64,000 bases of DNA. It comes from Lepidodermella squamata. Lineage: Eukaryota; Animalia; Gastrotricha. The number at the start of each line of letters is the position of its first letter. Position 1 is the stretch's first letter. A model generated the notes under the pieces. It saw only the letters and a program-made list of their open reading frames with translations, was not told the DNA's origin and did not search any database. Location of the stretch: assembly GCA_047495785.1 (NCBI GenBank), contig JBLDXI010000028.1, forward strand, positions 1,798,001-1,862,000. Direction: 5' to 3'. Below are positions 1 to 64,000 of the stretch, in pieces. A program made the translations under genes and the position numbers.

Positions 1-257
1 AATAATTTGAAAATAATGAATCGCACTACTTATTTTTTCCGAGTACTTAACACCGCTTCAATGGCTCGTGGATGCGACGAAGTCTTGGCCGTAATGCACA
101 TGGACAATCCGGGTATCAATCGCTCGATCGTCAGCCCAAAGTCGACCAATATTTCCGGATTAAAAGATAGTAACTAGCGTAGTAGTGGCGAATAGTCTAA
201 GCCACTAGGTTACCGCGATAGTTCAAAAGTTTCATCATTTTCTTTTCAATATTTCAA

Positions 258-540
258 GTGCTGTTGCTTTGTCAAGTGCTTGTAGCCAAATGCTATGCTC
301 GTATCCTGGAAGGAAAACTCCGAGATAAACTGGTGAAAATCCTTGAAGACAATCAGCATGGTTTTATGAGGAATAAAAGCATAGGCGACTGCACGTTCAT
401 GTTAAAGCAGCTAATTGAGAAAGTTGTTGAGTTTGATCAATTATTTTTTATCAATTTTATGGACCTCGAGAAGGCATTCGATTTATTAAACAGGGAAGAG
501 GTATGGAAAGCATTAGAAGATCTTGGCGTGGAAAAAGACC
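258..540 (+). mobile_element. Non-LTR retrotransposon (RTE-like LINE) reverse transcriptase fragment, in intron 1 of TPR copy F
   Basis: Translation has NQHGFMRNKS...FINFMDLEKAFDLLNREEVWKAL, the QxGF and DxxKAFD motifs of LINE RT; truncated at both ends. Confidence 0.9.
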
Positions 541-945
541 TCGATTATCAACACTACAGCTCGATTTCCATTGGCTTTTTCTAGCTCTTTGCAGGACAAG
601 CAGCATGCTTAGCGCACGGACGCGCTCAAGGCGCGATCGAGTGCACACGCGCGGGAGACTGTAATTATCTTGAATTTTGCGCAACGAGCCCCAACCATTA
701 GGAGCGCGCGCGCAAAGGAAACTCCGGCGGGCCGGGAAATGTGCTGAACTTCGCGTTATTAAGCTTTGGGAATCCTGCCACTCCCAACCATTTAACATTA
801 GCTGAGCGAAATGAGAAAAACTAAAACCTACACTTGTATATGAAAAATTGAGAAATTTTGAAATCTGAAAACTACTCAAGCAACTCGATATTATGTAAAA
901 AAAATTCGAATCTGCGAACTCAATAAAAAAACAAGATCGAAATAC

Positions 946-1474
946 CTTTGACAACAGTCATAGAGGCGGGTGGCTTCATCGCTATCATCAAAGTTATGCA
1001 GTCTTCAGCCATTTCATCATAGCCAAGATGCGAGTAAGCGATAGCACACAACTGAAAGGCTCTCAAAGGCCGCATGACAAGTCGCATGACCAGCTTCGAA
1101 TAGATTATCGCCTCTTCGAACCGATTCAGTTGAATACAGCATTGCGAGGCGTTGGTGTAGAAACGAGTGTCTTCGGGCGGCGGCCAATCGGCTGAGTAGA
1201 TCGCAGATTTGTACGTTTCAAGGGCTTCTTCAAATTTTTTAGCTTCAAACAACTTGTTACCCAGGATTCGACGTTCTTCCTGCCGTGCAGCGACTTCGTT
1301 GACTAATTTCTCGCCACCGCCTAGTTCAACTTGAATTTTCCGGTGCAATTGTTCCACATCTTCAAGAGAGTTGAGCTCAGAAAGCAGGTTCAAAGTTGCA
1401 TCGCCGTCCCAATTGGAGGACTTCACCTTTTCGCCGTACTCAAAGTTACCAAACAGGGTCTCGTATAACTTCAT
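946..1474 (-). CDS. TPR-family copy F, exon 1 (rest of gene lies outside the window)
   Basis: ATG at 1474; MKLYETLFGNFEYGEKV...GNKLFEAKKFEEALETYKSAI...YTNASQC; phase-1 donor G|GTATTT after 946; 529 nt, the same length as in copies A and E; acceptor TTCTAG at 1491-1492. Confidence 0.85.
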
Positions 1475-1689
1475 TTTGCATATAAAATACCTAGAAATCG
1501 AGAAATAAGAATAATTACGGGACTCGCCCTAGCTGACAAGCATTTTTCAGCGCTTTTGATTTCGCTGCATGCAAATCCAGGATGTACATGATGCCATAGA
1601 GAATCGAATGGTATGAATTAAATGACCATAAACAAGTGAAAAGAGGGGCTTGGCATCTTTTCTGTATTTGCCAGCAAATAATGGCAAAA

Positions 1690-2150
1690 AGTGTGTTGAC
1701 TTCACGAGGGACGATTCCTGGAATCCTAGATTTTTTAACCAAGTTTTTCCTAAGGATTTGGAATTTTCAAAATTTAGAGCTCTAGGATGCTCCCATCCAC
1801 CTCGGAAGATGAGAAGCTTATTTCATAGGCAGAAAAGCCGAAAAGGCAGAATTTATTGCGCCACGAATTATAAATTGATGCAATAAAAAACACAATTTTT
1901 TCAAGCGCGCCTTTTTTCGAATTGACCCTTTCTCAGTCAAATTCTCTCAGCAACAAGAGCAAGTTCTCAGGTAAATTTTGAAGCTCATTTTCTCAGCAAC
2001 AATGATGAATATCAACCTCTTTTTGATATCGTTCGACTCCTCGTTCACTGATCTTGAAAGTGGCCTAAAAATCCCAAGATGTCAAAAATTTCGCCAAACC
2101 CGCCTTTCACTTGTTAACGGTCAAACATTAAGTATGAAAAAATATCGTGA
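1690..2150. repeat. Interspersed repeat, diverged copy of 34160-34710 (related TCTCAGC-rich scrap near 26280-26340)
   Basis: Shared blocks GGATGCTCCCAT, ATCAACCTCTTTTT, TATCGTTCGACTCCT, AAAATTTCGCCAA and TTTCACTTGT.AACGGTCAAA occur in the same order at both sites. Confidence 0.75.
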
Positions 2151-2512
2151 TCAAGTTACCCCGCATTTAAAATAAAAGAGCGGTAAGTCTTTCAACGGAA
2201 CAAGTTCAGCAAAACAGATTCCTGAGCATACCTTTCATTTATCACTCGTCTTCAATTCCAATATTCGCCGGTCGTCCTTGGTCAGTTCCTCTATAAACTT
2301 CAAACCACGTTTGTGAAAGATTCCTCGAACTTCTGGAATTCGAAATATGCTGACTCACCGGAATTTTTTATTTTTGACTCCCGAGGACGATGAACTAATT
2401 TTTATTCCTTTTATTACGTGATCTCATCTTGGACGAGTTTATCCACTAGCAAGTCAAGCAGATCAATTTTCCTATAATTTGATCTCGTAACTGAATCTGG
2501 ACGGATGGTGTC

Positions 2513-3619
2513 TCATCGAATAGCTCGAAGAACGAAAATGCAAATTAAGCAGAAGGCAATAAGTGCTACCGAACAAGCTATAGCATCCATCAGCCTATTT
2601 AGAGACAGCTTGAAACGTCCGCGAACTACAACGTTGCGATTGAACCATTTGGAGTACTTTTTCGTCATGAAGCACGTTACAAATGCGTACACAGTAATCA
2701 GCAGCGTCAACAGTTCACAAGAGCGCGTGAAATCCGTTAGTAGCATCCGCCCGGGCTTTGCTGGAGTCCTCCGGTTTACTTCAAGCCTCAAAACGGCCAT
2801 AGCGAGGAGAACAGTAATTGCAAAACCTGGTCTCAAGGGCTTAGCTGCGTGAATGGCGATAGAGAGGAACTGCATTGATGTTAATATGATGCAAGGAAGC
2901 ATTAGAAACCGAATGTAAAAGTCGGGTCGTCGTCTGAATGACAATTCAAATCTCGTCTGTACCCCGCCAACAAGAGTTGAACGCGATCCGATATTCACCA
3001 ACTCCCAGTTGTCGAAGTATCTAGCGGGATCGGAGATACCTTTGCGAGTTCCAAAAAACGTGGCATCTTGCAGTCTATTTCCAATACGAAGCCGGATTGA
3101 ACACAATTGATCGTCAAAAGGGAAATTGGTCAAGTCGATTTCACATTGGGAAAAGGCAATACCTCGCAGCGTCATCTGGAAAATCGCAGTTATGTCGTGA
3201 GTTTTTATAAGTAGTTCCTTTTGAAAGAATTTCATAGCAGGATCATTCATAGAATTGTCGTGATATATCAGAGGTGCCCAGTAAAGCGAGGCATTTGGAT
3301 AGAATACGTCTTCAGTATACTTTCTCAGTTGTGTGCAGTTTACAGTCCAAATAAAATAAATTTGAACCAGCAACTTGGAGCTCTGAGCAACATCGTCAAT
3401 TCCGTAGTTGCGCTTGACCACCATGTCGATTTCAATACGCGTAGGGTTACAGGAATGGTCGGAGTAGGCGAAACTGTTGCTAGTGTTGCAGTTAGGATTC
3501 ATAGACTCAACAGATAACTGACTGCAAACTTTCAGCAAACCTAAGCTTCTAAGATTTGCTATCCTCAATAATTGCCAGCTTGAGCCTACGCTCGAGAGCA
3601 TGATGAGTAGGAAAAACAT
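2513..3619 (-). CDS. Cys-loop (pentameric) ligand-gated ion channel subunit, orphan, intronless CDS, ~368 aa
   Basis: Signal-peptide-like start MFFLLIMLSSVG (ATG 3619, acceptor TACCAG 2 nt upstream); loop A YWAPLIY; Cys-loop CEIDLTNFPFDDQLC (C-x13-C with FPFD); pre-M1 RRRPDFYIRFLMLPC; M2 RPGFAITVLLAMAV; M3; short loop; M4. Confidence 0.9.
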   Translation of the reverse strand: MFFLLIMLSSVGSSWQLLRIANLRSLGLLKVCSQLSVESMNPNCNTSNSFAYSDHSCNPTRIEIDMVVKRNYGIDDVAQSSKLLVQIYFIWTVNCTQLRKYTEDVFYPNASLYWAPLIYHDNSMNDPAMKFFQKELLIKTHDITAIFQMTLRGIAFSQCEIDLTNFPFDDQLCSIRLRIGNRLQDATFFGTRKGISDPARYFDNWELVNIGSRSTLVGGVQTRFELSFRRRPDFYIRFLMLPCIILTSMQFLSIAIHAAKPLRPGFAITVLLAMAVLRLEVNRRTPAKPGRMLLTDFTRSCELLTLLITVYAFVTCFMTKKYSKWFNRNVVVRGRFKLSLNRLMDAIACSVALIAFCLICIFVLRAIR

Positions 3620-4325
3620 CCCTGGTATAAAAAATTTCAAAATCAACTGGCTGTAGTTGAGGTAAAAAACGCTGGCAAAGCTCAAATGCGATGTTTGCCA
3701 GGAAATAGAAAATATCACCCATCCGGAATTCAATCATAACACAATAACTGCAGTGGGATTGAGAGGATGTTCAATAACACCACATCTTCGATGAAAACAC
3801 GCTCACCACCTGAGTTTGCCAGCTCAGGTTTTTAGAGCGGAAAAGCAAAGCCTGCACAATGAAAGTATCAAACAGCTATACAGTGGGAAAAAAATTAAAT
3901 CGATTCACATCAACAGAGATTCCAAAAGTATAGGTCACAAAATTGTATTAATTTTAATTTTGATTTAATCTGATTGATTTTGAATAGAAATTTGTATGTT
4001 GATAAATTCACGCTGCCAAGTTGAAGACAATTTTTTCACGATTATTTTGTTAACAGAAAAATTTGATTTGATATTCATTGAACATACTTCTGTGATTACA
4101 TCATCGTACTGATTCAGCTGAATCTAAAGCCGAGAAGCTAAGTATAGGTTTGCCAACTTGAAGATGTTGAGAGCTTCTTCATTCTTCAAACTGACTAAAC
4201 AGGGTGCCGTAAAACTTCATACAACCCGTATAAGATACCAACCTATAAGGAAAAATGTGGAAAATCAATTTATTTTAGTAAAAAACTGATTTCCTCTCAA
4301 AAATGATAGAATCAAACTGCTCATT

Positions 4326-7300
4326 TCAGTTGGATACCATTTCAAGCCTCGGGCAGTTCGGATCGATAGTGAAGATCAGAACTTCGAATTTCTTCGAAAA
4401 TTGAGCGAGCAAATGAATTGTTACGTAAACATTATTGATAATATTAGCGATCAGCATTTGTTCGGGATCATTTCGCAAAAACTGCCTAGGTGGTCGAAAA
4501 TCTTTCGCCAAAAGAACCAGTTCTTCGATGAAATTGCCCTTGGATTCAGTAAAAATCGGTGATTTCTCCCAAAATGAGTCGAGTTTCTTGACGAAGCTCA
4601 AAATTTGCAGATACAACAGCGATATGGTGACAACATCTTTGCGGTAGAAGAAATTCGTCGGTGCGCGTTTGAAATCTCGAATTACGATGGGCAGATTTTG
4701 AGCCGCATAAAACGCGAATGCCGGTCGTTTGGCACAGGCTTCAGCGATTTTGTGGTCTTTTGCCGCTTTTTGCCAGAAATAGCTCGGTGACATGTATTTC
4801 GCAGTGCCTTTATTTTCACGAGATACGAAGTACAGGATATGACCTAAAATTAAAAGGAAAAAGATGAAACTTTGAAAATTGATAGGCGAGTAATTGAAGC
4901 GACATTAGACTCAGCTTGGTTTTATAATGAAAACTAAAGGAAAACTAAATTTCAAGAACAATTGTTTTTTCTGTCGGTATTACAGTAAGTTTGCTAAACC
5001 ACGACACGGTTGCATCTCGGTTACCGTCCAATTGGCAATCGAATGGGCGCATTAAAAAATCGGCTAAATGCCGTAGAAATTCGTTTGAATGCCCGCATCG
5101 ACACGTTGGAAATTCGTCTCAACAATGTAAGAAATATTATTCCGCTAATTGCTCCCCCCTCCTCAGGTATGGTCGCAATTTGTTGCATCTGCTCAATTTT
5201 TAAAAACCAACTAATAATTTCGGGTAAGTAAAAAACTAGTCATAAACGAAATCGACTACATTGCTAATTATTGCGTCTTTAGCAGGTTAAGTTAATTGTT
5301 TTGGTTAGTTCATAGCTAATAAACCAGATTTTTACCGCAGTTCCTGATTTGATTGCCGATGCTGTTAATCTTGACCTGGACCTTGACCTGATATGCAACA
5401 TGGAACTCTAATGCGAACACATTTTCAGATGTGGATCCTCACGAACCTTTCTATACCCAGGGATGTTGCATTCTTCGGGACCCCCTCGCCCACCCCACTA
5501 TGGAAGTTCGATAAAGGCGCTTAAAAAGCAATCGAAAAATGCAAATGCAAAACGTTGGTTACGGAGTCTCGTTTGACATCGGCAGCTTCGTTGAAGTAGT
5601 TTATGATCGAGTGCGAATGCGCGGTAGACAAACAGAAGCTAAGCTGCAATGTTTCTATGATGGAATCCCGCCATGCGCTCGCCAGGCATGGATCTTGATG
5701 AAGCACCTCTGAAATGTATCCCAGAAGTACCAGAAAGGAACCTATGATATTTTTTCTGGGATTTTATCTCAAAATTTTGCTGAATTTCCTACTTTCCTAC
5801 TTCACCCTCGTGCGCCGTACTAAAGGGTAAGTTTGGCTCGTGACGTCAATTTTTTAATTTTAAGGTATGCCCAGGCATTGTGAAATATCTCATGGTCGGA
5901 ATCTGGCACAAGCCGAGTTCCCCTTAGCATGTTGGATCACGTGATCACAGATGGAGCCAGTCAATCGACAGTCGGCTGAACGGTCGTGACTCAACACGAC
6001 AAGTCGCGCCCAAGGACGATGAGAGGTGCGTCGTCTAGCATGCGCAGGACTACAGGAAGTTTCTCCTGGGCTACGGCCCAATTCGTCTTGCAAAAGTACC
6101 TGACACCAGCGCAAGCGATATTTAATTTTTAGAGATTATGCTTACTGTCGTCGATTCTTGTGACTAATTTTGATACTTAACGCAAAAACGATTGGTGACA
6201 AAACTGGTAATACTTGTTGGAATAGCTCTGAAACTTGATCGTTGATTTTTTACTTGCTAGACCCTGAAGACGGCTAAATAAAAGCCGAAACATGTCGGAA
6301 TAGGCGACTGGATTCGTTTTATAGTCAATAGCATGATATCGCTATACCACCAATACGATACCTTATTACGACTAATAATTCTTGCCCGTTACCTCATCCG
6401 TCTCGCCGGTTGCTCACCTAACGGCTGCAATGCAAATTCTCGTCTACCAAAGCCACCACGTAGGTGCTGGTTGGCTACACCGATGCCGACAAGAGTCGAT
6501 TGCCCCATCGATTGCAACGGCTATAGAATCGTCGTCTAACGCTGATGACAATCCGAGGGGGCTGTGGGCCACGGCTATGTAGACTACACAGCACGTCTCG
6601 ATCAGGGGGAAGAAGTTCCGCGTAAGAGGCCGCTTAGCCAATGGGCTAGTGAATCGCCGAGTCGATACCAAACTTTGTTGGACGAAGTAGTGTCCCTGAG
6701 AAAGCAACTGCATTCTAAAAGTGACGAGCCTATCGATGAGCCCCGTGCTAACATGAGCACCAAGTCTGCAGCTAACCGCGACATCGGCGACAACAACAGC
6801 GCCGCCACCACCTTCAAGCCTGCGTCGAAGTCCCGCCCCACCAGCGATCAGCCTGGCACCGCCACCAGCCAAAAGCCTTCGGCGAAGACTCGCGTCACCG
6901 GCGACAAGACCAGCGTCGATACCGGTGTATACATCAGCGCTAATAAGCCAGGATCCATGTCTCGCGCCAACACCAGCAGCGCTAGCACCGGCGTCAAGAT
7001 CGGAGTCGCGCCCCGCGCCAATACGGGCGGCAACACCGGCACCAAGAACGGCGGCAACATCACCTCGACGCCCCGCACCAACACTAACGTCAAGATAGCG
7101 GTGACGCCACGCGCCAATACGGACGGCAACACGGGCGCCAAGACCGGCGGCAACATCACCTCGACGCCCCGCACCAATGCCAGCCAAAGCGAAAACCTAA
7201 CGTCATCAAAAACTGTCTCGTCTCGTCCATGTGTAACTAGCAGCCAGAGATGATCATCAATGATCATCTTACGTCACAAAACTGACTGAGACGTTTTACC

Positions 7301-10300
7301 TAACTTTGTTTTTAGGAAAAACAACGTACAGGGTGCACCGCTCACCCACTTTTATTTTTCATGCCTCTTCAAAGATCATCCATTTTTTCCCCCAATTTTG
7401 CAATCAGGGTAATATTTCTCCGCTTTTTCACAAACGTAGTCGTTAGCGACACAATTTTTACCATCTTACCTTTCATTTTTTTCAAGATACTTGAAGCGGC
7501 AATATTTGTTTTTCTCATTATTTCGACCAGTTTTTAACTACGACGGTTTTAACATGTCTCAGTTTTTTTTACCAATTTATCCACTCCACGTTTCACCATT
7601 TTTTTTAATTAAGATGTTTTTGAACTGTCGCTGATAGCATAAAATTTTACATAATAACACAAAAAACAAAAACGAATTTGAATTGGCTTATATAAGCCTA
7701 AATGTCTAATTTGTAGTTACATCCTTCTTAAATTGTGCTCTATAGTTCTATTTCAGCCTATACATGGGCTACATTCGATGCTGGCTACATTCGATGCTGG
7801 CTACAATCGATTTGGGAGAGTTAACCGGTTCAGGTTGGTTGAACTGATTATAGCGAATAATATATCAATTTATATCAATAAATAAGCTAATTCGTCTCCT
7901 TTGCCAGGACTTATGTTATCACCGAACTTGGTCGCTTCCTCAGTTGAGCTTCATTTCCACTCGCATTCACTTTTACCATATACCTGACTCTTCAACACCT
8001 CACAAGGACATTGTCATCTGCAGTAACTTTATGAATTTTACTAATAATTTCTAGCTCTGATATTCGTCGAAATTAACGGACCGGCTCTCACCAAGTTGCA
8101 TCGAGCCAAATTTTTCAAATCGTGGGAATCGCAGTTCAGGAAGTTCTCAAAAATGGCTGTAGGCGCCTGTTTATTCTGAAATTGAGCTTGAAAAGGTTGA
8201 CATGTTTGGTGATCGTCTATTTTCTGGTCACGTTCCTCGGTAATTTTTTTGAGAAAGCAAACTATTTTTTTCAAACTATTGATATTATATTTATCAATCA
8301 TCAAATTATAGAAAGCATAATTAAGAATTGACACTTTCCGGCAAAGGAACATAAAAAATCCACTTACTTAGATTTGAAGCGATGATGATCGCATTTCCGA
8401 GCTGAGCTTCACTGGCACGGCGCCATGGTTCCAAAAACCATTCAGGACAATCGGCCGCAAGACTGCCCAGTCTCATCATAACCATAGGAAACGGATTGCC
8501 ATCTTCTATCACCAACTTGGTCGAAGAACAAAACCCCGCTATCCAAGTATATATCGAAAACGTTGGGTCACAAATCGGAAAATGACCTTTGACAAAGCGG
8601 TCACGCATCGCTGGGCTGTCGTCAAAGGCTAAGAAAAGGGCTAAATAGTGCTCGAAAATTTGTCGATGCATCGGAGAAAGGGTTAACAAGCGGATCGTAT
8701 CACGGCCCACGATCTGCTTGCCCAGTTCACAGATAAATTCAATGAAGCCTGGTATGGTGACTAAATCACGCATCGCCTGATCGCGTAGGTCGATATTGGT
8801 GGTATCTCGCGGCACCACATACAGAATAATTCGGAAAACCAAAAGCATAGCGGCAGTCTCGAAGAATGACAGGCTTGAAAAAACAATATCCTGCGAGAAA
8901 AGCCGCTTGACAAGCGGAATTTGTTTGAAAATTCGCAGGATCCCAGCTTGGTAGAGAGGTCGGTCGATGTTGCCCTCGTCCTTAACAGCGAAGGAAACCA
9001 GATTGTCCAGGGTGAAGAGGAATTTCATCTCTTCCTTCGAACCGCTTGGCATTGGCAAATTTCCGAGCGATATCAGGCTTTTCAGTTCCGATTTCATGCT
9101 GTCGACATCGAACGAACGGGTGCGGCCCAAGGGACGTTGACCCACAATCTCGTCGCATTTATCCATCGTTTCTATAATAATGAAATATACATTTTTAAAA
9201 GCGCAGAGTTGAAACATGGCAATATTTATAAATTATTTTGAAACCAAATGTGGGAGTCCGACAAGGTGACCCACTTTATTCACCACTTTTGTTCTCGATT
9301 TTTATAAACTTCAGAGACAGTCAGAAGTTCCGCACGGTGGGCTGGACGGAGAAACGTAGTCAAAACAGAGCACGTGCGATTTTTTGGTTTATTTCTCGCA
9401 CTCGATGGGCATCAGTTGTGCTGGCGTAAAGGAGGACACATTTAAAAGTTTCAAAAATTTGAATAAATACATGAGATGAGTTTCACGCCGAACTTGAAGA
9501 AACGCAAAATAGATCATCTTTCACAAGTTGTGATTAGTGAATTTGCTATATTCTCAACTTTCAATGAGCCTATATTTTTTAGCCTGTAAGAAGTCCGATT
9601 GAAACTAGGTCGTGGATTAACAAGTCCAAGCTGCAACGTCTTGAAAAAGGAAAGGTGAATATTGCCCGATTCGTTGAGTCAGGTCCAGGCATACAATACG
9701 GTCAATACAGGCTTAAAACTCAATTGAACATATAGAAACGACGTATATAACTTTTTCCAAGAGGCTTTACGTAGGTTTACGTACAACTTGACGGCGACCT
9801 ACAAGAATCCCTTAAAACTTGATTACATAAATTTGTTTTCCAGTTTTGAATTATAATTGAACTGGACAACCTTCCCGCAAAAAGAAGGTAAACGTAAATG
9901 TTTACTCTGATTAACTATCAATTAAAAGAAAGGTGCTAACATTTACCTTGAATAAAAGATTTCTTAGCAGGTATCCTCATTTGTTCCATCACGCCTACGA
10001 AATCTTCCGCCATTTCATCAAATCCAAGGTGGGTCAGAGCGATGGCGGCTAGTTGGCACGCTCTATGTGGACTCTCAGCAAAATGAAGGACCAACTTGGA
10101 GTAGACGACCGCCTCTTCGAACCTTTGCAGCTGAATACAGCACAGCGAAGCATTTGTGTAAAAGCGAGTATCTTCAGGCGGTGGCCAATCAGCGGAACAA
10201 ATCGCTGACGTGTACGTTTCAAGGGCATCTTCATACTGCTCAGTTTCATACAATTTGTTGCCTTTCAATCGAAGCTCTTCTTGCCGAGCTGCAATTTCTT

Positions 10301-10475
10301 CTACCAATTTTACACCACCGCTAACTTCGATTCGAATTGCCTGATGCAATTTTCGCACATCTTCGACAGATTTCAGGCCAGCGAGCAGGTTCAGCGTTTC
10401 TTCGCCGTCCCAGTTTGAAGTTGTCACTTTTTCGCCATACTCAAATTTACCAAATAGCGTTTCGAATAGCTTCAT
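4326..10475 (-). CDS. TPR-family copy E, 616 aa; exons 9947-10475, 8368-9171, 4326-4843
   Basis: Exons of 529+804+518 nt join in frame with GT-AG sites (introns 775 and 3524 nt, both phase 1); collinear with the near-continuous copy B. Confidence 0.85.
6257..6303 (+). ncRNA. Minimal type I hammerhead ribozyme-like motif (Penelope-like element type)
   Basis: CTGAAGA (6264-6270), C, stem II GGCT-AAATAAA-AGCC, GAAA, palindromic ACATGT stem III, cleavage site UC (6295-6296); imperfect stem I CTAGACC/GGAATAG. Confidence 0.6.
6380..7253 (+). mobile_element. GC-rich low-complexity ORF remnant (229 aa open at 6564-7253) with a 96-bp tandem repeat, probably the 5' part of a retroelement
   Basis: Thr/Asn/Gly-rich; 32-aa unit VKIxVxPRANTxGNTGxKxGGNITSTPRTN repeated (units start 6992 and 7088); lies just downstream of the hammerhead motif inside intron 2 of copy E; no catalytic motif visible. 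Confidence 0.4.
7767..7811. repeat. 16-bp tandem repeat (GGCTACATTCGATGCT x~2.8)
   Basis: Directly visible; resembles subterminal repeats of DNA-transposon ends. Confidence 0.8.
9241..9312 (+). mobile_element. LINE RT scrap (GVRQGDPLYSPLLFSIFIN)
   Basis: Matches the GVRQG-x-x-LSPLLF RT motif; only ~70 bp. Confidence 0.75.
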
Positions 10476-11715
10476 TTTTCATTCGAAATAAACAAATACC
10501 TAATAATACATCACATGAAATCATGAGCCCCCGGAAACAAGGTTTTATTCTCAACCAAATAAATCAGACGAAGAATAAGATTATAGTTTTGCACAGAATT
10601 TGGTAACTTTCAAGTTACCAGTCCAAAACTGAAGAAAGCTTCTTCAATCAGAGCCTTGATCGTTTGATAATGTTTGCATTATCATTGCGGTAAAAGATTG
10701 ACCGGTTCGCGTTGGAAGTCTCTCGCACGACGATAATGAGTAGACAGGTTTTTTGCCAGAACAAAAACCAGGCTTCAGGCTACAGTGCGAGAACCAAAAT
10801 ACAGGAGATTACCTAAAATAATCAAAATAACAATTATTTTCGTGGAAAGAAATATCCCTTTTCCCGCAGATAACCATTTTAGTAGCAGAAACACACTTTT
10901 CCTGCAGTAAAAACTGGTGTCAATTAATCAATTTTCTAGCAATTCCAGCTCGATGAACGCTATGAAAGCGTGCGTATAAATCGATTCGCAGGCCAGCGAC
11001 CTCAATCGCAGCCGCAACCTTGCTTGCCCAACTTGGGCGATTTGCCGAAGGCGCCTGTTATCCGAAGCACTGCAACAATCGCAGTTGTTAATGGCACTGT
11101 TGACCGTCCTCCAGTTCCGAAGCTGGTGTTCCGTTTGATTGCTCAGCCTGCTGGGAAGCCGACAGGTTAGTGAGTGCTGTTTCCATAATCTATGTTTTTT
11201 CTACATGTAGTTCTTATGGATCCGGTTTATGATTTACGCACTTTTTAATCAATGATAAATGTTTTCGGAATGTTTATGTATTGATAGCGTTTTCATCTTT
11301 CACAGTATTTACATATTGTGGTCTTCGAATGAGTTCTCATCTATTACAGTAGTTTACAAACTTCAACTGTCATGGAATCTCGCCTCTTATCGCGATTCCA
11401 CGCTTTCTCCATGGCCTCGTCATCTACGTGATCTGCTAACTTTCGAGACTTCGCCCAGCCGCTCCAGGCGCTGTAGAACGCCTACGTACCGGTCGAACTT
11501 CGCTGGCAGAGATCGGCTCTGTTCAAATCGCTCCTGAGCGGTTCTCAACCATCCAGTCGATGCTCGAAAATCGGATTGCGGTACCAGCCGTCTCCGAAAT
11601 CCAACAAGCGTTGCTCGCAGAAGACGATCGGCTCGGCTAGTCGCCCAGGCTCCGCTCCACCGGGTCAAGCCCATCACGAAGCAGCTGCCCTATTGGATGT
11701 GGACCAAAATCGCAA

Positions 11716-11769
11716 CAAAATAGCGTACTAGGGCCACTATTATTTACGCTGTACATCAACGAGATGGCC
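11716..11769 (+). mobile_element. LINE (CR1/L2/Jockey-like) RT scrap QNSVLGPLLFTLYINEMA
   Basis: Matches the QGSVLGPLLFxLYIND RT motif. Confidence 0.7.
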
Positions 11770-11845
11770 CCAATACCTCGTTTTGCTAAATTAATTCAGT
11801 TTGCCGACTTCGAGTCGAGCTCAGTTGCTCCCTAGGTTGAATAAA

Positions 11846-11893
11846 ATCACGTGTTTCAATTGTGGAAAGACAAATAATGAAAGAGCTGAATGC
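11846..11893 (+). mobile_element. Degenerate CCHC zinc-knuckle scrap (gag/ORF1)
   Basis: ITCFNCGKTNNERAEC = C-x2-C-x4-(H>N)-x4-C. Confidence 0.5.
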
Positions 11894-14456
11894 CTGTTTC
11901 CCCATTAGCGTGTATTTTTTGCAAGGAATCCGGTCATCTACAGTACTGAAGCTGATTTGGACCCCCAAGTTAGGGAAGACTTGAGTACCGGCAAATTTGC
12001 TGAGTCGTTGTGTGTGCAGTTAGGGCGTATCCAAGACCAATCGATTCCCCCGTTGTTGTCTCCCCCGGTGCAACCTCCCGAGTTAATAGCACATCGGAAA
12101 TTTTGGCATGCGCAACTGCCTCATTCGTTATTGGTTCCGGTAAGGTTAACACCGCCGGTTGAACAAGGTCAGGCTTCGTGACAATGGCAGTGGCCAAATG
12201 GTGTAAATGTCATCTCTTCGGCTGATACCCAGCAGCCAAAGGAGTGGTGATTCCGCATTTCAGATCTTGGCAGGTTGGCTCTGATAACAAAACAAGCTCT
12301 TGGCACTTGGTATGACAAAAAATCTGGAAAAGCGTAATAAAACCTGTGTGTCATTCTCGGCGTAATGGAGTGTCGAAACTGTGTGTAAATATTCATGTAG
12401 ATATGTTGCAAAAGCTCCTTCGACTTCATGGACTTCGTACTTTGTTCGATGTGGCGGTGACGCCACCTGCGCCGTGACACGCGCCCTTGTGGCACGCGTC
12501 CGCTTCTCCCGCCACGGCGCCCACTTGCCCACCTATGCACAACTACGCCTTGCTCCTATCATTCATTAATCTGTTATTTCATATTTCATTACGCTTTACC
12601 AGTGCCTTGGCGTAGTCCTCTCACCCTATCGTCCGCCTTTGCTGAATCAGCCGATTCCATCTTTAATCCGAAGTCCTATTGTCATCTAGAACACATTTTA
12701 TCTATTTTATTTATACATTACATCGGTACGCGGTATCGCGATCCGCCACATTCACTCCGCCTGCCTAACGCGAGATCGGTAATTCATTGCTAGCTTAAAT
12801 AATCTCGGTCTCAACTCACCTTTATTCGTACAGTCATACCTCCGTACCGTTGTTGCCATTTCCGCCCGGCTGGCCGCTTCATTCCGCATCGAACCCGGTA
12901 TGCAACCTCGCCCCTTTATACATTTCTTTCTTACATGATGTTTGTACACAGGGCCTTGATTTTTACCTAATAAAAAGACCGTTAACGCCAACAACCAGTT
13001 GCGCCCTTTTCTTCGGTCTCTGTTACATTCGAACTTCGTTGGAATGTTGGAACCGTCAAGAAATTTTTCACCCACTGTGGATGCATTACGATTCCTATTT
13101 TAGGCGCGATACCAAGCCATCCCGCGGTGTTTTACGCATTCAATTTAGATACATTTATCGCTGGACCATCTTGGAACTAATTATTTTAATTTAGTGCATT
13201 ATTTCATATTTTTTATATTTTATATATATTAACTCGGAAATAAGGATGTCCTGGAAAGTTCGGGCCTTCTCCATCGAAGAACGTACCGTGGCAAGTTTGC
13301 CAGCAGAAATTCTTCTGGAAATGGAAACTGACAGGTCTTATCCACTAGCGATTAAGTACTTTGACGGAAGCTTTTGGGTATCGGTCGTAGAAAAATCCAT
13401 TAGGATGAAGCTCAACAAATTAACCTTGCAACTTCCATCAATAAATTTCCTGTTTTCAGATTCGCCCTGTTGTTCAGGTGCTCATGAGAATCTTGTGCCA
13501 TGCGTTCATCACACAGTGATAATCACTGATGGAAGTTTCCAAAAATTGGCAAAAATCGAATTTTCGTCATGTAGGCTTGGGCTTGGTGTTGAAGGTTATG
13601 GAATGGTCTTCATGATTGCAACAATTGCTTCAATTTTCGCTCGCTAGTGCACGTGCGGCTCTGGACACCTTACGTGCTTACGCAACTCGACACACCGCAA
13701 ATTCGTCGCTTTCCAACTCTTTTAGAAACCGAAATTGAGTCTACGACCGAATTATCAAGAAAACAAATTACAATTGACTCATTAGAACAAATTGAGTAAT
13801 ACGTAGAACGTTTGGTCGAACTTTCTGTATCTTAGACAGCTCCAATATTAGAAAGTTTTAGGCCTCTACGGAAGGTGTCTAAATTAAGGAGATTTCACTG
13901 TAAATACAGTGTGCTTTTAAGGGGTTTAAAGGATTTAAATTTAAACACCAGATATTAGACTTTTCTCTAGCTTCCAGCCAAAATCCAGCTGGAGCGAAAC
14001 CTCGATACGCTTGAAGTTATGAATATAAATGAAATTTACCTATAATGCAGCCGCAGTGACCAAGTGCGTCGAGGTTCCGCCATCACTTCATCAAAGCCTT
14101 GTGGGTTAGAGCGCATGCGGCGACCTGATACGTATCATGGGCACAATGAAGGCGAAACCTTGTAGATCCGAGTTTCGACAGGTGATTTACAATCGGCTGA
14201 GCAAATCGCTGATTGATGTGAAACAGAATTCAGCGCATCGTTTAGCTTCGAAAATATGCACTTCCAAATCGACGTTCTTCTTGCCTCGCAGCAAATTCTT
14301 CGACTCTCATCTCCAAATGCACTTTTGGCACATCTTCGACTGGTTTCAGCTCGGAAATATTGTACGAATGTTCATTGCCACCCCAGTTTTGTAAAACAAA
14401 TAAACAAAGAGGACTATAAATAAGCGAAAAATTCTCAATATAAATACTGTTTGCAT

Positions 14457-17400
14457 CTATTCGAAAATGGTGATCGACCCAATTTCACGCAATGCCTCCT
14501 TGTCAATCGAACGAATAACGGCGTCGAATTTCTTCGAATTTTTAGCCAGAAAATATACAGCCGCATTGACATGTTGAAGGACCTCTTTCTTCCATTCCGG
14601 ATCTGTGTCTTTTTTCAAAATATTACAGGGAGGTTTAAGAGCCTTTCGTAATCTTATCAATTCCTCGATGAAATTGCCCTTTTGCTGGGAGAAAACAAGA
14701 GGTTTTTCCCAGCACGAAGCAGCGTCCTCCATTTGACTAGCAGCTAGAAAGAGCAAGAGCGAGAAATTTCTGACATCTCGTCGATAGGCGAAATCCAGCG
14801 GTTCCCGAATGAAGTCGCGAATCACCCCAGGCAAATTTCGAGCAGTGTAAAAAGCGAAAGATGGTTGTCTGGCGAACGCTGCTGCCATTTTCTTCTCAGA
14901 AGCGACGATTCGGAAGAAGAGACTCGGCGTCAGATACATCCCTTCGCTTCTGCATTGCCGAGCGATGAAATACAGAAGATGGCCTAGGAAAAAATTGAAT
15001 GTGAATTTATAATTGAAAAATATAAAAAAATAATGAAAATGAGGCTTCTACAACATGTTCTTCTGTTCACATTTGCATGGAAATTGTCACTTCCAAGGCA
15101 TTTTCAACATCTTTTCTAGCACAGGATTCATCGTTCTGTGTTTCTCCACCTAAATTTGTTATACATACTGAGTGACCAATGGCTGCTGTTGACTCTTCAC
15201 ACCGTTTAGGACGACGCCTTCAATGATACTCGACTGGCGACGTTTAGAACCTACTTGGCTAACCACACTATCGGTGGTGAGCATGCCCCCGCCTCCGTTC
15301 TACACTCCAATCGCCAGCTTAGACTACAACTCGTGGGGGAGGCGCTGGGAAATAAAATAATTCGTCAAAATTGTAGTTCGATTGTTGTTTTCGTTAAAAA
15401 AATACTCGCCGATTTTATACGATTTTTGGTTTAAGGCGACCTTGGTATGCCTTCGTTAAATTCGCCTTTCTCGAATTGCCCGTCTCGATTGATCAACCAA
15501 ACGTTTGGTTCAGAAATGATAACCTGTAATACCATGATGAATGAAACCAAAAGCTAACACGACACCCGCAGTGATTGTGCGTGACGTTGCCCTGGCGATC
15601 GTCAATGCGTGCAAACTTTCCGGGCGTTAAGCAGGTTCAGTGCTTCGCCCACGTGATGATGAACGTCGACGATAACCTTCCCCTCATCAAGTTATCGTGT
15701 TTGGCGAAAGGATTGAGGAACTCAGATTCATCAGCTTCATCATTCCCTCTAATGAGTGCCGCTTTACAATCTGGGAGACGTCGCCAAGTTCAAGCTCAGT
15801 TACCACGTAGCTGTGCTGAGAAACGGCAGTAGGACTGTCGATGCCGGCTTTTCAGCAAACAATTCGTTTGCTATCATTCTCTCGCTTTCGAGATTCAAGC
15901 GGGTCGTCCTGTTCATTTTAATTATGCACTCCAATGCAAACTGGAATGGCTTGACCTCCAGGGTAATCGAAATGTTCACATTGCCACGCTTATGTACAGA
16001 TGCCTTGTTGGCGATGCACCTAATGCTAGAAAATCCATTTTTCTACCTAACCCTCCTTTTGTCGCCTAAAACTTGCCGGGAATTTTTCTCCTATCTTCTG
16101 ATTCATGGTCAACCATAAGAACTGATAGGATTGTGGTCCCAATTCCGTGACGAATTGTGTGCTGATTTCATGCATATCGAGAAGGCTAAAAATCCGAATG
16201 CTGGCTATTCCGATGCAATCTACCGTCAGGGATTGCTACATTTAGCTGATCTATTGGCGGCAGAATTTGGCTAAAACGTTCATTGTCCGTTGTTGAAGAT
16301 ATTCACAATCAGTTAATCGATGAATAGCTGTCAACTACGACTTGGAAGTATTGAGACAAATAATCGAAACGAATATACCCTTGCAAAACTAAGACTCGAC
16401 TCGAAAATTTGTTTGGCTACCGCTTCCAGTGGTATCGCGGCCAATCTACTACAAGGTGGCAGAACTTTTCACAGCCGGTTTGTAGTTCCCATCAACCTTA
16501 GCGAAAAGTCGAAACGCTCAACTTCCAAGAATCTCTCAAATAAGGAGGCGTGTTTGCCACGACATGGCCTACGTCGCTTTCGTATGAGGGAAAGACAGCT
16601 GTGAAGTGCACTGCTGTGTGCCGAAATGAACAATACCGTTCGTTGAAGGAATTAAGGAATTGACTAAAAGGGCATAAATTTAATGTTTTCTTTTTCTTTT
16701 TTTCATTTTGATTTTTGAGTTCCAAAACTGGGGGGCTTCTGATACCCCAATAAGTTTCAATCGACAGTTCACTGCTAACGAATCCGAGCAGGGTAAAGTG
16801 GAATCACCGATTCAGGTACCGCCAAGTCAACTGGCTTCTACCCCCGCCAAGACAGTCATAGCGCCGGCCTTATCTGAGAAGCGATGAGCGATGGACAACG
16901 CAACGAATTCGAAGCGTCTGATCATTAGCGACCTAATCGATGACGTTGATAGTGACAACTTGGCCGAAATTATCGGTGACATCTTATGAAATGAAGAGTT
17001 CGTTTTTTTTCGTTTATTACCCGTCGACAAAACTAATAGGACGGCCGATAATGATGCTTTGTAGCTTCAACCGCGAGCATCGAAACGTTGTGGCTATTTT
17101 ACCAAGTGTCGATGGCTTTGCCTGTTCGAAGGGTTTCCCAGATACAGCCCGTAACCGATTTTTTTAGCACACAAGCAGTTCTCAGCAGATATCTTGCCTG
17201 GCTACACGAACTCGGGTATATCATCTTCGCCTTATTAAATGGTCAGATCGAGTCAAGCCATTCAATCGTCTTGAAGAAGAAAGGATGAGATTACGGATTG
17301 CGATCCTTCGCAAAATATCAAGATACGGAAAGTGACGGAAAACGCGCAATGAAAAAAGTTTGCATATTTAGACCGCCAAAAACGGTCTTTCAATAAATTC

Positions 17401-19222
17401 ATAATAATAATAGTTTTATTTATCCTCTTCTAGACTGAGCGTCATAGACCGTATCCGGTTTTGAAGAGGACGAAGGCAGGCAAAGAGTAATCCTTACCCA
17501 CCCCACCCCCGTCCTTAGACAGTCCTACTTAAATGAGACTCTATACGCTCTATGGATCCATCTCATCCAGATCTCCCCCTTGGTGCAAATCACCCCAACG
17601 GAGGCGTCCAACTCCTCCAATCCACAATAAATTTCTTTACAAAAAATAGTTTTCAAAAAAAATTGAAATAAATAAATCGTAAAATATCGTATATCGTAAA
17701 ATAAGAATGTTTTCTCTTATACGTTGGCCTTTAGCGTGAGCGGGCGCCTATTATTTTACTATTAAATAAATAAATAAAATAAAAATTTGAATACTCAAAA
17801 TTCACAATAATTTTTGTAACATTGAGGCAAAAATACCTAGAATTGAAGTGATAGCAATCGCGTTGCCAAGTTCGGCTTTCGACGCTTTCCGCCACGGTTC
17901 CAACCACCATTCCCAGCACTCATTCGATAGATTTCCCAGCCTGCCCAGCGCCATGCCGTACGGATGGCCGTCTTCAATCAGCAACTCAGGCGACGAGCAA
18001 AACCCCGCAATCCACATGTGGACGCTATAACTTGGGTCACACAACGGGTAGTGACCTCTAACGAATCGCTCTCGCACAACAGGACTGTCATCAAGCGGCA
18101 CCATTAGAATGACAAATCTGTTCAAAATCAGGCGATGAATCGGGGAGATGGTCAGCAATCGAATGCCACTCCGCTTCGCCATTTGCCGGCCAAATTCGCA
18201 CATAAATTCGATGAAATTCGGCGTAGTAAACAAATCACGCATAGCCATGTTTCGGAGATCGAGATCTTTTGTGGTTGGCGGAATAAGAAACTGCAACAGG
18301 AAGAAAACAAGCTGCATAACCATTGTCTCGAAAAACGACATTTTCATAAAATCGATTTCAGGAGAAAACAATCGCTTGATGAACGGAATTTGCTTGAAAA
18401 TCCGCATCAGCCCTGCGTCGTACAAAGGCCGGGCACCACAAGGATATTGCTTCGCGTAGCCGTGAAGTTCGTAGAGCAGGAATAAAAAGGAGGTTTGCTC
18501 GGGCGATCCATTTGTCATCGGCGAATTGCCGAGTGAAATCAGCCGTTTTATGGCGGCTTTCATCGATTCATGATCGCAGAATTTCTGACGGACGGGGCGG
18601 CGATGAATTTGGATTGATTCACATTTTCTGAAAAGCTCTAAAATTTTACAAATAAATTGCGATTATTCCTATTAAAAATCATCTCACCTATGTACATTTC
18701 TGTACTTTTCCGGGAATCACCCATCAGCTGGCGGAGACCATTAATATGTCCAACAGCCAATTCGTCATAGCCTAGGTGCATAAAGGCCATAGCGCAAAGT
18801 TGGCAGGCTTTAAACGCCTTATCGTTGATTTGAAGCACCAATTTCGAATAAATTATTGCTTCCTCATATCTTTCGAGCTGAATGCAACACATTGATGCAT
18901 TCGTGTAGAAACGAGAATCTTCAGGTGGAGGCCAATCAGCGGAGCAAATCGCTGATTTGTAAGTTTCAAGAGCTTCTTCGTACTGCTCAGCTTCATACAA
19001 TTTATTGCCAGCCAGTCGGCGTTCTTCCTGCCGCGCAGCGACTTCTTCGGCCAGTTTTTCGCCACCGTTCAGCTCAACTCGAATTTTCTTATGTAATTTC
19101 CGCACATCATCGGCTGATTTGAGGTCGGAAAGTATATTCAAGGTTTCATCGCCGTCCCAAAATGATGATGTAACTTTTTCACCATACTCAAATTTACCGA
19201 ATAAAGTTTCAAATAATTTCAT
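14457..19222 (-). CDS. TPR-family copy D, 620 aa; exons 18688-19222, 17837-18637, 14457-14983
   Basis: 535+801+527 nt in frame; introns 50 nt and 2853 nt, GT-AG, phase 1. Confidence 0.85.
15574..15675 (+). mobile_element. MULE (Mutator-like) transposase fragment
   Basis: IVRDVALAIVNA/ANFPGVKQVQCFAHVMMNV: second catalytic D followed by FP...CxxH, with one frameshift. Confidence 0.7.
16075..16512 (+). mobile_element. Helitron RepHel fragment (internally deleted)
   Basis: REFFSYLLIHGQP*ELIGLWSQFRDELCADF (Rep-helicase linker) and ATASSGIAANLLQGGRTFHSRFVVPINL (PIF1-type helicase motif). Confidence 0.85.
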
Positions 19223-19331
19223 TTTCAAACGCCTAAAAAATAACTATTTTAATGTTCAATTTTATTTGAAATATTAGGAAAATATTTTGTTTTTAAATTT
19301 CACCACATATAAAAGTTTGCATGATAACAAA

Positions 19332-22300
19332 TTATTGCGACATCAAATCCTCTTTGTTGATGATTGATGAAATTTCCCGATCGAATTTCCTTGAAGCCAA
19401 TGACAAAGCCATCATCGAAGCACCGCCACTTCGCGACAATTTTTCCAAAAATTCGGGATCTTCAGGGAGCAGCCTGCCGGGTGAAAATTTCGCGATTTTC
19501 AGGAAAGAGCACATCTCTTCGATGAAACTGCCTTTCAGGCCGCAGTAGATAGGCTCCGATTCCCAAAATGAATCCAATTTTTTCGTATAAGCCACGATTT
19601 GCAGAAGCAGGTTGAACGACCCAAAAATATCATTTCGGTAGAAAAAGTTGCGAGGTTCGCGCTTGAAATCGCGAATAACGCCAGGCAAATTTCTGGCTAT
19701 GTACAGCGCGAATTCGGGTTGTTTGACGCAGGCTTCAGCGATTTTTCTGTCCTCGGTAGCGACTCGCCAAAACAGCGTTGGGGTCATGAAGAACGCGCAG
19801 TCGGTTTCTCGAGCCAGGAAATACATGAAATGACCTAAAATTGAAAGATCAATCATAAATAATAGGGTGGTATTAATTAGGTCTATTTAGCCTATAAGCA
19901 TTTTTATGTCTCTCATTCAACTCCAACTCAACTCAAACAGAGGAGTGCATTCATTTTTTTAATATAAAACCGGAAATCGCGGCGAGCTGAAATCGGTAAT
20001 TTTCCACATGGGAAATGACCCTTTTCTTAAGGTTTACTCCAACTTATTTATTTTCTTCAACAACAAAATGTAAAACGGATTATGAAACGGAACTGAAACG
20101 GAACTGAACACTCTTCGAGATTCTGACCGGACAACAATGAAAAGCACTTTTTCTCCTATCATCGTTATTCGAGCTTCTTTACTGGATCAAGTCTCGATAA
20201 AGATTCGACACACCAGGCAAGGTATGGCAAGGTATCTCCAAACTTAGTTTCAATCTATGAATCTATGAACCTGGGCGAGGTGATTGTTAGTAATAGATTT
20301 TCTAATACCAATCCATTACGAACCCCGGCGTTCTTCAACTATCGATGTGGATGCCAAGCAAACCCACAATTCGAAAAACAACGGCTCCTAGGGAACAATT
20401 GGCCATCGGCAATCGTCCATGATTGGACCTTTGAGCATCCCCATCGTGCCAAAATGGAAATTAAAGACGATGGAGCGAACTGCGAGTGAGTGCAAATTGA
20501 AGATGCGATAACCTCGTGTCATAGAATCTTATTTCATTGATTTTTTTTATGATCCCTAATTAATTCAAGGTAGCTCCGGTGAGATACTTTATCGTGGTCC
20601 ATGCTCTTCCTCGTCTTTTTTAGGGATCCGCGTAATTTAATTTGTTTTGTTAACTATGCTAAAAATCAAAACACCATCAATGCAGTCTATCATGAAGTTT
20701 TGTTGCGATGAATATTTCATTTTTTTGTAACTCAGAGCTGGAAAACAAGCGACATTTCCAGCGAACCAATAATACCTATTAAAATTTCCTTGAAATCCAT
20801 GCCCATTTATATTCCCAGTATTTCCCATATACTGTTATCTACTCTTATTTCCTCTTGTATCCTCTTATACCCTTATACTCATGCGGTCTTAAGCGAATTG
20901 TTCGCGACACTTTGGAGGGGTTTTCTGGAACAGCCTTCTTTTATTCTATTTTATCGGTAATACCCCACATGAGCAACTGTTAGTGAGTAGCCAAGCCTTG
21001 ATTACTCGGACTAAAAACTGCTCTGAAGGATTCAAAGCGAAATTAAATCGGCGAGCCAAGATGCCTCATCAAAATCATTAGAAAAATACAGGAAAATAAA
21101 TTCGACTTCAAAAAAACAGTGTTCTGTTAACCCATTCCAGCCACGTGACGTAGATTAATTAAACAGACGCTGCTGCTACACCCGCGAAAATTTTACTTCC
21201 AATTTCGATAATTGTTCCGCAAGTTGGGGTGCAATAGGATTCAAAGCTCGGGTCTCGTCATCGAACTTCTACGGTTAGGGAAATGATCGCGTCCAAGGTC
21301 GTACCAACGACCGGCATCAAATTCATTGCGGAAAATCGCTTTGATAAAAACTTGTCATCGCCGGCTTTATCACGCTGAAACTCGATTTGAAGCCCACCGA
21401 GGTTTATTTCAGCAAACACGTTGAACTGAGATCGAGAGGCGGGGCTTGCCAACTGAATACTGATGTCGGACAACTCATGGCGTCGCTGTTGTTCACAACT
21501 ACCCGGCAGATCAATGGAACCAATGCGATCGCATCGCAGCTCGCCTGCCCAGGTTGGAAGCTGGGTTGGAAGGTTAACACTTCGCTATTCTCCGAACTTT
21601 CGGCGTCCACCCTGTCATCTTTCGCTTCATTGAACTACTTCGCCCGAAACTGAGTTGGACGGATAAATTGCTGCAACAGCTCAGTGCCGGACTGCCGATT
21701 CAGCGAGCCATGAACGTTTTCTACGAGCGTCTCAACAGCCGCCTGAAGCAGCTAGTCCCGCAGTTCGGCACCCGTCTAGTTCTCGACTACTTGCGTGCCA
21801 TAGCACTATGCTTTAACTTGGTCACTATCTACTCAGGTGCACACCAGAACAACCCAAGCGACTCTGATGACGACCACTGATTTTACTCAACAAATTATCT
21901 TAGGTTACTATTTCAACCCACTGATTCCACTTTAACATCTTTTCCCATTTGCTTTTATTCGCCAAGGGGCAAGTTATTTACAGCGAAAGATTAGAAGTAG
22001 TCAGCAGTTTCACATATTAAGGTAGCATAATTACTTCGTATGGAGCTTCAAAAAGCGACATCAGGGCTACAATTGAGAAAAGCTGCAAGGCTTTCGGTGC
22101 CTCGAAAAATATGTTTTGGTAATAAATCTATTCCAGTTAGTGTATAAATGAAATTTTCAGGAAGCGTACCAGCTACGCGAGCTTGCCAATCCCAAAATTC
22201 CTCAGCCGGGAGACTCACAACAAAAATCGATGATTACCTGGAGGCAAAAGTGCAAGCTGTAAAGCAAGCAGCATCCGAAACCATCCCAATTTGCAAAGCA

Positions 22301-25300
22301 AATGAAATTCAAGGCTGGAAGTTGGCTAAGCCGATCGCCACAGCACTATACTCGGCTGACGGATAAATAAAATTAAATTTGTTATGATGTTTATGCCAAG
22401 GGGCTTAAGCTGCGAAATAAATTCAAGTACTGCTGGTTAATCATTTACTTTGTCCTTTAGTAGTCTGACTTCAAGTTTTCGTGTCCGAAACCTCTTGGTG
22501 CGGGTCCTATCCTACAAATTTCTCAGGCGGCAAAATTAAATTTAAAAAATTTACCTAGATTCGAAGCGATGGCGATCGCGTTTCCAAGCTCAGCTTTTGA
22601 AGCCTTTCGCCACGGATCCATGTACCATTTCGCGCATTCATCCGTCAAATTTCCTAGCCTCGCCATTGCCATTCCAAGCGGATGCTTCACTTCGGCTGCA
22701 ATCACTGGTGACGAACAAAACGCCGTCACCATCATGTATACCGCAAAAGTTGGATCACACAACGGCATATGGCCCTTCACAAAACGCTCGCGCATCGCCG
22801 GGCTGTCATCTAGCGGAATCATCAAGGCGATGTAACCCTCCAAGATGAAATGATGAATCGGGGATAGGGAGAGAAGCCGTCTCCCATCTCGCCTCGCCAT
22901 TTGCCGTCCGAGTGAGCACATGAAATCGACAAAACCGGGCGTAGTGACCAGGTCACGCATCGCTTGGTCTCTCAGGTCGACTGTTTCCGTATCAGGTGGC
23001 ATCAAATTGCCGAGTAATGCGAAAACGAGTTGCATCACCATAGTTTCGAAGAAGGTCATTTTCAAAAAGTTGAAATCAGCCGAAAACAGGCGTTTGATCA
23101 GTGGAATTTGCTTGAAGATTCGCATTAGACCAGCGTCGTAGAGAGGTCGACAGCCACCTGGACACTGCTTTGCGTGCAGAGTTAGTTCGTAGAGGACGAA
23201 TAGGAAAGTGATTTCTTCGTTTGATCCGCTGGTCATTGGGAGGTTTCCGACAGAAATCAGCCGTTTCATTGCCGATTTAAGCGATTCGCAGTCGAAATAG
23301 CGGTTACGTCCAGGCGGACGCTGGCTTCGAATAGCGTCTAGCTTCGAGGCGATTTCTGAAATTATTGAAATTTTAGAGTTAAACTGATCAATAAAAATGT
23401 CAAAATCATTATGAAACAAATGAAATGGTAAAGTTAAAAATCTAGGATCTAACGGAGCAGCTAATTCCTCGCCTGTTTTTCTCACAAACATCAACTAAAA
23501 GAAAACGCGAAACCTGCATTCACCGAAAAAATGAAACGATTTGTTCGACAAGCCGTTAGAATGAGAACTTCTCGATCTGTTTCGATCACTGAAGAAATGG
23601 AAGCCAGACTTCTGCCCCAAACCAGTCACGGCTGATGGTGCTTCTTATAATCTTATATTCTTAAAATACATAGGTTGCAACGTTAATAATAAAATCCAAC
23701 CAGATACAAGCATGGCCCATATTTCAATCTCTCTCTTATAAAATATGTTCAATACCAAGGCTTGTAACTATCTAATACGAGTCAAGACCTGTACGTCTAA
23801 TTTGAAAAAGTTGCTCACGGATGCTAACCTTTCTTTCTAATTGGATGGGCGTGAAAGATTCGCGGCAATTGAGAAATCACCGACTTGAATGATCAAAAAG
23901 AAAATAGTCCATTCCACCCCTTTGAAAAAGGATCGTTGATGCTTTTTCAGGTCAACATCGGCATGGCGGGACGATCCATCGAATGAATCTCCTTGGAAAC
24001 TCGACAGAAAGCTCATTCAATAGTTGGAACTCTTCGAAAAAATCCTGATATCAGCAAAAGGCTTTTGGAAAAGCTTGACAGTAGCATGGGTTCTATGGCT
24101 CGCTCGAGAATCAAGTAATTAAGAGGATTGCTATGATCTCTGACCCAGTTCTGGATTCCAATTATTATTCATTAGTTATTTCTCATCACAAGCCATCCCT
24201 CGTGCCAGCAATATCACGTGTCGCAATATGACGTCTATCATTACAATTAATTCAATTAGGCGTTCTGTTGGCTATATAAGCCTTAAAGAAATCCAATAAA
24301 ATACCCGAGAAGCTGTGCTTATTTGATTTTGTTATAATTTAGTCTAATAGCCGTAGGACGAATCCAGGTCAGGGTTATCAACCCTTCAGCAATGGAGTAA
24401 AGAAATGTTGTTTTTCATGCCGATATGGGATCAGAAGATTCTTCACAATCATTTGAAGCTACGCAGCGAGGGCATTGTACTAACCATAGCTGAATGGCGT
24501 TCGAAGCGCCATTTTAGGAAGCCGAGAAGTTCAGATAATCGAATGACAAATATCTGATTGGAAGAAATCAGTCTGAAAATGGTACTGATTCGAGTACAAG
24601 TAAGCGCGAGGCAGGATCGTCGGTTCGCACCGCGCAAAGCCATTCGCAAGGTTGACTGATCACCTTTACTTGAACAGCATTGCTCACAATGACAATGAGG
24701 CTGAGGCGAGAGTCGTGCAGAGAACGAAAATGATCAATATTTTTTATTCCAGAATTGAAAAGAATTCGCGACTGGAGAAGAACATTGTCTCCTCTAAGGA
24801 ATCTTTGGTTATCTTTGGGCCCATCGGCCAGCAACTCCTCGAACTTGTGATTTTATGTATCTTTCTCTCTGCAATAAGATCACAAAGAATCGCGTTTTTG
24901 TGTGCAATTTTGCGGCGTCCAGTAACCACATTTCACATCGATTACATCGTTGTTAGGCAATGTTGTCTTCTGGTGAATAGAAATTAGCTATTTCGGAATT
25001 TTCGGAATATATTCGGCTAGGGCGGCCAACCTACGAGGATGAGATTCACGGTTTCTACAAAATTCGGTCGATTTCACACCACGACCAACTTTTCTGGTGA
25101 CAAATGAATCGCCACAAGAATCTCTCGATGGCTGACCTTGCTCGCAAGCTGCTGGCAATCCCTCCAATAATCTGTTTTCAGTCGCCGCTGATGCCACGAG
25201 TCTTCAGCGTAATCGACTCGGCACTGCTAAGGCTGAATCTTTGATATTTTTAATTTTTAAATTCAATTTGCCGTACGTCGGCTTTTCTTACGAACTCAAG

Positions 25301-27148
25301 TACTAGATGTAGCGTCATTTTTTCGAAGGGAAAAGGCTGTTGAAGTCAATGAGTTGTTCCAATTCAGCAGAATCTGCCGTTAGCAGTGTATCAAGAGAAT
25401 CTTCCGCCGCCGAATCCCCTACCTGCTGCCACTACAACCAAGAAGAAGATTGAATAAATTCCTGACTTCTTTGTTAATAGTACTCGCGGCGGGAAGGTTT
25501 GTTTCTGCAAAGGCTATCTGTACAATTAGGTCGAAGAAAGTGGTGTTTATCGCTGTTCGCACTGCTCGAAAGCTAGTCTGGTTATGAACGCCGATGAACT
25601 TAAGTTGTAGGAGTTAAAGGCGTAACGCTCGTAGCGGATTAACAAGTATTGAGACGGACTGGATCGCAACGAACTGACCTTGATTCGTTCGCAAGTGGCA
25701 AGTCAATAAGCATGCTAAAAGTTTCATCAAGTCGTTTCGCATACGATAAATCATTGGTGAGTTCATTGCTTTTACTTGCCTCTCAAGTTAAGGCGATCTT
25801 TGCTATTGGTACGAAGGGGCTTCAAATTACTCGTCTACAAACAACGGCTTGGAGTCGCGAAACGGGTTCATAAAGAAGGACCGCGCCGTGTGGTCGTCCG
25901 AAAAAAGCTTCCAAGGCGTTGAAGTTTGATTCAGCTTCCGAAGCAGAGTCCGATGGGAATGTTGGTGCTGAAGAAAGATCTGACTATGCTTCCTCCCAAG
26001 CTAGCCAAACTAGCCGGCCAGCCGCGAAACTGGTCGCACTCATCACGTCTACTACACAGGAAACCACTACATGGCCTTTGGAAATTGAACTAACATGTTT
26101 CAAAGGATTATAGTCGACTTTCTAGCTTCATCTCATACTTATGATTCCCCTTTCTTTAAGCAACTGTTCAAAATTTAGGCTATAAACGCTAATCGCAGAG
26201 AATTAGATGAAACTCGCGACGCTGTGGAAACATTTTCGACAAACAAGAATTTTACCAACTTTTTGCGGTAAAAAAATTGCATTTGCTGAGAACAAAGATG
26301 CTACTGATAGAAAAAGAATTTGCTGAGAATTTGCTGAGATAAAAGGAATTTATGTAAACATGTTGGATTAAGCCTCAAATTGATGGTAGGAAAATTAACC
26401 CCATTTTACGCAATGTAATTCGAATAGCTTGCCCTAGTAATAAAATTGAGGTTAATTTTACAGCGGCGTAGAAAAAAATCGAAAATATTATTGCTTCGTT
26501 GGGGAAGAGAAAAAGCTCTATTTTAATCCTTGAACAACTCATTCACTTTTCAAAAAAATATTGGATCAAGTTTTTCTGACTATAATTTGAAGGCTATGAA
26601 AATATAAAAAGCTAACCTTTAATAAAACTGGAGGTTGCTCGAGGCTTGACTAGGAGTATTGCTCTGATGTAGTCCTTAGCGACGTCATCGTGGCCCAAAT
26701 GTGTGAAAGCGATCGCACACAGCTGGCATGCTCTCAAAGAATTCCGATCGATCTGAAACGCCAATTTCGCGTAGACAACGGCTTCCTCGAACCGCTGCAG
26801 CTGGATCAGGCATTGAGCAGCATTCGTGTACCAACGAGCGTCGCGCGGTGGCGGCCAATCGGCGGAGCAAATGCCGGACCTGTAGGCTCCGAATGCCCCT
26901 TCATAATCGCCAGCCTCGAACAATTTATTCCCGTCGAGGCGGCGTTCATTTTGCCTGGTTTCGACTTCTTTCATCAGTGATTCACCGCCGTTTAATTCGA
27001 CTCGAATTTGCTGGTGGAGTCGGTAAACGTCTTCCACTGATTTGAGACCAGCGATTAAATTGAGAGTTTCAGCGCTGCCCCAGCAATCCGATGATGTAAT
27101 CGGATCGCCATAGTCGTATTTGCCGAACACGGTTTCGAAGGTCTTCAT
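19332..27148 (-). CDS. TPR-family copy C, 611 aa; exons 26617-27148, 22555-23355, 19332-19834
   Basis: 532+801+503 nt in frame; introns 3261 and 2720 nt, GT-AG, phase 1. Confidence 0.85.
21001..21820 (+). mobile_element. MULE transposase C-terminal scraps (21001-21078 and 21668-21820)
   Basis: ITRTKNCSEGFKAKLNRRAKMPHQN resembles RTNNxxEGxNxxLN...HPN; YERLNSRLKQLVPQFGTRLVLDYLRAIA resembles the typical C-terminus. Confidence 0.65.
25530..25925 (+). mobile_element. Internally deleted MULE transposase
   Basis: WYEGASNYSSTNNGLESRNGFIK (catalytic E motif, from 25807) joined to an AT-hook-like GRPKKASKAL; YRCSHC upstream. Confidence 0.75.
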
Positions 27149-27470
27149 TATTTAATCGTAAAAAACCGAGACCTAACACGAATAAAAAATCAACCTTAAA
27201 AAAGAGCAAGCATAGTAGAAAAGAAAGAAAAGCAACGCGTCCACCAACACATTTTATAACCGTCTGCGCTATAAATGAACGACGTGGTCATTTTCTATTT
27301 CTCGCAACGCACGCGCCGAGCAGCCTCTCATAAAAGCTACGCACCGCTAGGTCAAAGTAATAATGATCGAGGTCAGTGCGTTGCTTTCCGCTGTGCCATT
27401 GATAGAAAGACAATCAGTTGCGTAATAAAACAGATTTTTCACCATCCCGTGATTATTTTATCGTCCAAAT

Positions 27471-29384
27471 TTAACCACGATTCAGAAAAAATGCATTGCA
27501 ATGAGCATTTGACTCCATGTCTTTCCTTAGCTTTTTCGAATTATTCGCGAAACCAGTCAGAATAACGATGACATTTCGCCGCAATTTAGCCACAAAATCA
27601 GGATCGCTTTTCGCAAGAAAATAGCCGGGCGATTTGATTGTTTGATCGAGTAGTATCAATTCTTCGAGGTAGCTACCCTCGTAACCCGAGTAACAAGGCG
27701 GTGATACCCAAAATTCCTCCAGATGATCGATTTTCACCACAATTCTCGCGAGACTTTGTAGCAAATTATCGACCTCACGTCTATTGATGAAAATTCGCGG
27801 TTCTTTTCTGAATTCCCGGATGACATGACGCAAGTTATCAGAGAGGTAAAGCGCGAATGAGGCTTGAGCAGAGCATGATTCGGCTATTTTCTTATCCCGA
27901 GTTACAGTTTCGAAGAATGGAGTCAGAGAAAAATGTGATCGAAAAGCGTTTTGACGGGCTAGGATGTTGACTATTTGACCTAGAAAAAACGATGAAAACT
28001 TCAAATTGATGCTCGGAAATTTATACAAACCGAGATTTGAAGCGATAGAAATGGCATTTCCTATTCCTTCTTTTGACGCCTTTTTCCTCCACGGCCCGAA
28101 GTACCAATCCGGGCATTTTTCAGCCGTATTAACGAGACACTCCAAAGTCGCAAGAAATAGCTGGTTTTTATCATTTTTCAGATCAATCGGTAAATAACAA
28201 AACGCAGCCATGCATAAATAGATGCCGAAAGTCGGGTCACATAGCGGCAAATGGCCTTCGACAAATCGTTCACGCATCGTTGGGCTTTCAAATAAACACA
28301 GCAGTAATTTCACGAAATTCTCGAAAATAAATCGATGAATTGGAGAAGTAACGACAAGTCGAAAATTTTCACGTCGAACAACTTGCCGGGCTAATTCGCA
28401 GAAAAATTCGAGAAAATTCGGAGTGGTAACCAAGTCGCGCATCGCTTGATCTTTGAGATTCACATTCTCAACTTTCTGCGGAATCATGTGAGTTGCGATT
28501 TCTAAAACTAACTGCATAACCATCGCCTCGAAGAAATTCAGTTTCGAGAAGTCAAATTCAGGCGAAAATAGTCGTTTAATCACCGGAATTTGTTTGAAAA
28601 TTCGCATAAAACCAGCGTCAAACAACGGTCGACATCCATTTTCGCATTGATGCTCGTGCTGGACCAGTTCATACAGGGTGAATAGGAAAATTTCCTCGTT
28701 GATCGTTGAATTTCCAATCGAAATAAGCCGTTTAATCGAATTTTTAAGATGTTCACAATTTTTGCCATCGTGACAACTGTGGCAGTCTTGCCGAGTCGGG
28801 AAATTAGGCGGTCGAGCTTTTCGAATTTTCAGCATAATTGCCATGACTCGAACAACGAACCCAGGATGGGCTTGTGGGTTGATTTTCATGGTCATAATGT
28901 GTCCGTAATGCTCAGCCATGTGATCATAGCCGAGATGCGTGAAACCCCACATGCAAAACTGACATGCTCGGTACGAATTCGGATCGATTTGAAGCGCCAA
29001 TTTCGAGTAGAGAATCGCCTCTTCATATCGCTTCAATTGAATAAGACACTGAGAAGAATTTGTGTAGAAACGAGTATCGCTAGGTGGCGGCCAATCGGGG
29101 GAGTAAATCGCCGATTTGTACATTTCCAACGCGCCTTCTAAATCGCCGGATTCGTACAATTCGTTGCCTTCCAATCGAATTTGTTCCTGTTTATCGGCGA
29201 TATCTTTCATAGCTGATTCGCCATCGCTTAAATCCGTTCGAATTTCTTGATGTAGCTTTTTTATTTCCTCGACAGATTTCAGCCCGGATAGTAATTTCAA
29301 GATTCCGGTATCGTTGAAAGTATTCGAAGATGAAATTGGGTCACCATACTGAATTTTACCGAAAAATGCCTCAAACGCGTTCAT
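27471..29384 (-). CDS. TPR-family copy B, 620 aa; exons 28031-29384 and 27471-27979 (no intron 1)
   Basis: The single 640-aa ORF contains a 51-nt in-frame GT-AG intron (27980-28030) at the conserved ASNLG position; ATG at 29384. Confidence 0.9.
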   Translation of the reverse strand: MNAFEAFFGKIQYGDPISSSNTFNDTGILKLLSGLKSVEEIKKLHQEIRTDLSDGESAMKDIADKQEQIRLEGNELYESGDLEGALEMYKSAIYSPDWPPPSDTRFYTNSSQCLIQLKRYEEAILYSKLALQIDPNSYRACQFCMWGFTHLGYDHMAEHYGHIMTMKINPQAHPGFVVRVMAIMLKIRKARPPNFPTRQDCHSCHDGKNCEHLKNSIKRLISIGNSTINEEIFLFTLYELVQHEHQCENGCRPLFDAGFMRIFKQIPVIKRLFSPEFDFSKLNFFEAMVMQLVLEIATHMIPQKVENVNLKDQAMRDLVTTPNFLEFFCELARQVVRRENFRLVVTSPIHRFIFENFVKLLLCLFESPTMRERFVEGHLPLCDPTFGIYLCMAAFCYLPIDLKNDKNQLFLATLECLVNTAEKCPDWYFGPWRKKASKEGIGNAISIASNLGLYKFPSINLKFSSFFLGQIVNILARQNAFRSHFSLTPFFETVTRDKKIAESCSAQASFALYLSDNLRHVIREFRKEPRIFINRREVDNLLQSLARIVVKIDHLEEFWVSPPCYSGYEGSYLEELILLDQTIKSPGYFLAKSDPDFVAKLRRNVIVILTGFANNSKKLRKDMESNAHCNAFFLNRG

Positions 29385-30849
29385 TTTTCGCAAATTTAAA
29401 ATTGTCTAAAATTTTAAGGGTAAATAATTCAAAAATAAAGTTAAAAATTCTAAATGATCGTTAAATCGAAATAAAACAAGGCAGCAGAAAAATGCTGGAA
29501 AACAAAACCATAAATTCCTCCGAAATAAAATTAAAAAAAAAAATAAAAATCAAATTGAGATCTCTCTTTGTTCCGTTACGACGTTAATAAAAAATTTCGA
29601 ATATAAAAAAAACACCATTTTATGGCTCAAAATTTCGAAGCATCAGCGCATGCTTCAATCAAATTTCAGAAAATCAAACTCGAAGTATCATATTACACAG
29701 AGATTTCATTAGGTCGTTTCCAAGCTGAATCGATAGAATTGATGTCACTTTCGAATTTTCTCGAAATTTTCGAAAAACTGCACAGCACGTGACTGAGGTT
29801 GTACTGCAGTGAACGAGCGTATCCTGGGTCGTTATTCGGCAGCCATCCAGATTTGAGTGACTTGGCAAACATCGCCAGATCTTCGATGAAACTGCCCTTC
29901 AAGCCGTTGTAACACGGTGGAGATTCCCAGCATGGATCCAACCTATTCAATCTGGCAGTGACATGTGCGAGAAGTAGGACAAAATCATTAGCGTCTTTCC
30001 GGATAAGAAAATCGTGGGAGAGTCGGCGTAGATCGCGCATCACGATCGATAGATTGCGAGAAACGTAAAACGCAAAGCATGGATTGTTGCCGCAAGCTTC
30101 GGCAATTGTCTTATCCCCAGTAGCACCCTGCCAGAATAACGTTGGAGTGATATAGATTATAGATTTCATGTTCTTGGCGGGCAATGAAGTAAATGAGATG
30201 CCCTAAAATGGAAGAGAAAGCTTATCAGAATGTATTATGTTGAGAGATATTCAGATCTGAAACCCAATTCAAATCAGAAATTCACAAATTCGAAAATTGG
30301 GTGCAGTACAATGTTTAAAAAATTTCAATTCCTTCGAACTTCATTGCTTCATGCCATATCCACTTTTCCAATTTTAAAATTGATCAATCGACATCATTGG
30401 ATCTACCAGAGTTATTTTCAAACCCCAGAAACCTTCTTAAACATATTGGCAACCAAATTCGACGCCGGTTAGCCTTCTTGAATTTTTTCGATACCTATTA
30501 ATTCTCAACTGAAACAAGGACGAAAGGTCGCCTAAGAATACCAGCTACTGAGCCGATAAAACGCCATTCAACCAATAGAGATTTTTGTATTCAATGTAAT
30601 TAATCTATTAAGAATTGATTTTCATAGGCTAATTTGTTGGAGAATCGGTTAAATCCCAAGCTCAGATATGCAAGCATCCTCGAATATCTCAAACAGTTAA
30701 CGGATCCAGAAAGGAATTTACAGCCCATTCACCATGGAACGCCGGTGCGATTGGTAATGGAATTAGTTTATACGGAAGAAGAATTGCAAGGATTTGTTTT
30801 CACTGCAAACGGTGCAACAACAATACTGTTTACCCTAACGGTAACTATG

Positions 30850-31015
30850 AAACCCGAACCGATGAAATGAGGCGAGAGGCGGCTACACGAAACTGGATTC
30901 TCTCAAAAGGCCTAAACGAGTGGGCTTGCGTTCTCGAAATTCCCGGATTCGGCCCAACCAAGCAGTGCCCGGTTGAGCCCATGCATAACCTCTTCCTTAG
31001 GGTGGTGAGGTACCC
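30850..31015 (+). mobile_element. CACTA/EnSpm-type (CMC) transposase fragment
   Basis: WACVLEIPGFGPTKQCPVEPMHNLFLRVVRY resembles LxxPGFDxxxxxPxDxMHxxxLGVxK; flanked by further decayed coding scraps (30634-31550). Confidence 0.65.
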
Positions 31016-32060
31016 GCTGCTCAATATTTGATGCAACTCTGCCTCGCCGAAACATGTGAAGAATTTTGCTCGGATAAATCAGCACATTAATCGATCCGCC
31101 TCTTTCAGCCCTGGTCATTCCTTTTACGGATGCAGTTAACGCAGTTGTGGTGATCGCATTTGCCGAAGAATTTAAACTGGCGCCTTTCCGGGAGACTGGA
31201 CTGGTCTTTAAGGAGCTTGGCAAAGGTGTCAGACAAGTCATTAAATCATTTGCGGAGCGCGACGGCGAATTCAACATTTTTACTACCCTCATCTACAAGC
31301 GGACGATGTATAACGAGCCCGTGGACAAAGAAGAACGGCTGCTAGCAGGACGTTCTGGTCGACGCGCGCGAATCGTTGGCAAGATGTGCAAGGACTGGCC
31401 CCTGTCGCCAATCGAGGGCGATCCTTATTTCAAAGACGATGACAACACTGCCTCGAACATTCGGCGTGTGGCTTTGCTCATTCAATCTTCAATCTTCAAT
31501 ATTCATTTGTTGATGTTGACCCCGAGACGAATGTCTTCGAACTTTTAACGCTCGACAAGTTTAGGAAGAAGTTGATTTTGAACCCTTCTGTTCATTTAGA
31601 TGTCTCTTGGACCCCCTCGGCTGAGTACCATTAGGTTTATTCCTTTTTATAATTCGACTTTGATTAGCCGAATTGTCTACTGATCTCTCAAAAGATTGAA
31701 AGAGCTCTTTTCAAACCAATGTTTTTGCAACCAGCCGAATTTAATCAATTTTCGGCTGGTATTGATGAGTGAAATTGCCGCTTTCCAAAGTTTTCAAGGG
31801 CCATCTAATTTACTAATCGACTATATTTCCGAGAACAACATGAATGAACCCGTCCTCGCCGCGCCACCGGGTATAAACGGCCGCCAATTGCAACGTCTCT
31901 ACCAGGGCTACAACTGGCAGCGGTTGTGGCGCTCGCTCAGCCGGTCTGTGAACCAGCATGGTTTAGACTTAAAGTCTGGCAAGGTACCTGGCCAACCTGT
32001 TGCCCGTCCGCCAGCGCGCCGCTGATGAGGCCGAAGAATGAAATATGTCCTTGAGATCTG

Positions 32061-32264
32061 TGTGACCGGCGGTCACTTGGTTGGCACGCGCCCGTTGCTG
32101 CACCCCTGCCAAGGGACCACCTGTCACATCCCGCCAACCCAGGGTCGCGTGCCCCTGCTGTATATAAACTGGCCCTATGTGGCCCTGAAGATCAGTTCTC
32201 TTACGAATAAAGCTAGTCTAGTTGCTTAAACCGGGGACCGTCACACTGGCACCGAGACCCGGAA
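32061..32264 (+). mobile_element. LTR retrotransposon 5' LTR (185 bp) plus primer-binding site, truncated
   Basis: TGTGAC...GTCACA termini (32061-32245), internal TATATAAA and AATAAA, followed by TGGCACCGAGACCCGGAA (14/18 match to the complement of a tRNA-Phe 3' end, TGGTGCCGAAACCCGGGA). Confidence 0.7.
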
Positions 32265-32274
32265 GTTGGTTGTA

Positions 32275-33042
32275 CAGTATATTTTCAATATAGTGAACGC
32301 TGTTCGTGCCATCAAGTTTGTTCACTATAACGAAATTCCACTAGTGAACGACTAGTTGCAAATAAAGGAGGGAGAAAAAAATTCTTCTACTACTACAGTA
32401 TATTATCGTTATAGTGATAGCCGTTTATAGTGAACTATCGCTGCAGTGAACGATTTTGCTGGCACGCGGCTCAAAGTGGCCTATTTACCTTATAATAGCT
32501 ATCGGTATTGTGAACGACACATATAGTGAACAATCGTCATTGTAAACGCTTTTTGCGGCGCATGCGCCATATAAAACACGTGTTTAGCGAGCGATATAAT
32601 GAACGAGGCTAAATTTTGAAAACAAATTCTTCAAAAACGATTTCAAAAACTTGATGAACCGTAAAAAGACCTGAAAATCGTTCTCAAGCTTCTAAAATTG
32701 GTGAATCTCGAGCGTAGATTAAGGGTCTTAAGCGCAATTTCGCACGGCTCAAATGGGCCAGCAGTTGTCAGGTTTCGAGGCCCACCCCTTGAAAAAGCTT
32801 CAAGGAGCGGGCCCCGAGCTGTTGGCGACTATCAGAACTGTTCAAACGACTATTACTGATTACTTTTCGCTTAAGAATCAGATTTTTCTAGTATACATAC
32901 GCCGCCGATGCATTTAGCAGTAATATTCGGAGCTTTGAAGCCATATAAGCGTTTTCTTTTTCAACTATCACTATAGTGGAATTTCGTTATAGTGAACAAA
33001 CTTGATGGCACGAACAGCGTTCACTATATTGAAAATATACTG
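32275..33042. mobile_element. pogo/Tigger-like (Tc1/mariner superfamily) non-autonomous element with TA flanks
   Basis: TA|CAGTATATT...AATATACTG|TA; 71-bp perfect inverted repeat 32273-32343 / 32974-33044; a second TA|CAGTATATT end at 32396; TATAGTGAAC subrepeats. Confidence 0.8.
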
Positions 33043-34732
33043 TATTTTCCGACCAATTCCGACTCGTCAACATTCGATTTTAAAAGTATCAGTTTGAAAT
33101 TTGAAATCTTGTGAATTCCTTAATTTCAGAATATTTTAGTAGTATTCAAGGAACAATAGGTTTGCATTTGCAGTATTTTCAAATCAAAATATTTACCAAG
33201 ATTCGAAGCAATCGTAATAGCGTTGCCAAGTTCGGCTTTCGACGCCTTCCGCCACGGTTCCAAGTACCATTTCGAGCACTCATCCGTCAAATTACCCAGC
33301 CTCGCCAAAGCCATGCCAAACGGCCCACCAGGTCTTACGTCCAACCTTGGGGACGTACAGAACCCTGTCAGCCAGATGTAGACCCCAAACGAAGGGTCAC
33401 ATAAGGGGTAGTGCCCCTTAACAAAGCGTTCCCGCATGACAGGGCTGTCATCTAACGGAATCATCAGGGCGACAAACCGCTTGAAAATGAATCGATGTAT
33501 CGGCGACTGGGTCAAAAGTCGCATCACATCTCGCCTCGTGAACTGCCGGCCCAATTCACACATGAATTCGACGAAATTCGGGGTGGTAACAAGATCGCGC
33601 ATGGCCTGGTCTCGAAGGTCCAGTTCCTCGGTATCGTTCGGTACAAGGTGAATCAGCAGTTTGAAAACCAGTTGCATTACCACGGTCTCGAAAAATGACA
33701 TTTTCATGAAATTTACATCGGGTGAAAACAGCCGTTTGACCAGTGGTATTTGCTTGAAAATTCGCATAAGGCCGGCATTATACAACGGCCGAGTGCCACC
33801 TGCGCCGCTTTTCACGTAGAGGCATAACTCGTAAATGGTGAACAGGAAGGTCATTTCAGCCTTCGATCCGGCGGCTATGGGTAAACTGCCGATTGATATC
33901 AGCCGTTTTAGGGTGCTTTTCATTTGATCATTATCGTAAGACCATTCGCGACCTGGCTGGCGTTGGTGGCGGATCGTGCTGATGAGGGCAGCAAGTTCTA
34001 AATTAAAAAATAAGTAATACTCAAATAAATTTGAGGGGCGCAATTTTGGATAAGTCCGCCTACAATTAACAGCAGTCAAGTCCCGCAAAAAATAACCAAA
34101 ATGACCGTTTAAACGAGTGAAAAGTGAGGTTTGGCGAACTTTTTCTATTTTCCAGCAAATCTAAAAAAATTCTTATAATCCAAGATTTTGTCACTTTTTT
34201 CTTGAGGATTTTTAATTTAAAAATTTCAGACCTCTGGGATGCTCCCATGCTCCTCAAAATGCAGTAAACACAAGAGTGTCGCACTCAAGTAGTATTGATT
34301 CAGGTTGATATGGAGACACTAGCTCGATTACACCAAAATTATTACCATCAGAATTTATTACGCGGGGAATTATTGAAGCATCAATAACTCAATTTTTTTA
34401 GTCGAATTTTTTCGAAATTTGCATTTTTCACTGGTAAGCTTTCAAGCCCGATTTCTCAGCGATTTCTCAGCGACCCTGATAATCAACCTCTTTTTATTTA
34501 TTTCATTGTTTTCTTATCTCATATTATTTTTTTTATATATTTTTCAGTTTCATGTCAACCTAAGGACAATAAACTTTGAATTTAGTATCGTTCGACTCCT
34601 TGTTCATCAATCTTTCAAGTGGCACAAAATTCTCACGAAGATCAAAATTTCGCCAAGCCCCACTTTTCACTTGTAAACGGTCAAATATAGAATTGTCGCC
34701 AAAAATATAGGTCGAGTCGCTATGACAATTCG

Positions 34733-36024
34733 ATATTTTACGGTATAACATTCGTAAATCGTTCATATCTGAACTCGCCGCACTCGATTTACTCATCGCA
34801 ACTCGCCTCCGGCTCGTTCGTGTCCCCTATTTTCCGCTAAAAATGTTCCGCTAAATTAATTCCGCTAAAAAAACTTCCGCGTTTTTACACTTCCGCCAAT
34901 GGATTTTCCGCCAGTGCATTTCCGCTTACTTCACCTTTCCGCTTACGTAGACTTCCGCTGGCAGCAGTTCCGCCTCTTTTTAATTTCAGCTAATATTTTA
35001 TTCCGCTGGCAATCAACATACAAGTAACTTGTTATATTTCAGTTTCGTATTTGTTATCACCAAATGATTGGTTTTTATTATAATGAAAGATCAGAAAATT
35101 GAAGCCAGTGATCAATCAACTGGTGTTTGGCAATTAAATTTCCGCAAAAATAATTTGGGCTTCGCAAAACATAACTCAAAATTTAAGGTTTGAAAAAATT
35201 CGAACATGATAAATAGCAAATTGCGATATAGATCAATCGGGCTCATTTGAAGAGTCATCGGAGGAACACGAATCCGAGCTCGGTTGATACTCTGAGCCGT
35301 CATCGACTTCTATGGCGGTGCCGGAGCCTTGTGCAGGGTTTCCGGGGAGACCTTCGACTGGTCTTTAGAGCTCTTGAACAAAATCGGCGAAAACTTGACG
35401 GCGAGAATTATAGGATAACAATAATTTGATGTCGCATCAATTAATTTGTTAATTAACAATTTGTTAAGAGAATTTGTTGAAGCTCATTTTGAACTATTGG
35501 AAAATTTGAAAAAAATTAAAAAAATTTCGATTACAAATAACGACTTCGAAATTTCCAGTCCTAGCCCTTTATAAGTTAAGAGAAAATATGTCAGCGGAAA
35601 ATTATTGTAGCGGAAAAACATTGGCGGAAATATCATTGAGCGGAAATATCACTTGGCGGAAACTCGAATAGCGGAAATTGTTTTAGCGGAAACGCCGTGG
35701 CGGAAAAGCATTGGCGGAAAAGAGGGAGAACCCTGGCAAATACTATCGAAACTATATTTGTATGGTATGACATGAGTAAAACGTTTATATCTGTACGGAG
35801 CCGCCCGAGATTTACGAGTCGTAACGAGCCGGTTCTCCCTCTTTTCCGCCAATGCTTTTCCGCCACGGCGTTTCCGCTAAAACAATTTCCGCTATTCGAG
35901 TTTCCGCCAAGTGATATTTCCGCTCAATGATATTTCCGACTCGTTCCGGCTCGTTACGACTCGTAAATCTCGGGCGGCTCCGTACAGATATAAACGTTTT
36001 ACTCATGTCATACCATACAAATAT
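34733..36024. repeat. Imperfect palindromic element (arms 34733-34818 and 35948-36024) split by an insertion at its apex
   Basis: The arms are reverse complements apart from regularly spaced TC/TC mismatches and some divergence. Confidence 0.7.
34819..35732. mobile_element. Non-autonomous DNA transposon (MULE/foldback-like) with TTCCGC-subrepeat TIRs and an 8-10 bp target-site duplication
   Basis: Left end CGTGTCCCCTATTTTCCGC, right end GCGGAAAAGAGGGAGAACC; ~15-bp periodic TTCCGC/GCGGAA motifs; GGCTCGTT at 34811-34818 and again at the reconstructed right junction (35948-35955). Confidence 0.75.
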
Positions 36025-38230
36025 AGTTTCGATAGTATTTGCCAGGGCATGTGCAAAAAAATGTAACTGGCACAATAATAATATTGAATCAGGCGAAACT
36101 AGTACTTGGGAATAGTACAACCCAATCGCGAATTGATCGTAGAGAATGGGTTGGGTTTCCAAACAAAATTGAGCGAGGGAGCAATTAAGACGGAAATAAA
36201 TTAGATCTTGCAATTTCTCAATTTTTCTTCGCGTGCGTCTCAAATAATCCGAAACAGTGTTCAGACTTTTGCCCACTGGACCACGCTCAGTGGCAGGCAC
36301 GAAAATTATTCCTCATCCTTCCATATTCCATATTCCATATTATAAAAATACTCCGTTGAGTAAAGGGGTAGGGGTATAGTTAATCGGCGTACAATTTTCA
36401 AACCTTATGAAGCCAGCCAGGTTTAGGAATTTTTTTGAGTTAACAATTCACAATTTTTTTGCATTTCCATCTTGTTTTCTATTCCCCTAAGCCAACAGTT
36501 CGTATTTTCATTAGTGCCAATTTTGAATAATCTGGAATCTGTCCGAAAGGAAGCTAGAAGGAGACCTAAAATTCCTTCCTATTAAGAAAAACACCAGCTT
36601 CGAGATGCTTATTTTCGCATTTACAGAGACGAATCGCCGAAAAATCGGCTCGCTCCGCTCGCATTATATTTCGTTAGGTTATTTTTTGTTTTCTTTTTTT
36701 TTAGCAATATAAAAGACCTTACTCCATAGAACAGCATCGAAGACTTTAGGCTTTTAGCTTCAGGGAATTATATCAGTGATTTTTTAATCGCGTATCAACT
36801 AGTTTCGCGAGCTTCGAACCAGTGGACCAGTGGCTTAGCGAAAAAATCAAAAAATCACAATTTATTCCAAATTCGCGTACAATTTTTTGCAATTTCTTTC
36901 CAGTGGCAGACACTTTCTAGTCACGAAAAAAAATCGGAGAGCTAATCTGAAATTGGGCAAACGCGTGTTAAATTTCCAAAATTGAAAAATTATGGATTTA
37001 CAGGTAAAATTTCACTTCGGTTTCCAATTTCCGGAGAGCAAAACTGTTTTCATCAGACATCAGACATATTCTTTTATCAGACATATTCAGACCAATGTCT
37101 TCTTTTATCAGACATATGTCTTATTTCCACCAGAAATGTCAAATTTTAGGTTGTCGGATAAAATGAAGACAAAGGTACGTCTGACGAAAAAATTCATAAA
37201 CAAATTTGTAGAACGAAAGCTATATTTAACTTTTGAAATACATATTATTGCCCAACCTTACGATACGTTGGGAAATTTAAATTGCGAGGCAGTTGTAATT
37301 AAGGTTTGGAGTAAATGCTGTTAAAATTGAGTCGCACTTCGGATGAAATCATTCACGTGCCGGATGACTAATTTACTTACCTTTGAGAAAATCTGGGGTT
37401 ACAGGAGGCATGGCGTACCGAATGGCTCTTAGATATTTCTCAGCAATTTCATCGTAGCCCAAATGCGTGAAAGCCATGGCGCACAACTGGCACGCCCGGG
37501 CTGAATTTTTGTCGATTTGAAACGCCAACTTCGAGTAGACGGCCGCTTCCTCGAACTGTTGCAGCCGAATCAAACACAGCGCGGCATTTGTGTAGAAACG
37601 AGTGTCGCTGGGCGGCGGCCAGTCGCTCGAACAAATCGCCGATTTGTATGTCTCAAAGGCGCCGAGGAAATCTTCAGCTTCGTACAATTTGTTGCCCTCA
37701 AGACGCAGCTTTTCTTGCTTATCGGCGATTTCTTTTAGGGAGGATTCACCACCGCTCAGTTCGGTTCGAATATTCTTGTGTAGTTGCGTAACATCGCTGA
37801 CTGATTTGATACCGATTAACAAATTTAGTGTTTCCGATACGTCTGCATTCGGCGAAGAAATTCTATCACCGTACTCGAATTTACCGAACAAAGCCTCGAA
37901 GGTTTTCATGATAATATCTACAAAACACACGAGGAAAAAGATGAAAGTGAAAAAATTTAGAACCTATTATTTTTGTTTGACAGGGCAAACAGAAAACCAC
38001 AGCCCTAAATAGCAGCTAATGATGGCGTTTGTCCATCTACAGTAAAGAGCCTTTCGACCTTATTTTATTATAACGGAAGTTTTCGTCTATTGCTCTAAAC
38101 GTAATTTTTTTTATGAATGAAGTGCGCGCCTGAACGGCACGTTTAGGGGCACGCGTTATTATTGCTTTGACCTCATTGCCGATTCGCCGTATATTTTCGG
38201 CGAGCAATATGGATATTCGGCGAGGGTCAC

Positions 38231-39091
38231 ATTTTTTTTAACATCAAATTTACTTTTTTCAACATCAAATTACTTTTTCTATCATCAAACTCTTTTTTCA
38301 ACAGCAAATTTCGATATGTTAATTTTCGCGATCGACACTCATTAAAGCCCTTGATGATGACCGGTCCGGAAAAATAACAGAAAATTCGGACAAACAATGT
38401 AGTTTGTTGCTGTCGAACCCGTTCAAGAAATTATAGAAAATTGAGTTAGCTGCAATTTTGCAAAGTTACGGACAAATATTTGATTTTTGGCCAAAAAATA
38501 TTGAATTTTTTAATATTTGTCTGAATAATTTTACGATTCTTATTTTTGCGAAGACAATGATTCAAATGAGTGAAATTAGTCAGGGCCCTTCAAGGTCAAG
38601 TCGCCGGAACGTTTTACGCCGTCTTGTGACGCTGCTTCGCCCCGGATGCCATCAGCACCCATGTCTCGCCGTCGAGATGCAACTTTGCCTGGCACTGACA
38701 TCGTTCGTAGCCGGACTTTCGCTTGTCTGACAATAGCGACAATAACAATAGTTGATGTCGTCACCGTTTGCAAGGTCTCTTTATAATTCAAAATGTCTTT
38801 CAACCACTATGAATCGCCAAAAAATCCAATAATCGATTAGCGCAGACCCCCTGATTTTTGATAATAGCTTCTTTTCTGAGGCGTGCTACTCAGATGTTTT
38901 GTTTATTGGTCTGGCACGAGTCTGGGCCCCGCTATCATCACCTGAGGTGATAGGCACATAAAATCCACAACTTCATCATGAAAGTATATTATATCAAATA
39001 ATAATTTCTGAAGTTTGCTGTTGAAAAAAGAGTTTGATGATAGAAAAAGTAATTTGATGTTGAAAAAAGTAAATTTGATGTTAAAAAAAAT
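38231..39091. repeat. 78-bp perfect inverted repeat pair (38231-38308 / 39014-39091) built of ~20-bp subrepeats
   Basis: Direct comparison shows identity; no target-site duplication seen. Confidence 0.85.
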
Positions 39092-40370
39092 ATTTTCCTT
39101 CGGCGAGGACAGCCACAATTGATTGAAGGAAAAAATGGCTCAACTTTGTTTCAATTTTGACCGATTTTGACCGGCAAGCTGGTGGTACAATCACAATATA
39201 AAAGTCGGAAAAAAACAGTTTTTAAAATTGGTTGGTTCTTTGTTCTTTGATGCGAATCGTACAGTCGCTGAAGTAATTAAAGTTTGAGCACTCATATCGC
39301 TATGATTCGTCACGAATGATGTCAGCAATTTTGTTTGCCGTGCTAACCTCCGGCTTCAGATCATGTTGAGGGCTATTTGGATGCTAGCGGTCACGCAATT
39401 TTTGCTTGATGCTAGATGAATGATTGATTTCCCAAGTCACACGCCTTCTATCATCTTTCTTCAGATGTTGAAAAGGTATCTACTACGCAGTTTATTGAAG
39501 ACTTCTGACGCTCGATTCCCAGCAAATTGGACTTAATTTTCATCTCGGCTTTAATTTCTTTCTGAGTTTAATTTGTTTCTGAGCAGCATATTGATCCAGG
39601 AAATCGAATGAATTGCGAATATTGCAGCTTGCATTCACAGCTTCAAAAGACAAATGAGAGACTAAAAATCAGTGAATTGGCCCATTTTTTGCAACTGGTA
39701 CCCTACAGATACCCTGTCCGAACTCCGTAGGCTGAGGTAGGTTTCTCAATTACTTGGGTCCAGTTTGCTGCAAGCGCGAGCTGGGGATAATTAGCCACAC
39801 AAATCTCCAAAACTCTACTTCGGTCTACGTGCGTCTGTCAAATTTCTACTAGCAATTTGTATGCTATATGTACCTATTGTTGGTTCACGATGGGAGGCTT
39901 CAATTCTCTAGTTGACGCATAGTTGACCGATGAGCCGAAAGGTCAGTCGAATATGGACCTGGTTGCTAACCAACGCCAGCATCCCTTGGCGATCACTTCA
40001 TCCATTCAATTTTTGTGGTGAGTGTGAAACATGTGCGATTAAAGAGGTTCAGGAAACAAGAGCAGAAAACGTTTCATTTGTCCTTATACCTTCGGGTTCA
40101 AAAACCGGCAGTGACAGCAGACAATCCAATAGCTATACCCATGACAGGAAAAGATAAAGGCGCACGCATTTGGTGCAGAGGCGATTGTCAGGTACATTAT
40201 GCGCTCGGTGAGTCGGAAATGACTAACATTTCGGCAAAGTCAGAGTCGAATTTCAGTCACTGGCGAAGAGTTCAGCCACTTCTCGAGTGATTTGCTGGAG
40301 CTATTTTAGTAGAGGAAACCTATTATAACACGAATTCTCAGATACGCATATTTGATCACAGAAAGCTTTA

Positions 40371-42704
40371 ATGCTCATTGAAACTCTAGTTTTATGTTGT
40401 ATTGGAGGTATTGGGGTGATTCTCGCTCAAGACAACTCGTCGGTCTACTTGACGATGCTTGCCTTTCTACCAGCAAGAAACGACAGCCAATTGTCTGCAT
40501 GTGAAGCAGCTGTCAGATTTGTTATCGATTCCGTAAATAGCCGGCAGGATATTCTGCCCGATTTTGTTTTTCGTCTCCAGATAGAAAATGAAGGTCCAGA
40601 GGCCGTTCTCGCTAATTCTGGCGCCATAAGTTTCTACCGAAGACAAAGTGAATGGGCTGAGAGCTTTATGGCTCCAATCGTTTTCGGGCCTACAACGTCA
40701 TGCAACACCGTAGCCTTGACTCTGAAACATCTTCAACTCACGCAATATTCACCGCGTTGTAGCGGACCGGCAATTTCTAGGAAAGCTGATCTTTTCAGTT
40801 CACTTTTCACGGTGCAAACTTCAACTGAATTTAATGTTGTTGCCGGCTTGGCATTCCTCAAGCTCATCGGACAGTGGCGAGAAATCGCGATTTTGACCAA
40901 CGCTAACAACTCGAATGACTATCTTGTTGCAGATCGCATGAATGAAATTGCCAGTAATAATGGTATAGAAGTAGTCCTTTATGACAGCACGTTTGAAATC
41001 AACATTGAAACTGTAACTGCACTCAACATTAGCGACGCAAGAATCATCGTTCTATCGTTATCTACGCGAAACAATTGCTTAAAATTTCTATGCCTCTCTC
41101 ATCTTGTTGGTATGCGGTCTCCATATTATGTTTTTGTCAATTTACTGTGGTGTTCTTTTGAGATGAATCAGCTCGATTTCCCGATAGTTGAAGGCTGCAC
41201 GATAGAGATAGTTTTTGAGCAGCTTGAAATATACTTCTTTACCGGTTCGCTTCCGGTTCCGGTGAATTTGTCTACGTCCTCATCGAGAGCGATATCATCT
41301 TTAGGCCACTCAATTGCTGAGTTCGACAATTATATGAGACCGTATGCCTTGTCACCGGATTTTTCGACGCGATACATTTGTCACGATGCGATTTTGACAG
41401 CCGTTATGAACGCAGACAAAGCAGATCAGATTCTGAGATTGCAGAACCTTAGCTTAGCGGCATTCGAAACGTACCCCGCTTTCGTTGCTGATATTGTGAG
41501 AAATGTTTCAGCTAACACTGATTTGCATGGTTTCCGGCTGGGTCGACTTGCGTTCAAAAAATTAGGCGAAGTATCAAATGACCATTTCTGGATCGTTCAA
41601 ATGAGAAAGGCTACTATTGACCTTCTTGTGAAACTTGAGCGAAAAACGAGTCTTGGCTTCGACTTGAGTAACTACTCAATTATACTGTTGGGGGAACCAA
41701 AATGGCCGTTAAGCAAAGCACCAAAGGATTTATCTGATACAATTGATATCCCGATATTATGCGATCCAAACCAAATAACAACTTTTCTTGCACTTGGTGT
41801 TTCCACCATTCAATGCATTTCGATATATACTTTCATAAGGCGTAAAGCTTCCACAGTTGTATTCAAAACGCGAAGTGCATCTTTACTCCTTTCAATTTGC
41901 CTGCTGATGAACAGCGCGGCTATTCTTATTCCTGTCGGCTCAAACTGGTTCCCAGAGGTTGAATGCAGGATGAGATTTATCGTCTTTGGCATAGCAGTAG
42001 CCTTGATAAAATGTTTCGTCTTCATCCACGGTGCCCGAATATTGGCAGGTATTAAAAGAGTTACTCCTAGTGAGATAACCCTTAGAAAAGTGGATATTGC
42101 TTGTGACAATCGAAAATCTGCTGGAAGGAAACGGAAAGCCCGAGCGAGGAAGACCAAATCCAAGAAGCCTAAGAAGTCTAAAAGTAGTGATTCTACGGTT
42201 ACATTTGATAGCCGAAGTCCATTAATTTCCAAGAAAATAGGATTTGCCTCAGGCTTTTATTTCGCCTTTAAAGTGGCGATCCTAATTGGATTCTCAAGCC
42301 TTTTCAGGGCTCAAATCGAATTCAGTGTATCACTACCACACTTTGACGCGTATATGGATGCGTATATTGATTTCGTCGAGACATACTGTTTTACACCTCA
42401 TTTGATTGAACTGGTAGCTATGCTTTTCTCGACCGACTTCGTTTTGATGATTGGCACTCTGTTCATTTGTAACAGGGTAGGATATTATAAGTTGGAAAAT
42501 ACTTTGCGACTAGAATTCAAGGCCATCTCACTTGCAGCAGTGAATCAATGTGTCTTGTTGATGGGTTTTTTACTGGTTTTTGTAACTCTTACAACTTCAG
42601 CGTCATTTTGTGGTAAAGCGTTGCTGTTGTCCGCCTGGCTTCTTATATATTCCATCAGCACTTTCGCCATTTTTGTATTGCCCAAGTTGAGAAGGGAGCC
42701 ATGA
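40371..42704 (+). CDS. Class C GPCR, GABA-B-like (Venus flytrap + 7TM), intronless, 777 aa
   Basis: Signal peptide; ANF-receptor/VFT motifs (VNSRQDILPDF, IVFGP..C, DARIIV, HDA); WP...PKD stalk with no Cys-rich domain; seven hydrophobic segments ending FVLPKL. Confidence 0.9.
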   Translation: MLIETLVLCCIGGIGVILAQDNSSVYLTMLAFLPARNDSQLSACEAAVRFVIDSVNSRQDILPDFVFRLQIENEGPEAVLANSGAISFYRRQSEWAESFMAPIVFGPTTSCNTVALTLKHLQLTQYSPRCSGPAISRKADLFSSLFTVQTSTEFNVVAGLAFLKLIGQWREIAILTNANNSNDYLVADRMNEIASNNGIEVVLYDSTFEINIETVTALNISDARIIVLSLSTRNNCLKFLCLSHLVGMRSPYYVFVNLLWCSFEMNQLDFPIVEGCTIEIVFEQLEIYFFTGSLPVPVNLSTSSSRAISSLGHSIAEFDNYMRPYALSPDFSTRYICHDAILTAVMNADKADQILRLQNLSLAAFETYPAFVADIVRNVSANTDLHGFRLGRLAFKKLGEVSNDHFWIVQMRKATIDLLVKLERKTSLGFDLSNYSIILLGEPKWPLSKAPKDLSDTIDIPILCDPNQITTFLALGVSTIQCISIYTFIRRKASTVVFKTRSASLLLSICLLMNSAAILIPVGSNWFPEVECRMRFIVFGIAVALIKCFVFIHGARILAGIKRVTPSEITLRKVDIACDNRKSAGRKRKARARKTKSKKPKKSKSSDSTVTFDSRSPLISKKIGFASGFYFAFKVAILIGFSSLFRAQIEFSVSLPHFDAYMDAYIDFVETYCFTPHLIELVAMLFSTDFVLMIGTLFICNRVGYYKLENTLRLEFKAISLAAVNQCVLLMGFLLVFVTLTTSASFCGKALLLSAWLLIYSISTFAIFVLPKLRREP

Positions 42705-43213
42705 GCCATGAGTCAAGAGACAAAGATGCTGCTGTATGGTCCGATTATAATTCTATAGCCAATCTAATAAACTGCAGAAGCAACCTATTGTTTTGGAAAA
42801 TCTACCAAAACAATTTCCCTCTTCAAACCCGCGTAAATGTTGAGTTTTTTTAATTAATTAGATTTGCTAACTGAAGTTACTTAAGCTGTTCTCTGTTTAT
42901 TGCGAAGCTAAGGATTTCGTGCTGTAATCATGAACCGAGGGATAGCGAGCTGCTCACTAGTTGAAATCATCGTGGCTCTCATGTGATACAACTGAATACT
43001 GGATTATATTGAACTTGAACGGACGAGTCGGGCAGTGTTATTTTACTTGCTGATATTTTCGAAAGTCAGCACACATGATGAGTGAGCGTGGCGACGGGAA
43101 GCGTGTGGTGAGCATTCTTCGCCACTTTGGCGCCCTACGTCGTTTCATGTTTCAAAGTTGAGATCTGCAGTGTTGTTTAGCATCATTTTCATCAGCAGCA
43201 TCATTTTCTGAAA

Positions 43214-45583
43214 ATGAATTTCTGCGAAAGTTGTATTTGCATGGTTCTAGTCATTCTTTTGTTAAAGGAAATCGGGTCAACGGCTAACCCTGTATACCTT
43301 ACGATGCTTGCGCTTTTACCTCCAAGTGACAATAGTTCGTATAACGGATCTTTAGCGTGCGAGGCTGCCGTGAGATACGTTATTGATATCGTTAATCCAA
43401 GGCATGACATTCTTCCCGACTTTATTTTCCGGCTCCAAATCGAAAATGAAGGCCCTTCTGCTGTACTCGCAAACTATGGAGCGATGAATTTTTACAGACG
43501 GCAGAAAGAGCTGGTGGATAGTGCAATGGCGCCGATAGTTTTCGGGCCTACAACGGCGTGTTTCAACGTTGCTCTCACGTTGAAACACCTTGAACTAACG
43601 CAGTATTCACCCCGTTGCAGTGGTCCGGCAATCGCAAGGAAGCCGGATCTTTATAACTCTTTCTTCACCGTTCAAACAGCAGCTGAGTTCAATGTTATGG
43701 CAGCACTTGCTTTCATCAAAAAAATCGGTCATTGGCGCGAAATAGCCATTTTAACGAATGCGAATAATTCGAATGAATACCTCGTCGCTCAAAGCATGAA
43801 CGAAGTTGCCAGCAAAAATGAAGTATCAGTCATACATTATGATAGCACCTACGACATCAATTTGGATACTATTGCGGCTCTCAATGCCAGTAATGCAAGA
43901 ATTATAGTCATGTCCTTGGCTTCTAGCGCGAACTGTATTCAGGTGCTCTGCCTTTCCTACTTCGTCGGCGTGAAATCTCCATATTTCGCATTCATCAACC
44001 TGTTATGGTGCCCCATAGAGATTTCTCGACCGGACTTGGTGCTTCCCGACGGATGCACGAAAAACATGTTAATGGCGCAGCTAAACATTTACTTCTTTAC
44101 TGGTTCAGTTCCGATTGCATACAACTCATCCGCTACTCACGTAACGAGCCTAGGCTATACCATGGCAGATTTCGAAGCTTACATGAAGCCTTATGCGATG
44201 ACGTCAGATTTTTTCACTCGATTTGTTTGCCACGATGCGATATTAACAGCAATAATGAACGCAGACAAAGCAGATCGTATTTTGAAAGCCAAATATAACG
44301 GAAGCTTGGCTAGTTTTGAGACAGATCCTACTTTGGTAGCCGAAGTGGTTAGGTATGTCTCCAGCAACACAGAAGTGAACGGGCTGAGGCTTGGAAAGCT
44401 GGCATTTCGAAAACTAGGAGAGATTCTGTACGATGACCAATGGATTGTTCAAATGAGGAGCGGTACTCCGAATTTCCTCGCAAAATTGGTGCGCAGAAGA
44501 AATGATAGTTTCAAGCTGAACAGCTACGAATTCATAGCTTTAAAAGAGCCGAATTGGCCCTCAGGGAAACCACCGAAGGATTTGTCCGAAACTCTTCACT
44601 TTTCAGAGGTGTGTGATTCATTTGGACTGACATCAATCCCAGCAATTCTAATCTCAATTCCACAGCTTTATGTCACTTACACCGCCCTGCGAAGGAAAGT
44701 TCCTTATATTGTATTTAACAGCAATAGCATGGTCTATTTGATGGCAATGTGCTTATCCCTAAATGTGGTGGCTTTGATGATACCTCTGGGGGCTAATTTC
44801 TTCCCTGATATTGGATGCATGATTCAGAATATGCTATTCATCTTATCCAATTCGTTTCTGCACGCTTTTGTGTACATTCATGTCGCCAGCTTAATTTCTG
44901 GAATAAGAATTACCCCAGTTATTATCGCTATTACTGGAAGTCCATTCGCCCAACGAGCATTCGATGTTGCTGATTCGCCGCGCCAGAATCGAGGGCTGAG
45001 AATCCGGCAGAGAAATCATCACTACAGGGAGCCTAGCCCTGACGCGAGGAAGATAGCCCGGCTAGCCGTACCTTCCATTGGAGCTGTCAAGTTGTCGAAA
45101 ATGTCTATCCTAGTTGCTGTCAGCTATATTGCGATTAAACTTGCATTGATCCTGATCGGAGTTACCTTGTTTCCCGTTCAACATGTTACATCAATTTCAA
45201 ACCCGTATTTTGAAGCGGCTGTAGATGCTTATGTCGATTACAGCAAGAATATTTGTACTATGCTCCACATCGGCGAATTCCAGATCGCCCTGTTTGCAAT
45301 AGATGTCACGCTTATGATTTGTTGCTTGTTCTTGTGCCAACAATTGAAGAACGTACAACATCCTAAAGCCGTACATCATGAGTTTGTTTCGGTTACTCTC
45401 GCCTCTGTTAATCAGTTTGCTCTGCTGCTGGCTTTTACCTTTATATTCATGGTTCTGTCTGATGAAACCAAGTCATGTGGCAAACTGCTGTCAACAGCTG
45501 CCGGATTGATGCTGCTTTCATCCTCGACATTCGCTGTTTACTTTGTGCCCATCTTGCGAAGCAGCGATGTTGTACCAGTGTGA
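43214..45583 (+). CDS. Class C GPCR, GABA-B-like paralog 2, intronless, 789 aa
   Basis: Collinear with paralog 1 (MAPIVFGPTT, WREIAILTNANNSNEY, CHDAILTAIMNADKAD); 7TM. Confidence 0.9.
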   Translation: MNFCESCICMVLVILLLKEIGSTANPVYLTMLALLPPSDNSSYNGSLACEAAVRYVIDIVNPRHDILPDFIFRLQIENEGPSAVLANYGAMNFYRRQKELVDSAMAPIVFGPTTACFNVALTLKHLELTQYSPRCSGPAIARKPDLYNSFFTVQTAAEFNVMAALAFIKKIGHWREIAILTNANNSNEYLVAQSMNEVASKNEVSVIHYDSTYDINLDTIAALNASNARIIVMSLASSANCIQVLCLSYFVGVKSPYFAFINLLWCPIEISRPDLVLPDGCTKNMLMAQLNIYFFTGSVPIAYNSSATHVTSLGYTMADFEAYMKPYAMTSDFFTRFVCHDAILTAIMNADKADRILKAKYNGSLASFETDPTLVAEVVRYVSSNTEVNGLRLGKLAFRKLGEILYDDQWIVQMRSGTPNFLAKLVRRRNDSFKLNSYEFIALKEPNWPSGKPPKDLSETLHFSEVCDSFGLTSIPAILISIPQLYVTYTALRRKVPYIVFNSNSMVYLMAMCLSLNVVALMIPLGANFFPDIGCMIQNMLFILSNSFLHAFVYIHVASLISGIRITPVIIAITGSPFAQRAFDVADSPRQNRGLRIRQRNHHYREPSPDARKIARLAVPSIGAVKLSKMSILVAVSYIAIKLALILIGVTLFPVQHVTSISNPYFEAAVDAYVDYSKNICTMLHIGEFQIALFAIDVTLMICCLFLCQQLKNVQHPKAVHHEFVSVTLASVNQFALLLAFTFIFMVLSDETKSCGKLLSTAAGLMLLSSSTFAVYFVPILRSSDVVPV

Positions 45584-45711
45584 TCAACTAGCAGCCAGCT
45601 TTCAGTTCATTTCAGTTGGCGTGGTTTGTAATATGCTATTAGGCAGTCCTCTTACTAATAAACAAGCTAATATTTATCAATCAATCTGAACATAGATCAA
45701 GCTTTTAGCAG

Positions 45712-45830
45712 GTGACAAAATCGAGTCGCTCGGCGCCCTTCAATAACAAAGGTGGTAGGCTGCTGACAACCAAGCGGGAGCAGATGACCCTGTGGGCCGG
45801 GCACCTCAACAATGTGCCAAAGCCTGAGAT
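45712..45830 (+). mobile_element. RTE-like LINE linker scrap
   Basis: NNKGGRLLTTKREQMTLWAGHLN resembles KDxxGxLLTxxxExxxRWxEHF. Confidence 0.55.
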
Positions 45831-46432
45831 AAAAGCTTTGCCAATCTTCGGTAAATTCGGCGACGCATGTATCTGTGTAGTGCTTTTCTCTAAAGCCGTG
45901 CTAGGCTGATGTCCAGAACTTGAAACTTGACAGGTGCGCTTTTCACTGGAAGACTCGAATGTGCGCGCGATTGCAGATGTGATGGAGATGGGTCGGTGAT
46001 TGCAAACATCCGTTCTGCTTCCAGTTATGAGATTTGCTGCCCATTAGAAACTTTCCAATCTTAAAAGAAAATTCTTTCGTTAAAAATAAAAATATTGAAA
46101 AGTATTGCCAAGTGCGTGGGTTTCGCCATCATCAAGACGCATTCAGGTCACGAGCTTTATCGGAAAAATCGGAAACATAATGGCCATTCATCGCCCACAC
46201 ATTCCATTTCGTGACTAATGCTTTACTGTTTCCCTTAAAATGACGACAATACTGGACATATAGATGGTGATATATATGGATAGGATAAAAGCTTCCGTCT
46301 TGCCGAAATCCAATAACTTGCTTAGAAAATGACGCCCATGCTTCAAAATATTGAATTCATTTATTGTTGACATTATGAAGTGGACCAGTCATAAACTTTA
46401 AACATATCAGATTTTCTGCACTTCGCTTTGAA

Positions 46433-48769
46433 ATGAATTGCGAATTTCGAATTATCCTAATTCTTCTGGCAATAATGGCCTTCGGAAGTGGCTGTCTAAC
46501 TCTCGCTCAGAATGACAGCTCTACCGTTTATCTCACAATGCTGGCATTATTACCGAGAGGTAATGCAACTGCTTCTGCTAATTCATCAGCCTGTGAAGCC
46601 GCTGTTCAATTCGTCATTGACTCGGTGAATCCCCGGAAGGACATCCTAGCTGATTATATTTTTCAGCTCCAAGTGAAAGATGAAGGTCAAGGTGCAAACA
46701 AAGCTAATGCGGCGACAATTAATTTTTATCGAAAGCAGGCAGAGTCGCCAACTAGTATTATGGCTCCTATTGTTTTTGGACCAACATCTTCTTGTAACGT
46801 TGTAGCTTTGACTTTAAAACATCTTCAGCTCACTGAATACTCGCCTCGCTGCAGCGGTCCGCCCCTTTTTAGAAGATCAAACCTATACTCATCAGTATTC
46901 ACTGTATCAACCGCCACAGAGGCAAACGTCATGGCTGGGTTAGCTTTTCTTAAATTCATCGGAAATTGGAGAGAAATAGCTATTTTGACTAACGCCAACA
47001 ACTCCAACGAATACCTAGTAGCGGAAAGAATGAATGGAATCGCCTCTGATTATAACATATCTGTTATTCGCTACGACAGCGTCTATGACATCGATTTAGA
47101 AATTGCGAACGAGTTGAACATCAGTGATGCAAGAATTATCGTCTTGTCATTGGCATCCGGCGCGACTTGTATAAAATTCTTATGCCTGTCTCACGTTGTC
47201 GGAATGCGTGCGCCCTATTATGCTTTCATTAATTTGTTATGGTGCGCGTTCGAAATCGATGAGCAAGATACTTCGCTACCTGACGGATGCACTATAGGTA
47301 TGTTGATGGAGCAGCTGGAGATTTACTTTTATGCTGGGTCTCTTCCGATTCCGGCGAACCCTTCTATTAGTCGAACAAGTCTTGACTATACCCTCGCAGA
47401 ATTCGACGCCTACATGGCACCTCTCACTAATAGCACGGATTTTTCAACAAGGTACCTATGCCACGACGCGATTTTGACCGCAATTATGAACGCTGATAAA
47501 GCAGACAGGATTCTGCGATCGAATTACAACAAAAGTCTAGCTAGTTTTGAAAGGGACCCTGCACTTGTCGCAGACGTTGTGAGAGCTGTATCCGAAAACA
47601 CAGACATAAATGGATTAAGACTGGGTAGGCTAGCCTTTAGCAGACTCGGAGAAATATCAGGGGACGATCTTTGGATTGCTCAAATGCGGAAAGGGAAGGT
47701 CGATCTTCTTGCGAAACTTGCCAAGAAAAATAACCTAACTTTCAATTTGAGTAGCTACGACTTCACGGTTGTGAAGAAGCCTTATTGGCCTGGTAACACC
47801 TTACCAAAAGATTTGTCTGATACACTGGACATTACTGCATTCTGTGACCGCGAAGGAGCATTCCCAATCGTTACAGCCATTATCTCTATTGCTCAGTGCT
47901 ACGCTGGCATCATTGCGGTCAATCGCAAAGGCCGTTCCGTGGTTTTCAGAAAAGCTAACCCAGTCATACTCTTATTGTTTTGTCTCGTGATGAATTCAGT
48001 GGCGATGCTGATCGTAATTGGAGCTACCTGGTTCCCACATCTCGAGTGCATGATTCGCGGTTTGATATTCAACGCTAGCATGTCCTTACCGAATGCTTTC
48101 GTTTTCCTGCACGCTGCTTGGTTCCTTTCGGGAATCAAGAAAGTGTCAACCAGAGCTGTTGTCTCCCGGTTAAAGGTTGCAGCAGACATCCACGAAGTAT
48201 TTAAGGAAAAGCATAGCAAAAGAAAGAAGAAGCATGCTAAAACAGTGGCAAATGAAACAATTTTCCTATCCTTCGACGACGAAAGCAAAGTACATGTTAA
48301 GAAGTATCTTGCGATAGCGATCGGTTACTTCTTTGGAAAACTAGTCATTTTGGTTGTGTATTTTATCCTTTATACGCCTGAACACTCCATGACAACGTCA
48401 AAGCCTGTCTTCGACACAGCTTTAGATTCCTACGTCGATTACATCGATCCCGTTTGTGACAGCCCGCATGTAACCGAGATGCAATGCTTAGTATTTTCGA
48501 TTGATTTCCTTCTCATGATCTCTTCGCTGTTCATTTGCAACCGGTTGATGAAGGTCAAGGAAAGTTCTGTAATTCTACAGCGCGAGTTGAAATCAGTGAA
48601 CCTCGCTGCCATCAACCAAGCGGTGTTGCTGATGGCGTTTGTTTTGGTTCTAGTTATCATGTCAAACGTAACCCGGGATTGCGCGAACATTTTGCTGTTC
48701 GCAATGGGACTGCTGTTCTACTCATGTTCGACTTTCGCCATTTTCTTGCATCCAAAGCTGAGGAAGTAA
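46433..48769 (+). CDS. Class C GPCR, GABA-B-like paralog 3, intronless, 778 aa
   Basis: Same architecture; ends FLHPKLRK. Confidence 0.9.
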   Translation: MNCEFRIILILLAIMAFGSGCLTLAQNDSSTVYLTMLALLPRGNATASANSSACEAAVQFVIDSVNPRKDILADYIFQLQVKDEGQGANKANAATINFYRKQAESPTSIMAPIVFGPTSSCNVVALTLKHLQLTEYSPRCSGPPLFRRSNLYSSVFTVSTATEANVMAGLAFLKFIGNWREIAILTNANNSNEYLVAERMNGIASDYNISVIRYDSVYDIDLEIANELNISDARIIVLSLASGATCIKFLCLSHVVGMRAPYYAFINLLWCAFEIDEQDTSLPDGCTIGMLMEQLEIYFYAGSLPIPANPSISRTSLDYTLAEFDAYMAPLTNSTDFSTRYLCHDAILTAIMNADKADRILRSNYNKSLASFERDPALVADVVRAVSENTDINGLRLGRLAFSRLGEISGDDLWIAQMRKGKVDLLAKLAKKNNLTFNLSSYDFTVVKKPYWPGNTLPKDLSDTLDITAFCDREGAFPIVTAIISIAQCYAGIIAVNRKGRSVVFRKANPVILLLFCLVMNSVAMLIVIGATWFPHLECMIRGLIFNASMSLPNAFVFLHAAWFLSGIKKVSTRAVVSRLKVAADIHEVFKEKHSKRKKKHAKTVANETIFLSFDDESKVHVKKYLAIAIGYFFGKLVILVVYFILYTPEHSMTTSKPVFDTALDSYVDYIDPVCDSPHVTEMQCLVFSIDFLLMISSLFICNRLMKVKESSVILQRELKSVNLAAINQAVLLMAFVLVLVIMSNVTRDCANILLFAMGLLFYSCSTFAIFLHPKLRK

Positions 48770-48993
48770 CGAAATTCGCGGTGAAAATTTTCCTGTGAGG
48801 CTCACAAATTGGAAATCAACATAGCACAGTTTTGAAAAATAAATCGATTTAGTGCTATTTACTATGATCATCTTTAATGAACCGAAAAGGCACACGTTCG
48901 TAAGATCTCGCGAGTAAAAAATGAAAAAAATGCTCACAAATTATTGTCATTGCTAGTCAATTATTGTCGAAGTTCCACCTTTTTAAATTCAAA

Positions 48994-51121
48994 ATGATTC
49001 GGCGAACTAGGCGTTTCATGCTTGTTGTCACAAGCTTTGTCGCGTTTTACCTGTTATTTGTTCTCGATATATTTTACACAGCACCGGAAATCGAATTTCA
49101 ACAGCAAGTCAGCGGAGACGAAATTCAATCGAATTATTTCGACGAAGAATGTCGAAAATTACTGCAAGAATCCGATGAATGCCGCTCTATCATCCAAGAA
49201 AACCTCGACAAAGGGAAATGGTTTGATCCTCGCCAAGGAAATTTTACAAAAACCTATTTAAATTTAAACCGGGTGTTGCTCGTCATTTATTTCAACGACC
49301 CCCTCTATGTCTCGGCAATTAAAAATTACGCCCTATATAGAAGGTAAAGCTGAATATTTCCTAGAAGCCCAAATTTTAATTGTTGCTCAGGATATTCGGG
49401 GAAATTATGTTTTGCGGCCCTGAGGCTGGTGAAAAATCTCACTTCTGGCCATTATGGCAAAGTGTTCGAGACACAATGCCCGAACTTGCCCTGCCGGAGC
49501 AAGTCAAATTTCTAACCTATCCCAAGCCGAAATGGGACAATGGCGAATCGGCCTACCTTTGCTTTAACGAGGCCCTCGATCTAATTCGTCACGATGATTT
49601 CGATGGGATTTTGGTCGCGGGTGACGACGTTATGCTCAATTACTGGAATTGGGGCGGTCCTAATGACGAGAGAAGTTTGGATAAAAACTGGTTTATGATG
49701 ATCCAGTACCCAGGTTTGCGGCCGAGGGATGTTACCCGTGGCATAGTAATTCACCAAGTTGATACGGTATGAATTAGTTCCGATCTTCCAAATAGACTGA
49801 TTCCTGAATTTTTTCTAGGGAGGTGAATGCTTGGGACTCAATTCGGACAACGACGTCGATTGTACAAATGAATCCAAGTGGTTTTATACAACCGAGTATA
49901 GGACAGAGTTGGTATCATTTTTCGATGAGTTCGATGAGCTGGGCAAATCGGGTTCGGAATTTTGGCAGTTGGCCCATAAAAACGCTCTCGAAGCGACATT
50001 CGGCCCTCGTCGGGTCATGTTCAGCGGTGGTGATTTTTTCTACATCACAAAATCGAAATGGCGGCAGTTCGCTGAAATGTTCCAACTCATGGCAAAGTAA
50101 GGAATTCTTTTAATTTGTTTCCAGATTTTAATCTTCGATTATTCATCAATTAATGTGTGCCTCTTGATTTGACATTTCTTCCAAATTTTTCAAATTTCTC
50201 AACGATCACGAAATTAGCAAGCTGTGTATTTTTATTCTTTAGATTATTATATAAAGCACCGGCCACGGGTGGGCTTTGGGCGCACACATCGAAGTGCCAC
50301 TTCGCGCGTGATTACAAGTAATGATAATTGTAGATTATTATATATTAGTTATAGTTTATAATTATCGAGGTATTACGTTGTTTCGGAAATAGCGACAGGT
50401 GGATACACCGTAGATTTTAGCGTTGTACGATAGAGATGAGCTAAAGATATTATTCTAGATAAATTTACATTTTTCACAGGTTTACAGCAATTGATTGATT
50501 CGTAGATATCTTTCGGGTCGACATTAGTATCGTCAGAATTGTCATCAATATTATTTTTGTAATACGGAGTATGCTTACATCACGAAATTATGAATCAATT
50601 TGAAAAAAAAATTTTAATTTCAAACTGAAATTCAGAATTTTGTCGAAATATTTATGCATTTATTTATTCTACTGAATTCGAATTTCCAAAATTATAAAAA
50701 TCCAGCAAGTTCAATGTTACACAAAATCACAAATCACTCAATTTTATTACAAAAATATTTGTTGACCAGGCATCGAGTATGGCTCGAATTCGCAGTTGGA
50801 ACCTCAGTTTCAGCACTTCTCCACAAAGATGACGTTCAATTGCTGACCCTGGCCGGTCAGGACTGGTCAAATGGTGACATCCGAGTGAAGCCCATCGGTC
50901 ACGTCTACGACATGACCCTGCCTTACATGCATCCGATCAAACTCAGCTCGGTATTCAGCGAAAAGCTAACGCCACCGAGCGAACTCGCGGAAATAATCGC
51001 AAATAAATCGGCTATCAAAGTCGTCAGTACGAACACTGGGCGGTTTCTTAAAAACGATGCGACTAAAGACTGCGTATTTTGCCACGTTCTTAGCGTTTCG
51101 TTGAACTTGAATCCTAATTAG
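48994..51121 (+). CDS. Type II membrane glycosyltransferase-like protein (STELLO/DUF288-related), ~451 aa; exons 48994-49343, 49391-49766, 49819-50096, 50770-51121
   Basis: N-terminal TM; LYRRIFGEIMFCGP, GILVAGDDVMLNYWN, GDFFYI, VWLEFAVGT and HPIKLS motifs; introns 47, 52 and 673 nt join in frame. Confidence 0.75.
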
Positions 51122-51207
51122 CAATAAATTCAGTTTAAATAGATCGTCTCGAAATTGAAAAAATTATTTAAACAAAAATGAATTTTTCTAGTTACGTTTT
51201 AGACATC

Positions 51208-52352
51208 ATGAGAGGGTCCAATTTTTATGGATTGATGACCCTTTTGATCTTATCATGTTGGACACTGTTTATTTTAAATATGGTCGCTAACTCTATCGAT
51301 GAAAACGAGAGAGAATCGATTTTCGACCCTAAATTTCTGGCCGAATCGAAGGGAATTTTCGTGAGGTACCCGACTGAAGAACAATTAGAGGCACGAAAAG
51401 CCAATCCCGCGCCTTGCTCGTTGTTCGAAAACGAAAGACGTAGGCCTAAAATTGTTGTGATAAATTACGGCGATTCGGAATCAAGGCGAGAGGAACAAAG
51501 GAGAAGTTGCCATACAGCATTGCAAGCTGGCGAACTAGACGTATGTCTTTCTTTTTCGCCTGATTTTCTCGACGACGAATTTCGCCGGGTCAATAACGAA
51601 GTTCTCAGCTCATCAACTGGCGGAGGTATAATTAAAATTTACCGGGCTCGCATTGGAATTTTTTGAAAATTTTTCCAGGTCTTTGGTTGTGGAAACCCTA
51701 TATTGTTTTCCACACACTCTTGGCAATGAAAGATGGCGATTATTTATTCAACTTGGATGGCGATCATCGTGTTTACAACTCAATAAAGCCTTACATTTGC
51801 TTACAGGTTTATTTCGAATTTTTCATATTTTTCCTAATCTAAATCACGTTACTTTTTCAGCATCAATTAGGGGTTGATATCGTTTCGTTTTATCAAGAAT
51901 ATATTGAAGATGAATGGTCGAAAGCTGATGCGTTCTTCTTCATGAATCTCGAGGCGAATGAAAGTGAATTTCGGAAAACTGCCCAGGTCATGGCCGGCTA
52001 CAACATAATGCGAAGAAGTGCGAAGTCCCTTCGATTCGTCGCTGAATGGCTGACTTACGCCCAAGACGAGCGGATAGTTGGCAACGACGCGAGTTCTCAC
52101 CGCGAAGAGTCGCCTAATTTCGTATCGAACCGACACGATCAAACGGTGTTTAGTTTATTAGCGAAAAAATGGAATATAACCGTATTTCCGAACCCGCAAG
52201 AACCGTGGCCGGAATCTACTTACGAGGAGCAGGGGCGGCTAACTGGTCACAATATGGTGCCTTTAAATGCAGAAAATCATCCGACTGTTAAACTAGCTCA
52301 GCCTTGTTACCCTCATATATGTCGGCCACCTTATACGTATTATCAAGATTAA
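51208..52352 (+). CDS. Type II membrane putative glycosyltransferase (WxWKP...RHDQ family), ~345 aa; exons 51208-51625, 51679-51806, 51861-52352
   Basis: N-terminal TM; GGGLWLWKPYIV..L..MKDGDYLFNLDGD (DxD), EDEWSKAD, NRHDQTVFSLL; introns 53 and 54 nt in frame. Confidence 0.75.
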
Positions 52353-52872
52353 CTATAGTAGAAATTGAGAAAATCAAACGTCATGAAAATAATAAAAGAA
52401 TTATTGCAATATTTTCGAGAAATTTCTCTTTGATAACGAGCTGCCAAAAATCAGCCGATGAAAACATGTTGAAAGCAAATCTATACCGAAATTTAATTAT
52501 TTTTTGTCGGCGCATATAACGAGCGGCAAAAAATAGCGCGCGCTTATATTTGCTCTCGACTTTTTTCCTGTTGCGCCGATCAGTAAAAGCACGTTTTTTT
52601 CATTTTCGATATCAAAGTATTGCACACCCTTGATCGAAGTTTCTGGAGAAGCGTTTTCGACTAAAATTTCACGCTTTAGCAGTTCAACGTGCAGCGCGGT
52701 TCAACAGTGGCGATCTTAATTTTACTACGAACTTCCTCAATCAGTGTAATTTCACAGAAGGATATGCTTAGTATCAGCTTTTTAACGTTAATTTTTAGTC
52801 ATTTTTCGGCTAGAAGTTCACTCTCGGTCAAGCGGAACTTTTCTCGGGCGAGTGATTGTGACGCAAATCTCC

Positions 52873-55800
52873 ATGCGAAATTTGAAAAGGTAAGCACTGT
52901 TGCGGCTTGAAACGACACGTGATGGTGAAATTAAGTTATTTTTCTCCCTCGCATTAATGCTTTACGCAATTTTTCCGATAAATATAAAAAAAATGGTCCG
53001 AAAGCTTCAATTACAAGCGTATTTGGGTGGCGTGGTTTTATCGATTTGCGACAATGCATTTTTCTCATGAAGAGTGATATTTTTTATACGGCTCCGCTAT
53101 CGTTTTTTACTATTATTATTAGAATTTTACGCGCGTAATAATAATGAAAATGCGCTCGCGCTCATGCGTGATGTATAGAAAATCGTTCGATAATTGGCGC
53201 ACTACAGCAAGGATACACTTAAAATCGTATGCGAGGCGTTTTGTACGCTGCGCATATTGCATATTTGAGACGTAGTTTTTTTGCGCCGCCTTCTTGTCTG
53301 TCCTCCATCTCCTTCTCTCTCCTTCTGTAGCTAGTGAATTTTTTGCTGCTTCTGCAATATCAAGAGGCAAGCGAGCGTCATATTGTGATATCCAGAAAAT
53401 ATATATTGATTGATTCGTAGCAGAAAATTTGTTTCGCTATATACAAGACGTTCTTGTAAATCGTAATTCACTCAAAAGCTATGTCTTTAAAGTGGCCCCA
53501 TCACGACAGCAGATATAAAATCAGTACATGGAATTTTTGGAATTTTCGAACCACTTAGGTGCATCTAAGAACCCATTTTATTGCCATCTTGTCCCACCCT
53601 GTGTAATTTGTTTCATCCCTTGGTCATACATATTGTGCTAGTGCATATGCCAATAACTTTCAGTTGTCTTTTATTAGCTTCAGTTATACTTGAAGAGAAC
53701 CATTTCTACGGCGGAAACCCTTGTGATTTATATGTTGAACCCTAATGCATGACTTTAATGAAATGCATTAACGATTCGGCCATCCATCGAGCAGTGCTGC
53801 AGACTTCGAGATCCATGGCCATCGATTAATACTCAGGTTTGTAAAAAACAAAAATAACAAGTATTTTCGAGGGTTAGGCCATGGTTAGGTTGATACATGG
53901 GATTGATTGATGGAGTTTGATCGGGCATGCAATCGTCTGCAACCGTTGCTAATGCGAAAGCTCGACCTCTAAAACTGTATGCATGCCCGCTAACATTAAG
54001 TTTTATCCGTTATTACTTTCTGAATGTACTCGAACGTCACACCTTTCGAGCGAGCCAATCATTTGCAGCTATTGTCGGCAAACTCGTAAATTATTTATGC
54101 GTGTGTGTAATTATTTGTACATACGCCAACATTGAATCTTGCCCAGCACTTTCGCAAGCAGTTAAGCATCCTTGAAGCGCAGTTCTTGTTGCAACCGCTT
54201 ATCAGTGAGTGATAACGCTTGAAGCATTGAGCATCTAGGCTCGGCTTGTTAAGATAATGCTGGCAATGCTTTCTTCGTGACTCATTCTCAGCTAAGTTCA
54301 GATCATTCGAAGATCATTCTAGCTTCCTGAAGTGCGCTTAATAGTGTAATATTTACCACCCAAGCTTGCGAGGTTGACGCTCACTTTGATCTGAAAAATC
54401 CGCCTTTCGGTCAGATCTCCATGCTACAAAATATATTTTTAAAATCAATACTTGAATATATTTAAAGATATAAATTAAACTTTCAATAGATAAATTTCTG
54501 TTTTCATTTATTATCATTCAAAACTATTCGAGTTTTGGCGCTCAAAATTTGTAAAATATTGTTTTAGTGGCGTGACCGCGTAGCCACTGCCAAGTGGGTT
54601 TGTCCTACAATTGCGTTATCTCTAGGATCGCTTTTTGACGCCTCCACAGGTGTGTCTCCTGACACCTTTTTGTTCATCGTCAATAATTTCGCGCTATCTA
54701 ACATCTGCCATTACTTAAATGCTCTATTGAGTAATATTATCCCTTGCTGCTATCTGCTATCATTCTTTGGCTGAAACACAGAAAAAACGAGTGTTCTTAT
54801 CTACGGCATGGAGTTTTAACATGAAATCAAGTGCCGGTCGTATGGGCGGTGGTGCCATGGTTTTCTGATTCAAAGCTGATTAATTCATATAGCAGATCAA
54901 TATAAGTTTGTAGGGTGTGGTGGGCCCATATGCATCTGTTCTGTGCACTTGTAATGGCAGCGACCACTCATCAAACTGCCTATTTTTTACACTTTACACT
55001 TTCAGTCTTCATATATCAACTGACGAAGACTAGTAGCGCAGAGAGTACCGGGAATTATTCATGTTGAATCTTCATGTCTTCCAATGCCGTATTCCATTTA
55101 GTCAAAGCTGTTGCTCATAACCGCTATGCCACCTAATGAATTCTTAATTCTTATACTATGTGTTGGACTTTATTAATTCTAGAATCTATTTAGATTTTAT
55201 ACCCTACGATATAATGAGTTGTTCATAAGTACCTCATTGCTATCTATTGCCACCTTCACCAACCCGTGTACATATCAAGCATTTGACAATCATCTTTCTG
55301 AGATCTGATGCGCATTGATAACTTGATGGACAAAGTCTTGAAAAATGGATTTAAGCACACTCGGTAGGTTGCTACTTCGCACAAAATGCACGCTTTCTTA
55401 TTACTGTTCGCTGGGCTTGCACCTAAAAAATTCCGATGAATCTATTTTCGTGTGTTGAAATGTTCTCGTTTATATTTTCAGCTCCGCGTCCGAATTCAAT
55501 ATCTTTTTCAAGACTAAAGGAACTTTCGGCAAGAGTCAGTCCTCGAGGAAGTCATCAATGGTTCCGGAGAAAGACGGTTCTTCCATCAATAATATCAACG
55601 GATGCACACCTGTCACCGGCCAAAGAGGTATTCCAGGCAGTGCCGGTGGTCTGGAAACATCCAGCTCTGATTACGCTCTAGCTAGTCACGCATTAATCGA
55701 CAGCAAGACTGATCTTGTCGATGCTAATTTAAAAATCGACGAGGATGAAATTGTAAGTTTTTTGCTGTGTCGCAACACTGCGCGCATCAGGTGATTATAA

Positions 55801-58517
55801 ATCTCCGTTTGTGGGATTAAGATAAGCAGTTCATTGTTTGCGCAACACTAATCGCTTTTGTCTTAATTACACTAGTGTGTTATCGCATGTGTACTTTGTA
55901 CCATTGCAGCAGTTTCTTCGCGAGCTCTAGAAAGCGATAAAGTGTTGTTTTATTGTTTCTTTAAGACAATTGCGGATTTGAAATTGCCTAAAAATAATGG
56001 AAGACTTGTCGTATTTCGACGCGCCTCTCGACTTTCGTGTCGACGAAGGGATAAAACACCTCGCTCAGGTTCGATACTGTGTACTTTAATGCCAGAGTAT
56101 TTGCCAGTTCTGTTTATTCGGCGCGCGCGCTCGAAGGGTTACGCTCCACTTTCTAAGCGCGTATTGTGCGTCCCTGTTTGATCTCAGCCGCACTGTCTCT
56201 TGTTTACCGGTGGCTGCAACGCAACGTTTTCCCGCTTGTTTAGCCGCTGTGAATAGCGCAGCAAAAAGACGAAGCTGCTTGCTTCATTCACGCAATCTCA
56301 AGGCCCGCTTTTAAATGCCATGCGTCCACATGCAATGCACATTATATAGCGTAATTTGACGTATAACGTTCACGGCGCTGCGTCGTATCTGTTTTACTCA
56401 AACGGAAATACTGCAGTATTTCGTATAATTTACCCTGCTCAAGAAAAACCATGTTAGCCGCGGTAGCTGTTTTTAAAATAAGACTCGATGTCCGTTGGAT
56501 TTTTTTCTTAAATTCCTATTGCAATGATTTTTTATTCTGTTTCAGGCTGTCGATGGAACTATCAAAAAACAGCATGCAGTCAAATTTCTGAAAATGTTCT
56601 CAGATATACCGCGGACTGAAGTTCTGATCAATTGTAAGTTGATTTATTTTTCGATCATTACAGGAATTTATTTCTGTTTATTGTTTAGATTATTCCTGCG
56701 CTTATGTCGGTGAAATTCTCACTCAAGGCTATCTCTACGTCTCGCGTAATTACTTCTGCTTTTCATCAACATTATTCGGTGTTAAAACTCAGGTATTTTT
56801 TTCAATCGAATAACCGAGCGATGCGGTTGATTTTTTCCTCGTTTCAGATTATCATTCCGGTTGCCGAGGTTCTAAGTATTACTCTCGAAAAAGTGGCGTA
56901 TCTTATCCCGAATGCCGTTGGCATCGTCACTCAACAAAACAAAGTTTGTTTACATTGATTTTTTTCTCCGATAATTGCTTTTTATTGCCCGGTTTCAAGA
57001 CTAAAATCACACCTAATATCTATGGGGATTTCGCAATCGATTGAAATGATTTATATTAAAGAATTTTCGAGGCTTAACTAGGTGTAAATTAACTTTCTTT
57101 TTTTTCAATTTGCAGTATGTCTTTGGATCGCTATTATCGCGGAAGCAGACTTTTAAACTGCTCGTTAAGGTGCTAGAGAAGAACCGCGCCAACGCCTCGA
57201 TCGGCCCGTCGACCCCGGACACGGCCGGCCTTCTGGGCGGCGCGCCCCGATGCCAGACGGCGCTCGAACTCGGCGCTCTAGTCGACGGCCCGCTCCTAAA
57301 TGGCATTGAATCACTGCCGGTCAACGAAGTTGGTGCTAATTTACTACTCGGCGCTAGCGATCCTACAACAGCGTCGACAACCTCGGTGACGCCGGTGCCG
57401 GGCGACGGGTCGAACGAAGACCCGGCGACACTGCTTCAAAGCCAGCAACAACTGCCTGGTCTATCGCACCCGCAGTTGATCGACCGGACGCATTCGCGGT
57501 ACCTGGCTCAGACAGGGCTGGACGAAGAACCGCCGTCCTATCCGAAATCTGGTACGGTCAATGCGAATTCAAGTCTAGGCGGGGCATTGACGTCTAATCA
57601 ACATCAGCAACGATTTGCCAACGGCGGCATTCCGCAAAAAACGCACTCTGGCCACGCGGCGCCTGTGCCGAGCGAGGCCAACTGGAACCAGGCCAACACA
57701 TCGAATTACCTTATGATCTGCTTTTTAATGTTAGTTGAAAAGATGACCGGAATTGGATCATCACGTTTAATTGAGGCTAAAATATTTAAGAAAAAAATGT
57801 CAAAAATTATTAAGCTGGAATTTTTATTTATTAAATTCGCAATTTTATATATTTTTTCGCTTTTCTTTTTAAAATTTAACCGACTGCTAAATAAAAATAT
57901 TTTCTAAAAATACCGAAATTCCGTAGGTAAATTCTTAATTTTCCCGCTAGGTCATTCAAGGGACATGTGTAAATGATGAGTTTTCCTCTTCATTAACATC
58001 ATTAATCCTAATACACCGGACTATGAGATAATAAAATTCAAGTCCGCAACTAGTTTGCCCTCGGAATTGAGTTAAGACGCACACTTTGTTATCAAAAATG
58101 CCATGTTTTGATGGTATGGTGAAATTAATTTCGGTTAATTATTTGTACGTATCTCGCAGGTTGCTCGTGACGGTGCTAGTCAGTGTACACATATCTTATC
58201 GCATCAATAACATTGAACTGATGATAGCTCAGGGATATCAACGCTATTGCTCGTCGGTATCGTGCTCGCCCGAGGAGAATCTGCTGAACACGCTCGACAC
58301 CAGTGCTACCATGTTGGGACGTGTAAGTATCATCATTTATTTATCATTTATTCTCTCACATGAAAATTCTGAATTTCCTTTAATTTTATAAATTATTTGA
58401 ATTTATTTATCGATATTTTTCAAGGTGAAAACAAGTCTGGATCGGCTGGCCGAACAGATGGTGCTAGCAGGGCCGCAGCAACAGGCGCAAGCGGCGAGTT
58501 CGCCGTCGAGCGAGTAA
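52873..58517 (+). CDS. GRAM-domain protein with C-terminal TM, GRAMD2-like; exons 52873-52889 (tentative), 55482-55752, 56546-56633, 56689-56792, 56848-56943, 57116-57729, 58160-58322, 58425-58517
   Basis: KFLKMFSDIPRTEVLINYYSCAYVGEILTQGYLYVSRNYFCFSSTLFG...EKVAYLIPNAVGI...YVFGSLLSR is a GRAM domain; TM YLMICFLMLLVTVLVSVHISYRI; no VASt domain; all junctions GT-AG and in frame. Confidence 0.85.
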
Positions 58518-60651
58518 AATAGCGTGACGAAAAAAAATCGACAAAATCAGCGACTGAGTTCATTTCTTTCTTCGATTTTCGGATCTTCAACCGCGGTCTT
58601 CGATTTTCTCTTCATGGTTTTGTGTTCACGCGCGATCACACGATTCATTCTAAAAAAAAAAACTGCAAAAGCCGATTCAAGTCTAAGTACTGGATTTTCT
58701 GGATTACAACTGTCACTTTTAAAATTCGACGCGTCTTTCTCTAAAGTTGTATAAACATATCCTCATTACTATTGTAATAAATAAACTAAAATATATAATA
58801 ATTTCTCGCTCGTTTTTTGCTCTTCGGAAAAGATTTTCCTCGGAAATTATTGATTTAGTTGTTATATTTTTCTTATATCTTTTCTATTTGAAACTGAGTT
58901 GTAGATAATGACGAAATAGTAATTCCAGACAAACTAGACGGATTTTCTTAAACAATTACGAACAACACGAGACATGTGCCAGTTTACTTCTTTCGGTTCT
59001 TTCTTATATAATAATCGTTAAATTAATAATTATCGACTTGATGTAGTCAAATTTGTGGGAAATAATCACTGAACTAATGTCATTATATACTATACGAATT
59101 CACGGAGGCTTGTTATACTCAAAAAATAATAGTCGACTAACTACATTGGCAATCCTTCTCAACGTTTATTTCGCAAACTAAACAAAATTTACATGTGGTG
59201 CTTTATGGTGTTGCACTAATCATCAGTTGATTATAAAATATTATAGGTCTATGGGCTGGAATGCATGGCGAAATATGTTCTTTTTGTAATTGTTATTATT
59301 CTTGAAAAGTCTGTGTTACTTTTTTTTAAACCGCGGCATCATTATTTTTCTAAATGTAGCGTGTAAATTGATATAGGACGCAGGAAACGCATAAATTATT
59401 CGAGAAAAAAATACTGCTCTCTTTATACGTTACGTATATATATCATGCTTCCCTCGGATGTGAATTATTTCAACAACAAAAATCGGTTATTAAATTAATT
59501 AATTATACTGTAAAATGTCGTTTTCTCTGATGCTTTTGTTGTTAGGAGAAACACAGGGAGTACTTTAGGATTTACCTCGGAAAAATTGTCCGTAGAACAT
59601 GATTATAGAATTGCTCTCGATCGATTTTGAATGATCATGATTTATCGTTATTATTTCAAAGCTGCTGGTTGTTAGGCACGAGTGGTTGAAAAAATACGTA
59701 CCCAATTCTGGTATATATCGACGTAAATAAACAAATCGCGATATGTTTGTTATGAAGAAATAATACGGAAAAAATCACATTTCTTTCTCTCTTATTATCC
59801 TATACTATTAAATCATCTTACCATGCTACTTCTATGTAATATTATCTCCGTTTTTTCGCTGCATCTGGAAAAAGGTGCGTGTAGAAGTGATGTGCGAGTG
59901 TTGCACTAACAAGGATGAATAACAAATGCCAAAAAATCAAATAAAAGACGTGAGAATATGCAAGAATGGGTGTTGTTCTTCGGTATTAGGAGTATTTCCT
60001 TGGAATTACGTGGAACGTGGAAAAAGAAAACCGGAAAACTTTGGATAGAAGCTCGAGAAATGCCACACCCAGAAACTTCCATCTCAAGAGAGTTGATTTC
60101 TCAGCATTCAGCCGTCAAAGTCACGCAATTTGATTTTTTCCTACTCGACCTATTTTGACGCGCCATTCTCGAGGGAGTAGCAAACGCTGGAAAAATATTC
60201 CAAGAAATGAGGGCGATTTTTTAGAAAATAATCGGCAGCATTCCGAAGCTCGGGCATTCTGTTTGACAAAATAAGGTGTGAATGCTGGTTGTCTCGAATA
60301 AAGAACGCAGTAATCGGGTAAAAATTCGTCGATGATGCGTCTAAGCCGAGAAAAATAACATTTATTGCTTCGATACCAGTAACCCAGTGACGACAAGACA
60401 TATGCGTGCTACAAACTATCTGCTGCAACGAATATGGAATGGGTTTCCATCAACACTATCGAGTGATAGAACAATTAAGGAGGAAAAAAATTCGAACTGA
60501 AAATATTAAAGCATTCGATTCTAGGCCTGGGATGCATCACAACATTGCCGGCTCAGGTGCTGTTTAAATCATTCATGATGGCGCTAATGAGACAAACTTC
60601 TTCAGTCTTGTGTCTTCAGTTCTGAAAATTGTCCCCGCGAAATCTGAAATT

Positions 60652-63600
60652 ATGCACCTACGACTAATTTTGCTGCTGCTATTGAGAGTAGATGAGGTCA
60701 GAGCGTCGTATAGTACGCTCAAAACGTTGTATGGCCAGCTTCCCACACCGCTTGCCGTCTATCCTTTGGGGCAATTTGGCCTATTTGATGGTTCCGGCAA
60801 TAACATCGATGGTCTGTACTCCGCGAACCCCGTGGTCAGAGTCGCCGGACTGTCAGGAATGGCTGGAGCTGCGCTCGAGACTGGAGAAACAGCCGCAGAC
60901 AACCAATACATAAACTTCACCTCGACGCAGTTCAACTTCGGAGCATCTTCTTGGACGATGGCTGTTTTCGTTAACACGAAGGGAGCTGTCGGGCCGATTT
61001 TGGATTACGCTCTATCATCAGGGCAGGCTATGGGTGCGCATTTATGGCAATACCCTGAAGCGGGGACACTTTTAACAAACCCAGCGACTAGCGCTTGGTT
61101 TTCCATGCCATGTGACTTGTCTAGCTGGCAATTAGTTGCATGGGTCTACGACGGATCAGCAAAAACGCTTCGCATCTTCTGTAACGACACGTTCAGCTCA
61201 GCTGTTGCGCAATCGACTCCGCCAGCAACTTCAACAACATTCTTTGCGGGTTACAGGTTTCTCTATACTCCTCACTCCTCATGTAGCTTTCCATGACAAT
61301 TTCTTGCAGGTCTTACGCTGGTGGAGCAGGAAGCGACTTTCAGTTTGCTTGCTTGCACATCTTCAAAAGTGCACTGTCCCAAGCTGATTTCTTGAAAATT
61401 AAAACCATTTGCCCAATGTATAATTCAGGTGAGTGTGCTATTTAGCCACCATACGAATACTTTCATCTTTGATTTTTTCCAAGAAATCACTTGTCCATAC
61501 TCCCCTAAGCCGCAGTGCCTTTGCCGAATGAATTTTACTACTTCAATCGGATATACCTGTACATGCACGCCTGGGTGGACAGGTTCTGACTGCGCTACGC
61601 GTAATTATTAATAGCTTAGCTACATGAACAGGGTAGTCAATATTAGTCATTTACTTTCCAGCGACTTTGAAGTGTGCATTTCCAAAATCGGACTCCTCGC
61701 CAAGCTCATGCGCAGCCTGGGCATCACAAGGTCACTGCCTCACAAATCCCTGCAAGTTTTCCAGCCAATCCATCCGTAAAATTTGCTTATTTCTGTTGTT
61801 TTTAGCTTACATGTGGGCGTCTTGTCCAGCTTCTTGTACGAAGTATTCGGTTTGCGAATGCGACGTTGTAGCACCTGCAGTCGCTGATACCAATTGTACC
61901 TGTGGAGATTGGGCAGCCTCTGGTCTTTGTGAGACCGATAGCTTGGTTCAAAGCAGTTGTCCGTTCACCTGTTCAAAGCGTCAAAGTAATTCGCCATGTT
62001 TAAAAGTGAAACCGCCTTTAATGCTGAATTTAAGATTCAAGCGCCTCCATGACGTGCTCTCCGACACCGAAACACATAACCTTACCCCCGAGAACTATGT
62101 GGGCGCTGTCATCACCACCACCAAGTTACTATGGATCACAAGCTGCTTACCTTCAATCCGCGACAGTAGTTTGCAAACCGGGATATTTGCCAGACGATTA
62201 CAAATTGAACTGCTTCCACATTTGCGATCCTTTAAGTCCAAACTCCACCAGCGGAAATTGGCGACAGCTAAACTTCAAAATGCCGACTTGCAAGGGTTAG
62301 TTAAATTTCCAAGTTTCCAATTTTCATGCACAGAATTTTCTTAGTTGCTGCATGTCCTGATCCGCCTTCGATAAAAAACGGCGTGGCTGTGAACTACACT
62401 TCGTCTCCGAACTTCGGGTTTGGAGATAAAGTAACTTACAAATGTGAGACAGGGTATGTCTTAGCTGCAACCTCAAAGCCTGAAGCTAATTGCACCTTGG
62501 ATACGAAATCCGGGTGGAGTTGGGCCGATACCATTCCGGAATGTATTCGTGAGTAGAATGACTTACATTACTTCCGATAATTGATAGGAATGTATATTAG
62601 TTCCGCCTTGTCTGCCTGTTGAAAGTGGCAGTAATGTCATCGTCAACATATCAAGCAACGAAACTGGCGGAGTCGCTTCTTACTCGTGCTTACCGGGTTA
62701 CGAACCTTCTAATGACAAAAAGCTGTTCACGAAAATTTGCCAAATTGACGGCTCATGGACTCCACGTGGCAAACCTATTTGTGAAAGTAAGTTCCTTCAT
62801 AATAATATTCACCGACCACACGGCTGATTAATCTTCCCGCAGTTATTAAATGCCCTGCGCCTCCGTATGAGCCTAATACTTACATCGAGGGCGAGAAGCC
62901 GAAAGGTGTTCAATACGTATTTGGGGATAAGATCACAGTTTACTGCTCAGCTGGAGCTACGAGTTTGTACACCGAGCCTGGCGATGATTCCGTACCCCTG
63001 GAGAAAATGGAGAAGGCATGCACAGAGTGGGGCACATGGACTACCCAGACCTTGAGTTGTTTACGTATGTTTGCCAAGAGCATTATTGGAATCACTAAAA
63101 ATTTAATTCTCCCAGTTGCTCAGTGTTCCACGCCTCCCAGCTTTGAATTATCGACATTACGCTCACTCAATAGTTCCTCAGAACTTGAAACTCTTCTTTA
63201 TGGGAATATCATTATATTCGAATGCGACTGGAACCAGGGTTTCGAACCTGCCCCGAATCAAACGAAAGTCAACGTTCAGTGGTTTTGCACCGCTAACGCT
63301 ACATGGGAGAAGGATACTATCAAATGCGTGCAAAGTTCGCTGTTGACAGCGCAAACTGTACGGCAAACAAAACAAGTCTACGAATCATCTACAGCCGTTG
63401 CAACTGGAACAACGGTTTTATCCATTCTGGCCTTCATTATTGGAATAGTCATTTGCCTGGACTACGTAACGCTCGCTCGAGACTTGAATCGACTGCGCCA
63501 TAATTTCAACCATTTCCTCAAGCGGATTCGGGATGCTAGTAGAGTCAAACGACTTCACGATCTACGGCAAGTTGTCAGAGGCCGGGTTGCGAAAGAAGAA

Positions 63601-63828
63601 TACCTGCGAAGGAAGAACGACATCAATGAAAAGCAGAAATTAGCAGCAGCTGGTTATGTTGTTGATGCAGGCGGAGAGCCCGCATTGGTTCCGAATCCTC
63701 TGGTGCGGGAAAATTCAGATGATCGTCCTGTCACATGTGTAAATTTGTCGAGGTCCCACCATGACGTTCATGTTGAAGGCGTCATGGAGCTTCCTGAAAA
63801 CCCAGAGCTGTTGAATCCTGTTGAATAA
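60652..63828 (+). CDS. Type I membrane protein: signal peptide, LamG/ConA-like, EGF, 2x ShKT, 5x sushi/CCP, TM, cytoplasmic tail; 10 exons (60652-61256, 61310-61428, 61484-61600, 61662-61751, 61806-61985, 62035-62295, 62345-62548, 62601-62786, 62843-63064, 63116-63828)
   Basis: SWTMAVFV...WQLVAWVYDG (LamG-like); YTCTCTPGWTGSDC (EGF); CAAWASQGHC..NP.YM...CPASC (ShKT); CPDPP...YKCETGY...W....PEC (CCP); TM TVLSILAFIIGIVICL; introns 49-61 nt. Confidence 0.85.
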
Positions 63829-64000
63829 AATTGATATTATTTAACACTCATTTTTCTAATTTATTGCCCATGAAATAGGAGCTTTTATAGGCTTTCGACC
63901 ACTTCTGCATCTTCAAGGTCAATCTCGGGTATCCTCTAGTGCCAGTGCTCCCGGAAGTGTTTATCCGTCAGGCTGCGTCCTCAATTAGTGGGAGCTGGTA

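Follow-up and report, generated by a model that had tools for sequence, protein, structure and literature searches.

Spliced-leader (SL) trans-splicing and operons are patchily scattered across animals, and the origin of operons is debated. In tunicates (Ciona, Oikopleura) and in the SL1-type operons of C. elegans, the downstream acceptor lies almost at the upstream poly(A) site and leaves no room for a promoter. SL2-type operons of C. elegans hold same-strand genes separated by intercistronic regions of about 100 nt, and in nematodes these regions can reach up to a few hundred nt. Fast-evolving, lineage-specific paralogs are atypical as cargo of nematode operons. Linkage between SL RNA and 5S rRNA genes is known from nematodes, some flatworms, euglenozoans and others.

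The window analysed here is a stretch of 64,000 nucleotides from the gastrotrich Lepidodermella squamata. It contains a cluster of tandem TPR gene copies on the minus strand, for which all coordinates and distances were read directly. The explanation we favour, with about even confidence, is a trans-spliced tandem array in which C and D would be transcribed as one precursor, the other members more likely being separate units.

Gene copies of the tandem array

The minus strand carries all copies together with a Cys-loop gene, from 37.9 kb down to the window start. The gene models are as follows.

29693 to 37909, minus strand: copy A, exons 37909-37381, 33997-33197 and 30202-29693, introns of 3383 and 2994 nt
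27471 to 29384, minus strand: copy B, the sole intronless copy, 637 codons, intact in this contig
19332 to 27148, minus strand: copy C, exons 27148-26617, 23355-22555 and 19834-19332, introns of 3261 and 2720 nt
14457 to 19222, minus strand: copy D, exons 19222-18688, 18637-17837 and 14983-14457, introns of 50 and 2853 nt
4326 to 10475, minus strand: copy E, exons 10475-9947, 9171-8368 and 4843-4326, introns of 775 and 3524 nt
946 to 1493, minus strand: copy F, exon 1 at 1474-946 and TAG acceptor at 1493-1491, the remainder lying beyond the window start
2513 to 3624, minus strand: Cys-loop channel gene within the array, unrelated to the family, ATG at 3619

A second copy of the array was identified on contig C33 and used for dN/dS and for the comparison of junctions. 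Copy A is frameshifted in this contig by a 7-nt insertion in exon 3, whereas its C33 counterpart is intact and reads through; the C33 counterpart of copy B is frameshifted by a 1-nt indel. Against the C33 counterparts, dN/dS was 0.05 for C, 0.06 for D, 0.11 for E and 0.15 for F, and C and D read as functional genes under strong purifying selection. Another, more distant paralog array was found on contigs C7 and C32. The cluster can be described as a birth-and-death tandem array of a lineage-specific gene family, a part of the favoured explanation to which we give an even chance. Rfam and tRNA scans of the window gave no matches, and neither did a Pfam search of ten intronic open reading frames.

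Membership in the TPR family was established by the Pfam model TPR_8, which scored 26.7 bits against a gathering cut-off of 25.7, the other TPR models staying below their cut-offs. For the protein searches, the naturally intronless copy B served as the query, and exons were treated individually. Residues about 60-145 of copy B matched TPR co-chaperone domains in the PDB with E = 1e-5 to 1e-3. A word search with the 640-aa open reading frame of B gave no matches. A full scan of 1.84 billion representatives yielded generic TPR matches and P0070, with no other full-length relative and no array member among them. P0070, a 25%-identical protein, stems from an ENA metagenome; with its 60% identity to the distant paralog array on C7 and C32, it is attributed to a related organism, not to this one. 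For residues 180-637, an Atlas look-up returned sub-threshold ARM/HEAT-like leads only. An N-terminal co-chaperone-type TPR domain followed by an uncharacterised helical region might describe the protein, and this part of the favoured explanation is likewise held at middling confidence.

Junctions and spacers between the copies

A short gap between poly(A) signal and acceptor was found, among intact same-strand neighbours, at C>D only; the pairs A>B, B>C, D>E and E>F lack this operon-type spacing.

19223 to 19331, minus strand: C>D junction, AATAAA at 19266-19261 in the 3' UTR of C, D acceptor TAG at 19235-19233, 10-nt leader

An earlier note on this DNA had given 97 nt for the gap between C and D, which leaves out the AG and corresponds to 99 nt from the stop to the first exon base, and it had correctly placed the AATAAA 28 nt before the acceptor of D (19266-19261). 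Most of the 99 nt is 3' UTR of C. From stop to ATG, the junctions of the two array copies each measure 109 nt and align without gaps, and the AATAAA and the acceptor are both kept. As far as can be read from the sequence, this junction is too short to accommodate a promoter together with a first exon and a cis intron. Because the tight junction joins two intact genes, both under strong purifying selection, C and D are a good candidate for a two-gene operon, as judged from their spacing.

The earlier note had also stated that several copies abut the 3' end of their predecessor. This stands for C>D, and the other tight junctions turned out to involve the stubs psi1 and psi2 or a dead exon-3 remnant.

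14141 to 14416, minus strand: psi1, TAG acceptor at 14416-14414, 43 nt after the stop of D, and degenerate exon-1 remnant at 14388-14141
4179 to 4325, minus strand: E>psi2 junction, AATAAA at 4274-4269, TAG acceptor at 4245-4243 26 nt further on, ATG of psi2 at 4220
10500 to 10762, minus strand: degenerate exon-3 remnant at about 10762-10681 and acceptor of E, AATAAA at 10549-10544, TAG at 10502-10500

The exon-1 remnant of psi1 carries deletions and stops (tblastn E = 1e-9), and psi2 is a genuine exon-1 remnant with a stop after 13 codons, its junction with E being 99% identical to the C33 copy. The gaps previously given as 81 nt (E-psi2) and 41 nt (D-psi1) were recovered as 83 and 43 nt from the stop to the first exon base, and AATAAA motifs were seen 26 nt (4274-4269) and 44 nt (10549-10544) before the splice points, as had been reported. 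The stretch from 10500 to 10762 is what remains of an earlier tight junction that joined a lost copy to E. Since such relics are present at D>psi1, at lost copy>E and at E>psi2, the tight layout would be ancestral to the array. The ancestral repeat unit would have had its acceptor within about 100 nt of the preceding stop codon and 26-44 nt after the AAUAAA belonging to that stop.

The remaining spacers are wider. No canonical AATAAA was found 3' of the stop codons of copies A, B and D, with none in the A>B (287 nt) and B>C (298 nt) gaps and no canonical poly(A) signal within 450 nt of the stop of D. The A>B gap is 501 nt in C33, corresponding to a stop-to-ATG distance of 522 nt as compared to 308 nt here. 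The B>C spacer contains one unique block.

27253 to 27420, minus strand: unique B>C spacer block, conserved between both array copies, with a terminal TATAAA 80 nt before the acceptor of C

The block is possibly a promoter for C. It was also considered as a dispersed repeat, which was rejected, as it is present only here and at its C33 counterpart. The D>E gap spans about 4 kb and the E>F gap, with the Cys-loop channel gene inside, 2.8 kb, and both are filled with pseudogene debris. Between F and G, open reading frames lie on the opposite strand.

Acceptor sites and spliced-leader RNA genes

The acceptor that had been proposed upstream of every copy was found in each case: 1-24 nt separate the ATG from a T-rich tract that ends in TAG. 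On direct reading of the minus strand, all acceptor coordinates and distances of the earlier note were correct. The G of the acceptor is located at 37918 (A), 29406 (B), 27173 (C), 19233 (D), 10500 (E), 4243 (psi2), 1491 (F) and 14414 (psi1). The leaders between acceptor and ATG measure 8 nt in A, 21 in B, 24 in C, 10 in D, 24 in E, 22 in psi2 and 16 in F. The two leaders that had been described with in-frame stops are those of C and E; in E and F, the presumed leader contains an upstream ATG that is out of frame and lies 7 nt before the start.

37918 to 37920, minus strand: TAG acceptor of A, with 8 nt between it and the ATG; weak by position weight matrix (PWM), AG-free zone of 44 nt
29406 to 29408, minus strand: TAG acceptor of B, separated by 21 nt from its ATG and by 287 nt from the preceding stop of A; its PWM score is 9.8
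27173 to 27175, minus strand: TAG acceptor of C, with 24 nt to its ATG and 298 nt back to the stop of B

The start codons of seven genes and two stubs are preceded by an unpaired 3' splice site. In a chance test, the nearest AG upstream of 7 gene starts was compared with that of 4390 background ATGs by resampling, with the caveat that the paralogs are not entirely independent of one another. In the 10 nt preceding position -3, T occurs on average 5.57 times at the 7 gene starts versus 2.82 times in the background (P about 1e-5), and T occupies position -3 in nine of nine sites (7 genes and 2 stubs). At the 7 gene starts, the mean length of the AG-free zone is 29 nt, versus a background median of 11 (P = 0.07). 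A PWM, small and overfitted, was built from the family's own 12 cis acceptors, which share this T-rich type and end in TAG in 11 of 12 cases. The acceptors of B (9.8) and D (9.5) fall within the cis-acceptor range of 8.9-18.4 and those of C, F and psi2 score intermediate; those of A and E score no better than about 30% of random ATGs and are indistinguishable from background. The Cys-loop gene has a T-rich CAG acceptor ending 2 nt 5' of its ATG. By itself, an upstream acceptor can indicate trans-splicing at most and never an operon.

A genome search for an SL RNA gene, named as a check in the earlier note, led to two paralogous genes adjoining 5S in the intergenic spacer of the 18S-28S rDNA.

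4699 to 4668 and 5168 to 5136 of rDNA unit L004, minus strand: leaders of the two SL RNA genes, predicted from sequence

The leaders are 32 and 33 nt long, and the GT donor is paired in stem-loop 1 of each gene. Sm-like sites (AAUUUGA and AUUUUAG) and a 3' hairpin are present as well, the hairpin with compensatory changes between the two genes, and the predicted architecture comprises the short leader exon, the GU donor, the Sm site and the stem-loops of an SL RNA gene. An Rfam scan of the spacer matched 5S and no other family. The Rfam SL1 model found no match in the whole genome, a search that is uninformative by its own control.

The genome contains more than 500 copies of the leaders. Dispersed copies abut many different sequences, with the junction exactly at the donor boundary, a genome-encoded proxy for RNA. 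Some of these junctions retain the GT and could instead represent insertions into SL genes. One retroelement was found with SL-A or SL-B at the same base, with a 5'-truncated SL-B, or with SL-A at an alternative upstream site. This genome-encoded evidence suggests that the leaders may be spliced onto other RNAs. Trans-splicing in this animal is plausible, since SL RNA genes are present and the retroelement carries either leader at the same base. A genome-wide count of the crude pattern AATAAA N15-40 TTTTTAG N1-25 ATG gave 658 occurrences versus 768 in the reversed control and thus no enrichment, although so coarse a pattern has little bearing on the matter. Whether copy B is a retrocopy with a leader remnant was examined by aligning both leaders locally to the 80 nt preceding the ATG of B and of the other copies; this was rejected, as B scores 17-19, which does not exceed the other copies (D reaches 21). 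In the literature, a full-text search found no published report of SL trans-splicing or operons in gastrotrichs, and the genome paper is silent on the subject.

Possible expression of the array and comparison with known systems

According to the favoured explanation, the T-rich tract ending in UAG, 1-24 nt 5' of the AUG, would act in each copy as a 3' splice site without a paired donor, at which a 32-33-nt leader from the rDNA-spacer SL RNA genes would most likely be spliced on. C and D are probably transcribed as one precursor, because the ancestral tight layout survives between intact, selected genes only at C>D. This precursor possibly starts at the conserved TATA-bearing block upstream of C, and coupled polyadenylation of C and trans-splicing of D would resolve it. 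The remaining members, whose spacers are wider or interrupted, are more likely separate transcription units that would also be trans-spliced.

It is less likely, though a serious possibility, that all copies are monocistronic with their own promoters, that of D lying in the last intron or exon of C, and that the acceptors are trans-splice sites with short outrons. Any trans-spliced gene would be expected to have an upstream acceptor, whether or not it belongs to an operon, and the Cys-loop gene and three divergent receptor genes have AG sites near their ATGs as well. The 287 nt of A>B and the 298 nt of B>C suffice for compact promoters, the length of the A>B spacer changes by 214 nt from one array copy to the other, and B>C has its unique conserved block with a TATA-like motif. 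However, the C>D gap of 99 nt is mostly 3' UTR of C, with the AATAAA 28 nt before the acceptor, and the tight layout is ancestral to the array. Moreover, D is under purifying selection and must therefore be expressed from somewhere upstream.

An acceptor at every copy, the common strand of all copies and the Cys-loop gene from 37.9 kb to the window start, and the few hundred nt that nematode intercistronic regions can span would fit one long polycistronic unit spanning the entire array, or at a minimum A to D and beyond. We consider this improbable, since D>E (4 kb) and E>F (2.8 kb) both contain pseudogene debris, opposite-strand open reading frames lie between F and G, the length of the A>B spacer differs between the array copies, a candidate promoter block precedes C, and A is frameshifted in this contig and B in the C33 copy. 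The ~37-kb polycistronic unit proposed in the earlier note is hence unsupported as a unit of the whole cluster, given the wide or interrupted gaps and the candidate promoter block. To a similarly small degree, the acceptors might be cis-splice sites of 5' UTR introns with distant non-coding first exons, or T-rich AGs that occur by chance, as the PWM-weak sites of A and E would allow. Such an exon has no space before D, where the sole candidate donor, the GTGAAA that follows the stop codon of C, is missing from the C33 array, and SL RNA genes are present in the genome. A chance origin is opposed by the T-richness and the T at -3, which lie far above background across all nine sites.

Returning to a shared C-D precursor, we tentatively propose, at somewhat less than even confidence, that C-D, and perhaps formerly more of the array, is a true SL-resolved operon derived from tandem duplication of a promoter-less unit. 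A new duplicate would then be expressed from the outset via read-through and trans-splicing. The operon-type junction would be part of the tandem-duplication unit, kept between two selected paralogs and decaying elsewhere in the array, and the locus makes testable whether trans-splicing allows promoter-less duplicates to survive. If true, operon birth from paralogs via trans-splicing would be caught in the act, in Gastrotricha, for which no published record of either was found.

As to the encoded protein, the likeness to the TPR domains of the Hsp70/Hsp90 co-chaperones STI1, SGT2 and CNS1 is weak and confined to residues about 60-145 of copy B, whereas the remaining 450 residues or so are without a family. 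The predicted SL RNA genes resemble the 5S-linked SL RNA genes of other organisms in the short leader, the GU donor, the Sm-like site, the 3' hairpin and the adjoining 5S, but here both SL genes and the 5S are placed inside the intergenic spacer of the 18S-28S rDNA. With the SL2-type operons of C. elegans, the locus shares same-strand genes, an intercistronic region of about 100 nt and two leaders in the genome. In contrast to these operons, there is no sign here of one leader reserved for downstream genes, and the retroelement with either leader at the same site speaks for interchangeable use. The proposed C-D operon, with its predicted co-transcription and leader addition, shares with tunicate and SL1-type operons an acceptor almost at the upstream poly(A) site and the lack of room for a promoter. 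The cargo differs, as tunicate and SL1-type operons combine unrelated housekeeping genes, whereas C and D are fast-evolving tandem paralogs with kb-sized introns.

Gene models and the second copy of the array

The assembly (121.2 Mb, 151 contigs) was searched by tblastn with copy B (29384-27471, minus strand, 637 codons), the sole intronless copy, and the exons of the other copies were handled one by one rather than in a joined spliced model. This recovered six minus-strand members of the TPR family within the window (A to F) and a seventh, G, past its start. Two phase-1 introns with GT..AG borders at conserved positions are common to A, C, D, E, F and G, and every exon of C, D and E is open.

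Lengths of the two introns
Copy A: 3383 and 2994 nt
Copy C: 3261 and 2720 nt
Copy D: 50 and 2853 nt
Copy E: 775 and 3524 nt

Intron 1 of D (18638-18687, minus) thus has just 50 nt, compared with 0.8-3.4 kb for the same intron in the paralogs. Copy B (27471-29384, minus) is without both phase-1 introns conserved in all its neighbours, and the more distant paralogs on contigs C7 and C32 likewise look like single long ORFs; either B lost its introns via cDNA or the other copies gained them. The stubs psi1 (14388-14141) and psi2 (ATG at 4220, stop after 13 codons) are genuine exon-1 remnants, and a frameshifted exon-3 remnant (~10762-10681) lies directly upstream of E.

Residues ~60-145 of the protein form a TPR domain nearest to those of Hsp70/Hsp90 co-chaperones, and the remaining ~450 residues matched no family, with sub-threshold ARM/HEAT-like leads alone. 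No member of this array was found in the protein collections searched; the nearest match, P0070, comes from a related organism and belongs with the more distant C7/C32 paralog array. The TPR family is lineage-specific.

The entire array (window 1-38000 plus C28:1758001-1798000) recurs, collinear, at C33:184-271 kb, mostly in blocks of 87-97% nucleotide identity. Between the two versions dS is 0.10-0.19, and dN/dS is 0.05-0.15 across all six genes (0.05 for C, 0.06 for D), which marks the family as functional and selected. Its members also turn over, with reciprocal inactivations: A is frameshifted in the window by an insertion of 7 nt and is intact on C33, whereas B is intact in the window and its C33 counterpart has an indel. 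A second family array is paired in the same way, on C7 and C32. Each pair represents either two haplotypes of a parthenogen that have diverged strongly or a segmental duplication of recent date.

Predicted spliced-leader RNA genes

The earlier note had read the ~37-kb array as possibly one or a few trans-spliced polycistronic units and proposed a search for a spliced-leader (SL) RNA gene. This search identified two predicted, paralogous SL RNA genes alongside a minus-strand 5S gene in the intergenic spacer of the eukaryotic rDNA units (8460 bp each).

Leaders in the rDNA unit (L004)
4699-4668, minus strand as the 5S gene: leader of one SL mini-gene
5168-5136, minus strand as the 5S gene: leader of its paralog

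The leaders have lengths of 32 and 33 nt, are identical in their first 11 bases, contain no ATG and end at a GT donor (AAG/GTATGA and GAG/GTTAGT) that pairs back into the first stem-loop. Single-stranded Sm-like sites (AAUUUGA, AUUUUAG) follow this stem-loop and are themselves followed by a 3' hairpin, in whose stems the two genes show compensatory differences. A 32-nt element occurs twice in the spacer (L004 4466-4497 and 4991-5022, 91% alike; spacer 4091-6243), one copy lying 25 nt upstream of the 5S gene on its strand, and is possibly a shared promoter element.

Each leader has >500 genomic occurrences, and 20 dispersed copies abut many unrelated sequences exactly after the last leader base. 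Where a junction still has the GT, as some do, a retroelement may have inserted into an SL gene. One repeated element was found in four forms: joined to SL-B, to a 5'-truncated SL-B, to SL-A at the base used by SL-B, and to SL-A at an alternative site 37 nt upstream.

Loci of the leader-bearing element (L037-L041)
C7:4435440
C4:1680423
C4:1484634
C2:2856350
C23:253301

Reverse transcription of trans-spliced RNAs would best account for these forms, which suggest, as a trace left in the genome, that one and the same RNA can receive either leader. A literature search, including the genome paper (PMC11660948), retrieved no publications on trans-splicing in gastrotrichs.

Acceptors upstream of the start codons

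The coordinates proposed earlier were all correct when read directly on the sequence, and the observation itself was confirmed. All nine sites are T-rich tracts ending in TAG, with T at -3 throughout, and the cis acceptors of the same family are alike in type (TAG in 11 of 12). Against the nearest upstream AG of 4390 background ATGs, T content in the 10 nt before -3 was raised at the seven gene starts (mean 5.57 vs 2.82, P ~1e-5), and the AG-free zone averaged 29 nt at the sites compared with a background median of 11 (P = 0.07). A small PWM placed B and D within the cis-acceptor range, C, F and psi2 in between, and A and E at background level. A further weak point is an out-of-frame upstream ATG at -7 in E and F. 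The leader stretches of C and E are UTR, as both contain in-frame stops.

The acceptor lies 1-24 nt before the ATG, and apart from it the flanking sequences of the paralogs cannot be aligned. That each copy has kept the site nevertheless suggests that a 3' splice site is being selected for, and the array copies likely carry trans-splice acceptors.

Junction spacing and the operon question

Junction gaps, stop codon to splice point
A to B: 287 nt, no canonical AATAAA; 501 nt on C33 (stop-to-ATG 308 vs 522 nt)
B to C: 298 nt, no canonical AATAAA; conserved block with TATAAA
C to D: 99 nt, AATAAA 28 nt before the acceptor; equal length and ungapped on C33
D to psi1: 43 nt, runs into a dead stub
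D to E: ~4 kb, full of pseudogene debris
E to psi2: 83 nt, AATAAA 26 nt before the acceptor; runs into a dead stub
E to F: ~2.8 kb, unrelated Cys-loop gene inside

Neighbouring genes
Window 2513-3619, minus strand as the array: intronless minimal Cys-loop channel gene in the E to F gap
C28 ~1,777,400-1,783,500, same strand: two further intronless minimal Cys-loop genes between F and G
Window 40371-48769, plus strand, divergent from A: three tandem intronless paralogs (777-789 aa), each combining an ANF-receptor ligand-binding domain at the N terminus with a multi-pass membrane region

The genome is that of an animal, with genes for Cys-loop channels and of ANF-receptor type as well as ShK domains. 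The Cys-loop gene of the window has its own strong acceptor (TTTTTTATACCAG) 2 nt before the ATG, and a CAG lies 9-22 nt before the ATG in each ANF-receptor paralog. The F-G interval holds more genes, opposite-strand ORFs among them.

That several copies abut the preceding 3' end held for C to D, the only tight junction between two intact genes; D to psi1 and E to psi2 lead to dead stubs. Together with the one between a lost copy and E, these two relics show that the unit originally duplicated was already tightly spaced. No canonical poly(A) signal was found after the stops of A, B and D; for D, itself under purifying selection, neither AATAAA nor ATTAAA occurs in the 450 nt past its stop (window 14457-14000, minus). 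A crude genome-wide count of the AATAAA, TTTTTAG, ATG pattern gave no enrichment.

At C to D, AATAAA and acceptor are both retained on C33, whereas GTGAAA after the C stop, the sole alternative cis donor in the spacer, reads GGCGCA there. As D is under purifying selection, its pre-mRNA must start upstream of the 99-nt gap, which is mostly C 3' UTR, and therefore either at the promoter of C, as in an operon, or at one inside C. A candidate for the former is a block in the B to C spacer, unique genome-wide apart from its C33 counterpart, with a ~96% conserved core and ending in TATAAA 80 nt before the C acceptor. The interpretation in the earlier note is partly supported: an operon is plausible for C-D, the only pair so rated, and the remaining copies are probably trans-spliced as units of their own. 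The array is unlikely to be one 37-kb polycistron, and an operon spanning all of it is not supported, the D to E gap and the Cys-loop gene between E and F speaking against it. What fits best is an array in decay that has kept one operon-type pair, C-D.
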